From a virus: a stretch of DNA of 62,883 nt. Location: IMG/VR virus record IMGVR_UViG_3300007640_000006, positions 1 through 62,883 of that record; one strand, 5' to 3'. The notes under the pieces are model-generated. The model did no database searches, had not been told where the DNA came from, and worked only from the letters and a program-made list of their open reading frames with translations. The translations under genes were made by a program, and so were the position numbers. This document shows positions 1 to 62,883 of the stretch, in pieces; position 1 is the first letter of the stretch; the number at the start of each line of letters is the position of its first letter.

Positions 1-123
1 CATGGAACAGCGTGGCGTGGTCACCGCCATGAACAGCAACGGTTCGCGCGAGGTAATCCGCCATGGGTAACTCTCGCACCGCTGACAAGTTCGTAGTCCG
101 CATGCCTGATGGCGTTCGCTCTC
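1..123. repeat. Terminal duplication identical to 62761-62883 (circular-contig overlap or terminal redundancy)
   Basis: Read directly: both copies run catggaacagcgtggcgtgg ... ggcgttcgctctc. Bases 1-70 are the 3' end of the RdgC-FtsK-gamma gene (full copy 61688-62830). Confidence 0.97.
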
Positions 124-437
124 GCGTAGAAGCCGCCGCCGACCTCGACCACACCAGCATGAACACCTTCGTGGTCCAGGCGATCGAGGAAAAGCTGGCT
201 CGCGCCAAGCGCCAGGAACTTCTACTGGATGCCCTGGAGTTGGTTGCTTTCGGTAATGACGGTGGCCAGGTGCAAATGGCTCCCCGCCTGATCGGCTGGC
301 GTACCGCCGACTATCTGGAAGAGACGAACGACCACAAAGTCGCCAGCAACTGGGCGTCTGCTGTCGCAGTCCTGCCGATCTTCGAAGGCGACACCATCAC
401 CAAGCTGCCGCATGTCCCTGTGGAGACTTCGGCATGA
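63..437 (+). CDS. Arc-like ribbon-helix-helix DNA-binding protein
   Basis: N-terminus ADKFVVRMPDGVRSRVEAAADLDHTSMNTFVVQAIEEKL fits the Arc/MetJ strand-helix-helix pattern. The ATG overlaps the upstream stop (ATGGGTAA). Confidence 0.6.
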   Translation: MGNSRTADKFVVRMPDGVRSRVEAAADLDHTSMNTFVVQAIEEKLARAKRQELLLDALELVAFGNDGGQVQMAPRLIGWRTADYLEETNDHKVASNWASAVAVLPIFEGDTITKLPHVPVETSA

Positions 438-3070
438 CCGTCTGCTACGAGAAGTTCCTGCAGCAGAAGGTGCGCCTGGCTGAGCCGCAAGGCTTCGAGG
501 TCGACCAGTCTGCCTTCCATGAACTGCTCAAGCCCCACCAGCGCGCCATAGCTGCATGGATGGTTCGCCAGGGCCGCGCGGCGTGCTTCGCCGCGTTCGG
601 CCTGGGTAAGTCGATGATCCAGCTGGAAGTGGTGCGCGTCACCCGCCAGTTGGCCGGCGGCTATGCGCTGATCACCCTACCGCTCGGCGTGCGCCAGGAG
701 TTCGTCCGCGACGCCGCCAAGCTGGGTATTACGGTGAAGTTCATCCGCCGCTTCGAAGAGGTGGAGGACGAGCAGACCATCTACCTGACCAACTACGAGA
801 CAGTCCGCGACGGCAAGCTAGATCCTCGCCTGTTCAGCGTGGCCAGCCTCGACGAGGCGAGCTGCCTGCGCGGCTTCGGTGGGTCGAAGACCTTCCGAGA
901 GTTCATGGCGCTGTTCGCCGGCGACGATCGCGCCAACGGCGTCCGCACCGAAGGTGTCCGGTACCGGTACGTGGCCACGGCCACACCGAGCCCGAACGAA
1001 TACATCGAAATGCTCGCCTACTCGGCCTTCCTGGGCGTGATGGATGTTGGCCAGGCCAAGACCCGGTTCTTCAAGCGCAACAGCGAGCACGCCGACCAAC
1101 TCACCATCCATGCCCACAAGGAAGCTGAGTTCTGGATGTGGGTCGCGTCCTGGGGGATTTTCGTCCAGCGCCCGAGCGACCTGGGTTTCAGTGACGAAGG
1201 CTACGACCTGCCAGAGCTCGACATTCGCTGGCATGAGGTGCCATCCGACCATTCCAACGCCGGCCATGAACGCAATGGCCAGGGCCGCCTGCTGCGTAAC
1301 ACCGCCATCGGCGTACAGGACGCCGCAGCCGAGAAGCGCGAAAGCCTGACCGCCCGTGTCGCCAAGATGATGGAACTGCGCGCCGAGGATCCAGACGCCC
1401 ACCGGATCATCTGGCACGACCTCGAGGCCGAGCGCCACGCGATCGAGAAAGCCATTCCCTCTGTCGTCAGCGTGTACGGCTCGCAGGATATCAACGAGCG
1501 CGAGAACGCGATCATCGACTTCAGCGACGGCAAGTTTCCCGAACTCGCCGCAAAGCCTGTCATCGCCGGCAGCGGCTGCAACTTCCAGCGCCATTGCTCC
1601 TGGGCCATCTACCTGGGCATCGGCTTCAAGTTCAACGACTTCATCCAATCCATTCACCGCCTGCACCGCTTCCTGCAGCTCGGCCGCGTGCGCATCGACC
1701 TGATCTACACCGAGGCCGAGCGCGACATTCGCCGCCAGTTGGAAAGGAAGTGGCAGCAGCACAACACCATGGTTCAGCGCATGACCGAGATCATCAAGAA
1801 ATACGGCCTGTCCGTGGCCGCCATGGCTCAGCAGCTCACCCGCGCCATGGGCGTCGAGCGCGTCGAGGTCACTGGCCAGAACTATCGCATCGTCAACAAC
1901 GATTGCGTCGACGAGGCTCGCCGCCTGGCCGACAACAGCATTCACCTGACCGTTACCAGCATCCCCTTCAGCACCCAATACGAATACTGGCCCAACTACG
2001 CCGACTTCGGCCACACCGACAGCAACGAACATTTCTTCGAGCAGATGGACTACCTGACGCCCGAAATGCTGCGCGCCACCGTGCCCGGGCGCCTGGCCCT
2101 GATCCACGTGAAGGACCGCATCGTGCCAGGTGGCATGACCGGCCTCGGCTTCCAGACCGTTTACCCCTTCCACATGAAGGTGGTCGAGCACTTCACCAAG
2201 CACGGCTGGGGCTACATGGGCATGAAGACCATCGTCACCGACGTGGTGCGCGAGAACGCCCAGACCTACCGCCTCAGTTGGACCGAGCAATGCAAAGACG
2301 GCACGAAGATGGGCGTCGGCATGCCCGAGTACCTGCTGATCTTCCGCAAGCCGCCGACCGACACCAGCAACGCCTACGGCGATATCCCGGTGGTGAAGGC
2401 CAAGCCCCTGTGCATCGACGAAAACGGCCAGGTTGTGCCCTTCGCCATGGACAAGAAGCTGACCGTCACCAGGGGCAACGGCTACAGCCGCGCCCGCTGG
2501 CAGCTCGACGCGCACGGCTTCACCCGCAGCAACGGCAATCGCCCGCTGACCGAAGCGGACTTCGAAGGTATCCCGCATGACGTGATGTTCAAGCTTTACC
2601 GCGACTACAGCCTGTCCACCGTCTACGACTTCGAACACCACGTCACCATCGGCGAATCGCTGGAAGTCACCGGCAAGCTGCCCACCGGCTTCATGCTGCT
2701 GCCGCCGCAGTCCTGGCACCCGGATGTTTGGACCGACGTTGCCCGCATGCGCACGCTAAACGCCGAGCAGTACAGCAAGGGCCAGGAAATGCACCTCTGC
2801 CCCCTGCAGTTCGACATTGTCGATCGCGCCATCGTCCAGTACTCGATGGAAGGCGAAACCATCTACGACCCCTTCGGCGGAATCATGACGGTGCCCGTCC
2901 GCGCGCTAAAGCTGAAACGCAAAGCGATCGCCTCCGAACTGAACCCCCGCTATTTCCTCGACGGTGCCGGCTACTGCAAAGGCGCCGAGGAAGACATGGC
3001 CATGCCCGACCTCTTCGCCCTGCTCGATGCCGAGCAGCAGGACGATATCGCCAAGGAATCCGCCGAATGA
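434..3070 (+). CDS. SNF2/DEAD-like helicase fused to an N6/N4 DNA methyltransferase (beta-class order, motif IV before motif I)
   Basis: Walker A FGLGKS, DEAS box (SLDEAS), TATPSPN and helicase-C QSIHRLHRF. The C-terminal MTase has motif IV variant TSIPF and AdoMet motif DPFGGIMT. The start overlaps the upstream stop. Confidence 0.8.
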   Translation: MTVCYEKFLQQKVRLAEPQGFEVDQSAFHELLKPHQRAIAAWMVRQGRAACFAAFGLGKSMIQLEVVRVTRQLAGGYALITLPLGVRQEFVRDAAKLGITVKFIRRFEEVEDEQTIYLTNYETVRDGKLDPRLFSVASLDEASCLRGFGGSKTFREFMALFAGDDRANGVRTEGVRYRYVATATPSPNEYIEMLAYSAFLGVMDVGQAKTRFFKRNSEHADQLTIHAHKEAEFWMWVASWGIFVQRPSDLGFSDEGYDLPELDIRWHEVPSDHSNAGHERNGQGRLLRNTAIGVQDAAAEKRESLTARVAKMMELRAEDPDAHRIIWHDLEAERHAIEKAIPSVVSVYGSQDINERENAIIDFSDGKFPELAAKPVIAGSGCNFQRHCSWAIYLGIGFKFNDFIQSIHRLHRFLQLGRVRIDLIYTEAERDIRRQLERKWQQHNTMVQRMTEIIKKYGLSVAAMAQQLTRAMGVERVEVTGQNYRIVNNDCVDEARRLADNSIHLTVTSIPFSTQYEYWPNYADFGHTDSNEHFFEQMDYLTPEMLRATVPGRLALIHVKDRIVPGGMTGLGFQTVYPFHMKVVEHFTKHGWGYMGMKTIVTDVVRENAQTYRLSWTEQCKDGTKMGVGMPEYLLIFRKPPTDTSNAYGDIPVVKAKPLCIDENGQVVPFAMDKKLTVTRGNGYSRARWQLDAHGFTRSNGNRPLTEADFEGIPHDVMFKLYRDYSLSTVYDFEHHVTIGESLEVTGKLPTGFMLLPPQSWHPDVWTDVARMRTLNAEQYSKGQEMHLCPLQFDIVDRAIVQYSMEGETIYDPFGGIMTVPVRALKLKRKAIASELNPRYFLDGAGYCKGAEEDMAMPDLFALLDAEQQDDIAKESAE

Positions 3071-5154
3071 CTTCCTTCAAGAAACCAGCTCCGCTGGAGT
3101 TCCACACCCAGTACGGCCTGGCCTTCGATGACATGGCCAACGAAATCAATGTCGATCTGTTCGCCGGAGGCGGCGGCGCCAGCACCGGTATCGAAATGGG
3201 TCTGGGCCGCCCGGTGCATATCGCGATCAACCACAACCCGGCTGCGATCAGCATGCACGAAGCCAATCACCCGGGCGCCCTGCACCTGCAGACGGACGTC
3301 TGGGACGTTGACCCGGTGGAAGTGCTCGCCGGGCGCCAGATCGGTTGGTTCCACGCCTCTCCGGATTGTACCCACCACAGCCAGGCCGCCGGCGGCCAGC
3401 CACGCAGCAAGGAAATTCGTGACCTGTCCTGGGTGGTAAACAAATGGGCGGGCATTGCAAAGCCCCGCATCATCAGCCTCGAGAACGTGAAACAGATCCG
3501 CCAATGGGGTCCGTTGATCGCCAAGCGCTGCAAAAAGACTGGCCGCGTGGTGACGCTCGAACAGGTGAAGTGCCCGACCAGCGGCAAGATGGTGAACCGC
3601 ATCGCCGATCCTGGCGAGCGCGTGCCGCGGCATAACCAGTTCCTTGTACCGGACCCCAAGCACAAGGGACGTACCTGGCGCCGCTTCCTGGCCAGCCTGC
3701 AGGCGCTTGGCTACGTGGTGGAGCACCAGATTCTGAAGGCCTGCGACTTCGGCGCGCCGACCAGCCGCGAGCGCCTGTTTCTGGTGGCCCGCCGCGACGG
3801 TCGGCCGATCGTATGGCCGGCGCCCACGCATGCCGCCAAACCTGGCAAGGGTCAGCTGCCCTACCGTACCGCTGCCGAGTGCATCGACTGGAGCGTACCG
3901 AGCAAGAGCATCTTCGGCCGCAAGAAAGAGCTAGCCGAAGCCACCAAGCGTCGAATTGCCAAGGGCATCCACCGCGAGGTACTGGGCAAGAAACATCCCT
4001 TTATCGTACCCGTGACCCACCAGGGCTCCGACCGACTGCACAGCCTCGACGATCCTTTCCGTACCATCACCGCAGCCAACCGTGGCGAGTTGGCGGTTTG
4101 TGCCCCACACCTGGTGAAATTTCGCTTTGACCACAGTGGCGAATCCCTCGACCAACCGCTGCCCACGATCACCTCTGGCGGTAACTGTGCACGCCCTGCT
4201 GGTGCTGCTCACGCGATGGGCGTCGCTGGGGCCTCCCTTATTCAGGTCGGCTACGGGGAGCGCCCAGGACAAGAACCCCGGGTGCCTGGTCTGGATAAGC
4301 CGGTCGGTACAGTGGTCGCCGGCGGCGTGAAGCACGCCCTGGCCAGTCCTGTACTGGTTGGCGTAGGAGGCCGCGCAGGTCAAACCGAGCCACGCGGCGG
4401 CAATGACCTGATGTACACCATCACCAGTAAGGGCGACACAGGAGTGGCCACCGCGTTCCTTGCACAGGCAAACGGCGGGTTCAACGTCACCCACTCAAAA
4501 CCCGCTCTTGATCCAATGACCACGATCACCAGCACCGGAACCCAGCAACAGCTTGTCACCGCCAATCTGGTACACCTGCGTGGCAATTGCGATTCGCGCG
4601 ATGTTCAGGATCCTCTGCACACCATCAGCGCTGGCGGCCAGCACCATGCAGCGGCTACGGCTTTCCTCTCCCGACAGTTCGGCCACAGCATCGGCCAAGG
4701 CCTGGAAGAGCCAGCGCCGACTATCACCGCTGGAGGTGGTGGTAAGTCTGCGCTGGTAGAGCTGCAGCTTTCCCCTGACGACGAGGCCGGCGCACTGCGC
4801 TGCGCGGCATTCCTGATGAAGTACCACGGCACCGGCGAAAACATCGTCGGCATGAGTGACACCGTGAGCACCATCACCACCAAGGATCGGCTGGCCCTGG
4901 TCACCGTCTGGATCGGTGGCGACCCATACGTGATCGTCGACATCCACCTGCGCATGCTGAAACCGCACGAACTGTATGCGGCTCAGGGATTTCCGCCGAA
5001 CTACATCATCACCCACGGCCACGATGGGCGTCCGTTCAACGTCAGCGAGCAGGTGCACATGTGCGGCAACAGCGTCAGCCCGCCGCCGATGGCAGCGATC
5101 GCCAGGGCGAACAACCCATGGGCTACTCCGTCGCCCCAAAAGGCTGCAGCATGA
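3067..5154 (+). CDS. DNA (cytosine-5)-methyltransferase with an unusually long, internally repetitive variable region
   Basis: Motif I DLFAGGGGAS, motif IV SPDCTHHS (catalytic Cys), motif VI SLENV, motif VIII TSRERLF, motif IX QGFPPNY, motif X GNSVSPP. ATG 3067 overlaps the upstream TGA (ATGA). Confidence 0.9.
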   Translation: MTSFKKPAPLEFHTQYGLAFDDMANEINVDLFAGGGGASTGIEMGLGRPVHIAINHNPAAISMHEANHPGALHLQTDVWDVDPVEVLAGRQIGWFHASPDCTHHSQAAGGQPRSKEIRDLSWVVNKWAGIAKPRIISLENVKQIRQWGPLIAKRCKKTGRVVTLEQVKCPTSGKMVNRIADPGERVPRHNQFLVPDPKHKGRTWRRFLASLQALGYVVEHQILKACDFGAPTSRERLFLVARRDGRPIVWPAPTHAAKPGKGQLPYRTAAECIDWSVPSKSIFGRKKELAEATKRRIAKGIHREVLGKKHPFIVPVTHQGSDRLHSLDDPFRTITAANRGELAVCAPHLVKFRFDHSGESLDQPLPTITSGGNCARPAGAAHAMGVAGASLIQVGYGERPGQEPRVPGLDKPVGTVVAGGVKHALASPVLVGVGGRAGQTEPRGGNDLMYTITSKGDTGVATAFLAQANGGFNVTHSKPALDPMTTITSTGTQQQLVTANLVHLRGNCDSRDVQDPLHTISAGGQHHAAATAFLSRQFGHSIGQGLEEPAPTITAGGGGKSALVELQLSPDDEAGALRCAAFLMKYHGTGENIVGMSDTVSTITTKDRLALVTVWIGGDPYVIVDIHLRMLKPHELYAAQGFPPNYIITHGHDGRPFNVSEQVHMCGNSVSPPPMAAIARANNPWATPSPQKAAA

Positions 5155-5618
5155 AACGCCGCAAGCCCAACAACCCGCGCGCCCGGCTCGAGCGTTCCTG
5201 CCGGGCCATCCTGAGCAGCAACCACGTTGCTGTGGTGTGCATCAGCCCGAGCGGCTGGCAGGGCATGGTCAACTGGAAGTTGGCCAAGCGCATACCGCCT
5301 GGCCGCCAGGTGGCCAATGCCCTCTGCGATATCCCGCATCGCTGGACGATCTACGTCGCCGGCCTTTGCGTGGATTGGTCTGGCAATCGGTACATGAAGA
5401 GCATCGAGGCCATGCCCGATGGCAACTACCTGGCGGCGCACCTGACGGACGTTATCGAAACCTGCGTGCTCGACCAGCGCGCCAACTGCAACCCGCGCCA
5501 CCTGATCGGCTCTGGCTGGATCGCCATTCCTGCCCAGGTATCCCTGACCGAAGAACAGGCCTACCGCATATTCGATCTGGTCGGTGCCTGGAATCAGGTT
5601 CAGCAGGTGAGCGCATGA
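5151..5618 (+). CDS. Hypothetical early protein (155 aa)
   Basis: ATG 5151 overlaps the methyltransferase stop (ATGA). The ORF is open to 5618. No recognisable motif. Confidence 0.6.
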   Translation: MKRRKPNNPRARLERSCRAILSSNHVAVVCISPSGWQGMVNWKLAKRIPPGRQVANALCDIPHRWTIYVAGLCVDWSGNRYMKSIEAMPDGNYLAAHLTDVIETCVLDQRANCNPRHLIGSGWIAIPAQVSLTEEQAYRIFDLVGAWNQVQQVSA

Positions 5619-5773
5619 ACGCCCCTATCTACTGCCGCACCACTGGCCTTCGGGTCGGTGTGTGCACCTGCCTGCGCTGTATCAGCCCAAAACCTGAAAC
5701 CAACCTGGCCGGACTTCCCTGCCCGATGCCGCCGGCCAGGCCAGACAACGATTATCCCACACCTGTGAGGTGA
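5615..5773 (+). CDS. Small Cys-rich hypothetical protein (52 aa)
   Basis: ATG 5615 overlaps the upstream TGA. Peptide is MNAPIYCRTTGLRVGVCTCLRCIS... . The call rests on operon spacing only. Confidence 0.4.
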   Translation: MNAPIYCRTTGLRVGVCTCLRCISPKPETNLAGLPCPMPPARPDNDYPTPVR

Positions 5774-5776
5774 GCC

Positions 5777-7039
5777 ATGAACGAAGCAATGGAACCCATC
5801 GACCCAATCCATTCCGCGATGATGCTCGGCATGACGCCAGAGCCGTGCGAGCCGATCATCGAGATCACGCGCCAGGCGCTGACCAAGCTGCTCGACGTGG
5901 TCGAGTTCGGCGATCAACTGGAGCGCGTCGAGAAAGATCGCCTGGTCGCCTTCGTGAAAGAGATCCTGGCCGAGGCTCAGCCGGAACTGTGGGCCATGCA
6001 CAGCGTAGGCCCCAACGAAGTGCACCCGATGATTTCCAAGGAAGAAGCCGAGAAGCAAGCGGCCAGCCTGATCGCACTCTGCAAAGAGCGCTTCCCCGAA
6101 ATCCCCATCACCGTCAACGTCATCCCCTCGCCCTACTCTCCGTTCGAGCATTTCGAAATTCTGGCGGAAGAACTGACGGAGCAAGTGGCCAGCCTGCGCC
6201 AGGCTGTGGCCACTGGATCAACCCCGGCACCTGTAGGGGCCATGCCGCCGAAAATTCCGCGCGCACTGCTCGGCAAGATCGTCGACGAGCTCTTCGGCGG
6301 TGCGATCGAGGATACAAGCGCCATCGAAGACGTGTATCGGATGATCGTCCGTGAACAGCAGGCAGCACCTGCAGTTGTAAACCAGCAGGTTACTACTGCC
6401 GCCATTGCGCCGGATGCACTGGAGCAAGCCAGGCGCCACCTGTCCAACGCCATCGAGGACGCCGAGGACGGCAAGACCGCTGCCGCACTGCCGGCGTTGC
6501 GTGAGGTTGCCCACTACCTGGCGCAGGTCGCCTCCCCAGCCCCGAAAACCATGGGCATGGAAGCGATCTGCGGCAAGTACGGCAACGTGCTGCGCCCGTT
6601 CATGTCCATGATGGAAGCCGAGCTGCACGCCAACACCGGCAAGGGCGACCGCCCGGCCTGGCTGGCAATGTCTCCAGAGCAGTGCCTGCTCGAAATCTAC
6701 TACCACACCGCCAAGCTGCAGAAGGCCGTGAAGAACAACGACATGAAGGGCGTCCGCGAGTACACCGCCGACGTGGCCAATATGTCGATGATGCTGGCCG
6801 ATACCTGCGGATGGCTGGACGTGGTGAGCAGCGAGCTGGCGGCCAATCAACAGAAGCCCATGGCCGAACTGATCCGCCAGCACCGCATCGCCGTTACTCC
6901 AGAACACGAAGGCCAATGGCATGCCGATCTGTACGGCAGCGAGGCCGAACCCCTGGCACGCGCCGAAGGCGCCACGCCAGAGGCAGCGGTCGCCGCTGTC
7001 GTAGAGCTCTACCACTCCCTGCAGGAGCAGCAGCCATGA
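5777..7039 (+). CDS. Hypothetical early protein; the C-terminal part resembles all-alpha (MazG-like) NTP pyrophosphohydrolases
   Basis: GAGG RBS precedes the ATG. The segment MEAELHANTGKGDRPAWLAMSPEQCLLEIYYHTAKLQKAV...EYTADVANMSMMLADTCG resembles phage MazG-like helices. The functional call is weak. Confidence 0.5.
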   Translation: MNEAMEPIDPIHSAMMLGMTPEPCEPIIEITRQALTKLLDVVEFGDQLERVEKDRLVAFVKEILAEAQPELWAMHSVGPNEVHPMISKEEAEKQAASLIALCKERFPEIPITVNVIPSPYSPFEHFEILAEELTEQVASLRQAVATGSTPAPVGAMPPKIPRALLGKIVDELFGGAIEDTSAIEDVYRMIVREQQAAPAVVNQQVTTAAIAPDALEQARRHLSNAIEDAEDGKTAAALPALREVAHYLAQVASPAPKTMGMEAICGKYGNVLRPFMSMMEAELHANTGKGDRPAWLAMSPEQCLLEIYYHTAKLQKAVKNNDMKGVREYTADVANMSMMLADTCGWLDVVSSELAANQQKPMAELIRQHRIAVTPEHEGQWHADLYGSEAEPLARAEGATPEAAVAAVVELYHSLQEQQP

Positions 7040-7599
7040 TCGTCGACGACGTTATGACCGACAAAATCACCCTGCACGGGCTGGGCTTTGTGCAGGTTCA
7101 GCTACCGGCCGATCAGCGCCTGCACGTCTGGCACCCTGAACTGCCACGCCGTCATTGCTTCGAGCACTCGGCCATCCACAACCATCGTTTCTCGTTCTCA
7201 TCCCGTGTGCTCGTCGGCGAGCAGATCAATATCGAGTTCGACGCCACCAAGCTAGGCGACCCGACCCACGTCCTTTACCTGCACGAAGGACCGCGCACTG
7301 CGCGCGGTGGGCGTCCATGGGTTCCGGACGGGGAAGCTCGGATGATCGAGAAGTGGCGCAGTTCCTGCCACCCCGGCTGCACCTACAACATGCGCGCGTA
7401 TGACTTCCATAGAACCGAGCCTGGCGGCGACGGCAAGGTGGCCACCGTCATGACCAAGACCTTCGAAGGCCAGCAAGGCGCGCACTCCACCTGCCTTATC
7501 GGCATCGACCCTGATGGCGACTTCGATCGCTACCAGTGGTCGCCGGCGCAACTGTGGGAAATCGTCAGCGATGTTCTGACCGGGAGCAAGCGGCCATGA
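7036..7599 (+). CDS. Hypothetical early protein (187 aa)
   Basis: ATG 7036 overlaps the upstream stop (ATGA). His-rich segment HVWHPELPRRHCFEHSAIHNH. Confidence 0.6.
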   Translation: MIVDDVMTDKITLHGLGFVQVQLPADQRLHVWHPELPRRHCFEHSAIHNHRFSFSSRVLVGEQINIEFDATKLGDPTHVLYLHEGPRTARGGRPWVPDGEARMIEKWRSSCHPGCTYNMRAYDFHRTEPGGDGKVATVMTKTFEGQQGAHSTCLIGIDPDGDFDRYQWSPAQLWEIVSDVLTGSKRP

Positions 7600-8198
7600 C
7601 AACTAAACCGGCAAAGGCATATGCAGTTACTGAGCGATCCGAGGCGATGACTGTGATTGTGTTCGCAAACAGTGGCATTGCAGCCAGGCGCCAAGGCGCC
7701 AATGAGCACGACACCGATTTCAAATGCATCGAAAGCTGCCGCCGGGCGCCGTGGGCCGATCAGTACCAGAGCACCGGCAAAATACCGGCTAAAGCCTGGA
7801 TCGATAACGGCTATTCGCAGACCTGCGATTACTGCGAAACGGTGATCTATGGCGACACCACCGAGGATGAAGACGGCAACGAGCAAGAGCCAATCTTCGA
7901 AGACATTCATGCCTACTGCGGTTCTGGATGCAAAGAGGCGCGCGAACAGGATATCGCTCAGCGCAAGGCAAGCGGCGATGCCTTCCTGGCCCGCATCAAA
8001 GCTGAAAGGCCTTTCCTGACCTTCATCAACCTGCGGTGCGACTACCCCTGGATATACAACAGCGCCGAGTACACCTTCGAGGGCGCCAAGGTCGGCGGCG
8101 GAGTGAGCGAAGACAAAGACGGGAAGTTGTGTTGGCACGTTGCTGCAGTTGACGAAGAAGCATATGCCGCTTTCGTTTCAAGGGCAGCTCGGCCATGA
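7596..8198 (+). CDS. Hypothetical early protein with Cys clusters (200 aa)
   Basis: ATG 7596 overlaps the upstream stop. CDYCETV...YCGSGC suggests a zinc-binding element. Confidence 0.6.
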   Translation: MTTKPAKAYAVTERSEAMTVIVFANSGIAARRQGANEHDTDFKCIESCRRAPWADQYQSTGKIPAKAWIDNGYSQTCDYCETVIYGDTTEDEDGNEQEPIFEDIHAYCGSGCKEAREQDIAQRKASGDAFLARIKAERPFLTFINLRCDYPWIYNSAEYTFEGAKVGGGVSEDKDGKLCWHVAAVDEEAYAAFVSRAARP

Positions 8199-8335
8199 GC
8201 ACCAACGATCCCGACACCGACCGCCCCACGGTCTACGACTGGAACGCCACCTGCGATATCTGCCTGCGCCCTCGCAGTGCTGGTGGCCACCAGAAGTGTT
8301 CGAAGAAGCGCCAGGCTCTGCGCCGGCAGCAATAG
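8195..8335 (+). CDS. Small hypothetical protein (46 aa)
   Basis: Not in the ORF track (under 60 aa). ATG 8195 overlaps the upstream TGA. Peptide is MSTNDPDTDRPTVYDWNATCDICLRPRSAGGHQKCSKKRQALRRQQ. Confidence 0.35.
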   Translation: MSTNDPDTDRPTVYDWNATCDICLRPRSAGGHQKCSKKRQALRRQQ

Positions 8336-8349
8336 GAGTCTCGCCAGCA

Positions 8350-8946
8350 ATGAAAATCGAAACCACCCAGGTGACCAAGCTGCTGATCAGCGACCTCATG
8401 GGCGAGCCGTACAAGCTCGACCCTGTGTCGGTGATCCTCGAGGACTACGAGCCAGGCCGCGGCCGGATCATTATCGAGTGCGCTGGTGAATCGTGGTCGG
8501 CATGGTGGGGCGCCATGAGCGGTCGCCCCATTGCGCAGTTCGTCTGCGACAGCGGCGCCGACTACATCATCGGCTGCATCGCCAGCCAGGTACGTGAAAG
8601 CCGCTTCTCGGGTACCGCCCTGCATACCCTGGCCAAGCGCTCTGTGATTGCTCGGCGCCTTGGTGAGGGCGATTACTGGGAGTATGGCGATCGCCTCGAC
8701 AAGCATGAAGCGGCAGAACTGTGGAGCGAGCTCGACGACCTGCAAAGCGTCGAGAGTGATCAGGCCTGCTGGCGGCACTCCGATCTGCTCACCCGACTGT
8801 TCGGCGAGGAATGGTGGCACATGGCGTCTACGGCCACCGAGCCGAACCCGGCATACCACTACCTGCAACGTCTGATCGCAGCGGTACAGGCCGGCCTGCT
8901 CGAAGCTGGTCTTGCCCAACCGAAGAAAGGCAGGGCTGCAGCATGA
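8350..8946 (+). CDS. Hypothetical early protein (198 aa)
   Basis: Internal ATG of track ORF 8140-8946, 14 nt after the preceding stop. No recognisable motif. Confidence 0.6.
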   Translation: MKIETTQVTKLLISDLMGEPYKLDPVSVILEDYEPGRGRIIIECAGESWSAWWGAMSGRPIAQFVCDSGADYIIGCIASQVRESRFSGTALHTLAKRSVIARRLGEGDYWEYGDRLDKHEAAELWSELDDLQSVESDQACWRHSDLLTRLFGEEWWHMASTATEPNPAYHYLQRLIAAVQAGLLEAGLAQPKKGRAAA

Positions 8947-9509
8947 ACCACCAACCCAAAGCCGGCCGCTGCCGTGCCTGCACCAAGCTCTGGGAGGACT
9001 GCAGCTCGCTGCCCTTCCACACCATGCCGGTTCACAGCCAGGACGGTACCGACGCGGTGGTGATCTGCACAGAGTACGTCAAGGGCGCCAATGTGGTGCC
9101 CTCGAAGTCACCCGCAACTGCACCGATGCAGCGCCTGTACCTAAGTGGCCCCATGAGCGGACTTCCGGCCATGAACTACCCGGCATTCCACGCCGAAGCC
9201 GCCCGCCTGCGCGCCCTCGGGTACCACGTCGAGAACCCCGCCGAGAACCCGCCCCAGGATAGCTGGGATGACTACATGGCCGTTTGCATCCCGCAGATGG
9301 GTACCTGCGACACGATCGCCCTGCTGCCTGGCTGGTCGGAATCGCGCGGCGCCCTGCGGGAACGGCAGGAGGCGGTAAAGCTCGGCATGACGATCACACC
9401 AGCGGCGAAGATCATCGCCAGGAGAGTGCACCATGAGCATGTCCCAGTCCCATGCAGTGAAACTGATCAACGCCCAGGCGGCCGGTATCACGTTGGCGCG
9501 AGCGGTTGA
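8943..9509 (+). CDS. DUF4406-like (nucleoside 2-deoxyribosyltransferase-like fold) protein with an N-terminal Cys-rich extension
   Basis: ATG 8943 overlaps the upstream TGA. RLYLSGPMSGLPAMNYPAFHAEAARLRALGYHVENPAE...ALLPGWSESRGALRE fits the DUF4406 pattern. Confidence 0.55.
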   Translation: MNHQPKAGRCRACTKLWEDCSSLPFHTMPVHSQDGTDAVVICTEYVKGANVVPSKSPATAPMQRLYLSGPMSGLPAMNYPAFHAEAARLRALGYHVENPAENPPQDSWDDYMAVCIPQMGTCDTIALLPGWSESRGALRERQEAVKLGMTITPAAKIIARRVHHEHVPVPCSETDQRPGGRYHVGASG

Positions 9510-9639
9510 ATTGCTGGATAAAGCACGGCGTTATGTGGGTCAGTCCAACAGTGTCACGGCAATGGATCTAAGCCAGGAAATGCTGGAGTTTACCGCCAAC
9601 TATCGCCGGCAAGTTGAGGATACTGGTTGCCCGGAATAA
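9433..9639 (+). CDS. Hypothetical protein (68 aa), last gene before attP
   Basis: Track ORF that overlaps the previous gene by 77 nt and is followed by an intrinsic terminator. No motif. Confidence 0.45.
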   Translation: MSMSQSHAVKLINAQAAGITLARAVELLDKARRYVGQSNSVTAMDLSQEMLEFTANYRRQVEDTGCPE

Positions 9640-9761
9640 AGTGCGGCGGCATACTCCGCGCCGAACCCAGAATGCCCGGCTTCCCAGCAAACAGTAACGT
9701 GTATCCTGGCGTGTATCCCTAAGCGGTAAAGCCCCCGAAAGGCCCGTGATTGCGGCAAAGC

Positions 9762-9783
9762 GTGAGTCTCCCCCGGGGCACCA
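9762..9783 (+). other. tRNA 3'-end mimic (candidate attP core), not a complete tRNA gene
   Basis: gtgagt|ctccc|ccggggc|a|cca has the exact geometry of T-loop end, 5-nt T-stem, 7-nt acceptor strand, discriminator and CCA. No D-arm or anticodon arm lies upstream. Confidence 0.5.
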
Positions 9784-9829
9784 CGATCAAGATTCTGAGA
9801 TGCTCACAGAACACCAGAAACCCAGGAAA

Positions 9830-9856
9830 GCCGGCTATCTGAGCCGGCTTTTTTGT
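9830..9856 (+). terminator. Rho-independent terminator
   Basis: GCCGGCT-atctg-AGCCGGC perfect 7-bp stem followed by TTTTTTGTTT. Confidence 0.75.
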
Positions 9857-9949
9857 TTCTGGAGATCGCCAAAGGTTCAGTGAAGTTCTTGTATCCCTGT
9901 ATCCCCATATGTATCCTCGTTTCCCCGCGAACTTTGGGATACACAACAG

Positions 9950-11185
9950 GTGAAGCGCACTGCGATCAAGCGCCGGCCACTGGCTGATACCGTTCTGGCC
10001 ACCCTGGAACCGGAAGCGAAAGAATATCGTGAGCTCGACGGCGCCGGCCTTTACTTCCGTGTGAAGCCGGACGGCGGCAAGTCCTGGCAATTGCGCTACA
10101 AGAACGCCGCTGGCAAGTGGTCATGGATTGGCCTTGGCTCATACCCTGAAGTGGGCGGCGCCCTGGCGCGCAAGAAGGCCGGCGAGCACCAGGCGAACAT
10201 CAGCAACGGCGTCGACCCTCTCGAGCACAAGCGCGCCGAGAAGGCCCGCATGGATGCGGCTGCCACACGCACCTTCAGGGCTGCAGCAGAAGACTGGTAC
10301 ATGCACATGCAGGCCAAGGGGCTGGAGCAGAGCACGCTGGACAAGGTGCGCGCCTATCTCGATAAGGACATTCTGCCGGCGCTGGGCGCCAAGCAGCTCG
10401 ACGATATCACCCGCGCGGACTGCGCTGGCGTGCAGGCTATGTTCGAGGCACGCAACGCGCACAACGTAGCCAAGAAGGCGCGAGGCTGGATAAACCAGAT
10501 ATTCGGCCGAGCGATCGCCAAGGGCCTGACCGAGAACGACCCGGCCAGCCGCCTGGCAGCGATCGCCGCACCGCCACCCACCACCAAGCAGCAGCCGCAC
10601 CTGCTCGAGCATGAACTGCCCGACTTCCTGCACGCCCTGCAGGCCAGCACCAGCCGGCTACCGGCGCGCACCGCTGCATGGCTCTGCCTGTGGCTGGCTG
10701 TGCGCCCTGGCATGCTGCGCTTTGCCGAGTGGCCCGAGTTCGACCTTGAAGCCGGCACGTGGTCAGTGTCAGCGGACAAGATGAAGATGGACCGGGACTA
10801 TATGACCCCTCTCCCGCGCCAGGCTATTGCCGCCCTGCAGGATCTGCACAGGGTCACCGGCCACAACCGCTGGCTGTTCCCCGGAGTTGGCCCTAAGAAC
10901 CCGACCATCAGCGAGAACACCATCTGCCAGGTCTATGCAAAGATCGGCTACAAAGGCCGCCTTGTTGGCCACGGCACACGCCACACCGCCAGCACCCTGC
11001 TGAACGAACACGACTGGCCAAAGAAGCATATCGACGCCCAACTCGCGCACAAGGTCGAAGGCGTCGCAGGCGTCTATAACAAGGCTCAGTACCTTGAGCA
11101 GCGCCGGGTGATGATGCAGTGGTATGTCGACTATCTGGATGCTCTGGCAGCCGGTACTGCCAAGCAACTCAGTCGGAGGCCCTGA
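9950..11185 (+). CDS. int: Tyrosine integrase, P4-type (DUF4102-like N-terminal arm-binding domain)
   Basis: GTG start. N-terminus LYFRVKPDGGKSWQLRYKNAAGKWSWIGLGSYP. Catalytic region AVRPGMLRFAEW, HGTRHTASTLL, AHKVEGVAGVYNKAQY (R, H-x-x-R, H, Y). Confidence 0.92.
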   Translation: MKRTAIKRRPLADTVLATLEPEAKEYRELDGAGLYFRVKPDGGKSWQLRYKNAAGKWSWIGLGSYPEVGGALARKKAGEHQANISNGVDPLEHKRAEKARMDAAATRTFRAAAEDWYMHMQAKGLEQSTLDKVRAYLDKDILPALGAKQLDDITRADCAGVQAMFEARNAHNVAKKARGWINQIFGRAIAKGLTENDPASRLAAIAAPPPTTKQQPHLLEHELPDFLHALQASTSRLPARTAAWLCLWLAVRPGMLRFAEWPEFDLEAGTWSVSADKMKMDRDYMTPLPRQAIAALQDLHRVTGHNRWLFPGVGPKNPTISENTICQVYAKIGYKGRLVGHGTRHTASTLLNEHDWPKKHIDAQLAHKVEGVAGVYNKAQYLEQRRVMMQWYVDYLDALAAGTAKQLSRRP

Positions 11186-11247
11186 ACAGGCCCTTGCCCT
11201 GCTCAGCCAGCGCGCCGAAACTGGGCTTAGGTTTTTGGGAGATACCC

Positions 11248-11460
11248 ATGCTTCAAGTCTGGATTGGCGCCATCCTGCTGGTGCTCGGCATGTTCATGCT
11301 GCTGGCAAACCCTGTTGCCGGCGGCGTGCTGATCGGCATCGGCTACCTGCTTTACAAGAACACCAGCAAGGCCACGCGCGCCGCGGCCGAGTCCACGTTC
11401 TGGGGCATATGCTTGCTGTGCGGTACAGTTGTGGGTGTTGCAGCCATCATCGGATATTGA
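11248..11460 (+). CDS. Small membrane protein (70 aa), int-proximal cargo
   Basis: Internal ATG of track ORF 11119-11460 with a GGGAG RBS. Hydrophobic segments WIGAILLVLGMFMLLA, GGVLIGIGYLLY and GICLLCGTVVGVAAIIGY. Confidence 0.5.
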   Translation: MLQVWIGAILLVLGMFMLLANPVAGGVLIGIGYLLYKNTSKATRAAAESTFWGICLLCGTVVGVAAIIGY

Positions 11461-11478
11461 TCCGTCATTGGAGTCCAA

Positions 11479-11727
11479 ATGAAGACGTCTACGCTAATTG
11501 CCATCCTGCAAGAAAAGCTGATCACTCACGGTGATATCGACGCTGAAGTGACATGGGAAGGCATCAGCAGGCCGATATATGCTGAAAGCATTTACAAGAC
11601 CAAGGACAACAGACTGTTCATTGATGGCGAAGGCGTCGACCTATTCCACTACAAGGAACGGTTTGCCGAAGACCCAGCAGAGAGTACTTCAGTGGACGCT
11701 CCTCGCGTGCCGCAGGAAGATGAATAG
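11479..11727 (+). CDS. Hypothetical protein (82 aa), int-proximal cargo
   Basis: Track ORF with GGAG 7 nt upstream of the ATG. The stretch is visibly AT-richer. It converges on the end of the giant late gene. Confidence 0.55.
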   Translation: MKTSTLIAILQEKLITHGDIDAEVTWEGISRPIYAESIYKTKDNRLFIDGEGVDLFHYKERFAEDPAESTSVDAPRVPQEDE

Positions 11728-11761
11728 CTGCTGCGGCAAGCCCATCCTTGGCCTTGCCTGA

Positions 11762-14700
11762 TCAGAAGTCCCCGCCCGCCAGCTTCACGATCCTTTCCGC
11801 AATCTGATTCGACTGACGCTGCAGCGCATCCAGGCGCTGCCGCTTCTGCTCTGGCGTCATGCGGGTGTCGCGATATACCGCATCCATCTGGTTGCGCACG
11901 TTGCCCAGTTGCTTGCGAGCGAAGCCCAGCGCCGGCCGGTGGCGCAACTTCTCGCGGTTCGCCGCCATCAGTTGCTCGGCCGCGTCGACGCGCCCCTCCT
12001 CCCGATAGGACTTGATCGTGCGATTGAGCTGGTCGGCCTCGCGCATCATGTCGTAGAACTCAGACTGGTACTTGGTGCTGCGCGGCGAATCGCCCTGGTA
12101 CAAGACTTTCAGGATCGGGATATCGCCGCTGCGGCTGGCCGGGCGCTCGGCATCGCTGAAGGTGTTGGCCACCAGGCTCGACATATCCAGCACGTACTGG
12201 CCTAGGGTGCCGGTGTAGGCGGCGATCAGGTGGTCGACCTGCTTGGGCGACAGCCCTGCGATCGGCCCGGTAACCTGGCCCAGCACGCGGCCAATGGCGC
12301 TAGTGCGCTCGTCATACCGTGCCTCCGGCAGTTTCCCCTCGTCGCTCATATCCTCGATCGGCGAGTCGCGGAAAAAGTTGCGGTTGGCCTGCAGTTCCCG
12401 GATTGGCTGGTAGAACTGCGGTACCGGGTTGAATGCCAAGGTCTGGAACACGCCTTGCGATACCGCCTTGGCCAGGTCGCCGCCATCCTGGGTACCAGTG
12501 AGCGCGTGCAGGATTCGCTCTGGCACGGTACCGAAGATCAAGCCCAGTTCGAACGGCTTGGGAATGCGGAAATGCTCGTCGCCTAGGAAGATATGCCAGT
12601 GCATGTCTTTATCCCAGTCCATCAGTGCCTGGTAACGCTCGTCATCGTCGTTCAGGCCAGCCAGCATCAGCGAGAACAGCGCGATATAGCCGCCCTTCAT
12701 GGCCACTTCCTTGGCCAGTAGGGTCTTGTCGCCCTTCACCGCACGACCGAGCTTGTACAAGCCCTGCAGGCGCGCGTTCAGGAACGGCACCACATCGGTA
12801 AACCACTGCGCCGCGGCGAAGTTGCCGCGCAGGCTGTAGTCCATCAGATCCTTGGCTTCGTAGGATGCCTGCCGGCGAGACTTGCCGGCCTCGATCGCGG
12901 CCTTGTAGGTGCTCAGACGGTTGGCGTTCTCGACCTTGTCGCCCAGTTCCCGATACTTCTGCCAGCCCTTGCCGATCATGGCCGCGGCTTTTGCTGGGGT
13001 GTTCACCAGGCTGCCCAAGTAGGCCTCCTGCTGCGTGCGGGTGAAGCCCTTCTTCTCCAGCGCGCGGCGGATGATCTGCGCCGAGGCCTCTGGATCTGCC
13101 CCGTGCACATAGCCACCCTGGAAGCTGCCGCCGGCAAACATCAGGTCGCGGTAATCCTGATCCTCGCGCAGAGCGTCGCGCATGCCCTTGAGCGAGTCCT
13201 TGCCCAGCGTGAAGCCGTCTTTGTTGATTACCCAGGCATGCGCGGCGTCACGGATGAAGTTGCGCAGGATGAAGTCAGGCGATGCCGTTACGCCGGTGGT
13301 GAGAATCCGCTTGAAGGTCCGCCCGATCTTGGTGATCGGGTCATTGAACACGCTGCCTTCCATGAACTTCAGGCCGCGCAGCAGGCTCTCGTCGTTCACG
13401 CGGTAGTACTCGCTCTTGCCGTCGCGCTGCACCCGCACGATATCGGGGTCAGTCGGCGCAACGCGGGTCCACAGCTTCTCGAAGCCCTCGCTTTCAGGCT
13501 TCATCAGTTGGTTCACCACCTTGATGACGTTGGAGCCGGCCGGCAGGTCCAGCAGATCAGCGGCCAGCGCCAGGGCCTTGCGATCCTTGCGGATCTGCTG
13601 GGCGATCTGATCACGGCTGATCAGCACCTGCTGCCAGCGCGGGCTCTCGTCGGTCAGGAAGTCGCTGCCCTGCAGGTTATCCACCACCTCGAGCAACGCC
13701 TTGTTCTTCATCGAGGCGTCGATGCGCTTGGTCCATCCGGCCAGCATGTTGGACAGCAGGTCGTTGGTTGGCAGGTTGCCACCCTTCAGCGCCTTGATGG
13801 CAGCGGTCTGGTGCGACAGGCCGCGCTTCGACCGCGGTGCAGTGAAGATGCCTTCGCTTTCGTCCTGGCGGTAGAACGGCACGTAGTAGTCCGTCAGCCA
13901 CTTCGCCCTGGCGTCCTGATCGATCAGGCCGGCTTCTTGCGCCAGGTCGAGAACAGCCTCGTTCACCTGTGCATATTCGCGATACACCTTCTCGAAGAGC
14001 TCTTCCTTGCCCTGCCCCATTGCCACCAGCTCGGCAATCTCGGTATCGGTCAGGTTGTTCTCACGCCCCTGAGCCTTCAGCAACTGAGCGCGCTTGCCGC
14101 CGAGCCAAGCGAGCCATGGCGTCAGGTTGTCCGCGCCGAGGTCACCCAGGATATCAAGCACGCCGCGGGTACCGGCCTTGCCAGACACGATACCGTCGCG
14201 CCATTCCGGCGCCGCGTAGTGCAGCACGCCATGCATCACGTCGGCGATACCACTGGCCAGGCGGGCCGACACATACCCCTGCTGGTTTGCATCGGTGACG
14301 CCTACCGCCTCTTCAGCGCGACGGATGCCGGCCAGGCCGTCGAAAATCCCCTCTTCCGATCGCACGGACCATTCCTTGAGCTTCGCCTGCAGGCCGCCCA
14401 AGGTGACGTTGCGCACCTGATCCAGCAGGTTCTGCGCCTCGCTGCCCGCCAGCCCCAGCTTGCGCAGCGCTTCGGTGTCGCGCTGGCTGGCACGGGAATA
14501 GCGAATATCAGGATCGATCTCGTCGAATGCCCCGGTGTTGTTCGTGGCCGACTTCACCTGGTTGTTGTAGAACGCCACCCAGGTACCGGTATTCGCAAGC
14601 TGGATGCCGTCATAACCCTCGGCTTCAAGCCGCTGCCGCATAGCGATCGCCTTCTCGAAGGAATCCAGGCTCTGCGATTCCGCCACGCTCATGCGGTACG

Positions 14701-17700
14701 GGTTCTTGATCGATGCGAACAGCGGCATAACGTTGGTCAGCCCTGGCATGCCGTCGGTTGCTTTCTCTGCGTAGGCTTTCGCCAGGGTGCCGTCATTGGT
14801 GAGGAACACACCAAGCGGTGCCGTGGTGTGGCCGGTGCTGCGGCCCGGCCGGCTCTGGTCAAAGATGGTGAACTGTTCGGCGGTGCCGTGGTACAGCACC
14901 AGTGGCTCGCCGTTGCCGTCCGTCACCTTAGAGACGGTATCGGGATTGACGCGATTCAGCGCCCGGCGTACAAAGTCCCCTGGAGCCTTGGTATTGGCCG
15001 GTGTCGACCTCTGACCTTCACGGGTCATCTCGCGCGGAGAGACTGCCAAGGCTTCTTCTTTTCTATCGAGCGTCACAAGATTGTGCAGTCGGCGCCCGTT
15101 ATTGTCCTCGCGGACATTGAACACCACATACAGCGGCACCCCGTCGACAGATACGGGCATGATCAGCTTGTGGTGCGCCATCCCTTCCCGACCTTTGCTA
15201 TCGAAGTCCCAGCGCGAATACTCCGCATGGCGAATTGCGTCCTGCACCTTGGCCAGGACCGTATGTTTCGCCGGGTCTGCTGAAGTCGACACTGCTTTCT
15301 TGGCGCCGTTGTTGTTCAACCTGACCTCGCCAAGCACGTCATGCTGCAGGGTTTCACCAGACGCAACAAACCCGCGCAGCAACTCCAGCACCTTGGCCTG
15401 ACGCTCCTTGATACCCAGCCCCTTCCAGGCTTCTGGTGTTTTCAGGCGAAGCGGCTTCGATTCGTCCAGCCGCTGCTCAACCGCCAGTGCCTGCCAGTCA
15501 CCGAACCACCGGTCGAAAGATTCGCTGCGCACTTGGTGCCACTGCTTCTGATTGAGCTTCGACGGCTTGCCGTTCGGTGCCAGCAAGCGCCCCTGCTCGT
15601 CGGCGATTTCTGGACCACGACCGGAGCGCCCATCGCGCGAGAACGCCTCCCGAGCACCAGCCCGGCGCCTGCCGTTCTCGATATAGGCCCGAGCATTGGC
15701 CAACAGACCCTGAATATCGCCCTCGGTCCAACGCATGTTGAAGCCGATAGATCGCAGCGCGTTGCGCATCGCGGTCACCAAGCGCGGCCAGAACGCTTGC
15801 TGCTGGATGGTACCGGCGCCAGCCATATCGGCCAGCACTTCCTCCATGGCCACGGCCGGCTCATACCCATGCCGACGCACGAACTGATCGGCCTGGGCTT
15901 TTAGCTCTGGATTGCCGTTGTAGATACTCATCAGTAGAGGCTTTAGCCGAGCGCCGTACGCTCCCTGCATACCAGCATGACCAAGCACTTCATGCTGTAA
16001 CACGAACGCCGCGTGCTTCACGTCACGCAGGTTGTCGGCCACTAGATAAACCGTGCCGTCGCTCAGGGTGCCCTCGATATCAAAGGCGCCATCACGCTCG
16101 ACAGTACGACGCTGGCGATCCGGCAGATCCTTGATCGACTGCACCACCTTCACATCTGGCGCATTCTGCCAGGCCCCGGTCAGGCGCTTGAGTTGCATGC
16201 GCAGTTGGCCAGCGCGGGCGCCCTGGCCCTGCTCTGGAGAGCGTCGGTAGCTGTTGCGCGAGTACATGACCACCGCACCGTCATCATCAACGCGGGTTTG
16301 CACGGTCGAAAACAGCTTGTCGAAAGCATCGCTTACCGGCCCCTGCTCGTCCGGGGTCAGATACGGGTACCGATCAGCAGAACGGACGAACTGCTCCAGG
16401 GTCCGGACGTTCGCCAAGTAGTCGTTGCGATAGCCCTGGTCTGCCAGCCTGGCAATGACGTAGGTTTCAAATGCCCGGGCGCCGCGCTCGATGATCTGCG
16501 ACCAGTATGCATCCGGCGACTTGTCCAGATTGGCAGACCGGCGCGCCATGGGCGACTGATCCAGCACGTCGACCAGTTCAGCGAAAGCACGCTCTACCTC
16601 TGGCCGCACACCCGTAGGATGACGTGGATCGACCTGCCAGTTATCCGGGTTGAAGTACTCGGCATCTGGGTTCTGCTCGCGGTAGCGCTGCAGTTTGGCC
16701 AGGGACATAGGCGAACTACGTTGCGTCTTGTGGACGTACAGCGGTTCCGGCCGGTAAGTGATGAAGTTGTTATTGCGGTACGCCTGCTGGGCATTGGCGC
16801 CCCGCTCCATCGGCACCTCACCGCCACGCTGGCGAGCAAAGTAGTTATCAAGCGCATGGAACCATTCATGCGCAAGCGATCCTGCCCCGCGCGTCTTGGT
16901 CATGTTGATGACTATATTGCTCGGCTCGAAATGAGCGCTGGCACGGCCACGCCCACGCGAACCGAAGCCGATGCCGAGGCGCCCGCCGAGGCTCAAGGCT
17001 TTGGGCGGCACGCCGACCACATCGGCCAGATCCATGAACGAATCGTAGGCTTGGTTCAGCAGGCCCTGCCGATCAGCACCACCGGCACCTTGCGCAACCC
17101 AGTTGCCGAACTCGACGCCACGGAAGCCGAACACTTCAAGGAACTGCTCAGGCGTGATATCGGCGCCGTTCCGGTAATTGCGCCCGGTACGCTCGTCGTT
17201 GGTATCGCGGCGCATGTCGGCCTTGGTGACGTTGTCGCGGTTCTTTACGGCATCCCAGGCCGTGACCAGCTCACCGTGCTGGTCCGATAGAAAAGCGCGC
17301 GCTGCCTTCACATCGCTGAAGGTCTTTAGACGCCGCAGTTCTTTGTCCCCATCCTTTGAAATGAACACCTCGCCAGAACTGCGATCGGTGTAGATGGAGA
17401 ACTTCATGCGCGACTCTGGAGCCGAACCCAGATTGATCGCAGAGCGGATATCGGAGAGAGCATCGGCGACGCTATTCTTTCCGAAGAAGTGTTTCCTGCT
17501 GCCGTCGATCTCTACCTCGACCCACGAACCGGGCACCATTGTCCCGCCATCGTTGTACTTGCCGCTGGCAACACTTACCCGGCCTATACGCCCCCACTGA
17601 CCGCGATCAATACCCATCAGAAGTTCGATCTTGTCGGCGATCGGTCGCAAGCCAGGGCTGAACTCGCGCATTTTCGGAACAGTCGCATCAGCACCGATGT

Positions 17701-20700
17701 CAGCCAGCGTCTTCAGGATCTCGCGCGCGGCCTTCACCTTGTCGACCCAGACGCGCACCTTGTAAGGTACGCGCGGCTTGGCAGGGATCATCTCGCGCAC
17801 GACCTGATACGACGCAGCGTGAAACAGATCCTCGATGCGATTGATCTCGTCCTTCGGCCAAAGCTGGCTCAGGGTGCTGTTGGCGATAGCGGCATCATCC
17901 ATGCTGTCCAGACGCTCGCGCACCCCGCGCAGCTCGTCCTTCCTGGCGCCGCCCAGCTTCTCGCCGGCATCCTCTACGATTTTTGGCTGACGGCTTGCCG
18001 TCGCGGTAGGCTCTGGGCGCGCCCGCTCTTCACTGACAACACCGTACTCTTCCCGCAGCGCTTCCCAGGCCTGGCGGTTCACGCCTTCCGGGCTGTCGCT
18101 GTTCAGGTCGTTGTACTGCTCGAAGGTGATGCCGGCCGAGGCGCGATCAACGTCCGCCTCGTACTGGTCCTGCAGGCGCTGGATGGCCTGGTCGTAACCT
18201 GGCGATCCTTTCTTGATGCCGGCGGCCTTGGCCTGGCGGTCGATATAGCGCTTGCGCGGGGTCGCCAGGATCTCGGGCAGAGCCGGCGCCAGATCGGTCG
18301 CTTGAGCGGGTACCGCCTGTTCACTGGCCGCTGGTTGATCAGCAGCAGGCTGCTCGCTCAGTGCACGCTGTCCGTCTGCCCCTTGAGTTGCAGCAGGAAC
18401 ACCAGATCGATCAGTTCCTGCCGATCGCCCGGCAGCGGCAGGCCGTTCAGCCACAACTGGCTCTCGCGCCACGTTATCTGCCGCATCTGGCACAGCAGGC
18501 GTATCGCCTGCGGCTCGGTCATCAACAGGCCCTGGCCGACTATCAGCACCTTGCACCTCCTGAGACGCCTGATCAGTGAACGAACTGGGGAACTCACGCG
18601 CCAGCGGCAGCAGATCGGCCATCGGCGCATTGAGACGGATAACCTTCACATCGCCGCCGGTCTCGCGTTGCGCCAGCCATTGGTGGTGGCCATCGAGAAC
18701 ATAGCCGTCGCCAGATACCAGAATGGAGCGCTCGGTACCTTCCCGAGCAGCAGCGCGCCCTACCCGTTCCGGACTGAACTCGGCTTGCGTCGGGCGCAGG
18801 CTGCGAGCCGGCACGGTCTGTTCCTCATGCGTAACGCCGCGGGCGTTCATGAAATTGACCATGGCCCCGCGATGGTCAGCGCGAATCTGCGGCATGTCCG
18901 CGCGCGGCACGCCAAGGCTGCCGGACTGTTGGTTGAATCCGACCCAGCCACTACCGAGGTCGTCACCCTGCAGGTCACGCGCGAAAGTCACGCCGCTGTC
19001 ACGGCCATTGTCACGTGACACGTCCGTGACAGGTCGCCGCGCTGCCGGCGCCTGCCGCTCCATGCCAGGCCCGCCGATGGGGCGAACCTGGGCGCGCGGC
19101 TCAACGAATGGCGCAGTCGCACCACGCTGCGCATTACCCTGGCTGTCCACCACCATGGTGCCTGGCGCGGGCAAGCCAAGCGGCGCAGGCGGCGGTACCG
19201 GCTCACGCGGCACAGCAACCGCCCATCCACCCTCATGCGGGACGATGATCGGGCTTTCGCCCTCGCGCTGCAGTTGGTTGAACAATCCCAGCAGGCGCAC
19301 GTCTCGCTCGCCACGGAATGGGCGCCCGTTCTTCTGCACGCGAATATCGAAGTTCGGATCGCCAGCCACTGGAGTGGGCTGCACCTGCTCGACAGGCATA
19401 GGCCCGGTATCCGACTCAACCGTCGGCAGCGGTAGCGGCTGCTCGACCTGCTCGACCGACTGCGGGCCGGTGTCCGATTCCACAGTTGCCAGCGGCGGCT
19501 GCTCCGGCAGTTCGTCTACCTGCGGCACCAGTTCATCCAGGCCGCGAGGATCTTGCGGGTCGAAACCCTGCTCGGCCCAGGTATCCAACTGCCGCTTGGC
19601 GGCATCCAGCGCCTGGGCCTCTGGCACTTCCACCATCGTCTGCAGATCACGGTCGTAGCGGTAGAAGCGCAGATTGCCGTTCTCGTCCAGATCAGCCGGG
19701 AACAGCTCCTGAGCGATCGCCAGTTGCTGGCTGATCGGCTCGTATCGACCTCCCGGCTGCGTATCGGGCGCACCGCTGAGCATGGATTGACGCACAGCAT
19801 CCTGCACCGGGGTCTGGCTTCCAGTCGGCGCGCCGTCGACGGCAGTTACGGCAGCGGCAGACAGCGGGCCAGCAGCAGGGTCCAGCCCCATCTGCTCAGA
19901 CGGTCGGCGTGCAACGTTGACCGCACCGCCGATCGCAGATCCTGCCAGCGTGCCTTCCACTGCAGCACGCGGCACGCCCTCCATCAATGGCTTCTGCTCG
20001 GCCCAGTTCTGCAGCATCTGCTCTTGAACGGACTGCGGCAGCTCTTCCAGCACGCCCTCGGTCAGCGCGCCGCCAGCAACGCGACGAGCCAGCCCGGGCG
20101 ATTTGCCTGCCACCTGGCCGACACCGCCAGCCAGCGCGCTCTCCACGTCGATCAGGCCAGCACGCTGTGCAAGGCGCGCACCAAAGCCACTCAGGGCAGC
20201 ACCAGCCACACCAGCACCAGCAGACGCCAGGGCGGCGCGCCGCGGGTCGACCTCGCGATCAATCTGATCCATGGTGCCGCCGGCGATCACAGCACCCTCA
20301 CCACCAGCACCGGCCGCGATAGCCTGCCGCGCGGCCTGGCCAGCGGTCGCCGGGCTGGCGATCAGCCCAGCAGCGCGCCCACCTACCAGCGCACCACGGC
20401 CGATAGCGCCACCCGCCAGCATCTGCGGCAGCGACTCAGCCACCAGGCCTGCAACATTGCCAGGATTGCTCGCGTAGGCACCCGCGATATCCAGCGCATC
20501 GCCCTCTTCCCAGGCCTGCTCAATCTCAGCAGTACCTTGCTGGCGTTGTGGGCTGTATTCCTGCTGAGCCTCTTCCTGCCACTTGCTGGGCTGGAAGCCA
20601 GTCGCCTCACCGATCTTGTCAGCCGTCTCGTCGACAACACGGCGGCCAGTGAGCGCGCCGACACCCACATCAGCCAGACCAGTGACCACACCGGGCAACT

Positions 20701-20875
20701 GCTGCACGCCGCGTTTTAGGTCGGTACCCAGGTCGCCGAGAAGAGAAGCGTTCTGTTTCCTACCAGTTTCAGAGCGGAGGTCAAACTCATCCAGCAGATT
20801 TGACTTGTTGGTTGTTACTTCCTGCCCCTGCGATCCACCGTCGCGCAGACCAAATTCGTCAAGAAGATTTGCCAT
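11762..20875 (-). CDS. Giant polyvalent virion/ejection protein (3,037 aa): ParB-like nuclease, two HExxH metallopeptidase-like motifs and an ART-like domain
   Basis: ATG 20875 with a GGAGAG RBS (the track start 20887 is TTG). ParB-like SLRPTQAEF...YVLDGHHQW at about 18590-18900. HEWFH at 16856-16870. HEVLGH at 15977-15994. LVLYHGTAEQF...FLTNDGTLAKAYA...ASIKNPY at about 14520-14910. Confidence 0.85.
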   Translation of the reverse strand: MANLLDEFGLRDGGSQGQEVTTNKSNLLDEFDLRSETGRKQNASLLGDLGTDLKRGVQQLPGVVTGLADVGVGALTGRRVVDETADKIGEATGFQPSKWQEEAQQEYSPQRQQGTAEIEQAWEEGDALDIAGAYASNPGNVAGLVAESLPQMLAGGAIGRGALVGGRAAGLIASPATAGQAARQAIAAGAGGEGAVIAGGTMDQIDREVDPRRAALASAGAGVAGAALSGFGARLAQRAGLIDVESALAGGVGQVAGKSPGLARRVAGGALTEGVLEELPQSVQEQMLQNWAEQKPLMEGVPRAAVEGTLAGSAIGGAVNVARRPSEQMGLDPAAGPLSAAAVTAVDGAPTGSQTPVQDAVRQSMLSGAPDTQPGGRYEPISQQLAIAQELFPADLDENGNLRFYRYDRDLQTMVEVPEAQALDAAKRQLDTWAEQGFDPQDPRGLDELVPQVDELPEQPPLATVESDTGPQSVEQVEQPLPLPTVESDTGPMPVEQVQPTPVAGDPNFDIRVQKNGRPFRGERDVRLLGLFNQLQREGESPIIVPHEGGWAVAVPREPVPPPAPLGLPAPGTMVVDSQGNAQRGATAPFVEPRAQVRPIGGPGMERQAPAARRPVTDVSRDNGRDSGVTFARDLQGDDLGSGWVGFNQQSGSLGVPRADMPQIRADHRGAMVNFMNARGVTHEEQTVPARSLRPTQAEFSPERVGRAAAREGTERSILVSGDGYVLDGHHQWLAQRETGGDVKVIRLNAPMADLLPLAREFPSSFTDQASQEVQGADSRPGPVDDRAAGDTPAVPDAADNVAREPVVAERPAAAGRSAGTDRSGVPAATQGADGQRALSEQPAADQPAASEQAVPAQATDLAPALPEILATPRKRYIDRQAKAAGIKKGSPGYDQAIQRLQDQYEADVDRASAGITFEQYNDLNSDSPEGVNRQAWEALREEYGVVSEERARPEPTATASRQPKIVEDAGEKLGGARKDELRGVRERLDSMDDAAIANSTLSQLWPKDEINRIEDLFHAASYQVVREMIPAKPRVPYKVRVWVDKVKAAREILKTLADIGADATVPKMREFSPGLRPIADKIELLMGIDRGQWGRIGRVSVASGKYNDGGTMVPGSWVEVEIDGSRKHFFGKNSVADALSDIRSAINLGSAPESRMKFSIYTDRSSGEVFISKDGDKELRRLKTFSDVKAARAFLSDQHGELVTAWDAVKNRDNVTKADMRRDTNDERTGRNYRNGADITPEQFLEVFGFRGVEFGNWVAQGAGGADRQGLLNQAYDSFMDLADVVGVPPKALSLGGRLGIGFGSRGRGRASAHFEPSNIVINMTKTRGAGSLAHEWFHALDNYFARQRGGEVPMERGANAQQAYRNNNFITYRPEPLYVHKTQRSSPMSLAKLQRYREQNPDAEYFNPDNWQVDPRHPTGVRPEVERAFAELVDVLDQSPMARRSANLDKSPDAYWSQIIERGARAFETYVIARLADQGYRNDYLANVRTLEQFVRSADRYPYLTPDEQGPVSDAFDKLFSTVQTRVDDDGAVVMYSRNSYRRSPEQGQGARAGQLRMQLKRLTGAWQNAPDVKVVQSIKDLPDRQRRTVERDGAFDIEGTLSDGTVYLVADNLRDVKHAAFVLQHEVLGHAGMQGAYGARLKPLLMSIYNGNPELKAQADQFVRRHGYEPAVAMEEVLADMAGAGTIQQQAFWPRLVTAMRNALRSIGFNMRWTEGDIQGLLANARAYIENGRRRAGAREAFSRDGRSGRGPEIADEQGRLLAPNGKPSKLNQKQWHQVRSESFDRWFGDWQALAVEQRLDESKPLRLKTPEAWKGLGIKERQAKVLELLRGFVASGETLQHDVLGEVRLNNNGAKKAVSTSADPAKHTVLAKVQDAIRHAEYSRWDFDSKGREGMAHHKLIMPVSVDGVPLYVVFNVREDNNGRRLHNLVTLDRKEEALAVSPREMTREGQRSTPANTKAPGDFVRRALNRVNPDTVSKVTDGNGEPLVLYHGTAEQFTIFDQSRPGRSTGHTTAPLGVFLTNDGTLAKAYAEKATDGMPGLTNVMPLFASIKNPYRMSVAESQSLDSFEKAIAMRQRLEAEGYDGIQLANTGTWVAFYNNQVKSATNNTGAFDEIDPDIRYSRASQRDTEALRKLGLAGSEAQNLLDQVRNVTLGGLQAKLKEWSVRSEEGIFDGLAGIRRAEEAVGVTDANQQGYVSARLASGIADVMHGVLHYAAPEWRDGIVSGKAGTRGVLDILGDLGADNLTPWLAWLGGKRAQLLKAQGRENNLTDTEIAELVAMGQGKEELFEKVYREYAQVNEAVLDLAQEAGLIDQDARAKWLTDYYVPFYRQDESEGIFTAPRSKRGLSHQTAAIKALKGGNLPTNDLLSNMLAGWTKRIDASMKNKALLEVVDNLQGSDFLTDESPRWQQVLISRDQIAQQIRKDRKALALAADLLDLPAGSNVIKVVNQLMKPESEGFEKLWTRVAPTDPDIVRVQRDGKSEYYRVNDESLLRGLKFMEGSVFNDPITKIGRTFKRILTTGVTASPDFILRNFIRDAAHAWVINKDGFTLGKDSLKGMRDALREDQDYRDLMFAGGSFQGGYVHGADPEASAQIIRRALEKKGFTRTQQEAYLGSLVNTPAKAAAMIGKGWQKYRELGDKVENANRLSTYKAAIEAGKSRRQASYEAKDLMDYSLRGNFAAAQWFTDVVPFLNARLQGLYKLGRAVKGDKTLLAKEVAMKGGYIALFSLMLAGLNDDDERYQALMDWDKDMHWHIFLGDEHFRIPKPFELGLIFGTVPERILHALTGTQDGGDLAKAVSQGVFQTLAFNPVPQFYQPIRELQANRNFFRDSPIEDMSDEGKLPEARYDERTSAIGRVLGQVTGPIAGLSPKQVDHLIAAYTGTLGQYVLDMSSLVANTFSDAERPASRSGDIPILKVLYQGDSPRSTKYQSEFYDMMREADQLNRTIKSYREEGRVDAAEQLMAANREKLRHRPALGFARKQLGNVRNQMDAVYRDTRMTPEQKRQRLDALQRQSNQIAERIVKLAGGDF

Positions 20876-20885
20876 TCCGCTCTCC

Positions 20886-20910
20886 AAAAGAAAACCCGCC
20901 GTAGCGGGTT
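20886..20910 (-). terminator. Terminator-like hairpin immediately upstream of the giant gene RBS
   Basis: Minus sense: AACCCGC-tacg-GCGGGTT followed by TTCTTTTGGAGAGCGGAATG. Confidence 0.55.
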
Positions 20911-20939
20911 GAGTCTCTTGGTCGGTAGCACGAAACGCT

Positions 20940-20957
20940 AACCCTACAGGGGGTTAG
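20940..20957 (-). promoter_or_regulatory. Late-operon conserved motif, copy 7 in transcription order (CTAACCCCCTGTAGGGTT)
   Basis: Intergenic, sense orientation, about 64 nt upstream of the giant-gene ATG. Confidence 0.6.
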
Positions 20958-20973
20958 CCCTTGGCAATAAGGC

Positions 20974-21471
20974 TCACTGCTGTCCGATCGTTGTGGAAGT
21001 CCTACCATTGCGAATGGTTGTAGATCTACTGCCATCACTTCCGAAGCAGTTCGTATAGTCACCATTGCTAAGACAATTGGTGACTACCCTCTTTCTACTT
21101 GGCTCGGGTTCCTGAATCCCATTTTCGGCGTTGATCCGCTTTCTCTCCAGGCGCTCCCTTATAATTTCGTCAGTGGTCAGCTGCCTGCTACTGTCTTTCA
21201 CAACGGTAACCTTTGTTCCAGCACCACCTCCAGATTGCGCGCTATTGCCGCGCATGATTTCCGCTGCTCGTAGATTTCTCTCAACCACCGACGAACTACT
21301 TTCTGGCTCTACTGTTCGCTGCACCTCTCCCAGGTACTGGGACTCACCACCGCCAGGTGGGCATGGCACCTGAGAAAAAGCGATCGCACCATCAGGTCCG
21401 ACACATTTGAATATCTGAGCGTTCGCCACCGATGCAAACATAACCGCCAAGATAAAAATGTAGATTTTCAC
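20974..21471 (-). CDS. Secreted DUF4124-like protein (165 aa)
   Basis: GTG 21471 with a GGAGG RBS 8 nt upstream. Signal peptide KIYIFILAVMFASVANA, then QIFKCVGPDGAIAFSQVPCP (DUF4124-like). Visibly AT-richer than its neighbours. Confidence 0.65.
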   Translation of the reverse strand: MKIYIFILAVMFASVANAQIFKCVGPDGAIAFSQVPCPPGGGESQYLGEVQRTVEPESSSSVVERNLRAAEIMRGNSAQSGGGAGTKVTVVKDSSRQLTTDEIIRERLERKRINAENGIQEPEPSRKRVVTNCLSNGDYTNCFGSDGSRSTTIRNGRTSTTIGQQ

Positions 21472-21554
21472 GATGCCACCTCCATGCAGTAGCGCAACGC
21501 TACCACCAGCGTGGTCGCCAGTCATCTGAACAGCAAACTACTCGACACACGGCG

Positions 21555-23525
21555 CTATTGACCAACCGATATCCCTTTACCACGCAGAAGCTCAATCACC
21601 CGCTCTGGACTGATACCCTCGTCTCTGGCGGTCTGCTCAACTTCTGCTCGCGATACCTCACGCCTGGCACCCTGAGTTTGCTGCGAAGCATTAACCGGCT
21701 GACCGGTAGTCACGTCGATAACCTGCTTGCCAACGATCGGTCGTCCCATTTCGTCACGATCAAGAATGACGTCCTGCGTGATATAGCGGTCCTTCGCCTG
21801 GGTCGCCAAGACGTTGTAAGCCTGGCGGGCGACATTACGCTGCTCTTCGCTGATGTTCGTGTCAGAGATCTGCGCGCGCAGTTGCTCGAGGCGCTGGCGA
21901 TCCTGCATGCCCAGGTCACCCTCGGCAATCTGCTGCTGCAGGCGCTGCTGGTTGAGCTGTTCGGTGCCCATTCGCTGGGTCGTGGCGGCACGCTCCACGG
22001 CCGAGTTGGCGGCGCCCTGCTGGGTCTGCTGCCGCTGCCCTTCCGTCTGAGCCTGTCGCGCATCGAGGCGAGCATTCTGCAGGTCGGCCAGGGTTGGCGA
22101 GCGGGAACTGTCGCGCACTACGGTAACCCGACCGCCACCTTCGCCGATTTCGCCACGTCGACTGGCCTGGATCATCTGCGCACGCTCTTGGTTGGCGCGC
22201 TCGAAGCGATCGATGGCCATCTGTGCGTCACCGGGAGCACCTACGGAAAGGCCACCACCAACGCCATCGCCAACACGGTTCATACCGCCAGCAGGCATCG
22301 TCCTGGCACCAGCTGCTGCCGCGTTGTCGTTCGTGAACTCAGGGGTGCCATCGGCACCGGTACGCATGGCGATGCCGTTGCCTGCCTGGGTGTAGCCGTT
22401 TCCGGCTGGCGATACAAACTCTGGTGCATCAGCGCTTGGCGCCGATGCTTCAGGCATCATGGCAGCAGACTCTCGCGCCATAGCCTGGATACGCTCAGGC
22501 GTCATCCCGGTGGTTGCAGTTGGTGCTGGCGAAGCGGCAGGCGCTGCGCCTGCGCCGTCACGCGGCTGCACGCCGAGGGCTTCACGACCAGCAGCACGCA
22601 GACCTTCGGTGGCGCCGCTGATACGATCCAAACCTTGCTGCACGCCGCCGACCGCCTCGTCGCGATATCGCGCTGCACCACCAGGTAGCGTCGACGGGTC
22701 GCCACCAACCGCATATGCAGCTACATTGCGCAGCGCATCCCGGCCAGCAGCGATCGGAACCTGAGCTGCGCCGGCCACGGCCTGACCGATGCCGGCCGGA
22801 ACATCCAGCAGGCCCCGAACTCCCGGCATACCGAGACGCGGCGCGTCCTGTTCAGTAGTCGTCGTGGTGGTGCTTCGCGGCATGCCCAGCCCCGGCTGCT
22901 GAGTGGCAGCAGACTGCTGGCCAGGGCGCGGCATCCCGAAGCCGCCGGCGCGCGGCTCAGCCTGCGCCGGAGTCGCCTGAGCGTTGTTACCCGGTACGCC
23001 GAGGCGTGGCGCATTCTGCTGCGCAAGCGTCGTGGCACCAGGTCTCGGCAGGCCAAGGCCTGGGGTATTGGTGATATCGAACGAGGTCTGGCGCGGATTG
23101 CGCTCATCGTCAACCAACCCACCATCCACGAAGAACTGGCGCGGGCCGTCGGCTTGCTGCCCTTTCGCAGCAGCCATCACCGCCTTGGTGAGCCCGAAGC
23201 CCTTCTGCTGGTGAGTGGCGTTCTTCAGTTGGTCGAGCACCACAGCGCCAAGCGCATGCACGTCCTGGGGCGGCATTTCGTACTCGCCATTACTGACGGC
23301 CACCGGCACCTGCTTGCCAGGCATACCGAGCCGCGGCTGTTCCCTATCCGGCGCACTCTGGCTATTACGCCCAGGCATTCCCAGCCCGAGCTGAGCCGTG
23401 GTGTCGGCCGGCAGGATGTAAGTTCCTTCCGGAACGTCTTTCTTGATCGAATCGGACGTGCCAGTGCCAGGCCCTTCGATCAATCCGCCATTGGCGGCAT
23501 GCTTGCGCTTGGGAAGCCCGTACAT
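21555..23525 (-). CDS. Virion internal/ejection-type protein (656 aa) with seven (P)RLGMPG-like repeats
   Basis: GGGAG RBS. N-terminal GPGTGTSDSIKKDVPEGTYILPADTT. Repeats are LGLGMPG, PRLGMPG, GLGLPRPG, PRLGVPG, GFGMPRPG, PGLGMPR and PRLGMPG. Q-rich coiled coil near the C-terminus. Confidence 0.7.
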   Translation of the reverse strand: MYGLPKRKHAANGGLIEGPGTGTSDSIKKDVPEGTYILPADTTAQLGLGMPGRNSQSAPDREQPRLGMPGKQVPVAVSNGEYEMPPQDVHALGAVVLDQLKNATHQQKGFGLTKAVMAAAKGQQADGPRQFFVDGGLVDDERNPRQTSFDITNTPGLGLPRPGATTLAQQNAPRLGVPGNNAQATPAQAEPRAGGFGMPRPGQQSAATQQPGLGMPRSTTTTTTEQDAPRLGMPGVRGLLDVPAGIGQAVAGAAQVPIAAGRDALRNVAAYAVGGDPSTLPGGAARYRDEAVGGVQQGLDRISGATEGLRAAGREALGVQPRDGAGAAPAASPAPTATTGMTPERIQAMARESAAMMPEASAPSADAPEFVSPAGNGYTQAGNGIAMRTGADGTPEFTNDNAAAAGARTMPAGGMNRVGDGVGGGLSVGAPGDAQMAIDRFERANQERAQMIQASRRGEIGEGGGRVTVVRDSSRSPTLADLQNARLDARQAQTEGQRQQTQQGAANSAVERAATTQRMGTEQLNQQRLQQQIAEGDLGMQDRQRLEQLRAQISDTNISEEQRNVARQAYNVLATQAKDRYITQDVILDRDEMGRPIVGKQVIDVTTGQPVNASQQTQGARREVSRAEVEQTARDEGISPERVIELLRGKGISVGQ

Positions 23526-23579
23526 TGCCTATCTCCCATGAAATTACGGAAATCTTTGCACCACCCTAGCGGCACCCCA

Positions 23580-23597
23580 AACCCTATAGGGGGTCAG
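23580..23597 (-). promoter_or_regulatory. Late-operon conserved motif, copy 6 (CTGACCCCCTATAGGGTT)
   Basis: Overlaps the TGA of the upstream gene, 54 nt upstream of the 656-aa gene ATG. Confidence 0.6.
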
Positions 23598-24130
23598 ATG
23601 ATTTCCATCGCCGACCTGAATGCTGTCCAAAAACCAGCCGGCGGCGGCACAACACCACCCGCGCCAGCAACAAGAAGCGCGCCCATCACCAGATCAGCGC
23701 CAGGCAGTTGCGCAGCAATGAAAGACGCTGAATCCGGCCCTTGCTCAATCGCAGCAGAGGGAGCCCAGTGCACACCCTGCACTAGTGGGGAGGGGATGAA
23801 ATCTGGCTCGTAATCAGCCGTGAAAGTAACCATCAACGGCAGTTCGCCCGACGCGACGTAGACGGTACCGCTCGACTGATCAGCCCCTGTCTCTGTCACG
23901 CCCTCGACAACAACCAACCCGTCGAAGCTAGCCGAGGCAATAACCCCTGGATACAGACGCGCCAACGCTGGAAACGCATCGCAGCGCGAAGGGTCAAACA
24001 CTGACCATCCCCCAGAAGTCTGGCTTTCCCAGTTCCACCAGCTGGCGTAGTCACGGTTAACCGTCTCAGAACTGGCCGATATCTCAGACAGGTTTATCGG
24101 AGAGAAGACCTGAACATACCCAGTTGCCAT
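23594..24130 (-). CDS. Hypothetical tail-module protein (178 aa)
   Basis: ATG 24130 overlaps the upstream TAA by 1 nt. No motif. Confidence 0.6.
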   Translation of the reverse strand: MATGYVQVFSPINLSEISASSETVNRDYASWWNWESQTSGGWSVFDPSRCDAFPALARLYPGVIASASFDGLVVVEGVTETGADQSSGTVYVASGELPLMVTFTADYEPDFIPSPLVQGVHWAPSAAIEQGPDSASFIAAQLPGADLVMGALLVAGAGGVVPPPAGFWTAFRSAMEII

Positions 24131-24642
24131 TATGTGAAATCCTCTGCGCGAACCAGCCTGCATTCCCCGTTGGCGTAGTACACCAATCCGTTTGGCATGT
24201 TCTTAAACGAGAGGTCTTGCGGCTGCATGGCCTCATCAAACTGAAGCGCCCGGTACTGGCGCACCACCCCTTCAGCCGACACAAGAAAATACGTCCGCAC
24301 AACGACGCCAGTGCTCGACTCTTCACCGTAGAAGACCATGTTGTCGCCCGTGCTACCCAAATTGCCAAAGTCGTAGTACTCCGAAAGCATGGCCATGGTG
24401 AACCGGTGAATCTCCACCGCGGCAGCCGGCGGCGTGTCCTTGTCCGCGCTCGGCACGCATCGCATGACCCTCAGATCATTACCATCCCAACTGCTGACCA
24501 GCACCACATCGCCCACCAAAACACCAACGGTGTCGGACTCTGCAGCTACGCGGCGCAGCACTTCAGCGCCGCCAGGTGTGTAGGTGTACAAGTAGCAGTA
24601 CCCAGTGTTGAAGTCTTTTGCCGCCCGATAGAAAACAGCCAC
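24130..24642 (-). CDS. Hypothetical tail-module protein (170 aa)
   Basis: Track ORF, 9 nt after the upstream stop. Confidence 0.6.
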   Translation of the reverse strand: MAVFYRAAKDFNTGYCYLYTYTPGGAEVLRRVAAESDTVGVLVGDVVLVSSWDGNDLRVMRCVPSADKDTPPAAAVEIHRFTMAMLSEYYDFGNLGSTGDNMVFYGEESSTGVVVRTYFLVSAEGVVRQYRALQFDEAMQPQDLSFKNMPNGLVYYANGECRLVRAEDFT

Positions 24643-24651
24643 CGCGACCTC

Positions 24652-26529
24652 CTATTCCCTAACTTTCAAAGCTGTGCCGCAGTAATAAGCGCCTGCCGGC
24701 GATCCGAAATCGGCCAACATGGACCAGGTCGCGCCAGAGTCAGCACTGATGAATGTTTGCCCACCCTCGACACCAGGCTCTCCAGCAGACCGGCCAAGGC
24801 CGCCGAAGGTGATGATCACCGTCGCATGGCGAACGATTACACCGTCATCCACACGCTCGAGCACCGGGCAATCGATCGCTCCAACGAAAAGATTCGTGCG
24901 CAACTGCCGCTCCGCAACAACAATGCCTGCGACCGAAACTACATTCAGGCTGCTGTCGTAGACCATGACAACCAGATCGCCAAGACTGTTGAACACGCCT
25001 GGGCTTATCTCGATCTGGTCAGTAGCAGGAAACAGGTACTTGCCGTTCCCTATGTAGCGGACGCAGGAGAAACGGCTTTCCACGATGTTCCGGCAGTACC
25101 TTTGCGGTACCAGCTCACTGAGCACCACCACCGCGCCAGCAGACGTCAGCGCGACGATATCGATGCTGGTTTCGGTGGTACGTGCGCCTGCGCTGTAGTC
25201 CACGTCGCTGGAGAAAAAGACGGCGTAGGCTGTTTCACCGTCCGTATCGATTCCTATCGGAAACGAGAAGTCATGAGACTGCCCGTCAGTCGGATCAATC
25301 ATCGCCGCCACAGGTCCGGAGATCAGATCCTTCGTCAGCCCGCCTTCGCTCCAGCGATATGCATACACGGCATTGAACGGGGCGAAACCTTCATCTACTG
25401 CGGCATAGTTGAGGTGCAGGACAACAGCGATCACCATCCCTGAATCAAGCCGAGCCAGCATCGCTGGGTACAGGGTGTTTGACGAATACACATCATCAAC
25501 AGGATCCAGCACCGGAACCATAAGCGGCTCTGAGCCGAGCCGAGTGTCATCCAGGGAGAACCACGGCAGATCAAGGTACGGCCCGGCCGACACTGGTTGA
25601 ATCCCCCTTACCACCCCGAACCATAGCCCCTTCGCGCCGTACCTATCATCATCGTTTCGCATCTCTGCAACGGCATGGATCACCAGCAGCGTATCGAAAT
25701 AGGCCTGCCCTTCATCATCGACGCCCGTGCTCAGCTGTATCGCGCGCGCCCACGGCTGCTGCGCAGCACTGAATACCGTTGCAGCAGAACTACCAGGGTC
25801 GTATGCCGGCGGCGCAATACGCTTGCAGAACGGCAACGCTCCGGCTGTATCCCATAGCGCGCTATCAGAAACAGCGATCGACCAAGTATCCGATGGCACC
25901 TCATGGTCAGATACTTCCCAGCCATCACCACCCACGCTGTATCGAGCACGCGCGATAGCCGGCGAGTAGAGATTCAGCAGGTAGACAATGTTGCTATCTC
26001 CACGCCCCACGAATGCATATGGGTTCACCACGTAGGGACCAGGCATATAGAGCGGCACGGTCAGTTCCACGACGCCGATTCCCTGCCGCACCGAAAGCGA
26101 CGGTTGAATGCGACTCTCGATAACGCTCACGGCTGGCGCCAACGTGCCGCCGAGCACCACGGGTAATGGCGGGCATCCGGCATGGTCAGGAAACAGGCTC
26201 GCCGGCCCGCGGTTCCATGCGCGCGCTATATCGTCCCTACCGCCAGGCAGATCGATCAGTGGGCAATGCGCAGGCTCGTATCCAGATCCAGGCCCGCCGA
26301 CCAGAGCCCTGCCCGGCACAGCCACAGTTCCAGGGGTGTCGATCAAGTAGACTGTCGCTCTGTTGCCGACCCGCGACGCCTTCATGATGTAGCCGTCGAC
26401 GATCCTCGATCGCGTGATGTTCATAGCCCCTGGCAATGACCTGGCAAAACGCACAGCCCCATCCTGTAGCCACGCGGCCGAGGCCGCAAGCAGCTTCACC
26501 GTGACGCCAAGCCGGAAATTCACTGTCAC
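24652..26529 (-). CDS. Hypothetical tail-module protein (625 aa) with one BNR/Asp-box-like motif
   Basis: The GTG start overlaps the upstream TGA. C-terminal SADSGATW fits the SxDxGxTW Asp-box. Confidence 0.65.
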   Translation of the reverse strand: MTVNFRLGVTVKLLAASAAWLQDGAVRFARSLPGAMNITRSRIVDGYIMKASRVGNRATVYLIDTPGTVAVPGRALVGGPGSGYEPAHCPLIDLPGGRDDIARAWNRGPASLFPDHAGCPPLPVVLGGTLAPAVSVIESRIQPSLSVRQGIGVVELTVPLYMPGPYVVNPYAFVGRGDSNIVYLLNLYSPAIARARYSVGGDGWEVSDHEVPSDTWSIAVSDSALWDTAGALPFCKRIAPPAYDPGSSAATVFSAAQQPWARAIQLSTGVDDEGQAYFDTLLVIHAVAEMRNDDDRYGAKGLWFGVVRGIQPVSAGPYLDLPWFSLDDTRLGSEPLMVPVLDPVDDVYSSNTLYPAMLARLDSGMVIAVVLHLNYAAVDEGFAPFNAVYAYRWSEGGLTKDLISGPVAAMIDPTDGQSHDFSFPIGIDTDGETAYAVFFSSDVDYSAGARTTETSIDIVALTSAGAVVVLSELVPQRYCRNIVESRFSCVRYIGNGKYLFPATDQIEISPGVFNSLGDLVVMVYDSSLNVVSVAGIVVAERQLRTNLFVGAIDCPVLERVDDGVIVRHATVIITFGGLGRSAGEPGVEGGQTFISADSGATWSMLADFGSPAGAYYCGTALKVRE

Positions 26530-27467
26530 GCACCGCCGCTAATGATATTGGCATTCAACGTCGACGCGGCGCTTGCTGCCGACGATGCGACATCTCCATA
26601 TGCCCGCACGGCCTGGCCAAGCGCGTTGTTGCGGGTATCGCTTGCCACAGCACCGACGGCAATACGGGATTTATCCAGTTGCCCATTCATCCGCAGGTTT
26701 GCCGCCTGCAGACGCAGTTCCTCGAAGCCGAGTTGCACACGCCAGTACGACGAAAGCGAATCTTGGAACGTCGCATAGGCCTGCGTCCTGATCCTGCTGG
26801 CCTCCAGATCCTTGTTCGGCAGTTCGATCCACTGCCGATAGAAGTCGGCCATCGCCTGCAGCACACCGATCTTCAGGTTCAAAGCCTGCTGCTGGGCAAA
26901 CTTCAGCAGATCGAGCTTGATCTCTGCGTCGCGCACAGTCTGCGCACGGTTGACCTCACCAATCGCATCACTGGCCCGCTCTTCCGCCCGGGCAATTGCC
27001 TTCAGCATGGCACCTGGCGGCGAGCTGAATCCGCTCGCGGAAAACTCCGAGCGAATCTGCTCGACGGCGCTGTTGCGAACTCGATACTCACGATCCCGAC
27101 TGTCGTGCCAGACCGCCTCGAATACTTCCTTGTTCAACCCGAACGGCTTCTGCCCGGTGATGATTCCAACCAACCACTCTTCCGGCGCATAGCGCAGTGC
27201 TCCCTGCAACTCAGGAAAATACTTGTCCAGCCACTGCTCACTTTCCGAGTTCAGGAACTGGATCGTTGCACTGCTGTTGTCCGGAGAAAGAAGATCCCCG
27301 AGGCTGGTTGGCGCCGGCATGTTCACCGTCTTCCCGGTGAACACCAGGTTTCCGCCAGAAACTTGCGGCAGATATGTCGCTATCCGGCTTTCTGCAGCTC
27401 TGGCATTGCTAAGTGCAGTATTCGCGAAAGCGAACAGCTCGGCGATGTTGTCGTCTATACCGGCCAT
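26526..27467 (-). CDS. Hypothetical tail-module protein (313 aa)
   Basis: ATG 27467 preceded by AGGAGGGGA, 1 nt after the upstream TAG. The track start 27491 is less likely. Confidence 0.65.
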   Translation of the reverse strand: MAGIDDNIAELFAFANTALSNARAAESRIATYLPQVSGGNLVFTGKTVNMPAPTSLGDLLSPDNSSATIQFLNSESEQWLDKYFPELQGALRYAPEEWLVGIITGQKPFGLNKEVFEAVWHDSRDREYRVRNSAVEQIRSEFSASGFSSPPGAMLKAIARAEERASDAIGEVNRAQTVRDAEIKLDLLKFAQQQALNLKIGVLQAMADFYRQWIELPNKDLEASRIRTQAYATFQDSLSSYWRVQLGFEELRLQAANLRMNGQLDKSRIAVGAVASDTRNNALGQAVRAYGDVASSAASAASTLNANIISGGA

Positions 27468-27468
27468 G

Positions 27469-29364
27469 CTATCCCCTCCTGCCATAGCCACGGCGCTGGG
27501 TCACGCCAACTTCGAGTTCCACACTGTCTACCGTCGCAAAAGTGGCGTCAGCCAACTCAAGCCGCACATTCCACGTCCGCCCAGCAACACCCTTTGCAAG
27601 CTCCGAGCGCTTCTGCGCGCTGTCGCCAATCATCCGATAAACCCGCTCCGGCCCATCATCAGCGCACAGTCTCAGGTAGCACTCGCCATCGGTACGCACC
27701 CCAACGAAAGCCATGGCCATGCGCTTCAGGTGAGCATCGCCATAGTCGGATGCGCCGAAGTCAACCAGAGCACTGATCACTTCTTCGCTTTCACCGCCCA
27801 GGCGGTACAGCCCATCCTTGCGCCAGGCATATGCTTGGCCATCGTCATAGGTGAAACCGAGAAAATCGAAGTCGCGATAGGTGGTCAGCGCGCCGGTCAT
27901 GAAATTGACCGCGTACTGCAGGGCCTGCTGGTGAGCAGCAAAGGATCTGGACAGCACCGCAACGCGCTCCATGGCGATCATTTCTATGATCGAGCCAATC
28001 TGCGCGTCATCAGCAAACGAAATGCCGTCCTCGGCAGCCATCTCGAGGACGATGATCATGTCCGCACTGCCGGCAGCTTCGAGCGAATCCAGAGCTACCA
28101 ACAGCAGCGCGCTCTCAAGCACGTGTAGTTCGGTCGCGATTATGGCGTCGCTGCCGTCGTATACCCCTGCATCCAGATACGGTACCTGGGTATACATGAC
28201 GGGTATGCACGGCATCGATACCGCCACCAGATTGAATGGCTGCTCACCGATGGCAGATCGAACCGGAAGCTCTGCGGAAAAACGCAGCGCCTCTCCCTGA
28301 GCGCCAACAGCGCTACACAGGACCGGCGGTGTCAGCCCAATGAAACTGGTCAGGAGTTCTTCGACACTTCCCAGCCTCGCGCTGAGCGATATTGCCGGTA
28401 GTTCCGACTTCACCCACTGCGCACTCGACTCAGTTCCGATAGCAGCGATCAGCCCTGGCAGTTCAGCCTCGAAGCGAATCGACCCAGTCACTGCAACCGC
28501 CGTTGCCTCCAGCCTGATACGAGGCATACGGATATCGACTGCCGTGTAGTCGGCAGTTTCACTGATCGCAGCCACCAGCCTGATAATGTCGCACTCAAAC
28601 GATATCGGAGATTCGGATGCAGCGATCTCTGGTGAGTCGACATAATCACCAACGCTGTACAGCAATGCCCCGCCGTAAATCTCCCCAGAAGAAGGCACCG
28701 CCGATGCGTAGACCTGCGCCCCGTTGACGCTGTAGGTCACGGCGCCGTTAAAACGCTTGACCTCGACAATGGCTTGGGCTGGAAGCGGCTGCGGTCCGTA
28801 TACCGCAATGCCGCTCTCGACAATGGTGTACTCGTCTCGCCTGGCAACCAGGCTATGCGTCATCGCGCCGATAACAGGCTCGTAGGTTCGACGGCTGAAC
28901 CCGATCTGCACACCAACCGGCGACGGCGGTAGCATCCCACGAAAGAACCCGATCGCGGGAACCTGGGCCAGGCTGCGAGCGCCTGCGCTCCATCCGGTGT
29001 TGTTTCCGTAATCGTAGCGTGACGGTGAGCCAGGCACTGCCGGAATAGCCGGATAGCAGACTTGGTCGCCAACCTTTGTAGGTGTGTAGGGGCTGTAACC
29101 GGATTGCCCACTTACGCTTGAGGCACCGGCGGCCAGCTGATTGTAAATCCCACTTGGGATATTCAGTTGCCCGCTCGACGTATAGTTACTGGTTGGCAGC
29201 GTCACATATGGCGATACCGCCTTCCCAGATCCACCACTGCTGCCACTGGCGAATGCGAAAGAACGCTGTGTCGAGCCGCCAACGCAGAATGCCGCTCTCC
29301 CTGGCACAGGAAGAACGGCCGGCACATAAATCAGCTTCTGCGTCCTGGCCAGACGATTTCCCAT
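27469..29364 (-). CDS. Hypothetical tail-module protein (631 aa)
   Basis: Track ORF, start coupled to the upstream stop. No recognisable catalytic motif. Confidence 0.65.
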   Translation of the reverse strand: MGNRLARTQKLIYVPAVLPVPGRAAFCVGGSTQRSFAFASGSSGGSGKAVSPYVTLPTSNYTSSGQLNIPSGIYNQLAAGASSVSGQSGYSPYTPTKVGDQVCYPAIPAVPGSPSRYDYGNNTGWSAGARSLAQVPAIGFFRGMLPPSPVGVQIGFSRRTYEPVIGAMTHSLVARRDEYTIVESGIAVYGPQPLPAQAIVEVKRFNGAVTYSVNGAQVYASAVPSSGEIYGGALLYSVGDYVDSPEIAASESPISFECDIIRLVAAISETADYTAVDIRMPRIRLEATAVAVTGSIRFEAELPGLIAAIGTESSAQWVKSELPAISLSARLGSVEELLTSFIGLTPPVLCSAVGAQGEALRFSAELPVRSAIGEQPFNLVAVSMPCIPVMYTQVPYLDAGVYDGSDAIIATELHVLESALLLVALDSLEAAGSADMIIVLEMAAEDGISFADDAQIGSIIEMIAMERVAVLSRSFAAHQQALQYAVNFMTGALTTYRDFDFLGFTYDDGQAYAWRKDGLYRLGGESEEVISALVDFGASDYGDAHLKRMAMAFVGVRTDGECYLRLCADDGPERVYRMIGDSAQKRSELAKGVAGRTWNVRLELADATFATVDSVELEVGVTQRRGYGRRG

Positions 29365-29804
29365 TACTGCTCCGGAATGGCGAGCTGGAACAGTTCGAAC
29401 GAAAGCGGCTGGCCGTTCACCAGTGGCAGCGTGGCAATAAACATGTCACTCCCAAGAACCCCCGCCGAACCTTGGAAGCGAACAGCAGAAGCACTGGCAT
29501 CACCTGCATCGCCACTCAACACATAGCGAAAGAAGGTAGGAGTACCATCAGCAGCATTGGTACCAACCCAGGTCTCGGCGACGTTCTTCACCAAAATTCC
29601 ACCGGGCGCAGTCGCCTCGAAGGTGACCGGCGTGCCGCTACCCCCAGCACTGATTTCGTTGAGCAACACGGCACCGCCGAGAGCCGCATCAGCGGATGCT
29701 GGAATAGCCCCCGAGTAGATTCGGATTAGGCCACCGTCCAAGGTTTCCTTGAGCGATCCAGTGATTGCAAGCGCCTGGCGCAATCCGGTACTGAGCTTGA
29801 TCAT
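29364..29804 (-). CDS. Hypothetical tail-module protein (146 aa)
   Basis: Track ORF, Gly/Ala-rich, beta-type composition. Confidence 0.6.
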   Translation of the reverse strand: MIKLSTGLRQALAITGSLKETLDGGLIRIYSGAIPASADAALGGAVLLNEISAGGSGTPVTFEATAPGGILVKNVAETWVGTNAADGTPTFFRYVLSGDAGDASASAVRFQGSAGVLGSDMFIATLPLVNGQPLSFELFQLAIPEQ

Positions 29805-29814
29805 GATCGTTCTC

Positions 29815-30333
29815 CTAGATCACGTTGGTGGGAATGTAGGTAAGCCCGCACACCAGCTTGGCTTCGAGCCCAACAGACAGTTGTTTGGCGGTAGAGAAGC
29901 GGACAACCGACAGCAGCAGCCCTGAGTTGGCGCCCTTGGTGGGGTTAGAAACGATGAACGAGCCGTAGACAGTGCGGTCGGCGGTCGGCGTGAAGACGGC
30001 TTTGGCATCGACGTTGTCGTAAGTACCAGCACCGTTGTAGCTACGCTGCCAGATCGGTCGAGTGGCTTCGCTGTACTCAACGAACTCCCCCATCACCGCA
30101 GGAATGTCCGCGGCCGAGGTATTCGCGTCGGCGAGGAAGTTGTTTCGGAACAGGCCGCAGTAGAAGTTCGGTACCGGGGCAACGTCGCCGAACGGGGTCT
30201 GAATGAGGAAATCGATACCAGCCTGCGGAATACGGTTGTACTTCACCTCACGGGCAACCAGCAGACCGGTTTCCTTGTCGTAGAGCTCCAGCTCATGGCG
30301 AAAGCCCAGTACTTTCAAATGGTCAGAGTGCAT
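29815..30333 (-). CDS. Hypothetical tail-module protein (172 aa)
   Basis: Track ORF that overlaps the upstream gene end by 11 nt. Confidence 0.6.
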   Translation of the reverse strand: MHSDHLKVLGFRHELELYDKETGLLVAREVKYNRIPQAGIDFLIQTPFGDVAPVPNFYCGLFRNNFLADANTSAADIPAVMGEFVEYSEATRPIWQRSYNGAGTYDNVDAKAVFTPTADRTVYGSFIVSNPTKGANSGLLLSVVRFSTAKQLSVGLEAKLVCGLTYIPTNVI

Positions 30334-31519
30334 CGCCTATCTCCAGATCAGCAAAGTCGCCCGTGGCGAGGTTGTTCGGTTTGGCTTCTCCACGCATGGT
30401 GGTCACCACCATCGGAATGCCGTTGTTTTCAAGCACGCCAGCAGCCCCCGAGCACGCAATGTCGGGCGCGTAGGTCTGGCGGTTAGGTAGGGAGATCTCG
30501 CCGGCCGAGTTGCCGATCGCCATCCCGTATCGGGTGAACCAAGCAACTCGCTTATCCGGAAGGCGTGCAGCAGACCCGCGCACAGCCTTCAAATCGAGCA
30601 CAGGCACCTGTCTCGGCGTGCCGGTATCGAGTCCGGTGACAAAGTAGGTGCGGTCAGCAACCACATAGACACCGCCCTCGGTCGGGGCTATGACGGTCGG
30701 TGGCTCCGGGTACTGCAAAAACCCTGTGACCGGGTCCATCAGGTGCGGGGTCATCGGAGCCGTGAAAACCACGTAGTTGCCGCACACGCCAACGAGCAGA
30801 GAATGGAATGCGGCCAGCATTGAGCAGGCAGGTAACGGCACAAGCCCTGAAGTAGTGAGCCTTGCGGTCTGGTCATCGACTCCAGTAACGGCCATTGCAC
30901 CGCCAATCAGCGGGCCCTGACTGTATAGAGTCGCGCCGTTGGCAGGGCTGAGGTAGACCCTTAGAGGCCTGGCGTCATCACTGATCACGCGAATGGCCTG
31001 CCCTTCCGCGAGCCTGAATATGACAGGCTCGACACCAGACTCTTCGCCGTCGGCGCCGAACGCTGTGACAGCAACCTTGTAGATTCCCGCTGGCAGCGCG
31101 CCCGCGATCAACTCAACGTCGAACCCTGGCGCCGGCACCGCCCATGGCTTAACCTCTCTGCCGTCCGTTCGCAAACTGTCGAACGCACCGCTCAGATAGA
31201 CCTGGCCATTGATGACAGCACCAGCAATGTCACCATCAGCAGCCATGCTGCCAATCACCTGGCTTGAGTCGGAATCGGCGTGGTAGCAGCCGATATCGCC
31301 GCCCTCGACGTACACGACCCGCCCCGGCAGCGAGACAGCCAGGCGCATATCGTCAGCAGCGAGCACACGCGCATGGCTCGCACGCATTTCAAGCTGGCCA
31401 CCCTCGGTAGGGTCGAGGTTCACCAACTCACGCACGAACCCAGCAGGCAGCCGCTCAGGTTTCGCGATGTTGTTCGCGCCCTTGGCCCAGTTGTCGGTGC
31501 GGGTAGTTGGGGCTGGCAT
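30323..31519 (-). CDS. Hypothetical tail-module protein (398 aa)
   Basis: Track ORF, first gene downstream of motif copy 5. Confidence 0.65.
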   Translation of the reverse strand: MPAPTTRTDNWAKGANNIAKPERLPAGFVRELVNLDPTEGGQLEMRASHARVLAADDMRLAVSLPGRVVYVEGGDIGCYHADSDSSQVIGSMAADGDIAGAVINGQVYLSGAFDSLRTDGREVKPWAVPAPGFDVELIAGALPAGIYKVAVTAFGADGEESGVEPVIFRLAEGQAIRVISDDARPLRVYLSPANGATLYSQGPLIGGAMAVTGVDDQTARLTTSGLVPLPACSMLAAFHSLLVGVCGNYVVFTAPMTPHLMDPVTGFLQYPEPPTVIAPTEGGVYVVADRTYFVTGLDTGTPRQVPVLDLKAVRGSAARLPDKRVAWFTRYGMAIGNSAGEISLPNRQTYAPDIACSGAAGVLENNGIPMVVTTMRGEAKPNNLATGDFADLEIGDAL

Positions 31520-31579
31520 GCAGCAGACTCAGGTCGGTTTCGATGACCAAAGTCTGCTTTCAAGGTTTAGTCCGGAGCG

Positions 31580-31597
31580 AACCCTACAGGGGGTCAG
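31580..31597 (-). promoter_or_regulatory. Late-operon conserved motif, copy 5 (CTGACCCCCTGTAGGGTT)
   Basis: Intergenic, 60 nt upstream of the ATG at 31519, immediately downstream (minus sense) of the hairpin copy at 31601-31623. Confidence 0.6.
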
Positions 31598-31600
31598 GAG

Positions 31601-31623
31601 GCGCACCCTCACTTCTGTGAGGG
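31601..31623. repeat. 23-nt direct repeat, copy 1 (gcgcaccctcacttctgtgaggg)
   Basis: Identical to 31784-31806. Only a 7-bp stem can form here. Confidence 0.9.
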
Positions 31624-31653
31624 CTACGGAATGTCACTGAATACTGACGAGCA

Positions 31654-31776
31654 ATGAGTTTCGCGCAATCAAAGGCCCCGCTTGAAGCAGAAGAAGGCGC
31701 GCTGCCTGAATACAACGAGTACTCCGTAATCTGCGAAGTCCTTTATTCCCTGGCTGCTCGCAACTTTCAGCAGTAG
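31654..31776 (+). CDS. Speculative 40-codon ORF on the opposite strand between the two hairpin repeats
   Basis: ATG...TAG encodes MSFAQSKAPLEAEEGALPEYNEYSVICEVLYSLAARNFQQ. No clear RBS. Reported only because the 183-bp unit looks like an insertion. Confidence 0.2.
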   Translation: MSFAQSKAPLEAEEGALPEYNEYSVICEVLYSLAARNFQQ

Positions 31777-31778
31777 AC

Positions 31779-31811
31779 CAAAAGCGCACCCTCACTTCTG
31801 TGAGGGTGCGC
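31779..31811 (-). terminator. Rho-independent terminator after the tailspike gene (contains 23-nt repeat copy 2)
   Basis: Minus sense: GCGCACCCTCAC-agaa-GTGAGGGTGCGC perfect 12-bp stem followed by TTTTGG. Confidence 0.7.
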
Positions 31812-31884
31812 GCCGTATACTACAAGCACAGCAGTCCGAGAATTAGACCTACAGACGTTGCAGAGTTCTGCATAGAATATCAGC

Positions 31885-33768
31885 CTAAGAAACAACGCGA
31901 AGAGTCATATCGAAGATTTCGACGGTAATCGCAGTAGTTTGTGATGGTCCGGCACCGGTAGCGATGCGCAGACTAAGAACCGTTGTACCCGAGGGCACAA
32001 CTATTCTGGGCGTACGCAGCACCCAATCGAAAAACTCGCCACTAGCTGGGGCTACTATCTCCCCGGCCTCCCCGCTGGTCCCGGCAAAGTCGCCGACTTC
32101 GCAATCCACTGCGTACAATATTCCGCCAGTATGTTCCGCTCGGATATCCAGCTGCAAGGCGCGGGCATTGGTTAGCCCACTGACTCTGACGGTAGCCAGA
32201 CCCTCCACGGTGGCACCTACCGGGATCGCGACAGCATCTTGCTTGAACACTATCTGGTGTCCGGCCCCGCCCGCAGTACCGGAAATCTGGATGCGGGTGC
32301 GATTTTTCGAGTTAGCGTAAGAACCCGGTACAGCCTGACTGGCTACATCACACACTACTGTAAGACCGCTGCCTGTCGCGTCTATGCGAGAGCCGGTAGC
32401 TATCTGGCCGGTACCTATGGCCACTGTACCGTCAGAACCAAACATGCACCCATTAGGCAGCAGATTGCCGTTAGGGTTGTTGGTGGCGTGGTAAGCGTTG
32501 CCCGCGTCGGTGAAGTTATCTGGCCTGGCCGGTTCCAGTGCAGAAAGCAGCGCACCCAGGCGCCGGCCGAGTATCGACGCGCCGTAAACTCCGGGGTGAA
32601 TACCATCCGGCAGGCACTTGGCGCGACCGCGACCGCTAGTATCCGTAAAATCGACGAAATCCGGGTTTGCGTCCAGCAGTTCGAAGCCGCGACGACGGAG
32701 TGACTCGGCCTGCAAGAAGTTGTTGATGGTCGACGCCTTCTGCCTGTGCGCTGTCGTGTAGGTGGTGGCTGGCCCTCTCGGGTAAATCTTGCCCAGCACG
32801 ACAAATATACCCGCCTCCTCGAAACGGTCCAGAATCTCGGTGAGGTTGTTGATCGTGTCTGCTACGGCGATGGACTGCGTTACGTCGTTGCCACCGATAG
32901 TGCCCACAGCAATGTGTGGTGCAGCGTCGATGACTGTCTGAATACGTGCCAGGAAATCTGCCGTGTTGTCGCCACCTACGCCGAAGTTCCACTCCTGCGG
33001 AAAGAAATAGCGTTGTTGGCAGAAGCGTAGAGCCCACGGTAGATATCCGTTGTCCTTTAGTCGCTCACGAGAACTGGAGCTGGAATTATTAGCAGTGACC
33101 GAATCACCAAAAACAGCGAGGCGTTTCAGTCCTCGCGGATTCACAACTACGTCTCCCGGTATACCCGGCTCAGGAACGCCGGCTATTTGGCCGAACTTAG
33201 TAATGGTCAAATACGCCTGACTAGAGGTGCCAAAGCGATTGTATAGAGTTATCGAGGAGCCTGACGAACTGACGCCCAACCGAATACTTATATTAGAAAT
33301 CTCTCCTACTGCCTGGAAAACGCACAGAAGGCTTATACCATTCCCAGAAGTAGCGCCAGTAGTTACTCGCGATATAGACATACCCAAGAAGACGCCATCA
33401 GCCCACGCAGTAAGTATCACAGACCCTGTCGCGCTTATCTGCATATAGGGGATATCGACATGAACTTGTACTGTCTGACCTACGAACGTATCAGCTGCAT
33501 GAGTAAATAATAAGTATCCGTCTGTGCTACTCGGTTCTGAAGTGGTATTAGGTATAACATCACTAATAGCCGTAGAACTGGATAAACTAGCACTAATTCG
33601 GGCTATCGAGACAAACCCGTCCGTAAGGTCATCCAGCGTAGCTAGCGTTCCATCTTTATCTGGCAGTGTGGTAGTTCGCGGCGCTGTTAACGACGCGGCG
33701 CTGATCGTCGCCCGACCTACGCTGAGCGACGTGCGCAAAGTACCTGCTAAGTCACTAAGCCAACGCAT
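31885..33768 (-). CDS. Tail spike/fibre with a central SGNH (GDSL) esterase domain
   Basis: N-terminus MRWLSDLAGTLR...TTTLPDKDGTLATLDDL (fibre-anchor style). SGNH blocks FGDSVT, GVGGDN, GGNDV and DGIHPG lie at about 32560-33090. The 5' part is visibly AT-richer. Confidence 0.75.
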   Translation of the reverse strand: MRWLSDLAGTLRTSLSVGRATISAASLTAPRTTTLPDKDGTLATLDDLTDGFVSIARISASLSSSTAISDVIPNTTSEPSSTDGYLLFTHAADTFVGQTVQVHVDIPYMQISATGSVILTAWADGVFLGMSISRVTTGATSGNGISLLCVFQAVGEISNISIRLGVSSSGSSITLYNRFGTSSQAYLTITKFGQIAGVPEPGIPGDVVVNPRGLKRLAVFGDSVTANNSSSSSRERLKDNGYLPWALRFCQQRYFFPQEWNFGVGGDNTADFLARIQTVIDAAPHIAVGTIGGNDVTQSIAVADTINNLTEILDRFEEAGIFVVLGKIYPRGPATTYTTAHRQKASTINNFLQAESLRRRGFELLDANPDFVDFTDTSGRGRAKCLPDGIHPGVYGASILGRRLGALLSALEPARPDNFTDAGNAYHATNNPNGNLLPNGCMFGSDGTVAIGTGQIATGSRIDATGSGLTVVCDVASQAVPGSYANSKNRTRIQISGTAGGAGHQIVFKQDAVAIPVGATVEGLATVRVSGLTNARALQLDIRAEHTGGILYAVDCEVGDFAGTSGEAGEIVAPASGEFFDWVLRTPRIVVPSGTTVLSLRIATGAGPSQTTAITVEIFDMTLRVVS

Positions 33769-33770
33769 AA

Positions 33771-34454
33771 TTAGCTCGGGATCACGTAGGAGACGAGCAT
33801 GCGCGCAGCACCCTGTGTTGCGCCGCCGGCCGAATAGGTAGCGATCAGATCCTGGGCGGTCGCTTCGGCTGCGGCGGCCGGGTCTACCTCAAACACAGTA
33901 CCAGCGGCAGCGGTCAGGTCGACCTGAGTGCTACCAAGGTAACGCGACAGTTCGCCGGTCACACCGATCGAGAGTGACGGAGCACCGTCGAACGGGGCAT
34001 CGATCACGATCGCAACCAGGCGCACCACCGCATCGGCTGGCAGCTGGAACATGGCTACAGTGCCGGTCGAGTTGAACGCCAGGTCTGTGGTGTCGGTGGC
34101 TTCGAGGTTGGTGGCCGCTGCAGACGACGCCCAGGACAGATTGCCGGCGCCGTCGGTCGTCAGCGCGAAACCTGCAGTACCGTAGTTCGCCGGCATCTTG
34201 AACGTCAGCGCCTGGGTCATGCCGGTATCGGGGCGACTGATGGTAAGCATCCAGTCATCACCAGCACCAGTAGCGTCTTCATTCAGCACAAGGCTATCGC
34301 CGCTGGCGGCGATGGTGCTGCCCACAAGGGGCGCATCGGCGTCGTCGGTTGCGTTGCGCGCGCGGATCTTGCCGCCCGTGCTCTTCAGTTGCAGGCCGCC
34401 CAGGCCGAGCCGGAACAGGTTGCTGAGCGTGCCGCGTAGATCGAGAAAGCGCAT
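33771..34454 (-). CDS. Tail fibre-like protein (227 aa)
   Basis: N-terminus MRFLDLRGTLSNLF parallels the MRWLSDLAGTL of the next gene. Gly/Ala/Thr-rich. Confidence 0.6.
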   Translation of the reverse strand: MRFLDLRGTLSNLFRLGLGGLQLKSTGGKIRARNATDDADAPLVGSTIAASGDSLVLNEDATGAGDDWMLTISRPDTGMTQALTFKMPANYGTAGFALTTDGAGNLSWASSAAATNLEATDTTDLAFNSTGTVAMFQLPADAVVRLVAIVIDAPFDGAPSLSIGVTGELSRYLGSTQVDLTAAAGTVFEVDPAAAAEATAQDLIATYSAGGATQGAARMLVSYVIPS

Positions 34455-34463
34455 GGTGATACC

Positions 34464-34925
34464 TCAGTTTAGGTTGAGCACAACGAAACCAGAGCCGGCC
34501 GTTGCGCCTGCACCTGGGGTGATTTCGAGATAGATGCCGGTGCCTGCGGCGAGCGAGGCACCTGGCGTTGATTCATAAGTAGCAGTGAAGTCAGGGGCCA
34601 CCTGATCGCTGTCGAGCAGCACCGCGCCGGCCTGCGTGCGGATACGCAGCGCAGCGCCATCGCCGTCGAATGGTGTGGCGACGATCAACTGCACGGACAC
34701 CAGCAGCGCAGAGTCAGGCAGTACATGCAGAAGGCGCGGAGAGGCATCGCCATACGCAAATGCAATCGGCGGCAGCACCTGGCCGCTCTCCCCTTTTGGC
34801 CCGCGCAGGCCTGCAGCGATGACTGCGCGTGGCGCCTTCTGGCGGACGGCAATCGGCCCTGGCCGCTTCTGTACAACGGCGACGGCAGAGCTGGTGCGCG
34901 CGGCGCGGGTGGCGATCGCTGTCAC
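34464..34925 (-). CDS. Tail fibre-associated protein with a short collagen-like triplet run (153 aa)
   Basis: GTG 34925 overlaps the upstream TGA (GTGA). Contains GLRGPKGESG. The track start 35027 lies inside the upstream gene. Confidence 0.55.
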   Translation of the reverse strand: MTAIATRAARTSSAVAVVQKRPGPIAVRQKAPRAVIAAGLRGPKGESGQVLPPIAFAYGDASPRLLHVLPDSALLVSVQLIVATPFDGDGAALRIRTQAGAVLLDSDQVAPDFTATYESTPGASLAAGTGIYLEITPGAGATAGSGFVVLNLN

Positions 34926-35533
34926 GTCGTCACCTCGCGCGTTACCTCGATCGGGCTGATGGCGGTCAGCTTGTAGACCTGGCCGCCCGGGGCGATGACT
35001 TCGGCCTCGTAGAAGCCCTTGCTCCAATCCAACGCCTCGGACTGCTCGGCGGTCATGGTCAGCACGAACTGGCTCAGCGCCACGTCGACGATGACTAGGC
35101 TATCTGGATCCTCGGCAGGGTCGCTGTCCCAGGTGTGCAGCAGGTCACCGCCAGGCTTGGTGCGCACCTGGGCGCGGCACCGCCAGCCCGTGATATCTGC
35201 TGGCTTCGGTACGATCAGCAGACCGGTACCTGAAAACGGACGCCAACAATGGGCGTTCACGCCGTTCAGTTCCAGGGTGTCGGCGTCGATGACTTTCGGG
35301 TAAACCCAATCATCTGCCGGCGTGTTCAGCTCGGCCGGAGTCTTCACGCACTCGATGCGCACCGGCCAGCCGTCCGGCACGCCATGGTTCTCGACAGTCA
35401 ACCGGGCCGGCGCCGTCTGCGGCATCGCAGTGATCACCGGGTACGGAGACATGAACTCTCCCTCGGCATACATGATGCCGAACTCGAAGGTCTCGCCTCG
35501 GTAGATGGTGATGGGGATTTCAGGCGCCGACAT
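34922..35533 (-). CDS. Hypothetical tail-module protein (203 aa)
   Basis: Track ORF, 10 nt after the upstream stop. Confidence 0.6.
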   Translation of the reverse strand: MSAPEIPITIYRGETFEFGIMYAEGEFMSPYPVITAMPQTAPARLTVENHGVPDGWPVRIECVKTPAELNTPADDWVYPKVIDADTLELNGVNAHCWRPFSGTGLLIVPKPADITGWRCRAQVRTKPGGDLLHTWDSDPAEDPDSLVIVDVALSQFVLTMTAEQSEALDWSKGFYEAEVIAPGGQVYKLTAISPIEVTREVTT

Positions 35534-35543
35534 GCCAGTCTCC

Positions 35544-36242
35544 TTACTCGCCGCTCAGGCGTTCCTTGAGTGCGTAGCCCATCAACGGCCACAGCTTGCC
35601 GATGGCGTTCTGGCGCGCGATCTTGCGGCCGATCTCGGCATCGAAGTTCTCCGGCGAAGCGCAGGCCGACTCACCGGTTACGGTGAAGCCGTTGCGCAGG
35701 TCGAGCACACAGAATGTCAGCAGGTTGAGCGCCTTCGCATAGCAACTGCCCTTACCACCACCAGCCAGGCATGCGCCATGCACACCGTCGCCAGCCGTGA
35801 AATAGTATTCACCGACGATGTTCGCCTCGATGTCAGCCGACGTGATGCGTGGCGCGGTAAGGCCCTTGGCCTGGATTTCCTGCTCGATGGCATCGCAGCC
35901 GACTTTGGCCAGTTGGTCGAACGCCTTGGTTGCAAGGCCAAGCGCACTTTCGGCAAGTTCAGTCTTAGCGGCCTGCCCCTTCTGGTACGGCATCCATTGC
36001 GCGTAGAAACTGCCGACAATCATGTCGCAGCCTTCCTGCACCAAGGGCACGCTGCACACGCTGAACTGTTCGCCGTTCTGATCCCAAACGGTGAGGTTCA
36101 CCATGGTGTCGCTGTGGACGTAGGCGATCACTGCAGCCAGTGGCTGCGTGGGGTTACCGAAAGCCAGCTTGCGGCCGGCCATGTAGTCAGCGGTCGGGAT
36201 GAAGTGCAGCACGCGGCCGACGGTGGGAGTGATACGGGTCAT
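35544..36242 (-). CDS. Phage protein with a C-terminal N4-Gp49/Sf6-gp66-like region
   Basis: ATG 36242 overlaps the Rz stop (ATGA). C-terminus FTVTGESACASPENFDAEIGRKIARQNAIGKLWPLMGYALKERL resembles that family. Confidence 0.55.
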   Translation of the reverse strand: MTRITPTVGRVLHFIPTADYMAGRKLAFGNPTQPLAAVIAYVHSDTMVNLTVWDQNGEQFSVCSVPLVQEGCDMIVGSFYAQWMPYQKGQAAKTELAESALGLATKAFDQLAKVGCDAIEQEIQAKGLTAPRITSADIEANIVGEYYFTAGDGVHGACLAGGGKGSCYAKALNLLTFCVLDLRNGFTVTGESACASPENFDAEIGRKIARQNAIGKLWPLMGYALKERLSGE

Positions 36243-36733
36243 TGTGGTGCTCCGATGATCTTGCACTGCCTGTGCAGGGATACGAGCTGCTCCTGCAGCT
36301 TCAGGATTTGGTCGCGCTGGACTTCGAGGCCGGCGACGAGGGCTGGATAAGCTCGTCGAGCAGCGGCTGTAAGTTCGGGGGCGCCTGCATCAGGCTCGCC
36401 GGCAGAGGCGGTGGCTCCGTCCACTCGCACTGCGGGGCAGGTGGCAGCGACTCGCAGCCCGCAAGTACCATCAGCGAGGCAGCGATACATAGCGTCGGCA
36501 TAGTCTTCGGCACGTTGTTTCCCCTTCAAGAAAGCGTCTTCGCGCGCGGCCTGGTCAGTTGCCATTTCGCGCTGTAGGCGGTTGGTGTTGCGCAGCGACT
36601 GGATCGCCGCTGCGCCCTGCTTGGCCAAGGTCACAGCGTTGTCACGCTCGAGCACCACGGTGTCGAGGCGCAGATAGAGCAGCGCCAGGGCGATGGCCAG
36701 GCCGGCGCAAGCGGCAACCAGGGCACGGATCAT
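36239..36733 (-). CDS. i-spanin (Rz-like)
   Basis: ATG 36733 overlaps the endolysin stop. N-terminal TM MIRALVAACAGLAIALALLYL, then a coiled-coil periplasmic region. Contains an embedded lipoprotein ORF. Confidence 0.75.
   Translation of the reverse strand: MIRALVAACAGLAIALALLYLRLDTVVLERDNAVTLAKQGAAAIQSLRNTNRLQREMATDQAAREDAFLKGKQRAEDYADAMYRCLADGTCGLRVAATCPAVRVDGATASAGEPDAGAPELTAAARRAYPALVAGLEVQRDQILKLQEQLVSLHRQCKIIGAPQ
36301..36513 (-). CDS. o-spanin (Rz1-like lipoprotein) fully embedded out of frame in Rz
   Basis: Lipobox LAGC in MPTLCIAASLMVLAGC. The mature part is Pro-rich (SLPPAPQCEWTEPPPLPASLMQAPPNLQP). The start could be 36513 or 36501. Confidence 0.7.
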   Translation of the reverse strand: MPKTMPTLCIAASLMVLAGCESLPPAPQCEWTEPPPLPASLMQAPPNLQPLLDELIQPSSPASKSSATKS

Positions 36734-37284
36734 TGGACGCTCCAGCACTTGGCGTGGCGCTCAAGCTGGCGGGCCCACACGCCCCAGCAGCGCGTGTTGG
36801 GCTTGCCGTTCACCAGGGTCGAGCAGTCGTATTTGGCGGCATAGCGCCATTTCAGCAGCGCGTCGCATGCCTTCGGGTACTCGCCAGCCAGCAGATGGCG
36901 GCGCATCGAGGATGATCGCCAGTTGCCGATGCCGTACTGGCCGGTGAAGTCGAGGTAGAGGTCGTATTCCTCCTGAAACAGCTTCACGCCAGGCAGCGAG
37001 GCCTGGAATCGGTTCTCTTCTTCGCTGTGCAGCGCCCTGGCTAGCTGCTGGGCGCGCTCGCGAGTGATGGGAGGATCTGCGAGAGTGACGCGCGTACCGT
37101 CTTCGTAGCGGGTCGAGCCGTGGCCGATGGTTGGCAAGTCGCCCTTGGTCGGGATGTGCGGAGCAAGCAGCTCGACGCCATCCTTCTGCACCACCGGGCC
37201 TTCGCCCTCGCTCTTGATCCAGGTGCCGAAGCCGGCCAGGCTGAGCGTCAGCGCCGTGACGGCAATCCGGTTGCGGATGCTCAT
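36730..37284 (-). CDS. SAR endolysin (T4-lysozyme-like muramidase, GH24-like)
   Basis: ATG 37284 overlaps the holin stop. Weakly hydrophobic N-terminus IAVTALTLSLAGFGTWI, then SEGEG...D...TIGHGST (E-D-T style catalytic pattern). Confidence 0.85.
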   Translation of the reverse strand: MSIRNRIAVTALTLSLAGFGTWIKSEGEGPVVQKDGVELLAPHIPTKGDLPTIGHGSTRYEDGTRVTLADPPITRERAQQLARALHSEEENRFQASLPGVKLFQEEYDLYLDFTGQYGIGNWRSSSMRRHLLAGEYPKACDALLKWRYAAKYDCSTLVNGKPNTRCWGVWARQLERHAKCWSVQ

Positions 37285-37547
37285 TGCTGCCTGCCTTCGA
37301 GGCCGCAGCGCTCGCGAAGCGCCTCGATGCGCGCCAGGCTCTCGGCCTGCTCCCGCTTGTCGCGTCGGTGCTGGAAGTAGAAATTGCAGGCCAGGCCGAG
37401 CAGCGCGATGACAACGCCAGAAAGCCCGATCCAGTTGATCTGAGCCAGCCAACCGAAAGCCCCTGCAATTGCGCCGCCGAGCATGCTCTTGTTCGTGATC
37501 GAAACGGCTACCGTGTCCACGGTGCTTTCATTGATTTGAAGTGCCAT
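37281..37547 (-). CDS. Holin, two-TMD (pinholin-like, paired with the SAR endolysin)
   Basis: 88 aa. TMDs GGAIAGAFGWLAQI and WIGLSGVVIALLGLACNFYF, with a charged C-terminus RRDKREQAE. Confidence 0.75.
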   Translation of the reverse strand: MALQINESTVDTVAVSITNKSMLGGAIAGAFGWLAQINWIGLSGVVIALLGLACNFYFQHRRDKREQAESLARIEALRERCGLEGRQQ

Positions 37548-37610
37548 GCTCGCTCCCGTGCTGGCTGGTCTGCTTTGACGGGATGCTATGAAGCGGAACG
37601 AACAGTGGCG

Positions 37611-37628
37611 AACCCTACAGGGGGTCAG
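37611..37628 (-). promoter_or_regulatory. Late-operon conserved motif, copy 4 (CTGACCCCCTGTAGGGTT)
   Basis: Overlaps the TGA of the upstream gene, 63 nt upstream of the holin ATG. Confidence 0.6.
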
Positions 37629-38281
37629 ACCCAGGCTTTGTTGTGCTGCTCAACGTCCTGGCGGGTGATGCGGCGCAGATCGCTGTCGGGGCGATCGCCG
37701 AAATAGGCGGTGAATGCGGCCAGGGCTGCATCGGCGCGGCCGAGGTCCAGCGTCTCGCTATCCGGAACACTGAAGGCGCGATGCAGTGCCCAGTTCACCA
37801 GATGCCGGTGATGGGCCTGGTTGATCTCTGGCTTCGACGACTTGTCGGCGGTGAGGCCGCGGATAGGCAGGCGGTACCCTTCCAGCTTGAGCGTGCCACC
37901 CAGGCGCGGCGTCGGTACCAGGCGGATGCTGGTGTCGCCCTGGATAGCGAAGCGCGGAACGTCGGTGCGGTCGCGCCAGCCTGGCATGTTGTCATCCAGC
38001 CACTCGCGCGAAACCAGCTTGACCTCGCACCGCTCGGTAGAACCTGCCTCAAGCAGGCCCAGGTGATCGATCTCGTACAGCACCTGGCTTAGCGGATAAA
38101 CCGTCTCACCTGCAGCGATATCGATCTCGAAGCTCGCATTATGCAGCAGGCGCCCGCGAATGCAGGCCTCCTGCTCTGCCTCAATGAGCCAACGCGCAAC
38201 GTCAGGCTGCTCGAACAGGTACGGTTCAACCTTGTCCTGTGCGGTAGTCCTGAAATCCTTGGTCAGCTCGTCGAGAGTCAT
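37625..38281 (-). CDS. Hypothetical head-module protein (218 aa), possible head-tail adaptor
   Basis: The call rests on position alone: it is the last gene of the head block, before the lysis cassette. Confidence 0.45.
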   Translation of the reverse strand: MTLDELTKDFRTTAQDKVEPYLFEQPDVARWLIEAEQEACIRGRLLHNASFEIDIAAGETVYPLSQVLYEIDHLGLLEAGSTERCEVKLVSREWLDDNMPGWRDRTDVPRFAIQGDTSIRLVPTPRLGGTLKLEGYRLPIRGLTADKSSKPEINQAHHRHLVNWALHRAFSVPDSETLDLGRADAALAAFTAYFGDRPDSDLRRITRQDVEQHNKAWV

Positions 38282-38284
38282 GGA

Positions 38285-39160
38285 TCACACCACCCCGAAC
38301 TGGTCGATCATGCCGGTGACCGCCTGGCGCAGTTCGGCGACAGACTTGCGCTTGTTGAGGTTCTGCTGGTAGTTGGTCATGGCGTACTCGGCCAGCGAGT
38401 CCTTGGTCATGATGTTGATCTGCTGCTTCAGGTCGAGAATGCGATTCTCCTTCTCGCGGTTCTCGTCCTCGAGCTTCTTGGCAGCAGCCAACTGGCGAGT
38501 GGTGTCGTCGTCTTCATCCTTGTCTTCGACCTTATCCGACTTCGCAGGCGCTTCGGCTAAGGCCTTGGCGCTGCCTTCTTCGAACATGTCGGGGTGACGC
38601 AGGAACTTGCGGGCGATATCGGCCGGCATGGCGCGCTCCTGGCCCTGAGTGAAGCTCAGGCCGGTGCCATACAGGTGATCGGTGTAGGTTTCCTTGCGGC
38701 CGATGTAGACCACCACGATCTTGCCAGGGCCAGCCGGTGCGCTCGGCGCAGCCTGACCTGCTGGAACCTTGGCCAGTGCAGCAGCAACGGCAGCGGCAGC
38801 CGCTTCGTCAGCGTCCGGCAGAACCTTCAGCGCATGCACGACGGCACGGAACAGGTAGTCCTTCGACTTCTGCTCGGGCGGCAATTCATCGTAGGGGCGG
38901 CAGCACGGGTGAGTCTTCTTCTCGGCGTCCTTCACTTCGCCGTACACCCAGCCGTCGGCGACCTTCTGAGCCAGCCAGCTTTCGTGCGATTGCTCGGGAG
39001 TGGCATCAGGGTTGGCCAGGTGCATTTCGACACCAGCGATGGCGCTCTTCTGCTGCCATTCCGGCGCGTCATCCCAGGTTGGCTGGGAATCATCGCCCAG
39101 CGACAGACAGAACGCCGCGTTGATGGCGTGCGCGACCTTCGCAATGACCAGTACTTTCAT
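38285..39160 (-). CDS. RyR-domain protein (291 aa) in the head module
   Basis: SHESWLAQKVADGWVYGEVKDAEKKTHPCCRPYDELPPEQKSKDYLFRAVVHAL fits the RyR-domain consensus (HExW..K..GW.YG...K.HP...PY.ELP...K). Acidic coiled-coil C-terminus. Confidence 0.7.
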   Translation of the reverse strand: MKVLVIAKVAHAINAAFCLSLGDDSQPTWDDAPEWQQKSAIAGVEMHLANPDATPEQSHESWLAQKVADGWVYGEVKDAEKKTHPCCRPYDELPPEQKSKDYLFRAVVHALKVLPDADEAAAAAVAAALAKVPAGQAAPSAPAGPGKIVVVYIGRKETYTDHLYGTGLSFTQGQERAMPADIARKFLRHPDMFEEGSAKALAEAPAKSDKVEDKDEDDDTTRQLAAAKKLEDENREKENRILDLKQQINIMTKDSLAEYAMTNYQQNLNKRKSVAELRQAVTGMIDQFGVV

Positions 39161-39175
39161 GTTCGTGTCCTACCT

Positions 39176-39202
39176 TGCGGAAAAAGAAAGGGGCCGAAGC
39201 CC
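39176..39202 (-). terminator. Rho-independent terminator
   Basis: Minus sense: GGGGC-ttcg-GCCCC followed by TTTCTTTTTCC. Confidence 0.75.
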
Positions 39203-39217
39203 CTCCCAAGCTGCGTA

Positions 39218-39700
39218 TCAGCGGGCGCCTTGCAGTTCGCCGCTCACCAGCACCTCGATCTTGCTGGCCTTGGCGTTGTCAGCGACAGCCGTGGTCAGGA
39301 TCAGGCGTGCCGGCTTGGCCAGCGTCTTCAGGGCTTTACCCGCATTGGCACGCAGGCGCGCAGCGGTTGCCAGGGCGAAGCCGGTACCGAAGTACGCGGC
39401 ATCCTGCGGCACAGTGGTGTCATCCACACCATCCTCGTAGGCAAAGCCCAGCGAGCCGGTGATAGTGGCGGTCATGCCGGTGCTGATCAGGATCGAAGCA
39501 TCGTCCAGGCGCATGCCTTCCGGCAGTGGGCCGAGGTCGACCACATCGGCAGCAGCGATCGCTGCAGTCGAATCAGCGTTGAGCGCGGCACCGTTGGAGC
39601 CGGTTTCCAGGGTGAACTTCAGGGTGGTGGTGTTGCCATAGGCACCAGCAGCACCGCCGAACTGGCGATTGCCGTAGGTCTTTAGGGTTACTTTGGCCAT
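39218..39700 (-). CDS. Capsid-associated structural protein (160 aa), possible decoration protein
   Basis: AAGGAG RBS, directly downstream of the capsid gene, followed by a strong terminator. The function is positional only. Confidence 0.5.
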   Translation of the reverse strand: MAKVTLKTYGNRQFGGAAGAYGNTTTLKFTLETGSNGAALNADSTAAIAAADVVDLGPLPEGMRLDDASILISTGMTATITGSLGFAYEDGVDDTTVPQDAAYFGTGFALATAARLRANAGKALKTLAKPARLILTTAVADNAKASKIEVLVSGELQGAR

Positions 39701-39734
39701 GATGGGCTCTCCTTCAATGGGGTTCAGTAAAGGC

Positions 39735-39754
39735 GGGCCGGTGTTACCCGGCCC
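39735..39754 (-). terminator. Stem-loop after the capsid gene (possible attenuator)
   Basis: GGGCCGG-gtaaca-CCGGCCC with only a weak U-tract (GCCTTTAC). Confidence 0.35.
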
Positions 39755-39760
39755 AACCCA

Positions 39761-41053
39761 TCACTTGCGAGCGCCGATGATCGGCACAGCGGTGTCGATC
39801 GCGGTGGCACCGTAGTCGGTGAACTCGGTACCGTTGCCGGTCTCGATCGCGAAGCGGATCTTGCTGACGCCACGAATGGCACCCAGCAGCAGTTCCACCT
39901 TGTCGCCGTGGTCCAATTCCTTCTCGCTCCAGAAGAACGGGATCTTGGACTTCTCGCTGGCAGCCATCGCCTCGGCCACGGCCTGGCCACCCAGCAGGAT
40001 GGCGCGGTCGATAGCGAAGTTGGTGCCGAAGCTCGAAGGCACGATGCAGGTGCTCTCGGTTTCGCTGTTGCTGGCCGCGCAGTAGCGGATGGTGTCGCCG
40101 GCGTAGAAGCGGATCGGCTTCGGCATCTTCACGATCAGCACGCCATTCCACAGACCGACCTCGCCCAGGAACAGCGGGTGGCCTTTGGCTTGCTGGGCAC
40201 GTGCCATCGCACTGGCCTGCAGTTGACGGAAGTTTGGATCAGCTGCGAACAGGTTGTACTGAGCAGCGGAAACCAGCATCACGCGCAGCGGCGATTCGTT
40301 GGCAGCAGCGTCACCTTCGAAGATCACCGGAGGCGGCGGCAGAGCCACCTGATCGAGATAGGTACGCACACCATCCACGGTGTCCATCTTGAACAGGTCG
40401 GTGGTCGCCAGGTCGACTTCACCAGCGTTCACGGTGAACGGCTTGATGCCGTTGCCACCATCGGCGATGAAGTGACGGTTCTTGGTCGGCGCTTTCACGC
40501 GGTTGACCATGATCTTGGCGAAGTCCGGATGCGCTTCGGTTGGCACAGCCCATTCGATGTTGTCCTGAAAACCGCGAGCACCAGCCATGTGCACCAGCAG
40601 GCTCTGGTCGACATAGGCGTCCATCTTCGCCTGTGCGACAGGGCGACCCAGGCGGCGGAAGTCGGCCGGACTGCGGATGGTGGTCATGGTGTCGCCGAGG
40701 TCGATCGGGAAGCGCGCCTGGTTCACGCGCAGCTTGTCCTCGGACAGTTTCATGCCCACACCGCGACCCTCGGCATACTCGCTACCCATGATCGGGTAAC
40801 CGCCTACCGGGTTCAGCAGGTGGAAGGTGACTTCATCACCGCGGCTCTTGCCCAGGTCCTGGCAACGAACAATCGGCATGTGCTGGGTGGTCTGCTTGCG
40901 CAGGGTAGCCTCGGCACCAGCGGTGCCTTTCGGCATCTTGCCGGTGAGGCGGTTCATGGTGGTATTGCGCTGGGTGTGGACGGCGAACAGGCCGACGGCC
41001 TGCTCAACCATCGCCTGCGGGTCGCCGTAGCGCATATGAGTCTTGTCGGTCAC
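39761..41053 (-). CDS. Major capsid protein (430 aa)
   Basis: GTG start with an AAGGAG RBS 7 nt upstream. The gene follows the scaffold gene. Size and composition fit HK97-fold capsid proteins of the N4/DUF4043-like type (from memory, unverified). Confidence 0.75.
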   Translation of the reverse strand: MTDKTHMRYGDPQAMVEQAVGLFAVHTQRNTTMNRLTGKMPKGTAGAEATLRKQTTQHMPIVRCQDLGKSRGDEVTFHLLNPVGGYPIMGSEYAEGRGVGMKLSEDKLRVNQARFPIDLGDTMTTIRSPADFRRLGRPVAQAKMDAYVDQSLLVHMAGARGFQDNIEWAVPTEAHPDFAKIMVNRVKAPTKNRHFIADGGNGIKPFTVNAGEVDLATTDLFKMDTVDGVRTYLDQVALPPPPVIFEGDAAANESPLRVMLVSAAQYNLFAADPNFRQLQASAMARAQQAKGHPLFLGEVGLWNGVLIVKMPKPIRFYAGDTIRYCAASNSETESTCIVPSSFGTNFAIDRAILLGGQAVAEAMAASEKSKIPFFWSEKELDHGDKVELLLGAIRGVSKIRFAIETGNGTEFTDYGATAIDTAVPIIGARK

Positions 41054-41085
41054 GGTGAATCTCCTTGATCACGGGACACGGAGCG

Positions 41086-42141
41086 TCAGACGCTCCGGTT
41101 CAGAAATGCCTCGATCTGGTCCGGGCTCTTGTCCATCAAGGCCTCAGCCATATCTACGGCGCCTAAGTTCGCCAGTGCTTCGCTGCCAGTGGCCGGGCCT
41201 GCTCGGCCGCCCGGAATATCCGAGAGGCTTACAGGTACCGCCGGCTTGGCCGCTTCCACGGCTTGCTTGGCTGCTGCCTTAACGTCCGTACTTGCGGGCG
41301 CCTCGGCTGCTGCCTGAGTTTTCCCAGTGGCTTCCTTGTACGTGTCGATGAACTCGATGATTTCCTCGGCAGTGCCCTTCTCCATCACCGAGCGGTATGC
41401 GCTACGGGCGAATCCGGGTTGCGACTCGATCCACGCATCCAACTCCGAGCTCTCGATAATCGAATCGAGGTCAGGGTGCTTGGCGTAGATCGCCTGCGCG
41501 TGAGCTTCCTGCTCGGTCATCTGCTGCTTCTGCTGCAGGGGGGCCACTTGCTGCTTCACCAGATCGGCCAGCAGTGCCGGGGCACTCTTGGCGATCAAGG
41601 CTTGCACGCCTTTGGCCAACGCTTCCGGGGAGAAATCCCCGAACAACTCTGGGTCAACGCCGGCATCCATAGCGGCCTCAGCGGCTGCCAGGTGTTTGTC
41701 GGCATCGGTCGGCGCCATCCCGGCGTCCACCCGTTGCTGTGCTTTTTCCCTGAGCGTTTCCAGTTCCTTCTGGGTATCCTGCAGCTTCTGCAGAGCTTCC
41801 TGCTCGCGAGCTTCCGCTGCTTGCTTTCCTTCTCGCGCATCCAACAGGCGCTGATACGGAATGGTGTGGACGTTGTCCTTCGCCATGATCACGGACTTGG
41901 CCGGATCTTCCGCCTCAACGCTTGCCGCGTTGTCATCGGTGTTCGATACGTCGTCAGTTGCCTGTGCGCCGTCAGTGGCTTGCGCGGCTTCTGCAGCAGC
42001 AGCGGCGGGCGTATCGCTGCCAGTTTCCGAGGTCTGTTCCCCGGTATCGCCCATATCCGCCAGCTCAAGAAGCTGGGCGGCCTGCTCTGCCGTCATCTCA
42101 CCGTTCGGTGCGTGTTGCTGGATAAACTCGTTCGGATTCAT
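41086..42141 (-). CDS. Scaffolding protein (351 aa)
   Basis: Lies between the portal and capsid genes. Acidic, Ala/Glu/Gln-rich, predicted coiled coil. Confidence 0.7.
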   Translation of the reverse strand: MNPNEFIQQHAPNGEMTAEQAAQLLELADMGDTGEQTSETGSDTPAAAAAEAAQATDGAQATDDVSNTDDNAASVEAEDPAKSVIMAKDNVHTIPYQRLLDAREGKQAAEAREQEALQKLQDTQKELETLREKAQQRVDAGMAPTDADKHLAAAEAAMDAGVDPELFGDFSPEALAKGVQALIAKSAPALLADLVKQQVAPLQQKQQMTEQEAHAQAIYAKHPDLDSIIESSELDAWIESQPGFARSAYRSVMEKGTAEEIIEFIDTYKEATGKTQAAAEAPASTDVKAAAKQAVEAAKPAVPVSLSDIPGGRAGPATGSEALANLGAVDMAEALMDKSPDQIEAFLNRSV

Positions 42142-42262
42142 GCCTGTCCCGCCACATATCGCCGTGGCCGCAATGGGTTCAGCAGTTACGAGGCGTCGCC
42201 GCCTCGCGCATCGCCAGGTCGCACCTGGCTTGCGAACGAGTGTCGCGAGGGGATCGGAAAAG

Positions 42263-42294
42263 AAAAAACCCTACAGGGGGTCAGATCTGTAGGG
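42263..42294 (-). terminator. Hairpin plus T6 after the portal gene, incorporating motif copy 3
   Basis: Minus sense: CCCTACAG-atctgacccc-CTGTAGGG (8-bp stem, 10-nt loop) followed by TTTTTTCTTTT. Confidence 0.55.
42267..42284 (-). promoter_or_regulatory. Late-operon conserved motif, copy 3 (CTGACCCCCTGTAGGGTT)
   Basis: Intergenic, 125 nt upstream of the scaffold ATG. Forms the 3' arm and loop of the hairpin above. Confidence 0.6.
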
Positions 42295-42302
42295 CTTTCA
42301 GG

Positions 42303-44603
42303 TCAGGCGAGGTTGTCGGTGGTGCTGACAGTCTCGATTCCCTGCATTCCGGTACCAGGCTCAGCAGGTACCGGCGGGAAGGCTGGACTGGTGTTCTCGC
42401 GCACTGGCGGCAAGCTATCAGGGCCACCTGGCTGCACATAAGGCGTCTTGATGTTCATCGCTGCAGTGGCGTCGGCCTGCGGGAAGTTTGGATCGTCGCC
42501 CTGCTGCTGTTCGTAGCCGGCGCCCTTCATGATCTCGTCGGCGACCGGGGCGATCATCGGCATCTGCGCGACCTGGGCAGCCGCTTGCATAGCCGAGTAA
42601 GCGGCCTGCACGCCAATCTGCACGGACTCGCGGCGGATCTTCTCGATCTCGGCGTCTGTCTTGCCCTCCTTCATCGCCAGTTCGCGCATCTTCAGTTCTA
42701 CGCCTGACTTGGCCAAGGCTTCGTCCACCGCCTGCTTGATGCGCTGCTCGACCTGCTCCGGCGATTCCTGCTCGCCAGCGGCGCGAATTGCTTCGACCAC
42801 ATCGCGCTTGAACGGCACATCCATGAGGCTGACCAAGAACGGCAGCACTGCGGCCTGGTACTGAGGCGGCAGGCTCTTGACGGCCTCGGAAAGCGCAGCC
42901 AGCTGCTGCGCGCGATAGCTGTTGGTGCTCGGCACATCCTCCAGAGCTACTTTCAGGCGAGTCCGCTGCAAGTCGTTCGACAGATAGGTGTAGCCGGCCG
43001 GGTCCTGCTCCGGCTTGTTGATCACCACGGTACGATCCTCTCGCACCGCATCGCCCTCGATGATGATCGTCTGCTGCTTCGCGCCGAGATCCTTGATGAT
43101 CATCGACAGGAGCATTTCGCCAACCAGCGTCCGGCCGGCGCGGAAGTTGTCCATCATCACACCCAGCGCCTGGTTGCTCTGCTCGATCTGCATCGCCTCC
43201 TGCCGGCCACTGGTGGCAGTACCTTCCTTGCCCATAAACCCAGTTGTCACCGCCGATACGCGCTGAATCGCGGAGCGGTTGTCCTGCAGCATCTGGAACT
43301 GCTGTTGATTCAGTTGGTAGTCACGATGCACCTGAAAACGAGCGCCAGGGTTGTTTCTGAAGTGATCGGCATTCAGCACGATATCCGCATCCACGCGCGC
43401 CACCTGCTGGCGAAACTGGGCATCGGTCATATCCACGGCGCCCTTGGTGCGCTCGGTGCGTACCGACGCCATACCCCAGCGCAGCTTGCTGATGCCGCTG
43501 TTCAGGCTGTCCTGCGGGTAGATCATGTCGCGCACGTAGCCGAATGGCACTCTGGTACCGTCCTCACGGAAGCCCCAGAACGGAGCATAGGGGTAATGCC
43601 GGTGGGTGTACGGGGTCGGTCCATCGTGCAAGCGGTGCGGGCCAAGCCAATAGCTACGACGCACGCGAGCCACTACGGCACGACTGTAGGTCGACATGCC
43701 GCTGGCAAGCGCCACCTGATGCGCCATGTTGCTCTCGTCGTACTCGACCACACGACCATCGGGCGCGGTGATGACGCCAACCTCAACCCAGCGCCGGTAC
43801 CAGACTTCGGCCAGGCAGATCTCCTTCGAGGTCGGGTTGTACCAGCGTTCCTCTTGCACGGTCCAAGCGCGCGCTTCTGCCCAGGCGTTGTGCAACCCAG
43901 TCGAATCGCCGCCGTCATTTGCAGCGTTTGGCGTGTCCATCCACCACTCGGCACCGTGCTTGCCGATCGCCAGGATCAGTTCCTTGTGCTCGGGGAACAC
44001 GCGAGCGATACGGTCAGGCAGCAGCCAGCGCTGACGACGCAACCAGCGCGCATCGCTCAAGTCCTTCTCGATCGCGGCAAAATCCCAGTGGATTTCGTTA
44101 CGGTGCACCACGCTGCAACGGTAGGGGTACTTGAAAGGGTCGCTCTCGCGCTTCACCTCAACCCATCCAAGGCCGACCGCAATCTGCGGCTGGAATGCAT
44201 CGCTGCAGGCGTCGTCGGCCTTCGCATGCCGCTCAGCCTGGTTGAGCTTGTAGTTCAGCGCATCGGCCACGTCCTGGCCGCCCACTTCGCCATCCGGCGT
44301 CACGCGCCAGTCAGTGCGGGTCGCACTCTCGTAGCCACGGATAGACAGCAGTGCCGGGCCGATCAGGTTCTCGACTGCTGGCGGAATACCCAGCGCACGC
44401 TGCCTGGCCAGCAGCTCGCCATCGAGTTGGTTGCCGTCCGCGTAGTCCATTTCCTTGTCGGCGGTGCCGCGCCACTTCGGCTGTTCCTCGATCTCATGCA
44501 TGATCTCGGTGTACTCGTCGAGCGTCAGCGCGAGCTCGTCTTTCGCCTCTTCGGCCTGCTCGGGGTGCTTGAGTGCGGTAGCGTCCATCTGGTGGTTCCT
44601 CAC
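42303..44603 (-). CDS. Portal protein
   Basis: 766 aa, directly downstream of TerL. GTG 44603 overlaps the TerL TGA. An alternative ATG at 44588 has a GAGGA RBS. Confidence 0.8.
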   Translation of the reverse strand: MRNHQMDATALKHPEQAEEAKDELALTLDEYTEIMHEIEEQPKWRGTADKEMDYADGNQLDGELLARQRALGIPPAVENLIGPALLSIRGYESATRTDWRVTPDGEVGGQDVADALNYKLNQAERHAKADDACSDAFQPQIAVGLGWVEVKRESDPFKYPYRCSVVHRNEIHWDFAAIEKDLSDARWLRRQRWLLPDRIARVFPEHKELILAIGKHGAEWWMDTPNAANDGGDSTGLHNAWAEARAWTVQEERWYNPTSKEICLAEVWYRRWVEVGVITAPDGRVVEYDESNMAHQVALASGMSTYSRAVVARVRRSYWLGPHRLHDGPTPYTHRHYPYAPFWGFREDGTRVPFGYVRDMIYPQDSLNSGISKLRWGMASVRTERTKGAVDMTDAQFRQQVARVDADIVLNADHFRNNPGARFQVHRDYQLNQQQFQMLQDNRSAIQRVSAVTTGFMGKEGTATSGRQEAMQIEQSNQALGVMMDNFRAGRTLVGEMLLSMIIKDLGAKQQTIIIEGDAVREDRTVVINKPEQDPAGYTYLSNDLQRTRLKVALEDVPSTNSYRAQQLAALSEAVKSLPPQYQAAVLPFLVSLMDVPFKRDVVEAIRAAGEQESPEQVEQRIKQAVDEALAKSGVELKMRELAMKEGKTDAEIEKIRRESVQIGVQAAYSAMQAAAQVAQMPMIAPVADEIMKGAGYEQQQGDDPNFPQADATAAMNIKTPYVQPGGPDSLPPVRENTSPAFPPVPAEPGTGMQGIETVSTTDNLA

Positions 44604-46216
44604 GTGCGCCAGTCAGGTGCTGGGGCTTCTGTGTACGACTGCCGGCCCTGGTGTCCGAGCATGTCCAGTTCTTTGGCCTGCGCCCACTGACGAAAGGCGT
44701 CGGCGCCCTCGCTGCAGCCGTTGGCCTTGTTCGGTGCGTTGTCGAGAAAGCGGTTTTCGGAGCGGCTGAACTTCTTGCGGTAGTTGTCCAGGCGGTTGAT
44801 GCCGTCGGCACAGGCCACTTCGTCGATGAAGCAGCCCTTCATGTGCTTGCGGGTCTGCTGGATGCCGGTAATCAGTTCAGTGATGCGCGGCACGATGACG
44901 AACGTGTGCCCGGGCAGCAGATCCTCGAGCATTTCCAACACGCTGCGGTTGTAGTCGCCCAGGCGCTTGTGCGCGGCGTCATGCGGTAGGTAGTGGGTGC
45001 CGTACAGATAGCCGCGGTCCTTCAGTTCCTGCGCGTAGTGGCGCAGATCCTTGCCGTGCTCTTCGTAGTAGTCGACGAATCGATCCTCGCCGCGCAGTTC
45101 CTGCTGGAACCACACAGCGCAGCCGTCGCTGTTGCCGATATCCCAGAAGGTGTTCACCGGCACGTCGAGCACAGGCACGCGAGTGATCCCGCCGCGCTTG
45201 CGCATGGCCTGCATGTCCTCGGCGTAGTAGTTGCCCTCGGTGCTGATCTGGAAGGCTTCATCGGGCGTGCCAGGGTATTCCTGCCACATCCGCTCTTCCT
45301 TGCCGGCGAAGTCGGCCTGCTTGGTGGCCACGTACCAGGCGCGCTGGTCCGGGTCGATCTTGCAGTCCATCAGTGCTTCGAGCTTGTCGAAGTAAGCGTG
45401 CTGGCCGCGATCGACCGGCACCGTGACGCTCGGCAGCCGATAGTTCGGCTCCTGCCACCAGGCGTAGAAGTGGAAGCGGTAATCCTTGGGCGTGAGGGGC
45501 TTCTTGTCCCGGTAGTTCTTCTGGGCGATCTGCACCATGTTGAAGAACTCGCCTTCGCGCCCTTCCGCCGTGCTCTCGATCACCAACACGCCATTGGTTG
45601 GCACGGCCGGTATCGAACCGGTGACCACTTCCTGCGCCTTGTCCGGGTACTTGGCGCAGATTTTCCCGAACTCGGAGACGTGCAGGCGGTGGATGGTGCC
45701 AGAGCGCATCGAGGTCGCCACACGCACAGAACTGTTGTTGTGCGCGAAAAGCAGCTCGACCGCGCTATCCCTGGCCAGCGGAAAGCGCTCACGGATCTCG
45801 TCCGGAAGGTTCTCGTAGGCGAATTTCACCTTGTCGCGGAATATCGTCTCGGCCGCCTCGCGATCCTGAGCGATGATGCCGCAGCGCTGGTTGGCGTTGA
45901 ACAGCGCGTGATCCAGCCACAGGATGGCGATCAGTGTCGTGAAGCCGAGTTGGCGTGCCTTCAGGATCAGGTTGCGATGCCACAGCCGCTTCAGGAACCG
46001 CTTCTGCGCCCGGTTCGGCTTGAACGGCATCACGAACGACTCGCCTTCCTCGACGATGTTGCCGAGCTCGTCGACTTTGTCGTCGCCCTTCACCATGATT
46101 TTGTACAGGCAGCCAGAGAACAGGCGCCATTCAGGGTCAGCCAGGCAGCGCGCCAATTCCTCTGCATTGGTCGGCAGAGGCTGCAGTGGCGTGTCGTGCG
46201 TCACTCGCATGGCCAT
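44600..46216 (-). CDS. terL: Terminase large subunit
   Basis: Walker A-like LILKARQLGFTT and Walker B-like IHRLHVSEF, with a C-terminal nuclease-sized half. GAGGA RBS. Confidence 0.9.
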   Translation of the reverse strand: MAMRVTHDTPLQPLPTNAEELARCLADPEWRLFSGCLYKIMVKGDDKVDELGNIVEEGESFVMPFKPNRAQKRFLKRLWHRNLILKARQLGFTTLIAILWLDHALFNANQRCGIIAQDREAAETIFRDKVKFAYENLPDEIRERFPLARDSAVELLFAHNNSSVRVATSMRSGTIHRLHVSEFGKICAKYPDKAQEVVTGSIPAVPTNGVLVIESTAEGREGEFFNMVQIAQKNYRDKKPLTPKDYRFHFYAWWQEPNYRLPSVTVPVDRGQHAYFDKLEALMDCKIDPDQRAWYVATKQADFAGKEERMWQEYPGTPDEAFQISTEGNYYAEDMQAMRKRGGITRVPVLDVPVNTFWDIGNSDGCAVWFQQELRGEDRFVDYYEEHGKDLRHYAQELKDRGYLYGTHYLPHDAAHKRLGDYNRSVLEMLEDLLPGHTFVIVPRITELITGIQQTRKHMKGCFIDEVACADGINRLDNYRKKFSRSENRFLDNAPNKANGCSEGADAFRQWAQAKELDMLGHQGRQSYTEAPAPDWRT

Positions 46217-46219
46217 AGG

Positions 46220-47068
46220 TCAGTCCTCGCCATGCTCAGGGTCGTGCGCCACTGTCTTGAACCCGTTCGAATTACCGCTGGCGATCGAGTGCAGGAGGCT
46301 GGCCAGCGGGTCGACGCGCTGCTGGTTGTCCTTCTCGTACAGGCCCAGGTGCTTGAACAGCTTCTCCATGGCCGCATCTTTCGAGTGCGTCATGATCTCG
46401 ATGCCGAACTTCGTCTGCTTCACGCCGGCATACAGCGACGCAGCACCAGGCGAAAGCTTGCGGGTGTCCTTCAGCACTACACGCGGGTAGCCGTGTCCAC
46501 CGCATTCCGGGCAACCAGGGAACGGATCACGGTTCGGATCGAAGCCAACGCCGCCGTCTTCTGGGAAATCCTCGGGTTCTTCGCCTTCGTCCACCCACAG
46601 CTTGTACGCATAGTCACGTTCGATCTGGGTGCGCTGGCGCATGTGCCCTTCGCCGTAGCAGTGACGGCAGCACACAACCACCAGCTCGGTCAGCTCGCGA
46701 GCATCGGCCGTGACCTGATTCCACGCCTCGCGCAGCACACGATCAGCAGTGATCTCGGTGCGCTGTTGCTGTTTCAGCCGCGCTTCAGCGATAGCCGCCT
46801 GGATATTAGGTTTCGTTAGGTTCTCGCATCCAACGACTGCAGCCGTCTTCTCGCTGTATCCAGCACGGATCGCTGCCTGCTTGGCGTTCAGGTCGACCAT
46901 GTACTCTTCGACGAATCGAACCTGCAGGGCTGTAAGCGCTACCTCAGCGTTATGCACCTTCACCGTATTGCGAGCACGCGCAGTCGAGCCGGTCGCCTTA
47001 TTCTTGGCTACCGGCTTCTTCACTGGCTTCTTGGGTGCGGGCTTGGCGCCCTTCTCTTTCGTGGTCAT
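46220..47068 (-). CDS. terS: Terminase small subunit (Terminase_2-like)
   Basis: FVEEYMVDLNAKQAAIRAGYSEKTAAVVGCENLTKPNIQAAI fits the HTH of small terminases. Cys pairs CCRHCYG...CPECGGHG lie in the C-terminal half. Confidence 0.85.
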   Translation of the reverse strand: MTTKEKGAKPAPKKPVKKPVAKNKATGSTARARNTVKVHNAEVALTALQVRFVEEYMVDLNAKQAAIRAGYSEKTAAVVGCENLTKPNIQAAIAEARLKQQQRTEITADRVLREAWNQVTADARELTELVVVCCRHCYGEGHMRQRTQIERDYAYKLWVDEGEEPEDFPEDGGVGFDPNRDPFPGCPECGGHGYPRVVLKDTRKLSPGAASLYAGVKQTKFGIEIMTHSKDAAMEKLFKHLGLYEKDNQQRVDPLASLLHSIASGNSNGFKTVAHDPEHGED

Positions 47069-47102
47069 GCCCGGAGTCTTTCCGGGTGATGGCAGGGTGT
47101 CG

Positions 47103-47120
47103 AACCCTACAGGGGGGCGC
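47103..47120 (-). promoter_or_regulatory. Late-operon conserved motif, copy 2 (GCGCCCCCCTGTAGGGTT)
   Basis: Lies between the terminator at 47154-47180 and the terS ATG (34 nt upstream). Confidence 0.55.
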
Positions 47121-47153
47121 AGGCTATGGCTGGCAAGGGTTTGGGCAGAGACA

Positions 47154-47180
47154 AGAAAGCCCGCACTCGGCGGGCTTTCT
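47154..47180 (-). terminator. Intrinsic terminator between the early-right and late genes (potentially bidirectional)
   Basis: AGAAAGCCCGC-loop-GCGGGCTTTCT 11-bp inverted repeat. Minus sense is followed by TGTCTCT and plus sense by CTGCATC. Confidence 0.6.
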
Positions 47181-47193
47181 CTGCATCGGTGGG

Positions 47194-47472
47194 TCAGGCG
47201 CTCGATCGCGCCCAGTGCAGCACCTGGTCATTCGTGCGGTTGAACACCATACCGGCACTGGCGATACGCATGTCGCTGCGCAATGCGGGGCTTTGCTTGC
47301 TCTCCAGGCTGCGAGGCTGCATCACCTCGGCCAGGTTGCGCTTGGCCTCGGCAGCATAGTGCTGGTCAGCGTAGGCCTTGAAGGCCAGGTGGTCGGCGGG
47401 TACCGGCGCAGCGAACACCAGGCCGCTGGACAGATACAGGATCGCGATAACGCACAGCAGGACTTTCTTCAT
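47194..47472 (-). CDS. Small secreted protein (92 aa)
   Basis: Internal ATG 47472. Signal peptide MKKVLLCVIAILYLSSGLVFA|AP. Flanked by motif copy 1 upstream and a terminator downstream. Confidence 0.6.
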   Translation of the reverse strand: MKKVLLCVIAILYLSSGLVFAAPVPADHLAFKAYADQHYAAEAKRNLAEVMQPRSLESKQSPALRSDMRIASAGMVFNRTNDQVLHWARSSA

Positions 47473-47540
47473 CTTCGGACGCCTCGACAGGTTGAGGTAG
47501 TTGGCAGTCCGAGTGTTTCGCTGGCATCCCTGCCAGTTCA

Positions 47541-47558
47541 AACCTTACAGGGGGTCGT
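47541..47558 (-). promoter_or_regulatory. Late-operon conserved motif, copy 1, most divergent (ACGACCCCCTGTAAGGTT)
   Basis: Overlaps the TAA of the upstream gene, 68 nt upstream of the ATG at 47472. Confidence 0.5.
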
Positions 47559-47913
47559 TCGGCGTGAAGGTCACATCGAACTCGCCCATCAGCGGCACCG
47601 CCTGACCGGCAGCCTGGCCATTGCCATACTGCAAATGCCGGCGCTCGGTGCGCTCTTCCGCGCGATCATCACCAGGGAAGTGCTTGGCGTTCATGTGCAT
47701 GTGGTTGCAGATGATGCCGGCCATCAAGCCAAGGGCAGCAGGATCTGCGTCGGGTACCAGGCAGGCAGTGCTCAGACTGCCGCCATCGATCTCGACTGAG
47801 AACAAGGCGACCGGATCATCACCCTGCTCGGATGACTGCAGCGCGTAGTGGACGACCATGGGGGTCATCTTCGCCTGCTGCTGGGTGTCAATTTCTTGGA
47901 TTGGATTGCTCAC
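47545..47913 (-). CDS. Hypothetical protein (122 aa)
   Basis: GTG 47913 with a GGAGG RBS 9 nt upstream. The track start 47973 lacks an RBS. Confidence 0.5.
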   Translation of the reverse strand: MSNPIQEIDTQQQAKMTPMVVHYALQSSEQGDDPVALFSVEIDGGSLSTACLVPDADPAALGLMAGIICNHMHMNAKHFPGDDRAEERTERRHLQYGNGQAAGQAVPLMGEFDVTFTPNDPL

Positions 47914-47984
47914 AGTGATTGCCTCCAGGGCATATTCGTTAAACCTGCACGGGCGATTTGCGCCCCTTCCCACCTAAAACTGAC

Positions 47985-48205
47985 CGTCACGCAAGCGTCA
48001 CAGCCGAAACGTCACATGTGACACCTAAGTGACGCCTTTCTGCGCCGCCTCCAGCTTGCGCTCTCGCCAACGTGCAGTCCGCTTAGCGCCTGGGCTGCGC
48101 TGCTTTTCTTGAGCCGCTACAGGTATGCCTTGCAGTTGCTCATGCGTCACACCAGGCGTCACATGTGTGACGCCTCCAAGCGTCACAACTCCATCCAATG
48201 TGACG
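47985..48205. repeat. CGTCAC/GTGACG hexamer array A: two clusters (4 + 5 copies) including perfect palindromes
   Basis: Copies start at 47985, 47996, 48010 and 48029(inv), then 48145, 48157, 48167(inv), 48181 and 48200(inv). A 12-bp palindrome GTCACATGTGAC lies at 48011-48022. A 20-bp palindrome GGCGTCACATGTGTGACGCC lies at 48155-48174. Confidence 0.85.
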
Positions 48206-48657
48206 CCCTGTAATGCCCCCCCAGCCGCCTTTCCGATAGTCCTTTCGAACCGATTAAGGCGCCCCTGAATCTCCCCGTTGAGCAATGCGGTTTGATGCCC
48301 TACTTCGATACTGGCGGCCTGCATCATTACCCCTGCCTGGATCCTGGCGAGCATGCGATCCTCGGCCGGCGTAAGGATAAGCACCTGATCGCCGATCTCC
48401 AGATTCACCGTTCCGTCCGGCAGCAGCGTCTTGCTCATGGGGCGCGCAGGTGGATGCTGTTCTGCCGGAACGAACACGCCCCTGCCGACCCGGACAATCA
48501 ACATTTCCTCAATGAGCGCCTTCAGCCGATCGTCGATGATCGACAGCTTCAGGCCGGTCAACTCATGCAGCGTTTCACGGGTAACGATCTGCTCCTGCTG
48601 GTGCAGGTCGCGCAGTGCGTCGAGTACGACCTGTGTCGATGATTTCTTCGCTGTCAT
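48025..48657 (-). CDS. Putative winged-helix DNA-binding protein (210 aa)
   Basis: N-terminus VLDALRDLHQQEQIVTRETLHELTGLKLSIIDDRLKALIEEMLIVRVGRGVFVP is wHTH-like. The C-terminus carries GVT/VT repeats imposed by hexamer array A. Confidence 0.55.
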   Translation of the reverse strand: MTAKKSSTQVVLDALRDLHQQEQIVTRETLHELTGLKLSIIDDRLKALIEEMLIVRVGRGVFVPAEQHPPARPMSKTLLPDGTVNLEIGDQVLILTPAEDRMLARIQAGVMMQAASIEVGHQTALLNGEIQGRLNRFERTIGKAAGGALQGVTLDGVVTLGGVTHVTPGVTHEQLQGIPVAAQEKQRSPGAKRTARWRERKLEAAQKGVT

Positions 48658-49106
48658 CGCTCGCTCTCCCCTGTCTCACGAATCAGCCCCTGCTCTCGCA
48701 GGATTCGCCATTGCTCGGCCGGCACTACGCGCTGGTTCTCTTGTGCAAGAGCCTGTTGCGCTTGTCTGGCGGCCAGCGCCTCGTCGACGATCAAGCCGAC
48801 ATGAGAGGCGGATGAAGTCCTGCTGCATGCCATCAGCGCGGCGCGCAGCCGCTTCTCATCCTCTATGCCTCTGATCAGTTGCTCTGCATTCGCTTTGGCC
48901 AACTCTCTGAACTGGTCGCGTTCGCCCTGCAGGACTGCGCACGCCTGGGAACACCGCTCCCAACGGGCATGCCCGTCACGGTGAATAGCGTCAATGCGGT
49001 CGTAGTCGCGGAGCAGCTCCCGCACGTCGTTGATATCGACCGTGACCCTGATCGACTGGCTTTCAGTCGCACCGCGCAGGCGCGTTAGTACATGATGGAA
49101 ACTCAT
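48654..49106 (-). CDS. Hypothetical protein (150 aa), candidate regulator by position
   Basis: ATG 49106 with a GGAGAA RBS, preceded by a 210-nt gap. No recognisable motif. Confidence 0.5.
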   Translation of the reverse strand: MSFHHVLTRLRGATESQSIRVTVDINDVRELLRDYDRIDAIHRDGHARWERCSQACAVLQGERDQFRELAKANAEQLIRGIEDEKRLRAALMACSRTSSASHVGLIVDEALAARQAQQALAQENQRVVPAEQWRILREQGLIRETGESER

Positions 49107-49316
49107 TTCCAATTCTCCACTGGCTCGCGCTCTGCGCTGTTTGCCCACTCGCTGCCGAAGACCTCCATAGGGCCGAAGCACGGCGGTTCGGATTTACTCT
49201 TGAAGCCGGCCAGCCAGTAGTAACCACTGTGCTGGGTGGCGCCGCAGTGGTCGCACTGCTGCTATGCGCCGAAACCTGGGGCGCTCTGGCGCCGGTATAG
49301 GTGCTGCCTCATGCCG

Positions 49317-49676
49317 TCACGCATAGTGAAATTTCAGGTACTTGCCTTTCGGCAGGGGAATCCAGATCCATCCGTAGTAGTCGTCGCCGGCTGGGCAGCC
49401 ACCGCTATGCTGGTCGATGTAGACATAACGGAACGCAGTGCCTGGCTCGTCCTGGCGCTCGCCGCCGTGCGTGTCCGTAAGCTCGAAGTCACACACGATG
49501 CTGTCGTCGCAGTAGTCAATGAACTGCTCAATGCTGGCCAGCTTTCGCGGGCTCACCAGCAGAGCGACCTGGGCCAGCACTTCGCGCCGGTTCTTCTCCA
49601 ACTCGGCGTAGTGCCTGGCCATTGCAGCCGCGTAGTCGGCTTCGATATCGGCCTCGGTTTTCGTCGGTTCAGACAT
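49317..49676 (-). CDS. Hypothetical nin-region protein (119 aa)
   Basis: Track ORF that overlaps the NinG stop by 8 nt. Confidence 0.55.
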   Translation of the reverse strand: MSEPTKTEADIEADYAAAMARHYAELEKNRREVLAQVALLVSPRKLASIEQFIDYCDDSIVCDFELTDTHGGERQDEPGTAFRYVYIDQHSGGCPAGDDYYGWIWIPLPKGKYLKFHYA

Positions 49677-50373
49677 GGCTGGCCTCCTGTTGCTTTTTCA
49701 GGTCGCGCAGCAGCGCCCGGTAATGCGCGGTGATCTGCTTGAGTTCGTCGATGGTGTATTTGCGTGGGCGGTGATCGGCTTCCAGCGCTTCCACTGCCGG
49801 CAGGCCGATACGCTCGATCAGGCCGGCACGGAAGCCGTTGCGCACCGACTCGCCCTTGCGCGCGTACTTGGCTGAGCCGCCGTTGCAGCCTTTGCACTGG
49901 AGCCAGATGTTGTTCTCTTCCAGGCGCAGTTCAGGCCTGGCACCTTTGCTCAGATAGTGGCCACCGTCCCAGGCGCCGCCTGTTTTCCAGCCTTGAGCGG
50001 CCTCGATCTCTGCCTGACTCTTGCCGCAACTGATGCAGCCGCTACCGATCGAAAGCTCATAAACCCGGCGGTACGCCTGCACCGCGCTGGTGGCCTCCTG
50101 AACGAAATCGCCATGGCTCTTCAGCTTCTCCCGGCGCTCGCCGATCTCGCGCCGCTCCCGCTGATCAATGGCCATGCGCGCCTTCTTCTGGTTGGCAGGC
50201 TGATCAGCGATCGCCAGGCCGCACTGCCAGCAGCAGACCTTCTGGCCGATCTTGGGCGTGAATTTCACGTCACAGGCCGGGTTGTCGCACTTGCGCTGGC
50301 GATGCTTGCGCTCAGCAATGCCGCTGGCCTTGGCCTTCAGTGGCGTCTTGCGCTTCAGCTCTGTTCTCTTCAC
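49669..50373 (-). CDS. ninG: NinG/Rap-like recombination endonuclease
   Basis: Basic N-terminus with CDNPAC...CCWQC. GCISCG...GHYLSKGARPELRLEENNIWLQCKGCN fits the lambda NinG pattern. Confidence 0.8.
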   Translation of the reverse strand: MKRTELKRKTPLKAKASGIAERKHRQRKCDNPACDVKFTPKIGQKVCCWQCGLAIADQPANQKKARMAIDQRERREIGERREKLKSHGDFVQEATSAVQAYRRVYELSIGSGCISCGKSQAEIEAAQGWKTGGAWDGGHYLSKGARPELRLEENNIWLQCKGCNGGSAKYARKGESVRNGFRAGLIERIGLPAVEALEADHRPRKYTIDELKQITAHYRALLRDLKKQQEASHV

Positions 50374-50585
50374 GCTGGCACCACTCCGAACATCGTCGCC
50401 TTCACAAGATCAAGCGATTGCTCTTCTGTAAAACCTTGTTGGACGTATGCCAGGTAGATAGCCCGGTTAACCTCTGCCACCAGCTGGTAGTGCTCGATAA
50501 CGACGGGCAAATTCCTGCGCAACGCCTCTACTGCACCCTTGATATCGTCTTGCTTGCTTGGTAGTTCGCGAATGTTGTCTGTCAC
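50370..50585 (-). CDS. Hypothetical protein (71 aa)
   Basis: The GTG start overlaps the upstream TGA. Confidence 0.5.
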   Translation of the reverse strand: MTDNIRELPSKQDDIKGAVEALRRNLPVVIEHYQLVAEVNRAIYLAYVQQGFTEEQSLDLVKATMFGVVPA

Positions 50586-50863
50586 GCTGGCACCTCGCTG
50601 GACTTCTCGCGCTCAGGGGTGAAGTCGCCGCGCAGCGGAATCAGGTGGCGCTCGGCGACGATGGCGCGCAGGCAATCCCGCTCGACCACCCACATGGGAT
50701 TGCGCAGGCGGTAAGTGACACCGTGCAAGGTGAACTCTTCCCCTCGCTCGCCGCGCGCCAGCAGTTCAAATTGGCTGCCAGCCTCGATAACTGGAGTGCC
50801 GCCGGCAAAGGCCAGCGTGCTACGGGTGGTAACGGCGATGTCGCCTGGTCTGAACTGGCTCAC
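50582..50863 (-). CDS. Hypothetical protein (93 aa)
   Basis: The GTG start overlaps the upstream TGA. Confidence 0.5.
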   Translation of the reverse strand: MSQFRPGDIAVTTRSTLAFAGGTPVIEAGSQFELLARGERGEEFTLHGVTYRLRNPMWVVERDCLRAIVAERHLIPLRGDFTPEREKSSEVPA

Positions 50864-51426
50864 TGCTCACGCTCCCCAGGCATCAGGCCGGTCATGTTCT
50901 CGATCGCTTCCTCGGTAAGGCCTGGCCAGTAGTTGGCGATCAGGTGCTGGCAGATGCCCCGCCAGAATTCCTTGAAGCGCTCTTCGGTCATGTAGTCGAA
51001 ACTGATCGACTCCGGTATCAGGCGCGTAACACGCCCCAGGTCTGGGATGTTGAACGCCTCATAGGTGCAGCACACGCCGGCGTCTAGCTGCAGTTTCTTG
51101 ATGGTGGTGTGGGCGTCGAGGCCCTGGAACTTGTCGACCTGCTCGGCGACCACCCGGCCGAGGGCGTGCACCAGCCTATGAAACTTAACGTTGCGCGCCT
51201 GCTTGATCTCGCAGCGCACCTGATCGTTAATCCGATACTCGCGCTCTTTGCACAGGAATCGGTCGATGCTGCTGTCGGCCACCAGGGCCTTTAGCACCTC
51301 ACCTGTTTCCTGATCGACTACGGCGCGCCAGCGCATGTATATCGGGCGCTGGGCACGCGCCTGGCGCTTCTTCTTGGCCTCTGGTGTCTCAGCCTTTGGT
51401 GTTGTGGCTGTGGCTGCCTTACCCAT
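50860..51426 (-). CDS. Hypothetical nin-region protein (188 aa), DUF1367-like resemblance
   Basis: Track ORF with a basic N-terminus. The family call is from memory only. Confidence 0.5.
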   Translation of the reverse strand: MGKAATATTPKAETPEAKKKRQARAQRPIYMRWRAVVDQETGEVLKALVADSSIDRFLCKEREYRINDQVRCEIKQARNVKFHRLVHALGRVVAEQVDKFQGLDAHTTIKKLQLDAGVCCTYEAFNIPDLGRVTRLIPESISFDYMTEERFKEFWRGICQHLIANYWPGLTEEAIENMTGLMPGEREQ

Positions 51427-51733
51427 GGCGCACCCCCTGCTGGTCTGTGTTCAGGGCCGGCTGGTCCCAGCCATAGGCACGGTTGAAGCACAGGGCGCAC
51501 ATGCGCATGTACGAGGCGCCGACGGCACTCACCGGCTCGACCTGGCCGCGAATGTCATAGAAGCGATCGCCAATCTTGGTGATGACGTGGTCGCTGTCGT
51601 ACCAGGGTTCGGCATCAGGGAATGCCTGTTTCAGCAGCAGATAGACCCTGAAACAGCCCCCATTCAGGCCGTAGCGGGACATATCCGGGTGCACGTCGCG
51701 CAGGGCAGCGAGGAATGCGAGTACGTCAGCCAT
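51419..51733 (-). CDS. Hypothetical protein (104 aa)
   Basis: ATG 51733 overlaps the upstream gene end (AATGGCTGA). Confidence 0.5.
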   Translation of the reverse strand: MADVLAFLAALRDVHPDMSRYGLNGGCFRVYLLLKQAFPDAEPWYDSDHVITKIGDRFYDIRGQVEPVSAVGASYMRMCALCFNRAYGWDQPALNTDQQGVRHG

Positions 51734-52064
51734 TGGCGCCACCCTCGGCCATCGCCCTGTCGATAGAGTGATCCACGTCCGACTGACGGAAGCGCACGCC
51801 AGTCATCCAGATCGGGGTACTCAGGTAGAAGGGATGTGCGTTTTCGCTCTTGTCGCGTAGCCACAGATAACGCTCTGAGTTCGCACGCAACCTGACGTTT
51901 TCTTCCAGCAGCGACAGGATCTCCTGAGGCTCGGTCAGACGCCGGTACTCTTCCTGCTGCGCGGGGAAAAGCGCGGCCTGCTCTTCGGTGAAGTCTTCGC
52001 CGTGCGCATCACGGAGCATGATCAACGCCAGTTCGTGCAGGCGCTTTTGCTGTTCTGCGTTCAC
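51726..52064 (-). CDS. Hypothetical protein (112 aa)
   Basis: GTG 52064 overlaps the upstream TGA, with an AGGAGG RBS 7 nt upstream. C-terminal RYLWLRDKS motif. Confidence 0.5.
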   Translation of the reverse strand: MNAEQQKRLHELALIMLRDAHGEDFTEEQAALFPAQQEEYRRLTEPQEILSLLEENVRLRANSERYLWLRDKSENAHPFYLSTPIWMTGVRFRQSDVDHSIDRAMAEGGANG

Positions 52065-52297
52065 TGGGTCACCTCCTGCACCAGGGCGATGATGCTTTCC
52101 ACGCCCTTGGCGAAGCTGGCGGGCTTGCACTGCATGCACTGACGTAAACGGTCGGCAAGTTGCGAGCGGCCATCCTGCAGCTCGAGCAGCAGGCGACCAT
52201 CACGCACGATATCCAGCGCGTGCTTGCGGCCTTCCAGCCAGCCGACGCGGTCGAAGTGGCCTTTCTGGGGGATTGGCAGATGGGTGAGCATGTTCAC
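52061..52297 (-). CDS. Hypothetical protein (78 aa)
   Basis: The GTG start overlaps the upstream TGA. Confidence 0.5.
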   Translation of the reverse strand: MNMLTHLPIPQKGHFDRVGWLEGRKHALDIVRDGRLLLELQDGRSQLADRLRQCMQCKPASFAKGVESIIALVQEVTQ

Positions 52298-52614
52298 TTG
52301 GCACCAGCCTTGCCGATCTCAGCAGCAGCTCGGACGCTTGCCATGCGACGAGCCTTATCCCGATCGCCGCTGTGCTTGCTGAATGCCTCAAAACACGCGA
52401 TACCATCGACGCGCTCGCTAAGCACACCAAACTCGGTAACGTCGATGCTGAGCCTGCACGCCACTTCAAGTCGCGCGCATTGCCCGTCGTCAGTCAGCGG
52501 AGTCCACGCGGATGCACCGTCAATGCTCGGCACATACCCCAACCCGCCATTAAGCCAACGCAGCCGGTATCCAGCACCGCGCGCGGCCTGTTCCGTCAGT
52601 TCAGTCACATTCAT
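52294..52614 (-). CDS. Hypothetical protein (106 aa)
   Basis: ATG 52614 shares one base with the upstream TGA (TGATG). Confidence 0.5.
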   Translation of the reverse strand: MNVTELTEQAARGAGYRLRWLNGGLGYVPSIDGASAWTPLTDDGQCARLEVACRLSIDVTEFGVLSERVDGIACFEAFSKHSGDRDKARRMASVRAAAEIGKAGAK

Positions 52615-52787
52615 CACCGCACACCTCCCCGGCCGATCACGGCCAAACGCCCGTCGGCCACCAGCACACGGCGCTGGCCACGGATCAGAATCAGCTGGTC
52701 ACCCTCACGCGCTACGCAGTAGTTGCGCGAGAGCAGGAAATCGACGGAATCCCGCAGATCGCTCTGCAGGCGGCGCTCAAGTTTCAT
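52614..52787 (-). CDS. Small hypothetical protein (57 aa)
   Basis: Internal ATG (MKLERRL...) overlapping the upstream gene end by 11 nt. Confidence 0.4.
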   Translation of the reverse strand: MKLERRLQSDLRDSVDFLLSRNYCVAREGDQLILIRGQRRVLVADGRLAVIGRGGVR

Positions 52788-53451
52788 GTGCGGCTCCTTT
52801 CTTGGTCTGGCCAAGGCGTTTGGATTCGCTGATCAATTCCCCGACCGACTTGCCCGCGCGAGTGATGGCCAGCCGGCCACCAGCGCCCTTCTGCAGCACA
52901 GCCAGGCATGCTTTGCGATCGCCGATCAGCAGCGGATCTGGCGCCTTGAAACGCCCGCCGCTCTCGGCCTCGGAAATCCCGATCAAGTGTTTCGGGTAGT
53001 CATCACCCACCCCGCCAGCGATCACGAAAGCCCGGTACCGCCGCGCAAACTCCAGCCCCTGGAACTTGTAATCTTCCTCAGAATTCGCGGTGCAGAGCTT
53101 CACCCAGCCCCCCATGTCATCCAGCACGCGATGCACAATCGGGTCATCGAACACCACGGACTGATACGGCCCAACGCGACGCACAGTCTTGTCGACTCGA
53201 CTCCATGCCAGCATTCCCTGGTCCTGGCTGGTACCGTCGATCAGCCGCACCACATCGGCCGGCTTCGGCGCAAACTGGCCGCTGTCCGGGTTCTGCACAT
53301 GGGCGTTCAGCCCTCGGCGCACCGACTCAATGTCGTAACCCGCCAGAGCATCGAAGAACACGTCGACGAAACCGGTGGTGATCTGCTTGCTGTAAACGCT
53401 CATGACCTTGGCGAGCATCGCGGCCAGCGCTACCTTGTCTTCAGCTTTCAC
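52777..53451 (-). CDS. Lambda-P-like replication protein (candidate helicase loader)
   Basis: The GTG start overlaps the upstream gene end. VRRGLNAHVQNPDSGQFAPKPADVVRLI resembles the lambda P segment ...RRQNRPFLPSPGQFVAWC. Weak, from memory. Confidence 0.45.
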   Translation of the reverse strand: MKAEDKVALAAMLAKVMSVYSKQITTGFVDVFFDALAGYDIESVRRGLNAHVQNPDSGQFAPKPADVVRLIDGTSQDQGMLAWSRVDKTVRRVGPYQSVVFDDPIVHRVLDDMGGWVKLCTANSEEDYKFQGLEFARRYRAFVIAGGVGDDYPKHLIGISEAESGGRFKAPDPLLIGDRKACLAVLQKGAGGRLAITRAGKSVGELISESKRLGQTKKGAAHET

Positions 53452-54454
53452 GGACGTAGTCCCCTTCGATTACCGGGTCGTCTTCTCGCAGGAAATCCTG
53501 CACACCACCGCCGCCTTGCTGCCTCTGCAGTTGACGAACCACCTCGTTGTTCGCGTCTTCGAGCTGCTGCTGCCGGTTCATCGACCCGCCGCGGCGCGCC
53601 TGTTTCTCCAGCAAATCGGCCTGAGCTTTCCGCATCCAGCGCTGCCAGGTCGCAGTCCAGTCGGCCATTGGCTTGCCGTTGCCTTTCCAGTAGTCGAGGA
53701 ACTGTTCCAGCTCCCAATCCAGATTCACGTCGGGCACCTTCTCCCTGGCCCACTCCAGCATTGCCGTGGTCATCAGGAACGGCAGCGGCAGCGGCTTCTT
53801 CGGCTTGGCGCGTGCGCCTTTCGATTCAGCCGTCGCAGCCGGATTCTTCGCCGGCTGTCCCTGTGACGGGTCACCAGGGGGGCTAAAGGGGGTATTACTC
53901 TTGTCTTCTCTAGTCTTATCTGGTGTGACTTCGGCGTGACTCTCGTCGCGCGTCACGTCGCCACCGTCGCGCGTCACGCTGTCGTCACGCTCATTTTGTG
54001 ACGACTGTTGCGCTGCTTTTTTGCGAGCCCGATACGCTGCACTCCGCGCAGCACTAGAGCTCTGTCGCCTTCCAGTCGAGTCACGGAGCAGCGGCTGCCG
54101 CTCGTCCCAACTGGCCAACCTGCCGCCAACGATCAACCCGCGATCAGTCAGCGCAGCGACAACAGCAGCTGTCTTTCCGTCGCCAAAACCGAGCAAAACA
54201 TCGTGATCGTCACAGTCAAAACTGGTCACGTCACCGCGCGACACTCGAACCGTTTCCGTCACGCCTTCGTCACGCCCGTCACGCTCTGCGTCACGCACCG
54301 TCACGCTCACGTCACACTCAGGAACCGCACTCGCGCACTCAAGCAGGCATGCCCACACCGCCAGCACTTCGCCAACGGAAGCACCTGACATGCGCGCAAC
54401 GCGCTGAAACTTCGGGTCAGTAACTGTCCCGTGCCACCACCGGAGCCAATCCAT
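53441..54454 (-). CDS. Replication initiator / replisome-organiser-like protein carrying internal iterons
   Basis: N-terminus MDWLRWWHGTVTDPKFQRVARMSGASVGEVLAVWACLLECAS fits the replisome-organiser N-terminal pattern. C-terminus has LEQFLDYWKGNGKPMADWTATWQRWMRKA. About 15 CGTCAC copies lie inside the gene. Confidence 0.6.
   Translation of the reverse strand: MDWLRWWHGTVTDPKFQRVARMSGASVGEVLAVWACLLECASAVPECDVSVTVRDAERDGRDEGVTETVRVSRGDVTSFDCDDHDVLLGFGDGKTAAVVAALTDRGLIVGGRLASWDERQPLLRDSTGRRQSSSAARSAAYRARKKAAQQSSQNERDDSVTRDGGDVTRDESHAEVTPDKTREDKSNTPFSPPGDPSQGQPAKNPAATAESKGARAKPKKPLPLPFLMTTAMLEWAREKVPDVNLDWELEQFLDYWKGNGKPMADWTATWQRWMRKAQADLLEKQARRGGSMNRQQQLEDANNEVVRQLQRQQGGGGVQDFLREDDPVIEGDYVRES
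53925..54315. repeat. CGTCAC(G) hexamer array B (candidate replication origin iterons)
   Basis: Copies lie at 53925(inv), 53936(inv), 53951, 53972, 53983, 53998(inv), 54208, 54225 and 54229. A phased run follows at 54257, 54268, 54277, 54289, 54299 and 54310 (spacing 9-12 bp). Confidence 0.8.
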
Positions 54455-54456
54455 CG

Positions 54457-54651
54457 TTAATGCGAAGCCTCGGCAGCTAGGAACTCGGTAACGATCTGCG
54501 TCACCGCCTGTTCGGTTGTGATGCCCTTGCTGCGCGCGTAGTGCTCAAGCCGAGTGCGCTGGATAGCGGACATTTCGGCGAGGTAGCACGCGCTTTCTTC
54601 AGCAATCTGCTGTGGTTGCGGCTGCCCAAACTCTTGGCTGCTCATGCTCAC
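54457..54651 (-). CDS. Small protein (64 aa) with a CopG/RHH-like C-terminus (cII position)
   Basis: RTRLEHYARSKGITTEQAVTQIVTEFL resembles RHH helix pairs. The start is coupled to the cro-like stop. Confidence 0.5.
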   Translation of the reverse strand: MSMSSQEFGQPQPQQIAEESACYLAEMSAIQRTRLEHYARSKGITTEQAVTQIVTEFLAAEASH

Positions 54652-54851
54652 GCAACCTGAAAAATGTCTGGGCGTAGATCAAAGGCTGAGACGGCGCCGC
54701 CGCACGCATCGACAACCGCGCGAACCCTGTGAGCGGGAACGCCACGTGTTTTCCACTGGGTAATTGCCATGGGTGTCACGCCAACCTTTTCGGCCAGCGC
54801 CTTGGCTGACCCAACCGCCTCGATAGCGGTTTCAAGAGGTGTCTTTTTCAT
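54648..54851 (-). CDS. cro: Cro-like HTH regulator (YdaS/Cro family-like, 67 aa)
   Basis: ATG 54851. LETAIEAVGSAKALAEKVGVTPMAITQWKTRGVPAHRV is HTH. Divergent from cI. Confidence 0.7.
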   Translation of the reverse strand: MKKTPLETAIEAVGSAKALAEKVGVTPMAITQWKTRGVPAHRVRAVVDACGGAVSAFDLRPDIFQVA

Positions 54852-54935
54852 AAACGGATCGCCAGCTCTCTCATAAACACAAATCAACGATACGTTTATT
54901 TATGTATTTGCACAAGCGGCGTAAACTCTTTGTTT
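54852..54935. promoter_or_regulatory. Divergent cI/cro control region with TAAAC/GTTTA operator half-sites
   Basis: ATAAAC at 54850 and 54873, GTTTAT at 54894 and 54932. A 15-bp palindrome TAAACTCTTTGTTTA at 54922-54936 overlaps the cI ATG. The -10-like TAAACT lies 11 nt before the cI ATG, so the cI mRNA would be near-leaderless. Confidence 0.6.
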
Positions 54936-55661
54936 ATGGAAAAAGAACATTCAGGCATACGCCTACGCTCCCTACTCGAAGAGAGAGGGATCACGTTTGT
55001 AGACTTTGCGAGCTCCCTCGGCCTGCCCGCCCCGCAGAACATCCACAACTGGTGGACTCGCGGCGTGCCGAAAGGGAAGGTGCGACAGGTCTGCGCACTC
55101 TTAAACGTCAGCCAGGAATGGCTGGAGGATGGCGTGCTGCCAGTTGAAAGCAGCTCTCCAGTTCGCCAGATAACCGCAGAAGCGGTCATGAATGGCCCGA
55201 TAGAGGCCTGGGACGACGATACCCCACTGCCGGATGACGAAGTCCTAGTGCCGTTTCTCAAGGAAGTAGAACTTGCCGCAGGGAGCGGGTGCATGTCCGT
55301 TGAAGTCAACACGAAGAGAAGGCTGCGCTTTGGAAAGTACAGCCTGAAAAACCAAGGCGTCGATCCAGCAAATGCGCGCTGCGTCACCATCACCGGCAAC
55401 AGCATGGAGCCTGTGCTACGCAACGGAGCGACCGTCGGCGTGGACGTTGGCAATACCCGCATCATCGATGGCGACCTATACGCCATCAACCACGGCGGTC
55501 AACTACGCGTTAAACAGGCCTACCGGCTCCCCGGTGGCGGCCTGCGCCTTCGTAGTTTCAATCGTGACGAACACCCGGACGAGGAGTACTCCCTCGCCGA
55601 CATAGAGCGACATGAAATTACCGTGATCGGGCGCGTTTTCTGGGGGGCGATGTTCTTCTAG
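54936..55661 (+). CDS. cI: CI-like repressor, HTH plus S24 (LexA-type) autopeptidase domain
   Basis: N-terminal HTH LRSLLEERGITFVDFASSLGLPAPQNIHNWW. C-terminal GNSMEP (Ser) and LRVKQ (Lys). Confidence 0.9.
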   Translation: MEKEHSGIRLRSLLEERGITFVDFASSLGLPAPQNIHNWWTRGVPKGKVRQVCALLNVSQEWLEDGVLPVESSSPVRQITAEAVMNGPIEAWDDDTPLPDDEVLVPFLKEVELAAGSGCMSVEVNTKRRLRFGKYSLKNQGVDPANARCVTITGNSMEPVLRNGATVGVDVGNTRIIDGDLYAINHGGQLRVKQAYRLPGGGLRLRSFNRDEHPDEEYSLADIERHEITVIGRVFWGAMFF

Positions 55662-55706
55662 CAACCTAATGCACCATGGAAATTAGGCATATTCAGAGGT
55701 AGGCCA

Positions 55707-56081
55707 ATGGCAGGGAATAAGATGCTGGAAGAGCGTATGCGCCTGGTAACACCGCATACGTACAACGCGCTGACGCAATTGGTTATGGCCCTTGCCGGAG
55801 CAGCAAAAAATCTTGGCAAGAAAACATGGTTTGGCCGTGACAAAGGCGTAATTGCCTACGAAAAGCTAATTGATAAGCTCCGCCACACTGTAACCGCCAT
55901 GACACTAGATGGAGTGGTCAAGCCTGCGACACCTGCACCAGAACTGGTAGACAAGATCGTCGAAGGCTTGGAATTTTTCAGCCAGGCACACCCCAACTGG
56001 CAAGACGCCTACCAGTTCGCCAGCTACTTCTTCATAGAAGAACGTGACAACGCAATTGCCATCCTTGATCGCATGAGATAA
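55707..56081 (+). CDS. Hypothetical protein (124 aa) co-oriented behind cI (rex position), in an AT-richer island
   Basis: Track ORF with AGAGGTAGG upstream. No recognisable motif. Confidence 0.6.
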   Translation: MAGNKMLEERMRLVTPHTYNALTQLVMALAGAAKNLGKKTWFGRDKGVIAYEKLIDKLRHTVTAMTLDGVVKPATPAPELVDKIVEGLEFFSQAHPNWQDAYQFASYFFIEERDNAIAILDRMR

Positions 56082-56099
56082 GCGAGATCACCATAAGCC

Positions 56100-56219
56100 A
56101 TGAAATGGCTTCGGTTCTTCGATGCACTCGCCAGGGGCGACAAAGGGGCGATCAGGTGGCTGCTACTGTGGATCGCTATCGTGGTCACTCTTGCCCTGGT
56201 GCTGAACCTTGCGCGCTAG
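56100..56219 (+). CDS. Speculative 39-aa single-TM peptide
   Basis: Not in the track. Peptide is MKWLRFFDALARGDKGAIRWLLLWIAIVVTLALVLNLAR. The RBS is weak. It overlaps the 3' end of the convergent 63-aa ORF. Confidence 0.3.
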   Translation: MKWLRFFDALARGDKGAIRWLLLWIAIVVTLALVLNLAR

Positions 56220-56376
56220 CATCCAGATTGATCAGTTCACTTTCCCAAGAGAGGCAGCGGTCAATCGCCACAGCTAGCCGATCCTTTAGTGCGTTCAGAT
56301 CCTCTGTTTCATCAACCAGACGCTGCAGATTGCGCAGCGTGCCGAATACACGTTCTTTGGGGGTCATGTTATCCAT
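56185..56376 (-). CDS. Hypothetical helical protein (63 aa)
   Basis: ATG with AGGA 10 nt upstream. Peptide MDNMTPKERVFGTLRNLQRLVDETEDLNALKDRLAVAIDRCL looks like a genuine coiled coil. Its strand conflicts with the cI-operon reading. Confidence 0.4.
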   Translation of the reverse strand: MDNMTPKERVFGTLRNLQRLVDETEDLNALKDRLAVAIDRCLSWESELINLDASAQGSAPGQE

Positions 56377-56393
56377 GGTTGGTCGTCCTGATA

Positions 56394-56882
56394 TCAGAGT
56401 TTATGTCGCTGGCCTTTAGCCTCTGCCCTCAGTTGTTCCATCAATCGCAAGTGGCAGGCTTTTAGCCGCCGATCAAGGAGAAATGCATTGGCAAGACTCC
56501 AGAGCATAGTCAGCAAGGCTGTCATATCAGCCAACCGCATCATCGCCTTCCCAGTGTTACTTGTAATGAGGGCGTTTTCGGCGATCGGTATCACAAGCGC
56601 GATTACCAGGGCGGCTGCAACGGCTATCCGAAGGGATCGACTGATTCTAGCCTCAATCACTCTGGTTTCCCTTGAGCTGTGCTTTTTGTTCATTGTGATG
56701 ATCCTGACTTCGTTAGGCCTCAGCAGCGCCAAAACAGGGATGGATGTGATGATTATTGCCATGAGGATGGTTCTGATAGCCCTCGCGGCAGCTTCAATGA
56801 TTTTTTTCAGGTACACCAAGGTCGACCTGAAGCACCGAGAAAGCGCTGAGAAACGCAGCATCGCCAGATCTCGACGCAACAA
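56394..56882 (-). CDS. Alternative reading: multi-pass membrane protein (about 155-162 aa)
   Basis: Its stop lies 17 nt before the 63-aa ORF start (operon-like). No convincing RBS or promoter. Mutually exclusive with 56488-56886(+). Confidence 0.3.
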   Translation of the reverse strand: MLRRDLAMLRFSALSRCFRSTLVYLKKIIEAAARAIRTILMAIIITSIPVLALLRPNEVRIITMNKKHSSRETRVIEARISRSLRIAVAAALVIALVIPIAENALITSNTGKAMMRLADMTALLTMLWSLANAFLLDRRLKACHLRLMEQLRAEAKGQRHKL

Positions 56883-56886
56883 GTGA
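56488..56886 (+). CDS. Alternative reading: three-TM membrane protein (132 aa) with a basic C-terminus
   Basis: TTG start with an AAGGAG RBS 7 nt upstream. The ORF ends 15 nt before a plus-strand terminator. TMs are IIAFPVLLVMRAFSAIGITSAI, LILASITLVSLELCFLFIVMILTSLGL and MDVMIIAMRMVLIALAAASMIFF. Confidence 0.4.
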   Translation: MARLQSIVSKAVISANRIIAFPVLLVMRAFSAIGITSAITRAAATAIRRDRLILASITLVSLELCFLFIVMILTSLGLSSAKTGMDVMIIAMRMVLIALAAASMIFFRYTKVDLKHRESAEKRSIARSRRNK

Positions 56887-56901
56887 CACTCATTACCTAG
56901 A

Positions 56902-56930
56902 AGCCCGGCCCAGCGCCGGGCTTTTTCGTT
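56902..56930 (+). terminator. Rho-independent terminator ending the cI-side transcription unit
   Basis: AGCCCGGC-ccagc-GCCGGGCT 8-bp stem followed by TTTTCGTTT. Confidence 0.75.
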
Positions 56931-56966
56931 TCTACCGACCAGATCGGCCGGCCTTGATCATGTCAC

Positions 56967-56984
56967 AAATAAACAAAATAAACA
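56967..56984 (+). promoter_or_regulatory. Tandem AAATAAACA AAATAAACA operator-like repeats upstream of the early promoter
   Basis: Two abutting 9-mers. A third copy at 57001-57009 lies inside the promoter spacer. Confidence 0.5.
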
Positions 56985-56991
56985 TTTGGTG

Positions 56992-57020
56992 TTGACGCAC
57001 AAATAAACACGATGTTTAAT
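56992..57020 (+). promoter_or_regulatory. Sigma70-like early-left promoter (PL analogue) with an embedded operator
   Basis: TTGACG-17 nt-TTTAAT. The palindrome TAAACACGATGTTTA (57004-57018) overlaps the -10. The first gene starts at 57064 with a GGAGG RBS. Confidence 0.6.
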
Positions 57021-57063
57021 TGCCTCCAAGCAAAGCCGAAAGGCCACCACACGGAGGCAAGCC

Positions 57064-57423
57064 ATGTATCTGCATCCCAACCTGATCAACAGCGCCAACC
57101 CGCTGCCGTATCCGGGCCTTCCGGAGCGTGAAGAAACCCGCAAGCGTGCCCTTGCAGTTATGCAGCGCCAGGTGCTGAACGAGCTGCAACTTGGCGAACC
57201 GAAGCTGTGCCACGCCTTCGCCCAGTTCTGCGCTGATCGTTTCGATGAAGCCACCAGCTATGCGCTGTGTGTCTCCCGCATCGTTGGCGAGAAGGCAGAA
57301 CAGAAGCAGGCCGACAAGCTGGTCACCGAGCACGTCGAGAAGTGCCGCCCGCTGTTCGTGGACGAGGAAGTCGAGCGCCGCATCATCGGCGCGAAGTACG
57401 AAGCACTGGGGCTGCCGCAATGA
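57064..57423 (+). CDS. Hypothetical first early-left protein (119 aa)
   Basis: GGAGG RBS, first ORF after the promoter. Confidence 0.65.
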   Translation: MYLHPNLINSANPLPYPGLPEREETRKRALAVMQRQVLNELQLGEPKLCHAFAQFCADRFDEATSYALCVSRIVGEKAEQKQADKLVTEHVEKCRPLFVDEEVERRIIGAKYEALGLPQ

Positions 57424-57572
57424 TCCGCGCCAACAACTGGCGCCGGAACCTCGACCCGCGCGATCCCAACTACCTCGACCCGCTCACCGATGAAGAGCTG
57501 GCCGAGCAAGAGGATGACGAAACCTGGATGGCCGAGTGCCGCGAGCAGGATGCAGAGGTGGCTTATGTCTAA
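57420..57572 (+). CDS. Small acidic hypothetical protein (50 aa)
   Basis: ATGA overlap with the upstream stop. Confidence 0.5.
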   Translation: MIRANNWRRNLDPRDPNYLDPLTDEELAEQEDDETWMAECREQDAEVAYV

Positions 57573-57780
57573 GACCTCTCACGCCATGATCCAGCGCGCT
57601 ATCGCCCAGCGGGCGCAGATGGAAGGCCAGCCGATTCTGCTGCAGGCGGTCACCAAGGCTTACGCCGACGGAATGATCGAACTGGCCTACGCCGAAGGCC
57701 TGATCACCGATGCCGAGCACGACGACTACCGCAAGCGGTTGGCAGCTATCGGCAATCGCCAGGCGGTGCCCCATGGCTAG
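57565..57780 (+). CDS. Hypothetical protein (71 aa)
   Basis: ATG 57565 overlaps the upstream gene by 8 nt. Confidence 0.55.
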   Translation: MSKTSHAMIQRAIAQRAQMEGQPILLQAVTKAYADGMIELAYAEGLITDAEHDDYRKRLAAIGNRQAVPHG

Positions 57781-57913
57781 CCCATTCACAGGTCGCTGCT
57801 TTGCCGAGGCATTCGCCCGCGCCACTGCGGCCGGCGTCACCGATATCCGCCAGATCAAGCGAACCGTCCGCCGTCGCGGCATGTGGTTCATCACCTGCGA
57901 GGTGCCGGCATGA
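57773..57913 (+). CDS. Small hypothetical protein (46 aa)
   Basis: ATG 57773 overlaps the upstream gene by 8 nt. Confidence 0.4.
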   Translation: MASPFTGRCFAEAFARATAAGVTDIRQIKRTVRRRGMWFITCEVPA

Positions 57914-58017
57914 GTCGTTTCACGAAAGACACCCTGCGCGCCGCAGCTGTGTGGCTCGCCATCTGGGGCGCCTGCATGGCAGCAGCCCTGATCAAGTACG
58001 GAGTACCGCCCGCATGA
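57910..58017 (+). CDS. 35-aa single-TM peptide
   Basis: Not in the track. ATGA overlaps at both ends. Peptide is MSRFTKDTLRAAAVWLAIWGACMAAALIKYGVPPA. Confidence 0.35.
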   Translation: MSRFTKDTLRAAAVWLAIWGACMAAALIKYGVPPA

Positions 58018-58256
58018 CAACAACAGCCACAGCACAGGCCGCAACAGAGGACCGCCTGATTCGTTTGCCGGAAGTGATCAAGGCCACCGGCCTTTCGAAG
58101 TCGACGATCCGTCGGCTGTGCCTGGAGAAGAAGTTTCCGGCCAAGCGAAAGCTGATGGGCGACGGCCCGAAAGACCCCGTCGCCTGGTCAGCCAACGAAG
58201 TGCAGGCCTGGATCGATCAACGCAAGAACCCCGCCAACGACGGCGAAGAACAGTAG
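58014..58256 (+). CDS. AlpA-family HTH protein (regulator or excisionase candidate)
   Basis: LIRLPEVIKATGLSKSTIRRLCLEKKFPAKRKL...VAWSANEVQAWI fits the AlpA/Xis-type pattern. Confidence 0.75.
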   Translation: MTTTATAQAATEDRLIRLPEVIKATGLSKSTIRRLCLEKKFPAKRKLMGDGPKDPVAWSANEVQAWIDQRKNPANDGEEQ

Positions 58257-58266
58257 GACGGCAACC

Positions 58267-58929
58267 ATGGAACAAACCAACAAGATGGCGATGCTCTATG
58301 CCGCCCTCGCAAGCGCTCAGGCCGAGTACTCCCCTCTGGCCAAGAACCGCACCGTCAAGATTCGCACCCGCACCAACGGCGAGTATGAGTTTCGCTACGC
58401 CGATCTCGAGGCAGTGTTCAGCAGCACCAGGCCTGCGCTTACCAAGCACGGCATCAGCTTCATCCAGACCATTCAGCCTGCAAACGGCCACAGCTCGCTG
58501 ATCACCATGCTCGCCCACAAAGACGGCGGCGTCCTGACCTCTGAGATTGAATTCAGCATGCCCCAAAGCGGCGATATCAAGGATTTCGGCGCGCACCTCA
58601 CCTACCTGCGCCGCTACGCAGCGACCGCCCTTCTCGGCGTTGCAGCTGATGACGACCTTGATCAGAACGGCGAAGGCGCCGGCGAAGGCGATCGGAAGCC
58701 AGCAGTCCAGCAATCGCAGAACGATCCTGCGCCGGAGAAAACCCCCGCCGGCAAGCCCGCCTATTCCGACAAGAAGCTGCAGGAAATGCTGCCGAAATGG
58801 CGCGACCTGATCGCTTCCGGACAGAAGACCGCTGCTCGAATTATTTCCACCGTCAGCAGCAGCAACACCCTCTCTGAAGACCAGATCGCACAGATCCGTG
58901 CGCTCGAGACCGAGGAAGCACAAGCATGA
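58267..58929 (+). CDS. erf: Erf-family single-strand annealing protein
   Basis: YADLEAVFSSTRPALTKHGISFIQT...LAHKDGG...GAHLTYLRRYAATALLGVAADDD fits the ERF pattern. Confidence 0.85.
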   Translation: MEQTNKMAMLYAALASAQAEYSPLAKNRTVKIRTRTNGEYEFRYADLEAVFSSTRPALTKHGISFIQTIQPANGHSSLITMLAHKDGGVLTSEIEFSMPQSGDIKDFGAHLTYLRRYAATALLGVAADDDLDQNGEGAGEGDRKPAVQQSQNDPAPEKTPAGKPAYSDKKLQEMLPKWRDLIASGQKTAARIISTVSSSNTLSEDQIAQIRALETEEAQA

Positions 58930-60578
58930 AAATCCATGACGTAACCCAAGGCTCGCTCGAGTGGCACGTACTGCGCGGCAGCCATTTCACCGCCAGTGAA
59001 GCGCCGGCCATGATGGGCGCCTCCAAGTACATGACCCGCGCCGAACTGCTGCGCCAGAAGAAAACCGGCCTCGCCCCTGACGTGAGCGCTGCCAAGCAAG
59101 AACTGTTCGACCGCGGCCACGCAGCCGAAGAAGCGGCGCGCGAGATCCTGGCCGCCCGCATCGGCGAAGACCTCTACCCGGTCACCTGCTCCCGCGACAA
59201 CCTGCTGGCCAGCCTCGACGGCATGGACATGGCAGAGAAAGTGCTCTTCGAGCACAAGCTGTGGAACGAGAAGCTGGCCGCCCAGGTGCGCGCCGAGCAG
59301 CTCGAAGCGCACTACTATTGGCAGTTGGAACAGCAACTGCTGGTCACCGGCGCCGAGAAGGTCATCTTCGTCTGCTCCGACGGCACCGAAAACAACTTCG
59401 TGTCCATGGAGTACTACCCGGTACCAGGCCGCGCCGAAGCGCTGGCCGCTGGCTGGAAACAGTTCGCTGCCGACCTCGAAGATCAGGAAGCCCCAGCCGC
59501 AAAGCCGGTCGAGAAGATCGGTCGTGCACCGGAAATGCTGCCAGCGATCCACGTCGAAGTCACCGGCATGGTCAAGCACTCCAACCTTGACCAGTTCCGC
59601 GCCATGGCCATGGAAGCGATCAGCAACATCAACACCGACCTGCAGGACGATCAGGACTTCGCCGACGCCGAGAAGACTGTGAAGTGGTGCACCGACGTTG
59701 AGACTCGCCTGTCCGCCACCAAGAGCCACATCATGGGCCAGGCCCAGGATATCGACGCTGTTATCCGCACCCTTGACGAGGTGAACGAGGAAGCGCGCCA
59801 GGTTCGCCTGCGCCTCGAACGCCTGGTCAAGAACCGCAAGCAAGAGATCCGCGACAAGATCGTGCTGGACGCCAACGAGGCATTCCGCAAACACATCGCC
59901 GACCTCGAAGCCAGCTTCGGCGGCAAGATTCGCATGCCTGCCGTAGGCATCGACGTGGCCGGCGCCATCAAAGGCAAGAAGACCATCACCAGCCTGCGCG
60001 ACTCAGCCGACGCCGAACTGGCGCGCGCCAAAGTCGACGCCAGCACCATTGCCACCGGCATCACCCACAACCTGACCACCCTGCGCGATCAGGCCGCTGG
60101 CTTCGAGTTCCTGTTCCACGACGCTCAGCAGCTGGTGCTCAAGGCCAGTGAAGACCTGCAGGCGGTGATCAGCAACCGCATCAACGAACACAAGCAGGCC
60201 GAGCAGCTTCGCCAGGATCAGGAGCGCGAGCGCATCCGCCAGGAAGAAGTGCAGAAGATCGAAGCCGAGCAGTTGGCCAAGCAGCAGGCAGCGGCCCAGC
60301 CCGCCGAGCCAGCGCCGATCGCTGCAGTCGCAGAGCCAGCAGCAGTTCAGCCGGTCAAGCAACAGGCCCCGGCCGACGACGGCCAGCGCATCAAGCTCGG
60401 CGATATCAACAGCACCCTCGGTTTCACCGTAACTGCCGAGTTCCTGCGCTCGCTCGGGTTCGATGCCGTTGATCGCAAGGGCAATGCGGTTCTGTACCGC
60501 TCCAGCGACTGGCCGCGCATCTGCGGCGCCCTGGTGCAACACATCAACAGCGTAGCGACCCAGAAAGCCGCCGCCTAA
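58926..60578 (+). CDS. YqaJ-like (lambda-Exo-fold) exonuclease with a ~350-aa C-terminal extension
   Basis: QGSLEWHVLRGSHFTASEAPAMMG...ASLDG...FEHKLW (PD-(D/E)XK). The extension is coiled-coil rich and ends in KLGDINSTLGFTVTAEFLRSLGF. Confidence 0.8.
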   Translation: MKIHDVTQGSLEWHVLRGSHFTASEAPAMMGASKYMTRAELLRQKKTGLAPDVSAAKQELFDRGHAAEEAAREILAARIGEDLYPVTCSRDNLLASLDGMDMAEKVLFEHKLWNEKLAAQVRAEQLEAHYYWQLEQQLLVTGAEKVIFVCSDGTENNFVSMEYYPVPGRAEALAAGWKQFAADLEDQEAPAAKPVEKIGRAPEMLPAIHVEVTGMVKHSNLDQFRAMAMEAISNINTDLQDDQDFADAEKTVKWCTDVETRLSATKSHIMGQAQDIDAVIRTLDEVNEEARQVRLRLERLVKNRKQEIRDKIVLDANEAFRKHIADLEASFGGKIRMPAVGIDVAGAIKGKKTITSLRDSADAELARAKVDASTIATGITHNLTTLRDQAAGFEFLFHDAQQLVLKASEDLQAVISNRINEHKQAEQLRQDQERERIRQEEVQKIEAEQLAKQQAAAQPAEPAPIAAVAEPAAVQPVKQQAPADDGQRIKLGDINSTLGFTVTAEFLRSLGFDAVDRKGNAVLYRSSDWPRICGALVQHINSVATQKAAA

Positions 60579-60651
60579 CCAATCCCTGATTCACCGACCG
60601 CGCCGGCCTATCCGGCGTGGGTTGGGGTTCCTACACCCTGGAGTCACCGAA

Positions 60652-61236
60652 ATGACCATGAAAGCCAACGTATTCGACTTCGAAACGTCCGGTATGCCGG
60701 CCTGGAAAGATCCGAGCGATGCCGAACATCAGCCCCATATCGTCGAGGTCGCAGCGCTGCTGTATGACGCCGCCGGCAACATCATCGACCGCTACCAGGC
60801 GATCGTCCGCCCGGCCGGCTGGGAAATCACCCCGGAAATTACCGCCATCCATGGCATCAGCCATGAGCAGGCCATGGACGAGGGTATTCCGGAGATCGAG
60901 GCCCTGGACGGGTTCCTGGCCATCCACACCCAGGCAGCAATCCGCGCCGCCCACAACGCCACCTTCGACGACCGTATCGCGCGCATCGCCATCGCCCGCT
61001 ACCACGGCAAGGATCTGGCCGACGCCTTCAAGGAATCCACCACCAAGGTCTGCACCTGCTACGAGTCGCGTCCGGTGCTGAACCTGCCAGGCAAGAAGCT
61101 GCCCACCCTGGCCGAGGCCTACAAGCACTTCACTGGCGAAGACCTGGTGGAAGCCCACCGCGCAATGCCCGACGCCCTTGCGTGCGCCCGCGTGTACTTC
61201 GCCCTGATGGGCGTGGCCATGCCTGCATTCGCCTGA
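60652..61236 (+). CDS. DnaQ-like DEDDh 3'-5' exonuclease
   Basis: Exo I FDFETSG, Exo II AHNATFD, Exo III HRAMPDA. GGAG RBS before ATG 60652. Confidence 0.85.
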   Translation: MTMKANVFDFETSGMPAWKDPSDAEHQPHIVEVAALLYDAAGNIIDRYQAIVRPAGWEITPEITAIHGISHEQAMDEGIPEIEALDGFLAIHTQAAIRAAHNATFDDRIARIAIARYHGKDLADAFKESTTKVCTCYESRPVLNLPGKKLPTLAEAYKHFTGEDLVEAHRAMPDALACARVYFALMGVAMPAFA

Positions 61237-61254
61237 CCAACAGGAGCCCCGGCC

Positions 61255-61677
61255 ATGGAACACATGCACAACGAAACAACACTCAACCTGCCGACCCTGT
61301 CATCCAAGGATGCAGCTCGTCAGTGGCTCGCTGACAAGCTGGCTGAGTACCAGTCCGGGGCCGAGCAGGTAACCGAGTCGCCGATCGAGAAGCGCCCACT
61401 GGTCAGCGGCCAGTGGCGCTCTCCCGACATGACGATCATCACCGACGCCCGTCGCCATGAGCAGGCCGCCAAGGCCCATCGCAAGGCAGGCGGTCGCCCA
61501 CTTGGCTCTGTCGTTGAAGACAGCCCCGCACTGATCGAGCGCGCCCGCGCAATGGCCGGCATTGGCATCGCCAAGTCTACCGCCGCCAAACGCCTGGAGA
61601 TCGGCACCACTCGCCTCGAGCGTCTGGCCGAGCAGAACGGCATCCAGCAGTACAAAAAATCCCCTAAAGCCGCCTGA
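61255..61677 (+). CDS. Hypothetical protein with a C-terminal HTH (140 aa)
   Basis: [29 protein letters not shown] is HTH-like. Confidence 0.55.
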
Positions 61678-61687
61678 GGATCACACG

Positions 61688-62830
61688 ATGAACCTGATCA
61701 AGTGTGCAACCGTATATCGCGCTGACCTTCCTGAAGCTGCAGCGCTTGCCGAACACCTGGCAGAAGTGCCGTTCACTCCTGTACTTGAAAGCCACATTTC
61801 GTCTAGCGGCTTCATCCAGAACCCGGCTACTGAGCAACTGGTAACCGAGTTTCCTGGCGGTTTCTCTTTCCGCCTGCGCCGGGATATCAAGCCGATATCG
61901 GCCAAAGCAGTCGACCTGGCACTTGCTGACCAGATTTCGGCAAAGGCCAAGGAACTCGACCGCGACCTGACTAAGGAAGAGGTCGACCAGTTGAAGACAA
62001 CGATCTTTGACGAGGCGATCAAATCCACTCTTCCTGAGCGCACCGAGCTCAATGCGTTCTATCACATCGACAGTCGCACCCTGATCCTGCCCACCAGTAA
62101 CAAGCACTTGGCCAACGCCCTGTTGATCAAGCTGCTGGATGCGGTGGAATCAGTGGAAACCCGCACCATCCACGTCAGTGAAGTGAAAGGCGGCCTCACC
62201 GCTCGCCTACGCGATCACTTCGAGGACGAGGACAAGAAGTCTTTTCACGGCTTCGCTATCGGTGACTCGGTGGTGATGAAGGGTGACAAGGGCCGCGCCA
62301 GTTTCGATCTCGACAACCTCGACAATGCCAAACAGGGTGTGCTGGAAGCCCTGGCGAGCAACATGCAGGTTGAACGCCTGGAGCTCTGCCACGCCGATGC
62401 AGTGAACTTCAAGCTGACCAAAGACTTCCAGCTTCGCAGCATCACCTACCTCGCCAGCGATCAGGACGAAGAACAGGACTTCGACACTTACGGCGAACTC
62501 TGGGGACATACCGCAAGCGTCCAACTGCTGCTTCTGTCGGCCACTGTTCAGGCTCTCTGTGACCTGTTCGGGTATCAGGAAAAGCCGCTCGATGATGGCG
62601 AGAAAGAGAAGACCGGCAGCCAGCAGGATCTGCCGCTGGAGGATGACTCTCTCTACGATGCCGCCGTCGAGTTCGTTCGCGAGAGCGGCCGGGCCAGCAT
62701 TTCAGCCGTACAGCGCAAGCTGAAGATCGGCTACAACCGCGCCGCCCGCATGATCGAAACCATGGAACAGCGTGGCGTGGTCACCGCCATGAACAGCAAC
62801 GGTTCGCGCGAGGTAATCCGCCATGGGTAA
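61688..62830 (+). CDS. RdgC-like recombination-associated domain fused to an FtsK-gamma winged-helix domain
   Basis: The N-terminal ~300 aa parallels RdgC ([10 protein letters not shown]...VPFTP...[36 protein letters not shown]). C-terminus [57 protein letters not shown] closely parallels E. coli FtsK gamma. Confidence 0.8.
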
Positions 62831-62883
62831 CTCTCGCACCGCTGACAAGTTCGTAGTCCGCATGCCTGATGGCGTTCGCTCTC
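62761..62883. repeat. Second copy of the 123-bp terminal duplication
   Basis: Identical to bases 1-123. Contains the end of the RdgC-FtsK-gamma gene and the first 61 nt of the Arc-like gene (ATG at 62823). Confidence 0.97.

Follow-up and report, generated by a model that had tools for sequence, protein, structure and literature searches.

A cysteine-free 3,037-residue polyvalent protein encoded by a phage related to F116

Among the proteins of a phage, the polyvalent ones are presumed to reach the host first, and to our knowledge almost none of them has been tested. The window analysed here (the whole stretch of 62,883 nucleotides of the virus record IMGVR_UViG_3300007640_000006) contains an open reading frame for a protein 3,037 amino acids long. 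The frame (11762-20875, minus strand) has no internal stop and, with its stop codon included, occupies 9,114 of the 62,883 nt (14.5%), in agreement with the share of about 15% given in an earlier note made from the letters alone. The gene starts with ATG at 20875, with GGAGAG situated 8 nt upstream of it, and ends with a stop codon at 11762-11764; a TTG at 20887 is an alternative start. The features of the locus, all on the minus strand, are as follows.

21555-23525, minus strand: 656-aa protein without cysteine, a candidate ejection partner encoded upstream of the giant gene (0 Cys; phrog_11341)
20893-20910, minus strand: terminator-like hairpin, AACCCGC-TACG-GCGGGTT and then TTCTTTT, lying 18 nt before the giant start codon
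11762-20875, minus strand: complete coding sequence of the 3,037-aa polyvalent protein (five Pfam domains and 13 PHROG families)
20762-20869, minus strand: twin acidic-aromatic peptides (A/S)NLLDEF, residues 3-14 and 26-38 (motif positions)
19841-20758, minus strand: Gly/Ala-rich N-terminal domain, residues 40-345, a candidate membrane and ejectosome anchor (PHROG profiles)
18974-19840, minus strand: Pro/acidic linker, residues 346-634 (composition and motif positions)
19445-19486 and 19382-19423, minus strand: twin peptides TVESDTGP..VEQV within this linker, residues 464-477 and 485-498
18485-18973, minus strand: ParB/sulfiredoxin-like domain, residues 635-797 (motifs LRPTQAEF and DGHHQW; AlphaFold model)
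17135-17476, minus strand: LPD5 domain, residues 1134-1247 (Pfam PF18799, E 3.8e-23)
16817-17191, minus strand: putative zincin metallopeptidase 1, residues 1229-1353, with HEWFH at 16856-16870 (NCBIfam CLCA_X)
16295-16516, minus strand: LPD1 domain, residues 1454-1527 (Pfam PF18796, E 1.6e-12)
15629-16207, minus strand: HExxxH domain, putative metallopeptidase 2, residues 1557-1749, with HEVLGH at 15977-15994
15086-15412, minus strand: LPD3 domain, residues 1822-1930 (Pfam PF18798, E 1.6e-11)
14525-14920, minus strand: ART-PolyVal ADP-ribosyltransferase domain, residues 1986-2117 (Pfam PF18760, E 7.6e-23)
11765-14506, minus strand: C-terminal LPD38-type module, residues ~2124-3037 (Pfam LPD38, E 7.7e-44)
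12110-12643, minus strand: Pfam LPD38 core of this module, residues 2745-2922

The five Pfam domains (LPD5, LPD1, LPD3, ART-PolyVal and LPD38) all exceed their gathering cut-offs with E-values from 1.6e-11 to 7.7e-44. Together with the matches to 13 PHROG families they place the giant frame far beyond chance. The protein clearly belongs to the known class of polyvalent proteins; the combination of its domains is new, the type of system is not. The earlier note had proposed this class with ADP-ribosyltransferase (ART), HExxH and ParB-like modules; the first two are borne out by the ART-PolyVal and CLCA_X matches and the third tentatively, at the fold level only, and the peptides it quoted all lie at or inside the positions given for them. 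The homologue search with the protein was run as three segments. Megablast of the gene against GenBank phages gave no match, and neither did the comparison of the whole protein with PDB sequences.

One of the enzymatic domains is the ART. The segment had been described as ART-like by eye, and Pfam confirms it with a full-length match (1-140 of 140) of 82.3 bits against a cut-off of 31.2. The motifs LYHGT, FLTNDG, AKAYA and IKNPY are located within residues 1994-2060. The active site of ART-PolyVal domains is formed by a histidine of strand 1, a tyrosine of strand 2 and an aspartate of strand 5 (PMC5512222), and this triad is present as His1996, Tyr2035 and Asp2089. In 24 aligned relatives His1996 is at least 90% conserved, and Tyr2035 and Asp2089 are the consensus residues. 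The domain is 35% identical to the ART of F116 p60.

Two further domains are of the peptidase type. The HExxH motif proposed at 16856-16870 is exactly there: it is HEWFH, residues 1336-1340, inside the putative zincin domain matched by CLCA_X (E 6.8e-32; a partial match, positions 3-123 of 250, under the curated cut-off). His1315, His1336, Glu1337, His1340 and Asp1343 are conserved in at least 90% of relatives. The common phage-type peptidase carries an extra conserved histidine, as well as an aspartate three residues past HExxH (PMC5512222), and the putative peptidase 1 fits this pattern with a histidine before the motif and an aspartate after it. LPD1, which follows in the chain, is a regular partner of the CLCA_X-like segment in related proteins. 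The second motif had also been read as HExxH, which has to be corrected: HEVLGH (residues 1628-1633) is H-E-x-x-x-H, and the only true HExxH of the protein is that at residue 1336. The surrounding domain of ~190 aa, whose core this motif forms, was found in 3,279 protein clusters at E≤1e-3, and among the best 150 of these 3,279 nearly all are proteins of 2,000-5,000 aa. In 148 sequences His1628, Glu1629 and His1633 are conserved at 99-100%, and Glu1678/Glu1679 as well as Gly1635 at 97-100%; the two histidines and three glutamates are also invariant in an alignment of 18 sequences. Pfam and PDB sequences were searched with one sequence of the domain, with 18 of its members and with a profile, and gave chance-level matches only. 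By its motif the domain appears to match the HEXXXH metallopeptidases described as a clade by Iyer et al. 2017 (PMC5512222).

The proposed ParB/sulfiredoxin segment, which follows the linker, stands in part. The fold of its model would agree with the proposal, and the Pfam family ddrB-ParB (PF18763), the usual ParB family of polyvalent proteins, was not found, nor was any other Pfam family, in residues 620-830 even at E≤10. SLRPTQAEF (residues 692-700, 18776-18802) and YVLDGHHQW (residues 725-733, 18677-18703) are both present, and the conserved residues of the domain are Arg716, Asp723, Asp728, Gly729, His730, His731 and Gln732. The AlphaFold model (pLDDT 85.6) has ParB/sulfiredoxin structures as all of its ten best PDB matches, including 5k5d (probability 1.00, E 6.4e-3), 6sdk, 1xw4 and 2hwj; these matches are weak, with no E-value at or below 1e-3 (the best being that of 5k5d) and TM-scores of 0.3-0.47. 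A lone coiled-coil match of the domain profile to PDB sequences was judged spurious. The segment is 57-60% identical to F116 p59 and 8P_023, and two of its homologues match ParBc_2 (PF08857) weakly (E 0.064); ARM81 p69 matches ddrB-ParB at 2.1e-36. On the model, residues 635-797 appear ParB/sulfiredoxin-like, at the fold level only, with a putative nuclease activity.

The N-terminal part had been described as a low-complexity region with twin peptides. The twins are there, and the region is more than low complexity: phrog_30335 matches residues 43-320, and phrog_2206, named "virion RNA polymerase", matches residues 97-335 (profile positions 181-429, E 5e-11). Duplicated aromatic and acidic 7-mers with at least 5 of 7 identities were found at the N-termini of 55 of 143 related giant proteins, against 16 of 143 for an internal control region. 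The Gly/Ala-rich domain shares 33-34% identity with the N-terminal parts of F116 p59 and 8P_023. Its pairwise alignment with residues 185-277 of N4 gp50 is weak and not significant (E 0.11); the aligned stretch overlaps the predicted membrane-spanning helices 224-278 of the N4 protein, whose N-terminal domain goes into nanodiscs (PMC13434306). At the profile level only, the giant N-terminus appears related to the N-terminal domain of the N4-type virion RNA polymerase (vRNAP). No classical transmembrane segment is predicted in the giant protein (maximum Kyte-Doolittle value 1.34). The linker 346-634 has no family match, and the peptide repeats of the protein were not detected as tandem repeats of DNA, being too short or diverged at the DNA level.

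The C-terminal region of ~1,000 aa, for which the earlier note made no call, can be called: it is a conserved LPD38-type module of ~850-900 aa. The LPD38 match (PF18857) covers the whole model (1-189 of 189) with 150.5 bits against a cut-off of 27. The module has 74 homologues, the closest of which is 92% identical and comes from Pseudomonas, and tblastn found it in 384 phage records; it is common to the giant protein and to the gp35/gp47-type proteins of Stx phages. In related proteins it always ends at most 11 residues from the C-terminus. Its AlphaFold model (pLDDT 81.7, pTM 0.78) gave no Foldseek match in the PDB at E≤1e-3; the best-placed entries, transporters and HEAT-like proteins, were regarded as noise (TM <0.11). 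Against BFVD there were 66 matches at E≤1e-3 with TM-scores up to 0.84, and among the 50 of these 66 that are listed, the named ones are mostly LPD-type polyvalent proteins. Proteins of 770-850 aa that look like stand-alone LPD38 modules were considered as a sign that the module works alone and were set aside: the closest one (P0003) is a half-gene, the downstream part of a gene of a related prophage that, judging from the junction sequence, was apparently split by a one-base frameshift.

The minus-strand block runs from terminase, portal, major capsid protein and head closure to the tail genes; the giant gene is the last one, as the earlier note had placed it, and beyond it lies a convergent integrase gene. 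The portal shares 68.7% identity with its counterparts in F116-like phages of Pseudomonas (F116 belongs to Hollowayvirus, phage 8P is unclassified), and the head genes group with those of F116, Stx and GP4-type phages. The source is a temperate short-tailed Pseudomonas phage of a lineage related to the transducing phage F116. The N-terminal ~320 aa of the 656-aa protein are 34-37% identical to the product of the gene directly upstream of the giant genes in 8P and F116; the 656-aa protein has no match among PDB sequences and no significant match to N4 gp51 (gp51/gp72 form the periplasmic tunnel).

The giant protein contains no cysteine in 3,037 residues, with ~28 expected from the 0.94% of 23 other ORFs of the window (P ~3.5e-13), and the 656-aa protein contains none in 656. 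In 150 related giant proteins there are 68 cysteines in a total of 404,854 residues, and N4 gp50, gp51 and gp52 have none. Cysteine suppression is a feature of ejection-operon proteins of the Schitoviridae type (PMC11445570). In the Stx phage phi24B, which is described as a podovirus, gp47 (2,811 aa; LPD5/LPD1/LPD38/MuF-C) was seen in abundance by virion proteomics and not in the cryo-EM shell (bioRxiv 10.64898/2026.04.10.717836); it is equated here with Stx2-86 gp35 by size and domain set alone. Since both proteins of our phage are free of cysteine and the Stx-phage homologue occurs in virions, participation of the giant and 656-aa proteins in ejection has indirect support.

Most probably (we would put it at about three in four), the giant protein is a polyvalent chain of the phage type which is synthesised late, stored in the head and sent out through the tail together with the DNA. 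Its cysteine-free composition and long Pro/Ala-rich linkers suggest that the chain would pass out of the head mostly unfolded, like beads on a string. The Gly/Ala-rich N-terminal domain would contact the inner membrane and, together with the 656-aa protein, may help to form a trans-envelope channel. Once in the cell the cargo, namely the ParB/sulfiredoxin-like domain, the two putative peptidases of the zincin type (HExxH and HExxxH) and the H-Y-D ART, would act as its families do: the peptidases most likely cleave the chain into separate effectors and the ART most likely modifies host macromolecules with NAD+. An anti-defence role is what the family would suggest. The terminator-like hairpin just before the gene could mean weak expression, which would speak against this reading. 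The LPD38-type module, the constant part of the family, most likely serves capsid incorporation and/or the last step of ejection, as suggested by the facts that it always stands at the end of the chain and can be exchanged for other tail modules.

The same evidence can be read as that of a mainly structural ejection protein, a counterpart of T7 gp16 or of the N4 gp50 scaffold, which builds or extends the trans-envelope channel, its other "enzymes" being secondary. The peptidases would then breach the cell wall or the links of outer-membrane lipoproteins and not process the chain or act on defences. The authors of the phi24B study propose just such a conduit for gp47, with a metallopeptidase acting on peptidoglycan (bioRxiv 10.64898/2026.04.10.717836). 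No tape-measure gene had been recognised by eye, and indeed no tape-measure family matches the giant protein and neither a tape-measure nor another large internal protein is present among the genes of the window, which fits a conduit, as does the conservation of the N- and C-terminal modules around a variable cargo. However, the searches of the giant protein gave no lysozyme, transglycosylase or known cell-wall peptidase family; the ART and both HEx(x)xH domains keep their catalytic residues in distant relatives, which argues for selected enzymatic roles; and activities directed to the cytoplasm (the NAD+-dependent ART and the ParB-like domain) hardly fit a purely periplasmic conduit. We consider this explanation unlikely.

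Another explanation is that the protein is not packaged at all and is a late cytoplasmic factor of host takeover or competition between phages (with superinfecting phages or the lysing host as its target, for example), or a toxin-like effector expressed from the prophage. It draws on the terminator-like hairpin between the giant gene and the upstream late genes, which may lower read-through into the gene, and on the neighbouring integrase at the prophage end, a frequent site of accessory "moron" genes. It is very improbable in view of the extreme cysteine suppression shared with proven ejected proteins, the homologue detected in virions and the positional orthologues annotated as structural proteins in F116-like phages. 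Hardly credible is a DarB-like methylase-helicase antirestriction protein or a vRNAP-like virion RNA polymerase: homologous regions in other phages have been labelled "DNA methylase", "DarB-like antirestriction" or "internal virion polymerase" and phrog_15406 and phrog_2206 bear such names, but these PHROG matches are limited to the C-terminal module (2199-2974) and the N-terminal domain (97-335), the giant protein has no match to a methyltransferase, helicase or RNA polymerase family (the adenine methyltransferase and SF2 helicase domains of 8P_023 are absent from it), and 8P_023 and ARM81 p69 carry such domains elsewhere in their chains, the names having been carried over between mosaic modules.

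Returning to the packaged and ejected chain, a broader idea is tentative, and we regard it as possible and rather doubtful: giant ejected proteins may share a delivery chassis, composed of the twin peptide, the Gly/Ala-rich membrane-active domain and one interchangeable C-terminal module. The twin acidic-aromatic peptide at the extreme N-terminus would be a candidate docking signal for the capsid or the channel. About three C-terminal modules of ~700-900 aa (LPD38-type, PLxRFG "tail-700" and a third unnamed one) may exist, mutually exclusive and always terminal, and the LPD38 and PLxRFG modules may descend from a remote common ancestor. These two have collinear common motifs, Y-x-P-[LF]-x-R and, 303-316 residues on, E-x-x-N-R-x-x-[VT]-[YF]-x-A-A. 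Profile-profile comparison of the F116-like and LPD38-type tails showed no significant similarity (hhalign probability 1-1.5% with P 0.03-0.05 in local mode, nothing in global mode), and their homology was not accepted. If the chassis is real, any cargo placed between both ends would be packaged and injected, which would account for the rampant swapping of cargo among close relatives and would open a route to engineered phage protein delivery.

As a genome annotation, the giant protein is an expected member of a described class. Its single cysteine-free chain holds an intact ART, a ParB-like domain and two domains of the peptidase type, which also makes it a tractable case for asking whether such chains undergo processing after injection, against which defences or host machines they act and which chain end carries the information for packaging and ejection. 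The swaps of modules against close relatives mark natural boundaries for engineering.

Among known systems, N4 shares with our phage a giant cysteine-free chain (gp50) encoded after a cysteine-free protein of ~650 aa, and the beads-on-a-string model of N4 ejection is the one applied here. Unlike gp50, the giant protein has no RNA polymerase domain. The C-terminal domains of the two are unrelated by the searches made, and the giant N-terminus and the 656-, 189- and 183-aa proteins gave nothing significant against gp50, gp51 and gp52. A synteny of three gene sizes with N4 (150/644/3,500 against 189/656/3,037) was considered, and the 189-aa ORF was dropped from it, as tblastn found no counterpart in 8P or F116 and the ORF contains a cysteine. 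Functional precedents for the class are P1 DarB and DdrB and T4 Alt, enzymes packaged in the head and delivered with the DNA. DdrB combines ParB with a zincin, and Alt is a packaged ART. Unlike the giant protein, the P1 Dar proteins and Alt are separate, smaller and from myoviruses; Alt is an R-S-E ART and ours is H-Y-D, and the ddrB-ParB model gives no match to our ParB-like domain.

Among the Stx phages, the counterpart is gp35 of Stx2-converting phage 86 (Stx2-86; 2,783 aa). Like the giant protein it is encoded by the last late gene, just ahead of the integrase; it likewise contains no cysteine and carries LPD5, putative zincin, LPD1 and HExxxH domains and a C-terminal LPD38. The identity is 32% over residues 967-1712 and 23% over residues 2275-3029. 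In contrast to the giant protein, it has MuF-C and lacks the ParB-like, LPD3 and ART domains, and its N-terminus is unrelated by BLAST. F116-like genomes encode giant proteins at the same position, namely 8P_023 (5,145 aa, annotated "structural protein") and F116 p59 and p60, and these genes likewise follow the gene of a homologous ~650-aa protein. The N-terminal (33-34%), ParB-like (57-60%) and ART-PolyVal (35%) domains are common to them and to the giant protein, whereas methylase, SNF2 helicase and LPD23 belong to the F116-like cargo only. Their C-terminus is the NCBIfam module NF032893 "tail-700 / PLxRFG" (F116 p60 and 8P_023 match it at 1e-230 to 1e-240), and that of the source is LPD38, residues 2190-3037 giving no match to NF032893 at E≤1. 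The giant gene is thus a mosaic, its F116-like relatives at the same position having other cargo and a different C-terminal module. No protein with exactly its domain order was found among the annotated phages of the collection, the nearest full-length architecture being that of an unannotated metagenomic protein (P0099). The class as a whole is that described by Iyer, Burroughs, Anand, de Souza and Aravind in 2017 (PMC5512222), with which the giant protein shares the many unrelated domains per chain, the putative zincin hubs including HEXXXH, the H-Y-D ART, a candidate ParB-superfamily domain, the LPDs and the late-gene context.

The giant gene lies on the minus strand (ATG at 20875, stop at 11762–11764), encodes 3,037 residues without interruption and takes up 14.5% of the 62,883 bases of the window. 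GGAGAG is located 8 nt 5' of the ATG; an alternative in-frame TTG, four codons 5' of the ATG, is the less likely start. All peptides quoted in the earlier note are found in this ORF, at or inside the positions ascribed to them, and its interpretation of the product as a polyvalent protein is correct in outline. The duplicated peptides it described are real in the protein but do not register as tandem repeats in the DNA. The second of its two HExxH motifs reads HEVLGH, i.e. H-E-x-x-x-H, and the sole true HExxH is HEWFH (residues 1336–1340). Five families scored above the curated cut-offs in a Pfam scan of the protein, and an NCBIfam family covers the region around HEWFH:

Domains of the giant protein (gene 11762–20875, minus strand)
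Residues 1134–1247: LPD5 (Pfam, above cut-off)
Residues 1229–1353: metallopeptidase 1, around HEWFH (NCBIfam CLCA_X, E 6.8e-32)
Residues 1454–1527: LPD1 (Pfam, above cut-off)
Residues 1822–1930: LPD3 (Pfam, above cut-off)
Residues 1986–2117: ART-PolyVal (Pfam, 82 bits vs cut-off 31)
Residues 2745–2922: LPD38 (Pfam, 150 bits vs cut-off 27)

The catalytic motifs are intact. In metallopeptidase 1, conservation among relatives is 90% or more at H1315, H1336, E1337, H1340 and D1343. Judged by sequence, this is the pattern of the commonest phage-type metallopeptidase, in which an additional His precedes the motif and an Asp lies three residues beyond it (PMC5512222). HEVLGH forms the core of a ~190-aa HExxxH domain, present in 3,279 protein clusters according to an exhaustive HMMER search; nearly all of the best 150 of these are proteins of 2,000–5,000 residues. 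Its residues H1628, E1629, H1633, G1635, E1678 and E1679 are conserved at 97–100%. The domain has no match in Pfam or among PDB sequences; by its motif it is a candidate member of the HEXXXH metallopeptidase clade of PMC5512222. In the ART domain the family's H-Y-D triad is present as H1996, Y2035 and D2089. The segment read as ParB-like (residues 635–797) has no Pfam match, ddrB-ParB included. Its AlphaFold model is confident (pLDDT 85.6), and the ten best PDB matches of the model are solely ParB/sulfiredoxin structures (E 6e-3 or worse, TM 0.3–0.47), among them pNOB8 ParB-N, B. subtilis ParB, human sulfiredoxin and Atu1540. We take a ParB/sulfiredoxin fold as likely, outside the Pfam ddrB-ParB family, and the nuclease named in the earlier note as putative.

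The N-terminus is not the mere low-complexity region it had been taken for: residues 40–345 match phrog_30335 and phrog_2206 and are 33–34% identical to the N-termini of giant proteins of F116-like Pseudomonas phages. Residues 97–335 align with positions 181–429 of the phrog_2206 'virion RNA polymerase' profile, i.e. with its N-terminal part (E 5e-11). The N-terminal domain of the N4 protein has predicted membrane-spanning helices (224–278), inserts into nanodiscs and is a proposed binding partner of the periplasmic tunnel protein (PMC13434306). Direct pairwise comparison of the giant-protein N-terminus with N4 gp50 was not significant, therefore the link to N4 comes from the profile alone. 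The extreme N-terminus (residues 1–40, window 20756–20875) carries the twin peptide NLLDEF x2. Twin acidic-aromatic 7-mers at this place are common in the class (GLFDDLR x2, NFFDQYD x2, DQKPWES x2): duplicated N-terminal 7-mers with at least 5/7 identity occur in 55 of 143 proteins vs 16 of 143 when an internal region serves as control. Among the hand-picked top-scoring pairs, 23/23 contain an aromatic residue and 21/23 at least two Asp/Glu. Such twins are found class-wide (the related giant proteins P0096–P0245 and 8P_023 of an F116-like phage), and their sequences differ even among close relatives. One guess is that they are a capsid-targeting or docking signal.

The C-terminal ~900 residues, previously left without a call, are a conserved module with 74 homologues (identity down to 33%; the closest, from Pseudomonas, at 92%). 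With tblastn it has matches in 384 phage records, among them those of Stx-converting, Vibrio, Ralstonia and Burkholderia phages and Aeromonas phage phiARM81mr. The AlphaFold model of the module is confident (pLDDT 81.7, pTM 0.78); at E<=1e-3 it has no PDB match and 66 matches among predicted viral structures, and the named entries among the best 50 of these are mostly LPD-type polyvalent proteins. When 142 related giant proteins were clustered by their final 600 residues, 56 tails were of PLxRFG type, 47 of LPD38 type and 20 of a third type, besides a few small groups. By single-sequence phmmer, LPD38 and PLxRFG tails never occur together in one protein and are always placed within a few residues of the C-terminus. 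Both modules contain, collinearly, Y-x-P-[LF]-x-R and, 303–316 residues further, E-x-x-N-R-x-x-[VT]-[YF]-x-A-A, the latter consisting of residues nearly invariant in each family; profile-profile comparison of the two modules was not significant. The third, unnamed conserved tail stands in place of LPD38 or PLxRFG (P0096, P0102, P0115, P0116, P0121, P0122, P0130, P0148 and 12 others); in P0096 this region has no Pfam match. The tail types, the collinear motifs and the twin 7-mers point to one shared delivery chassis on which the cargo can be swapped, an idea that we regard as rather doubtful.

The giant protein contains no cysteine, while ~28 are expected from the mean of 0.94% in the 23 other ORFs examined in the window (P about 3.5e-13). 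Cysteines are likewise absent from the 656-aa product of the upstream gene (21555–23525, minus strand), from Stx2-86 gp35 and ARM81 p69, and from N4 gp50, gp51 and gp52. Across the 150 related giant proteins, 68 of 404,854 residues are cysteine (0.017%), and 115 of the 150 have none. In the Schitoviridae ejection operon cysteine suppression is a conserved feature, which has been attributed to transit through the oxidising periplasm (PMC11445570); the counts given here widen it to polyvalent proteins from outside the Schitoviridae. For a homologue, gp47 of Stx phage phi24B, virion data appeared in 2026: gp47 is abundant in virion proteomics and invisible in the cryo-EM shell, and the authors propose that it is an encapsidated ejection protein (bioRxiv 10.64898/2026.04.10.717836). 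In the window, the giant gene closes a minus-strand block of genes for small and large terminase, portal, major capsid protein, head closure and tail. Because of the cysteine suppression, the gp47 data and this late-operon position, the best-supported reading, on indirect evidence, is that the giant protein is packaged and ejected. Three further late proteins are devoid of cysteine: 321 aa (26526–27491), 227 aa (33771–34454) and 351 aa (41086–42141), the last of them a scaffold candidate. For the 321-aa protein, such an absence by chance has P about 0.05, and this protein could likewise be ejected.

The giant chain would be packed in the head and exit unfolded. The N-terminal domain may anchor at the inner membrane and contribute to a channel together with the 656-aa protein, and one or both peptidase domains may cleave the chain at Pro/Ala-rich linkers. 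The phi24B authors favour the main rival explanation, that such a protein is chiefly a conduit whose peptidases attack the envelope, which accounts less well for the conserved cytoplasm-type enzymes. With delivery of these enzymes into the host, the ART would modify host targets using NAD+ and the ParB-like domain would act on nucleic acid or nucleotides; the C-terminal module might mediate procapsid incorporation or the last exit step.

A convergent integrase gene (411 aa, 9950–11185, plus strand) lies just 3' of the giant gene. It was identified via 81% DNA identity of window 9764–11242 to a Pseudomonas prophage (locus L007, integrase counterpart 12778–14013), and this likeness suggests that the phage is temperate. 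The prophage integrase adjoins queA-tgt-yajC-secDF, which hints at the phage attachment region. Between the 656-aa and giant genes lies a 183-aa ORF (20974–21525, minus strand) with 4 cysteines, whose start resembles a signal peptide (…IFILAVMFASVANA|QIFKCVGPDG); after it comes a terminator-like hairpin (20893–20910, minus strand) 18 nt ahead of the giant-gene ATG. No counterpart of the ORF was found by tblastn at the loci of 8P and F116, and in phage 8P its two neighbours adjoin directly; the ORF resembles an accessory ('moron') gene that was inserted along with a terminator of its own. About 1 kb between the 625-aa and 656-aa genes (23594–24642, minus strand) holds two small overlapping putative ORFs of 189 and 170 aa, with no tblastn match in the 8P or F116 loci; the 189-aa ORF, the sole one scanned, matched no PHROG family. 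Among the head and neck genes, a 627-aa protein (31885–33768, minus strand) matches lipase/esterase PHROGs (phrog_6102, E 2.5e-52). The phi24B capsid is decorated by a processed esterase, and the 627-aa protein might similarly be an esterase carried by the virion.

The portal is 68.7% identical to portals of F116-like Pseudomonas phages, in which giant proteins (8P_023, 5,145 aa, annotated 'structural protein'; F116 p59 and p60) occupy the matching position after a homologue of the 656-aa protein. They share the N-terminal, ParB-like and ART modules with the giant protein but their other domains are methylase, SNF2 helicase and LPD23, and their C-terminus is the NCBIfam 'tail-700 / PLxRFG' module, whereas the giant protein ends in LPD38. 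An 878-aa early-strand protein of the window (434–3070, plus strand; 10 cysteines) matches PHROGs for helicase (phrog_16, E 1e-126) and for DNA methyltransferase; thus a helicase/methylase-type function, in 8P part of the giant virion protein, is here encoded as a separate gene. The closest metagenomic relatives have breakpoints at the borders between modules: P0096 is 94% identical over residues 40–960, then skips LPD5-peptidase-LPD1 and has the third-type tail, and P0099 is 76% identical over residues 1457–3037 and only 37% in the N-terminal domain. As predicted by the description of the class, the giant gene is a mosaic whose modules can be exchanged. In the related prophage (L007 5389–12322, also L008) the polyvalent gene lacks the ParB-like and LPD5-peptidase-LPD1 modules, has a different twin peptide (PWDDYG / PWREYG) and reads as two ORFs, of 1,539 and 773 aa, apparently because a single base has been lost at the ...GGKRAQLLKAQG... 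codons; entries that appear in databases as 'stand-alone LPD38 proteins' can thus be halves produced by a frameshift.

The giant protein merits experimental follow-up, being a Pseudomonas case that is tractable. In Stx2-converting phage 86 the giant gene is followed by an integrase as in the window, and its product gp35, with the same domain set as phi24B gp47, resembles the middle (residues 967–1712) and tail of the giant protein. The latter is a new domain combination inside the class described in 2017 and no new kind of system.

Follow-up and report, generated by a model that had tools for sequence, protein, structure and literature searches.

Results

A conserved box occurs seven times in gaps between late genes

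The window, by which we mean the entire 62,883-nt virus record IMGVR_UViG_3300007640_000006, carries seven copies of a short repeat in the gaps between its late genes. The original prediction, made from the sequence alone, described these copies as sharing one orientation. A search with CTGACCCCCTGTAGGGTT, allowing up to three mismatches, recovered seven matches at the positions claimed, all on the minus strand (match starts 20940, 23580, 31580, 37611, 42267, 47103 and 47541); the shuffle expectation was 0.01 matches, and none of 100 shuffles reached seven. The core of the repeat, A-CCCCCTGTAGGG-TT (the box), is found exactly seven times in the window, each time in a late-gene gap and on the sense strand. 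In a position-weight scan of both strands, the seven sites scored 25–29 bits and the runner-up anywhere in the window scored 7.3 bits. There are therefore no weak extra copies, and the rightward operons lack the box, as had been proposed. The partial match reported near 6226 is CCTGTAGGG at ~6230 on the plus strand, within an ORF.

Each box lies between ORFs or over the final codons of the preceding ORF. The TAA stop of a 142-aa ORF (47545–47973) sits within a variant box, CTGTAAGG, and both the adaptor gene (37625–38281) and a 189-aa ORF (23594–24163) end in a TGA that belongs to the 'CTGA' just before a box. The distance from the end of the box to the next start codon is 34–125 nt across the seven copies, in good agreement with the ~35–125 nt given originally.

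Weak core promoter elements lie at a fixed distance from the box

The original prediction saw no -10 element at a fixed distance from the repeat. This is incorrect: a -10-like hexamer (nAnAnT) lies 22–23 bp past the box end in all seven window copies (AACACT, AAGACT, GACACT, TAGCAT, CAGACT, AAGATT and GAGACT), occupying positions 36–41 or 37–42 nt from the first C of the box. A weak -35-like sequence (T-T/C-G-a-c-c) overlaps the end of the box, and is followed by a 17-bp spacer and the weak -10 (n-A-c-A-c-T). In a logo built from 92 non-redundant, GC-rich box sites from many phages, the sequence ahead of the box is not conserved, and a further element stands out downstream at constant spacing, with A at +37 in 65 sites and T at +41 in 57. 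With a 1-nt shift allowed, the hexamer is at offset 36 or 37 in 80 of the 92 sites, with the A present in 86 and the T in 91. The combination of an A and, four bases on, a T is found at +37/+38 in 93% of sites, and at other non-box positions in <12%. In AT-rich hosts, the distance from box to hexamer is unchanged; the hexamers are nearer to TATAAT (AATAAT, GATACT, GATTAT) and the -35 is nearer to TTGAC. No consensus sigma70 promoters were found in the late region of the window, where 4.0 were expected.

Given this -10 assignment, on which the +1 positions rest, transcription should start ~48 nt past the first C of the box, and the box would span about -49 to -35. With the observed -10/-35 spacing, the near-palindrome CCCTGTAGGG would therefore be centred at about -41.5, where class II activators classically bind. 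The symmetric part of the box is 10 bp, which is short for a winged-helix dimer; the C-run and the TT beyond the palindrome are conserved but asymmetric. In the numbering of the logo, an ATG is located at +48 to +50 in 14 of the 92 sites, 13 of which look like gene starts, mostly of terS, as expected for leaderless mRNAs.

Seven predicted late promoters

We refer to the boxes with their downstream elements as predicted late promoters 1 to 7, all on the minus strand. Promoter 1 (47512..47558) is upstream of a small secreted-protein gene (ATG at about 47472); its box, A-CCCCCTGTAAGG-TT (47555–47541), is the one that overlaps the TAA of the 142-aa ORF, and it is followed by AACACT (47517–47512) and a predicted start at about 47505. 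Promoter 2 (47075..47120) precedes terS, identified by PHROG 51, and combines a box at 47117–47103 with a -35-like TCGACA (47103–47098) and a -10-like AAGACT (47080–47075) that lies within the loop of an inverted repeat, CCCGG-N7-CCGGG (47086–47070). Transcription is predicted to begin on the A of the terS ATG (47068), and the terS mRNA would therefore be leaderless. Promoter 3 (42239..42284), in the portal/scaffold gap, has a box at 42281–42267, a T-rich spacer, a -10-like GACACT (42244–42239) and a predicted start at about 42231 that falls at a conserved CAAG; the corresponding gap in F116, LKA5, 8P and many IMG/VR contigs shows this layout too.

Promoter 4 (37583..37628), upstream of the holin and lysis genes, consists of a box at 37625–37611 and TAGCAT at 37588–37583, with a predicted start at about 37576. 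Upstream of a 398-aa head-closure (Hc3-like) gene, promoter 5 (31551..31597) has its box at 31594–31580, CAGACT at 31556–31551 and a predicted start at about 31544. Promoter 6 (23551..23597) precedes a 656-aa gene (F116 p58 homologue, PHROG 11341); its box (23594–23580) is a fully palindromic variant, CCCCCTATAGGG, with AAGATT at 23556–23551 and a predicted start at about 23544. Promoter 7 (20912..20957; box 20954–20940, GAGACT 20917–20912, predicted start about 20905) is upstream of the gene for a 3041-aa protein that domain searches identify as a polyvalent ART/LPD protein; the same searches identify an 878-aa ORF as a helicase/methylase.

The box is conserved at syntenic positions in related phages

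The box, its spacing and its gene positions (ahead of terS, scaffold, holin and the giant-gene region) recur in F116, LKA5 and 8P, and in Acinetobacter, Variovorax and Psychrobacter prophages. Absence of the repeat from syntenic gaps of homologous phages had been named as evidence against a function; it is clearly present there. In F116, LKA5 and 8P, syntenic boxes lie before terS, scaffold, the p58 homologue (the counterpart of the 656-aa gene of the window, preceded by a box in all three) and holin, with a box ahead of the holin genes in F116 and 8P.

A 210-aa winged-helix protein is the most probable reader of the box

The second-to-last gene of the early-right operon (48025..48657, minus strand) encodes a 210-aa protein of PHROG 8117, with no known family, that is 52% identical to F116 p37. 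Its structural model has an N-terminal winged helix (residues 7–64), a small beta sheet, a long helix (97–151) and a disordered basic tail. The winged helix is modelled with confidence and its fold matches the DNA-binding domains of DtxR, IdeR, IclR and MarR (1.3–1.7 Å rmsd over ~61 residues); Vfr is among the weak matches. Among the 42 early or non-structural ORFs of the window, it alone has homologues in all six box-bearing genomes used for comparison (LKA5, 8P, Y7, AP1, an Acinetobacter prophage and a Variovorax prophage). We scanned both sides and both strands of 39 GTDB loci with a homologue, including Acinetobacter loci of 40% GC. Downstream of the gene, 55 boxes are on the same strand and 2 on the opposite strand; upstream, the numbers are 2 and 1.

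The promoter architecture by itself names no binding factor. Some records label the 210-aa protein 'AbiEi antitoxin', and there is a faint match to Pfam AbiEi_4. The window also encodes Arc-like and AlpA-like DNA-binding proteins, and at about a dozen loci with the 210-aa homologue there is no canonical box nearby. Most loci with the protein but without the F116-type structural module also lack the canonical box, and the co-occurrence of protein and box could stem partly from shared travel with that module. It is conceivable, if unlikely, that the late promoters are as described but that their box is read by a conserved host factor or by some other protein of the phage. The winged-helix protein would then serve in another role, for example as a repressor, an antitoxin-like regulator or a replication factor. 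However, no further early ORF is common to the box-bearing genomes compared, and in F116, LKA5, and the Acinetobacter and Variovorax prophages the first box comes straight after the winged-helix gene. A host factor would need to be conserved from Acinetobacter to Variovorax. Moreover, in the distant Pseudoalteromonas phage Y7 the box changes along with the phage protein: the homologue is 42% identical, with R44 replaced by N in the recognition helix, and the box is altered to ACC-n-A-(C/T)-TGTAAGGTTAG but lies in the same intergenic gaps and keeps the -10 distance of canonical sites, an argument from covariation that draws on one or two divergent phages only. We conclude that the 210-aa protein is most probably the box-binding factor.

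Terminator-like hairpins in the late region

The late region contains terminator-like hairpins at 39207–39186, 31811–31784 and 20910–20893. The last of these, AACCCGCTACGGCGGGTT with a T-run (20885..20910, minus strand), begins 2 nt past the -10 of promoter 7, and the predicted start therefore lies inside the 5′ arm of the hairpin. Such a hairpin should block upstream read-through and spare transcripts begun at promoter 7. The arrangement is kept in relatives with compensatory changes in the stem, and it also recurs in Acinetobacter prophages.

These hairpins, and the hairpin and T-run that come after some boxes no more than ~10 nt past the -10, would also fit a box that served as a loading site. 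The winged-helix protein would bind beside the promoter and join the polymerase there, which would then resist the terminators spread over the late region; this would be antitermination, as by Q, rather than recruitment. The gene holds the position of Q in lambdoid phages such as lambda and P22 (gp23), at the end of a nin-like region, after NinG/RusA/YbcO and just before terS, and the phage shares their lifestyle and a P22-type portal and terminase. We nevertheless regard this reading as improbable. Q works at one late promoter with its terminator, whereas here a genome has 4–7 boxes, and every box comes with weak core elements of its own. No conserved pause-inducing element past the predicted start is seen in the site logo, the hairpins that follow a -10 begin so near it that promoter-initiated RNA would miss the 5′ arm, and domain searches gave no Q-family Pfam match.

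Other explanations of the repeat

The original prediction also listed an RNA-level signal. The canonical 20-mer does fold as a 5-bp hairpin (ACCC...GGGU, -5.7 kcal/mol), CsrA-like proteins are encoded in the late region of F116 and 8P, with a box just before that gene in 8P, and the portal-scaffold copy, which is followed by a T-run, was called a terminator in LKA5. A small hairpin, processing site or CsrA-like protein site is nonetheless very improbable: fold energies are no better than those of shuffled sequences (z from -1.4 to +0.6), natural variants (TGTAAGG, CTCTAAGG) wreck the stem without compensation, and it is the sequence rather than the pairing that is conserved. The motif has no match in Rfam and lacks the GGA core of CsrA sites, no CsrA homologue was found in the window despite its seven boxes, and the fixed-distance hexamer would be left unexplained.

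A promoter read by a single-subunit phage RNA polymerase, the leading idea of the original prediction, or by a phage sigma factor, is more doubtful still. The likeness to a T7-type initiation region (...CTATAGGG, with CTGTAGGG) is superficial; the conserved block is just 14–16 bp, shorter than in T7-type promoters and with nothing upstream, and a separate -10-like element downstream is not expected of such promoters. Domain searches of the giant protein, the 878-aa ORF and the 38 early ORFs gave no RNA polymerase or sigma match. CCCCCTGTA resembles the sigma32 -10 element, CCCCATNTA, which we count in favour of a phage sigma factor; however, a sigma32-type promoter would need a conserved -35 upstream of the box, absent from the logo, and an element 22–23 bp downstream is too far for one sigma. 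Just as far-fetched is a motif serving mainly as a module-boundary recombination sequence for late-cassette exchange: identical boxes do have unrelated flanks and lie at junctions with differing gene content (the secreted-protein gene of the window; Tad2-like and other inserts in Acinetobacter prophages), but recombination needs neither the strict sense orientation (55 versus 2) nor the fixed-distance -10 nor a start codon where transcription is predicted to begin, and exchange would be an expected by-product of shared promoters.

Discussion

In this temperate, F116-like phage of Pseudomonas type, the seven repeats most likely serve as activator-binding boxes, one for each of seven late-gene promoters, in line with the late-activator site that headed the alternatives in the original prediction. 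We favour activator-dependent sigma70 promoters whose box is bound by a phage protein, most probably the 210-aa winged-helix protein (probability about 0.6).

Known systems offer parallels. Mu C/Mor promoters likewise occur several to a genome, with a recognisable -10, a poor -35 and a conserved, partly symmetric activator site, centred near -43.5, that adjoins the -35 or overlaps it; the activator, a small DNA-binding protein encoded by the phage, is a product of the preceding temporal class. However, the Mu site is unrelated to the box in sequence, searches of the window revealed no Mor/C-family domain, and the candidate has a winged helix with a long helix rather than a Mor-type helix-turn-helix. 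In P2 and 186 (Ogr/B) and P4 (Delta), also temperate, one small phage protein switches on four or more late operons with weak cores and identical activator boxes. Ogr, a zinc-finger protein, makes contact with the alpha subunit, and its box, TGT-N12-ACA, is centred near -55; the box described here, CCCCCTGTAGGG, lies at about -41.5, and no Ogr_Delta domain was found in the window. Class II CRP/FNR promoters and lambda cI at PRM share the geometry: the activator site, with its centre at about -41.5/-42, overlaps the -35 and suits contact with sigma region 4. The CRP family also has a winged-helix-type DNA-binding domain. CRP/FNR sites are dimer-bound 22-bp palindromes, whereas the symmetric part here is 10 bp with asymmetric flanks, and the candidate lacks a cNMP or sensor domain.

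We propose that every copy of the repeat forms the upstream half of its own late promoter, used by host sigma70 RNA polymerase, with core elements that alone would be too weak to fire. The product of 48025–48657 is the most probable candidate for a phage protein, produced late from the early-right operon, that would bind the box and recruit polymerase, at -41.5 touching sigma region 4 or the alpha subunit. Seven late transcription units would come on together: those for the secreted protein, for terS-terL-portal, for scaffold-capsid, for lysis, for head closure and tail, for the 656-aa product and for the giant polyvalent protein. Terminators that precede or overlap some of the boxes would halt read-through, and late expression would therefore depend on the activator. 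The 210-aa winged-helix protein is thus the probable late-gene switch of a widespread group of phages.

Seven copies of a discrete box precede late genes

We searched the window for CTGACCCCCTGTAGGGTT with up to three mismatches and found exactly seven matches, all on the minus strand, against 0.01 predicted from shuffled sequence; these matches coincide exactly with the copies listed in the original prediction. In a scan with a weight matrix derived from a large number of related sites, the seven boxes scored 25–29 bits, and the next best site on either strand of the window scored 7.3 bits. Given this difference, the boxes form a discrete set without members in the rightward operons, which bears out the absence of rightward copies noted when the sequence was first read. 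All seven occupy gaps between late ORFs or overlap the last codons of the ORF upstream. The genes that follow them encode, in order, a small secreted protein, TerS (PHROG 51), a scaffold-like protein, a holin, a 398-aa head-closure protein (Hc3-like), a 656-aa protein (PHROG 11341) and a 3041-aa protein.

The box is conserved among F116-like phages

The window (61% GC) comes from a phage distantly related to Pseudomonas phage 8P and the F116 group (Hollowayvirus: F116, LKA5, H66 and phiC725A), with nucleotide similarity to these phages detectable around the capsid genes only. Phages of the 8P/F116 group are temperate podoviruses whose portal is of the P22 type and whose virion includes a giant protein. 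Temperate F116-like phages are common in Pseudomonas aeruginosa, where they carry out generalised transduction, and related prophages are found widely in Acinetobacter, Variovorax and other proteobacteria. In the head module of the window, a 291-aa protein (38285–39160, minus strand) carries a RyR domain (Pfam PF02026, E = 1e-11).

The box recurs in these relatives at three to five copies per genome, compared with seven in the window. The core CCCC(C)TGTA(A/G)GG lies on the sense strand upstream of terS, the scaffold gene, p58 and the holin gene in F116; upstream of the scaffold gene, the CsrA-like gene, 8P_022 and the holin gene in 8P; and upstream of terS, the scaffold gene and LKA5_058 in LKA5. 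One LKA5 copy has no annotation other than an ab initio ‘terminator’. In a 40% GC Acinetobacter prophage, boxes occupy sense-strand gaps downstream of the gene for the winged-helix protein described below: one follows the portal gene, and others precede the putative terS, a Tad2-like gene and the scaffold gene. In IMG/VR, more than 114 stretches match a 15-mer exactly, many of them grouped at several per contig of 60–66 kb. The repeat is real and conserved, and we judge it to be functional.

From all loci we assembled 112 sites whose flanks were less than 60% identical, 92 of them in a GC-rich context, and set position 0 at the first C of CCCCC. The logo of these GC-rich sites is almost invariant over A-CCCCCTGTAGGG-TT (positions −1 to 13) and holds no information upstream of position −4. 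The literature searched, which did not take in the F116 and Bcep22 genome papers, yielded no mention of the motif string in a phage context; nor did it, with the F116 genome paper again outside its coverage, yield anything on late transcription or promoters of Hollowayvirus and F116-like phages.

The core CCCCCTGTAGGG is also present in at least five copies on three contigs (L004, L049 and L074 of our comparison set) of an AT-rich giant-virus MAG (IMG/VR GVMAG-S-1101171-112); several of these are exact for the 15-mer ACCCCCTGTAGGGTT, and their flanks are unrelated. This number of copies is beyond chance within one bin, and the copies could represent misbinned phage or an unrelated motif.

The box is followed by a putative sigma70-type core promoter

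The 92-site logo revealed a second conserved element around positions 36–42, separate from the box and 22–23 bp downstream of it. A hexamer starts at offset 36 or 37 in 80 of the 92 sites when a 1-nt shift is allowed, and after 1-nt realignment its consensus is n-A(86/92)-c-A(71/92)-c-T(91/92). An A followed four bases on by a T occurs at position 37 in 60% of sites and at position 38 in 33%, and at every other non-box position in fewer than 12%. It had been claimed that no −10 element follows the box at a fixed distance, which is incorrect: an A/T hexamer lies behind all seven copies in the window (AACACT, AAGACT, GACACT, TAGCAT, CAGACT, AAGATT and GAGACT). Positions 13–18 read T(91/92)-T/C-G(59/92)-n-C-C, a weak −35 (TCGACA at the terS copy in the window) separated by a 17-bp spacer from the hexamer at 36–41. 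In AT-rich hosts (Acinetobacter, Psychrobacter and Alkanindiges), the distance from box to hexamer is the same, the hexamers are nearer to TATAAT (AATAAT, GATACT, GATTAT and GAAACT) and the −35 region is nearer to TTGAC. We conclude that the layout of weak −35, 17-bp spacer, −10 and predicted start near position 48 is that of a putative sigma70 promoter.

The centre of the near-palindrome CCCTGTAGGG lies ~41.5 bp upstream of the +1 predicted from the −10 and ATG positions; in this layout the box would occupy about −49 to −35, with CCCTGTAGGG centred at about −41.5. This predicted geometry resembles that of class II activation, in which CRP or FNR binds at −41.5, and that of lambda cI at PRM. 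Between 36 and 55.9 kb of the window we found no consensus sigma70 promoter on either strand, compared with 4.0 expected from shuffles, and between 20 and 40 kb we found three, compared with 5.0 expected, none of them at a box. The promoter-free stretch (36000–55900) takes in the surroundings of the cro-like gene.

We propose that the repeat is the activator box of seven sigma70-type late promoters, with a 210-aa winged-helix protein as the prime candidate activator. We put the probability of this full statement at roughly 0.6, with higher confidence in the promoter role and lower confidence in the 210-aa protein as the binding factor.

A predicted leaderless terS mRNA and hairpins that overlap putative promoters

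For the terS copy in the window, transcription is predicted to begin at the A of the ATG itself, at 47068, with the −10-like hexamer ending 6 nt before the ATG; this copy has no ribosome-binding site, and there is no room for one between the predicted start and the ATG. Among the 92 sites, ATG codons are most frequent at positions 48–50, where they occur in 14 sites, 13 of which resemble gene starts, mostly of terS. Such a peak would be expected of leaderless mRNAs that begin at the point set by the −10, and terS appears to be read from an mRNA of this kind. An inverted repeat, CCCGG-N7-CCGGG (within 47068–47086, minus strand), also holds the −10 hexamer of terS in its loop; it recurs at the terS copies of other phages with compensatory variants such as ccgggaacactcccgg and cgcgggaacactcgcgcg.

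Terminator-like hairpins end 16–58 nt before the box at 10 of the 112 sites. Other hairpins overlap the promoter. Before the giant gene of the window, a hairpin followed by a T-run (20885–20910, minus strand) begins within or 2 nt after the −10, and is kept in relatives with compensatory stem changes. Hairpins with T-runs also start inside or 2–4 nt past the −10 of predicted box promoters at L047, L052, L059 and L108 and at the Acinetobacter loci L120, L134 and L136–L141, their stems again varying by compensatory changes. Given that such a hairpin begins at or just after the −10, RNA initiated at the promoter itself would lack the 5′ arm. We infer that the overlapping hairpins would act as terminators of upstream read-through that spare the promoter’s own transcripts.

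The 365-nt gap at 31520–31885 contains two copies of the hairpin (GCG)CACCCTCACAGAAGTGAGGGTGCGC, one with a T-run at 31811–31784 and the other directly before box 5, the box preceding the 398-aa gene. The two copies flank a 40-aa ORF on the opposite strand (31654–31776, plus strand), and the hairpin adjoining the box is retained at loci L064 and L073.

A winged-helix protein is the candidate activator

The 210-aa protein is encoded at 48025–48657, by the second-to-last gene of the early-right operon, after homologues of NinB and NinG. It belongs to PHROG 8117, a group without known function, and has no match in Pfam, NCBIfam or PDB sequences. The F116 homologue is p37 (52% identical), whose gene directly precedes the first box of that genome; 8P has a homologue in 8P_038. 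Further homologues, labelled ‘hypothetical’, occur in prophages of Pseudomonas/Ectopseudomonas, Variovorax, Ottowia, Acidovorax, Acinetobacter and Psychrobacter, and in the Variovorax and Acinetobacter prophages examined the gene lies between YbcO or RusA and the terminase genes. An AlphaFold model of the protein (mean pLDDT 79) comprises a winged helix (residues 7–64), a three-stranded sheet, a long helix (97–151) and a disordered basic tail. The winged helix superimposes on the DNA-binding domains of DtxR, IdeR, IclR and MarR with 1.3–1.7 Å rmsd over ~61 residues. Searches for a known family in the PDB and viral fold libraries gave generic winged-helix matches only, with no fold match to the whole protein.

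Protein and box are associated at the level of loci and genomes. We took 39 GTDB loci that contain a homologue, extended them by 10 kb on either side and counted matches to CCC[CT]T.TA[AG]GG by position and strand. Downstream of the winged-helix gene there were 55 matches on the same strand and 2 on the opposite strand; upstream there were 2 and 1, respectively. We also compared 42 early or non-structural ORFs of the window with six genomes (LKA5, 8P, Pseudoalteromonas phage Y7, Acidovorax phage AP1, and an Acinetobacter and a Variovorax prophage). The winged-helix protein alone has homologues in all six, and the remaining ORFs are common to at most two.

In Y7, where the homologue is 42% identical and recognition-helix residue R44 is replaced by N, there is no canonical box. 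A variant box, ACC-n-A-(C/T)-TGTAAGGTTAG, lies at the corresponding gaps of Y7, upstream of terS, the scaffold gene and the last gene and downstream of the giant gene, with an A/T hexamer at 36–41 in three of the four copies checked; the terS copy has TAAAAC, without the final T. AP1 has a different tail module, with CACCCTGTAGGG before a structural gene, an ATG lying at the predicted start, and ACCCGTGTAGGG upstream of the holin gene. The putative covariation of protein and box concerns one or two divergent phages. Taken with the structural model, these comparisons make binding of the box and stimulation of initiation a candidate role for the winged-helix protein.

A canonical box is absent nearby at most loci that have the winged-helix protein but lack F116-type structural genes. 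In three genomes the gene is not adjacent to terminase genes: L123 (5223–10435; Ectopseudomonas mendocina), L128/L161 (4592–10444; Ottowia thiooxydans) and L148 (4560–12579; Pseudothauera). Here it sits beside a homologue of the 656-aa protein and large proteins with no Pfam match. A box-like sequence (ACCCCCTGTGGGG, ACCCCGTCTAGGG or CCCCCCTGTAGGG) lies ~5 kb upstream of the gene on the same strand, in L123 and Ottowia directly before the run of ORFs leading to it, and genes for AlpA, integrase and MobA flank the locus in Ottowia. All of these loci could be remnants or satellite-like elements.

Alternative explanations for the box

A possible alternative mode of action for the protein is Q-like antitermination, for which the position of its gene and the presence of terminators speak. 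In lambdoid phages, however, a protein of the Q family acts at one late promoter that carries a Q-binding element, whereas there are seven boxes in the window. The presence of 4–7 boxes per genome, all followed by weak core promoters of their own, speaks for activation of initiation, and the ORFs searched gave no Q-family Pfam match. Recombination at module boundaries may take place at shared boxes, but it would leave the strand bias, the fixed −10 and the start codons at the predicted +1 unexplained.

The leading idea of the original prediction, a promoter for a single-subunit phage RNA polymerase, does not hold, as we found no gene for such an enzyme and the motif is bipartite. Pfam searches detected no polymerase or sigma domain in the 3041-aa protein, in the 878-aa ORF (a helicase/methylase) or in 38 further early ORFs. 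These 38 include integrase, ERF, RdgC, Cro-like, Arc-like and AlpA domains, and none matches an RNA polymerase, a sigma factor, Q, Mor/C or Ogr. The 3041-aa polyvalent virion protein (11762–20887, minus strand) contains LPD38, LPD5, LPD1, LPD3 and ART-PolyVal (ADP-ribosyltransferase) domains and no methylase or polymerase domain. A methyltransferase is annotated at the homologous position in F116. According to the phiC725A paper, there is a match to the C-terminal domain of N4 gp50; we rejected an N4-like virion polymerase since Pfam shows polyvalent-protein domains only. Furthermore, conservation in a T7-type promoter runs unbroken over ~23 bp (−17 to +6), whereas the box is conserved over 15–16 bp and the second element is separate. 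Two elements 22–23 bp apart are too far for a single sigma factor to bridge.

An RNA hairpin or processing site, also raised at the outset, finds no favour: fold energies are not better than those of shuffles, natural variants break the stem, and no Rfam family matches the box. We likewise rejected an intrinsic terminator, given that a T-run is present at the portal–scaffold copy only and the hairpin energy is no better than that of shuffles. A sigma32-type −10 (CCCCATNT), which the box resembles, was dropped since nothing is conserved upstream of the box and the −10-like element lies downstream. A likeness to the RfaH/ops element, through a shared GTAG, was set aside since the promoter-like elements are downstream of the box, not upstream. 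Finally, a CsrA/Rsm site presents a GGA core in a loop, whereas the motif has AGGG or AAGG and no GGA in a stable loop, and the window has no homologue of the CsrA-like proteins of F116 or 8P.

Relation to other late switches and implications

The predicted activator-dependent late promoters follow the same logic as those of other temperate phages, controlled by C/Mor in Mu, Ogr in P2 and Delta in P4. The box sequence is unrelated to theirs, and no Mor/C or Ogr_Delta zinc-finger domain was found by Pfam in the early ORFs; the systems would work alike and are not of the same family.

Some accessory genes of the late region have a box of their own, among them a Tad2-like anti-defence gene in an Acinetobacter prophage (L120, 16570–17178) and the gene for the small secreted protein in the window (47194–47558). 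With their own box, followed in some cases by terminators, such genes resemble late-expressed morons. A far broader reading, which we consider improbable, is that PHROG 8117 is the founder of a new and widespread family of master activators of phage late genes. The 12–14 bp box would then be a portable ‘late-expression plug’ serving structural operons, terS mRNAs without leaders and promoters that incorporate terminators of read-through, and picked up by accessory genes (the secreted protein and the Tad2-like gene). It might also operate in small loci with activator and box and without terminase, trans-activated by or trans-activating a helper phage, as with P2 and P4.

The late-gene switch of F116-like phages is not described in the literature searched. 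Our model supplies seven predicted starts, at about 47505, 47068, 42231, 37576, 31544, 23544 and 20905, together with a defined box and one candidate protein, and is directly testable. If confirmed, it would give a function to a family that bears the label ‘hypothetical’ or ‘AbiEi antitoxin’ in each of the 41 phage records containing it, improve operon annotation of F116-like phages and provide a compact orthogonal activator–promoter pair for Pseudomonas and Acinetobacter. It would also account for late expression of those accessory and anti-defence genes that lie as insertions among the late genes.

Follow-up and report, generated by a model that had tools for sequence, protein, structure and literature searches.

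The pac site of phage P1 lies within the gene for the small terminase subunit and is read by the terminase. In phage lambda, the iterons of the O protein lie inside the O gene itself (ori-lambda), and phage P4 has in crr a second, bipartite cluster of initiator-type repeats, several kilobases away from ori. Plasmid centromeres, such as R1 parC and the omega heptads of pSM19035, are composed of 7-11-bp repeats to which a small protein binds cooperatively and which are often arranged in two parts around a promoter. The gp38 protein of phage SPP1 has two binding loci, oriL within gene 38 and, in the late region, oriR; stalling at the latter has been proposed to trigger concatemer synthesis (PMC6316719, PMC3485210). 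SPP1 oriR is thought to act as a barrier of bound protein more than as a start site (PMC6316719).

Here, we have analyzed an array of short repeats at the boundary between early and late genes in a 62,883-base stretch of DNA (the window), which represents the whole genome of a phage of the F116-like (Hollowayvirus-like) temperate Pseudomonas phages and whose nearest cellular copies are found in Ectopseudomonas mendocina and E. khazarica. Our preferred explanation, to which we give a probability of roughly 45%, is that the array and a basic helix encoded between its two clusters form a self-contained initiator-type cassette, which would tether a putative late activator at the early/late junction.

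Each of the systems above resembles this locus in part. Two hexamer clusters around a spacer of approximately 100 bp are also the layout of P1 pac; unlike that site, which is inside the small-terminase gene and terminase-read, the window array is uncoupled from the terminase. The likeness to lambda O and ori-lambda is that the putative sites of a protein fall within its own coding region, where this encodes a linker and is selected as DNA. The 337-aa replication initiator of the window phage follows this lambda plan itself, whereas the gene that carries the array encodes a winged-helix protein of another family and not an initiator; moreover, the reader proposed here is a basic helix at the C-terminus, encoded between the clusters, and the array lacks an AT-rich tract. 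SPP1 shares with the window two separated loci with the same kind of repeat, one in the initiator gene and one in the late/packaging region. However, the initiator gp38 binds oriR, which also contains an AT-rich unwinding element, whereas arrays of the window type persist with unrelated initiators and their core can differ from that of the origin. In P4, the second bipartite cluster of initiator-type repeats is likewise kilobases away from the origin; P4 replication depends on crr in cis, where the alpha protein binds, whereas the comparative data presented here oppose a dependence on the initiator.

The array and its genomic setting

All genes considered here are on the minus strand. Starting from a cro-like gene (54648-54887), the order runs through the 337-aa replication initiator (53441-54454), a DUF6475 protein, NinB, NinG and a 175-aa ORF to the 210-aa winged-helix protein (48025-48657), the penultimate gene of the early-right operon, which is followed by a conserved 122-aa ORF (47545-47913), TerS (46220-47068) and TerL (44600-46216). 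The 210-aa protein is a long form of phrog_8117, matching this family only over residues 3-141. Searches of Pfam and NCBIfam gave no match for the 210-aa protein, the initiator or their neighbors, and none was obtained in a PDB sequence profile search.

The array occupies positions 47985-48205 and comprises nine CGTCAC/GTGACG hexamers and ten GTSAC cores. Cluster 1 (47985-48034), which takes up the first half of the gap before the 122-aa gene, contains four hexamers (starts 47985+, 47996+, 48010+ and 48029-) and one additional GTGAC core, the tenth of the array, at 48018. Cluster 2 (48145-48205) is inside the coding sequence and contains five (T)GTGACG(C) sites in both orientations (starts 48145+, 48157+, 48167-, 48181+ and 48200-). 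The sites are approximately 11-12 bp apart, with T-GTGACG-C as the 8-bp unit, and six of the eight genomic copies of the array 8-mer TGTGACGC are located in the array. A first-pass annotation of this DNA had listed nine hexamers, with cluster 1 straddling the stop codon of the 210-aa gene, a VT-rich C-terminal tail encoded by the array, and terS about 0.9 kb downstream. All nine hexamers were found at their places, the stop codon (48025-48027) is inside cluster 1, the next gene starts at 47913 and terS at 47068, and the tail is as described. Its two perfect palindromes fared differently: GTCACATGTGAC (48011-48022, cluster 1), whose right half is the core at 48018, is indeed a perfect 12-bp palindrome, whereas the supposed 20-bp palindrome GGCGTCACATGTGTGACGCC in cluster 2 (48155-48174) consists of two inverted 9-bp arms around an asymmetric 2-nt center (GGCGTCACA-TG-TGTGACGCC).

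The same annotation had judged the density of hexamers to be far above chance, and a genome-wide k-mer analysis agrees with it. All 2,080 canonical hexamers were scanned across the whole genome in 225-bp windows under a Poisson model, and the most clustered hexamer was GTCACA (8 of its 25 copies in the array, Poisson 9e-14), followed by CGTCAC (61 copies in the genome, nine of them within 221 bp, Poisson 2.5e-12); both remain below 1e-5 after approximately 6e5 implicit tests. The array is not the only place where CGTCAC is clustered, as 13 copies are also present at 53863-54310.

Another conserved element, the late box CCCTGTAGGGTTCGA, occurs in seven copies on the minus strand of the window's late region (20937, 23577, 31577, 37608, 42264, 47100 and 47538), a number that was reached in none of 100 shuffles. 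The first copy (CCCTGTAAGGTTTGA, 47538-47552, minus strand) is 430 bp downstream of the array, and the second (47100-47114) is just before terS. Besides these two late boxes, the interval from the array to terS holds the 122-aa gene, a gene for a small secreted protein, and a terminator. The core of the box (CCTGTAGGGTT) was also detected downstream of phrog_8117 homologs in 21 fetched loci from several genera (including Pseudacidovorax, Methylotenera, Aquabacterium and Azomonas), usually approximately 45 bp before terS and irrespective of the terminase type. Judged only from gene position and co-occurrence with the late box, the phrog_8117 winged-helix protein is probably a late-gene activator, and the late box is another plausible target of this winged-helix family.

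The start codon of the 122-aa gene, the first gene after cluster 1, is a GTG at 47913, 9 nt after GGAGG. A sigma-70 consensus scan of 47000-49300 gave no match, a result that speaks neither for nor against a promoter just after cluster 1. The 70 bp between cluster 1 and the start of the 122-aa gene (47914-47984, minus strand) are nearly invariant among relatives and contain a degenerate late-box-like sequence, CCCGTGCAGGTTTAA, approximately 35-50 nt before the GTG.

Conservation of the sites and variation of the protein tail

The bipartite array is kept in five IMG/VR relatives whose 210-aa proteins are 81-95% identical to that of the window. Invariant alignment columns make up 46/50 of the site cores and 34/57 of the positions between sites (Fisher p = 1e-4), and all 25 core columns of cluster 1 are invariant in four relatives. 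In L008, some sites have moved and flipped their orientation, with the number of sites unchanged. In homologs of 55-75% identity, the tails differ, yet VT and RDAS, which are GTGACG translated in two reading frames, remain abundant in them.

In the AF2 model of the 210-aa protein, a winged helix (residues 7-64) is followed by a small beta unit (74-95), a long helix (97-151), a linker and a C-terminal helix (189-208), the last of which has block pLDDT values of 88 and 79, whereas residues 149-183 have pLDDT below 50 and are predicted to be disordered. The VT-rich linker (residues 145-183; 48109-48225, minus strand) results from translation of cluster 2 together with the adjoining DNA. The inter-cluster spacer of approximately 110 bp encodes the basic helix SPGAKRTARWRERKLEAAQKG (residues 184-206; 48040-48108, minus strand), the candidate site reader. 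Among five genes with the W-type helix described below, pN/pS was 0.16 in the basic helix and 0.22 in the folded domain but 0.67 in the linker; by these values, the linker is free or only weakly constrained as protein, whereas the helix is under purifying selection. The invariance of the cores, the turnover and flips of sites and the pN/pS of the linker show that the sites are selected at the DNA level, as the first-pass annotation had proposed. The CGTCAC words are real, conserved sites, and the binding of a protein to them is predicted.

Among approximately 130 fetched phrog_8117 homologs, the majority are short forms (140-180 residues), at whose loci no array was found at the stop codon, save in one lineage with a different repeat. 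Arrays are present at fourteen long-form loci, and further IMG/VR scans yielded no additional long-form variants. Every site is GTGACG in the window and in L004-L010, L015, L017, L066, L070 and L206, and every site is GTAACGC (8-9 per array) in L011, L012, L013, L067 and L204. Only the C-terminal tail of the 210-aa protein travels with the array: in the Pseudomonas clade, no array was found without the tail, and no gene exclusive to the GTAAC group was found within 10 kb on either side of the array. A protein search with the tail alone returned only two proteins, and a fold search with the 210-aa protein gave only generic winged-helix matches, none at E <=0.001.

The tail helix and the sites vary together in four classes, a covariation that is drawn from only about five independent lineages. 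The helix ARWRERK (W) is found with T-GTGAC-GC sites at six loci, RAYRxRKK (Y) with C-GTGAC-G in L009, L017, L070 and L206, RKHRRLKK (H) with T-GTAAC-GC in L011, L012 and L067, and RAFRARK (F) with C-GTAAC-GC in L013 and L204. There are two exceptions, namely L010 (Y helix with T-GTGAC) and L205 (mixed array), and a one-residue recognition code was rejected on account of these two loci and of the Rep homologs in L163 and L164. The C-terminal basic helix encoded between the clusters is nonetheless the best candidate for the reader of the sites.

Two unusual arrays may be described separately. In L205 (1300-1680), a 1.7-kb assembly contig, cluster 2 consists of GTGACG and cluster 1 of GTAACG, with a Y-type helix between them; this mixed array could be either a recombinant cassette or an assembly chimera. 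In L086 (2540-2640), and also in L089 and L093, five or six (C)CGTTAACA(C) repeats with a spacing of approximately 11 bp follow a short-form homolog; the repeats begin with the stop codon of that gene and lie on both sides of the late box that immediately precedes terS. As this lineage has a GTTAACA array and a short-form homolog lacking the basic tail helix, arrays can exist without the helix.

Origin iterons and the helix of the initiator

The 13 hexamers at 53863-54310 are origin-type iterons inside the gene of the 337-aa initiator, where two clusters of (C)GTGACG(G) contain 18 GTSAC cores, with an AT/purine-rich tract beside them at 53880-53930. The array and the origin share the GTGACG core and a repeat phasing of approximately 11-12 bp, and their flanks differ (T-GTGACG-C in the array, C-GTGACG-g at the origin); the array 8-mer TGTGACGC was not found among the origin sites of the window. 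In the phages L019 and L148, which have homologous initiators, the origin iterons are TGTGACGC and the palindrome CGTCACATGTGACG, both of which are words of the array. Since the cores are alike, cross-binding between the initiator and the array is likely in the window phage. Scans for DnaA-box and IHF consensus sequences came back empty in the array and the origin alike.

Between its two iteron clusters, the initiator gene encodes the basic helix SSSAARSAAYRARKKAAQQ (residues 132-150; 54005-54061, minus strand), the counterpart of the tail helix; the AF2 model of the initiator places a helix at residues 133-157, flanked by low-confidence segments encoded by the iterons. Helices of the Rep337 family have the pattern S-x-A-A/E-R-x-x-A-Y/W-R-x-R-K-K. 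When their profile was compared with that of the tail helix, hhalign gave a probability of 97.9% (E 5e-13), a value to be treated with caution since it comes from a single comparison of short basic segments; the match shows the tail helix to be kin to the Rep-family helix. The shared arrangement is one in which repeat clusters, translated as disordered linker, flank a basic helix of the form A-x-R-x-x-A-(Y/W)-R-x-R-K-K. BLASTP between the 210-aa protein and the initiator detected no similarity, and their relation is thus confined to the short helix. Similarly, blastn of the tail cassettes against Rep genes gave only matches of iteron length, and the cassette is therefore not a recent duplication.

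The initiator genes of this group are mosaic. A comparison of the window gene (53441-54454) with those of L004, L007 and L008 revealed a common C-terminal half (residues 189-337, 56-80% identity) and unrelated N-terminal DNA-binding halves of the Rep337 or DUF1376 type, each with its own in-gene repeats, and the join is located upstream of a common element, CCCCCTTTAGCCCCCC...GGTGACC(C/A)GTCACAGGGAC. In phage F116 (L001), seven to ten GTCGGAAAAAT-type repeats are present at 1238-1500 over F116p31, in the interval that separates the early genes from the repressor region; they are probably the origin iterons of F116.

Possible roles of the array

The mechanism that we prefer may be set out as follows. 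Two clusters of 8-bp sites around approximately 110 bp encoding a short basic helix would have been fused, as a cassette, to the 3' end of a phrog_8117 winged-helix gene. Translation through cluster 2 would yield a floppy VT-rich linker that is unimportant as protein, followed by the helix, with the stop codon in cluster 1. The sites would be read by the tail helix and not by the winged helix, so that several copies of the protein could be held on the DNA at the junction of the early and late operons, 0.43 kb upstream of the first late box. The outcome might be a local store or loading platform for the late activator, and/or a roadblock feeding back on the protein's own and downstream transcription. 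We infer both the binding of the sites by the helix and its consequences from comparative evidence. Across the loci compared, the array proved to be independent of the terminase, of the type of initiator and of the winged-helix domain, and the switch of motif is uncoupled from the winged helix, the TerS domain, the initiator and origin, and all other local genes. On the other side, a lone basic helix that reads 8 bp would be unusual. The helix may instead be a general DNA clamp and not a specificity element, because the helix is kept in members of the Rep337 family (L163 and L164) whose iterons differ. In addition, the rule relating the helix to the T or C flank is broken by L010, the array of L205 is mixed, and L086 has an array without the helix.

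Sites inside the gene of their own binder are already known from lambda O and SPP1 gene 38. What appears to be new here is the presence of such a module on a non-initiator gene, a putative reader that is a short helix between the clusters, and a natural retargeting by one base. A broader idea, which we consider doubtful, is that a portable, self-referential DNA-binding module has passed from initiator genes to a late regulator, where it would serve either to time late transcription, as an enhancer-like tether, or to mimic iterons and act as a decoy interfering with the origins of competing Rep337-type phages; in phages of this type, the iteron at the origin is exactly TGTGACGC. Should the tail helix indeed be the reader of the sites, the G-to-A change accompanied by W/Y-to-H/F would provide a minimal, naturally re-targeted pair of helix and site, useful for studying how DNA is read by a single basic helix, as well as a case in which a binding module takes its own sites along as it moves from gene to gene. 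The locus also links a replication-type DNA element physically to a probable late-gene switch, so that one can test in F116-like phages whether replication and late transcription are coupled.

An alternative that we regard as unlikely is that the array is an auxiliary locus bound by the 337-aa initiator, comparable to SPP1 oriR or P4 crr. Such a locus might be a second origin, a site of copy control or handcuffing, or a fork barrier; in the last case, it would lie just ahead of the packaging genes and help replication to change from the circle-to-circle to the concatemer mode. The GTGACG core shared with the 13 origin hexamers, the use of TGTGACGC and CGTCACATGTGACG as real origin iterons by close Rep337 homologs (L019 and L148), the homology between the cassette helix and the Rep helix, and the bipartite layout, which is also that of the origin, are all consistent with this idea. 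SPP1 also offers a precedent (PMC6316719, PMC3485210), and by analogy oriL and oriR are the nearest one for such binding. However, the array does not travel with an initiator. In L004 and L006-L009, it is kept beside an initiator whose N-terminal half is DUF1376-like and whose iterons are different, with CGTCAC unclustered at the origin, and in L011 and L012 the arrays are GTAAC and the origins of GTGAC type. Conversely, the phages with the closest Rep337 genes have either no winged-helix gene or only its short form, without the long-form tail. Within the window, the array 8-mer is absent from every origin site, and a scan of GC content in 40-bp windows found no AT-rich unwinding tract in the array (spacer 62% GC; minimum 0.47 in the array vs 0.42 at the origin).

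It is also rather improbable, in our estimate, that the protein binding the sites acts in trans and is encoded at another place in the phage genome or by the host, with the tail helix serving as a non-specific clamp or in another role. The mixed array of L205, the array without a helix in L086 and the conserved helix of Rep-family members with differing iterons would all suit an unlinked factor, and the comparison spanned approximately 10 kb on either side of the array, with several relatives being short contigs. This idea is opposed by the lack of any GTAAC-exclusive gene within that distance, by the constant company of array and tail in the Pseudomonas clade, and by helix variants that track the site variants in four classes.

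The first-pass annotation had offered two readings of its own. According to one of them, the array consists of operator or activator sites for the adjacent winged-helix protein, controlling entry into the late region. The sites overlap the end of a gene for a DNA-binding protein and continue beyond it, where early and late genes meet, and palindromic pairs would suit a dimer. Nevertheless, reading by the winged-helix domain seems to us quite improbable, since one and the same winged helix occurs with two motifs: the protein of L012 (P0009) is identical to the window protein (P0001) over residues 1-90, with few conservative changes to approximately residue 135, and yet its array is GTAACGC, so that the winged helix cannot set the specificity. 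Most family members have no array, and the element found together with the family is another conserved box, that of the late promoters; the sites thus neither covary with the domain nor occur throughout the family. What survives of the reading is the protein itself, whose C-terminal basic helix is a candidate reader, and control of late-region entry by the array is possible.

The other reading, a P1-like pac site at which headful packaging starts, is contradicted by the comparison of terminases and is now very hard to sustain. The two hexamer clusters around approximately 110 bp and the position upstream of terS had made it attractive, and the phage group does package by headful (PMC5217972). 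However, the array is constant across a Terminase_2 TerS with one type of TerL, as in the window, and an Sf6-type TerS with a Terminase_3 TerL, as in the array carriers L005-7, L013, L015, L017 and L066. In addition, the motif changes while the TerS DNA-binding domain remains the same: one type of domain is common to L009 (GTGAC) and L012 (GTAAC), and the Sf6-type domain is identical in L013 (GTAAC) and in L005-7 and L066 (GTGAC). The array is neither within nor directly beside terS, the two being 0.9 kb apart with a terminator, both late boxes and the 122-aa gene in between. For phiC725A, an F116-like phage, packaging was taken to start where the maximum of read coverage begins, near 23,500 (PMC5217972), a position that the F116 gene map places inside terS, approximately 0.85 kb past the homologous winged-helix gene. 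A tempting pac assignment is thereby removed for generalized-transducing Pseudomonas phages, and such phages of this group are being engineered as delivery capsids (PMC12708760). The double dissociation of site and protein module used here may serve as a comparative rule for candidate pac sites and operators in general.

The notion that the repeats act as RNA, with inverted copies pairing at the 3' end of the mRNA and controlling its stability or translation, has almost nothing left to commend it: the 271-nt transcript is predicted to fold at -123.7 kcal/mol (z = -4.85 vs shuffles), but site orientation is not conserved (it flips in L008), the copies in L011 and L012 are all direct, with the pairing lost and the motif count kept, and no compensatory changes preserving long-range pairing were seen across the relatives, and the RNA-structure reading was rejected on the first of these grounds. 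A partition centromere, which would resemble the array in having short repeats in direct and inverted orientation, was rejected as well, since no partition ATPase signature was found in the phage genome (a scan for the deviant Walker-A motif in ORFs of >100 codons, which was a motif scan only, gave none); the repeats of the array are also not contiguous.

The canonical hexamer scan also placed GATACA among the most clustered hexamers of the genome. It belongs to a group of five TGTATCC repeats and one inverted copy at positions 9700-9940 of the window, which lie on both sides of a strong hairpin of terminator type (GCCGGCT-atctga-AGCCGGC, then a run of T); these repeats could be arm-type recombinase sites or operators.
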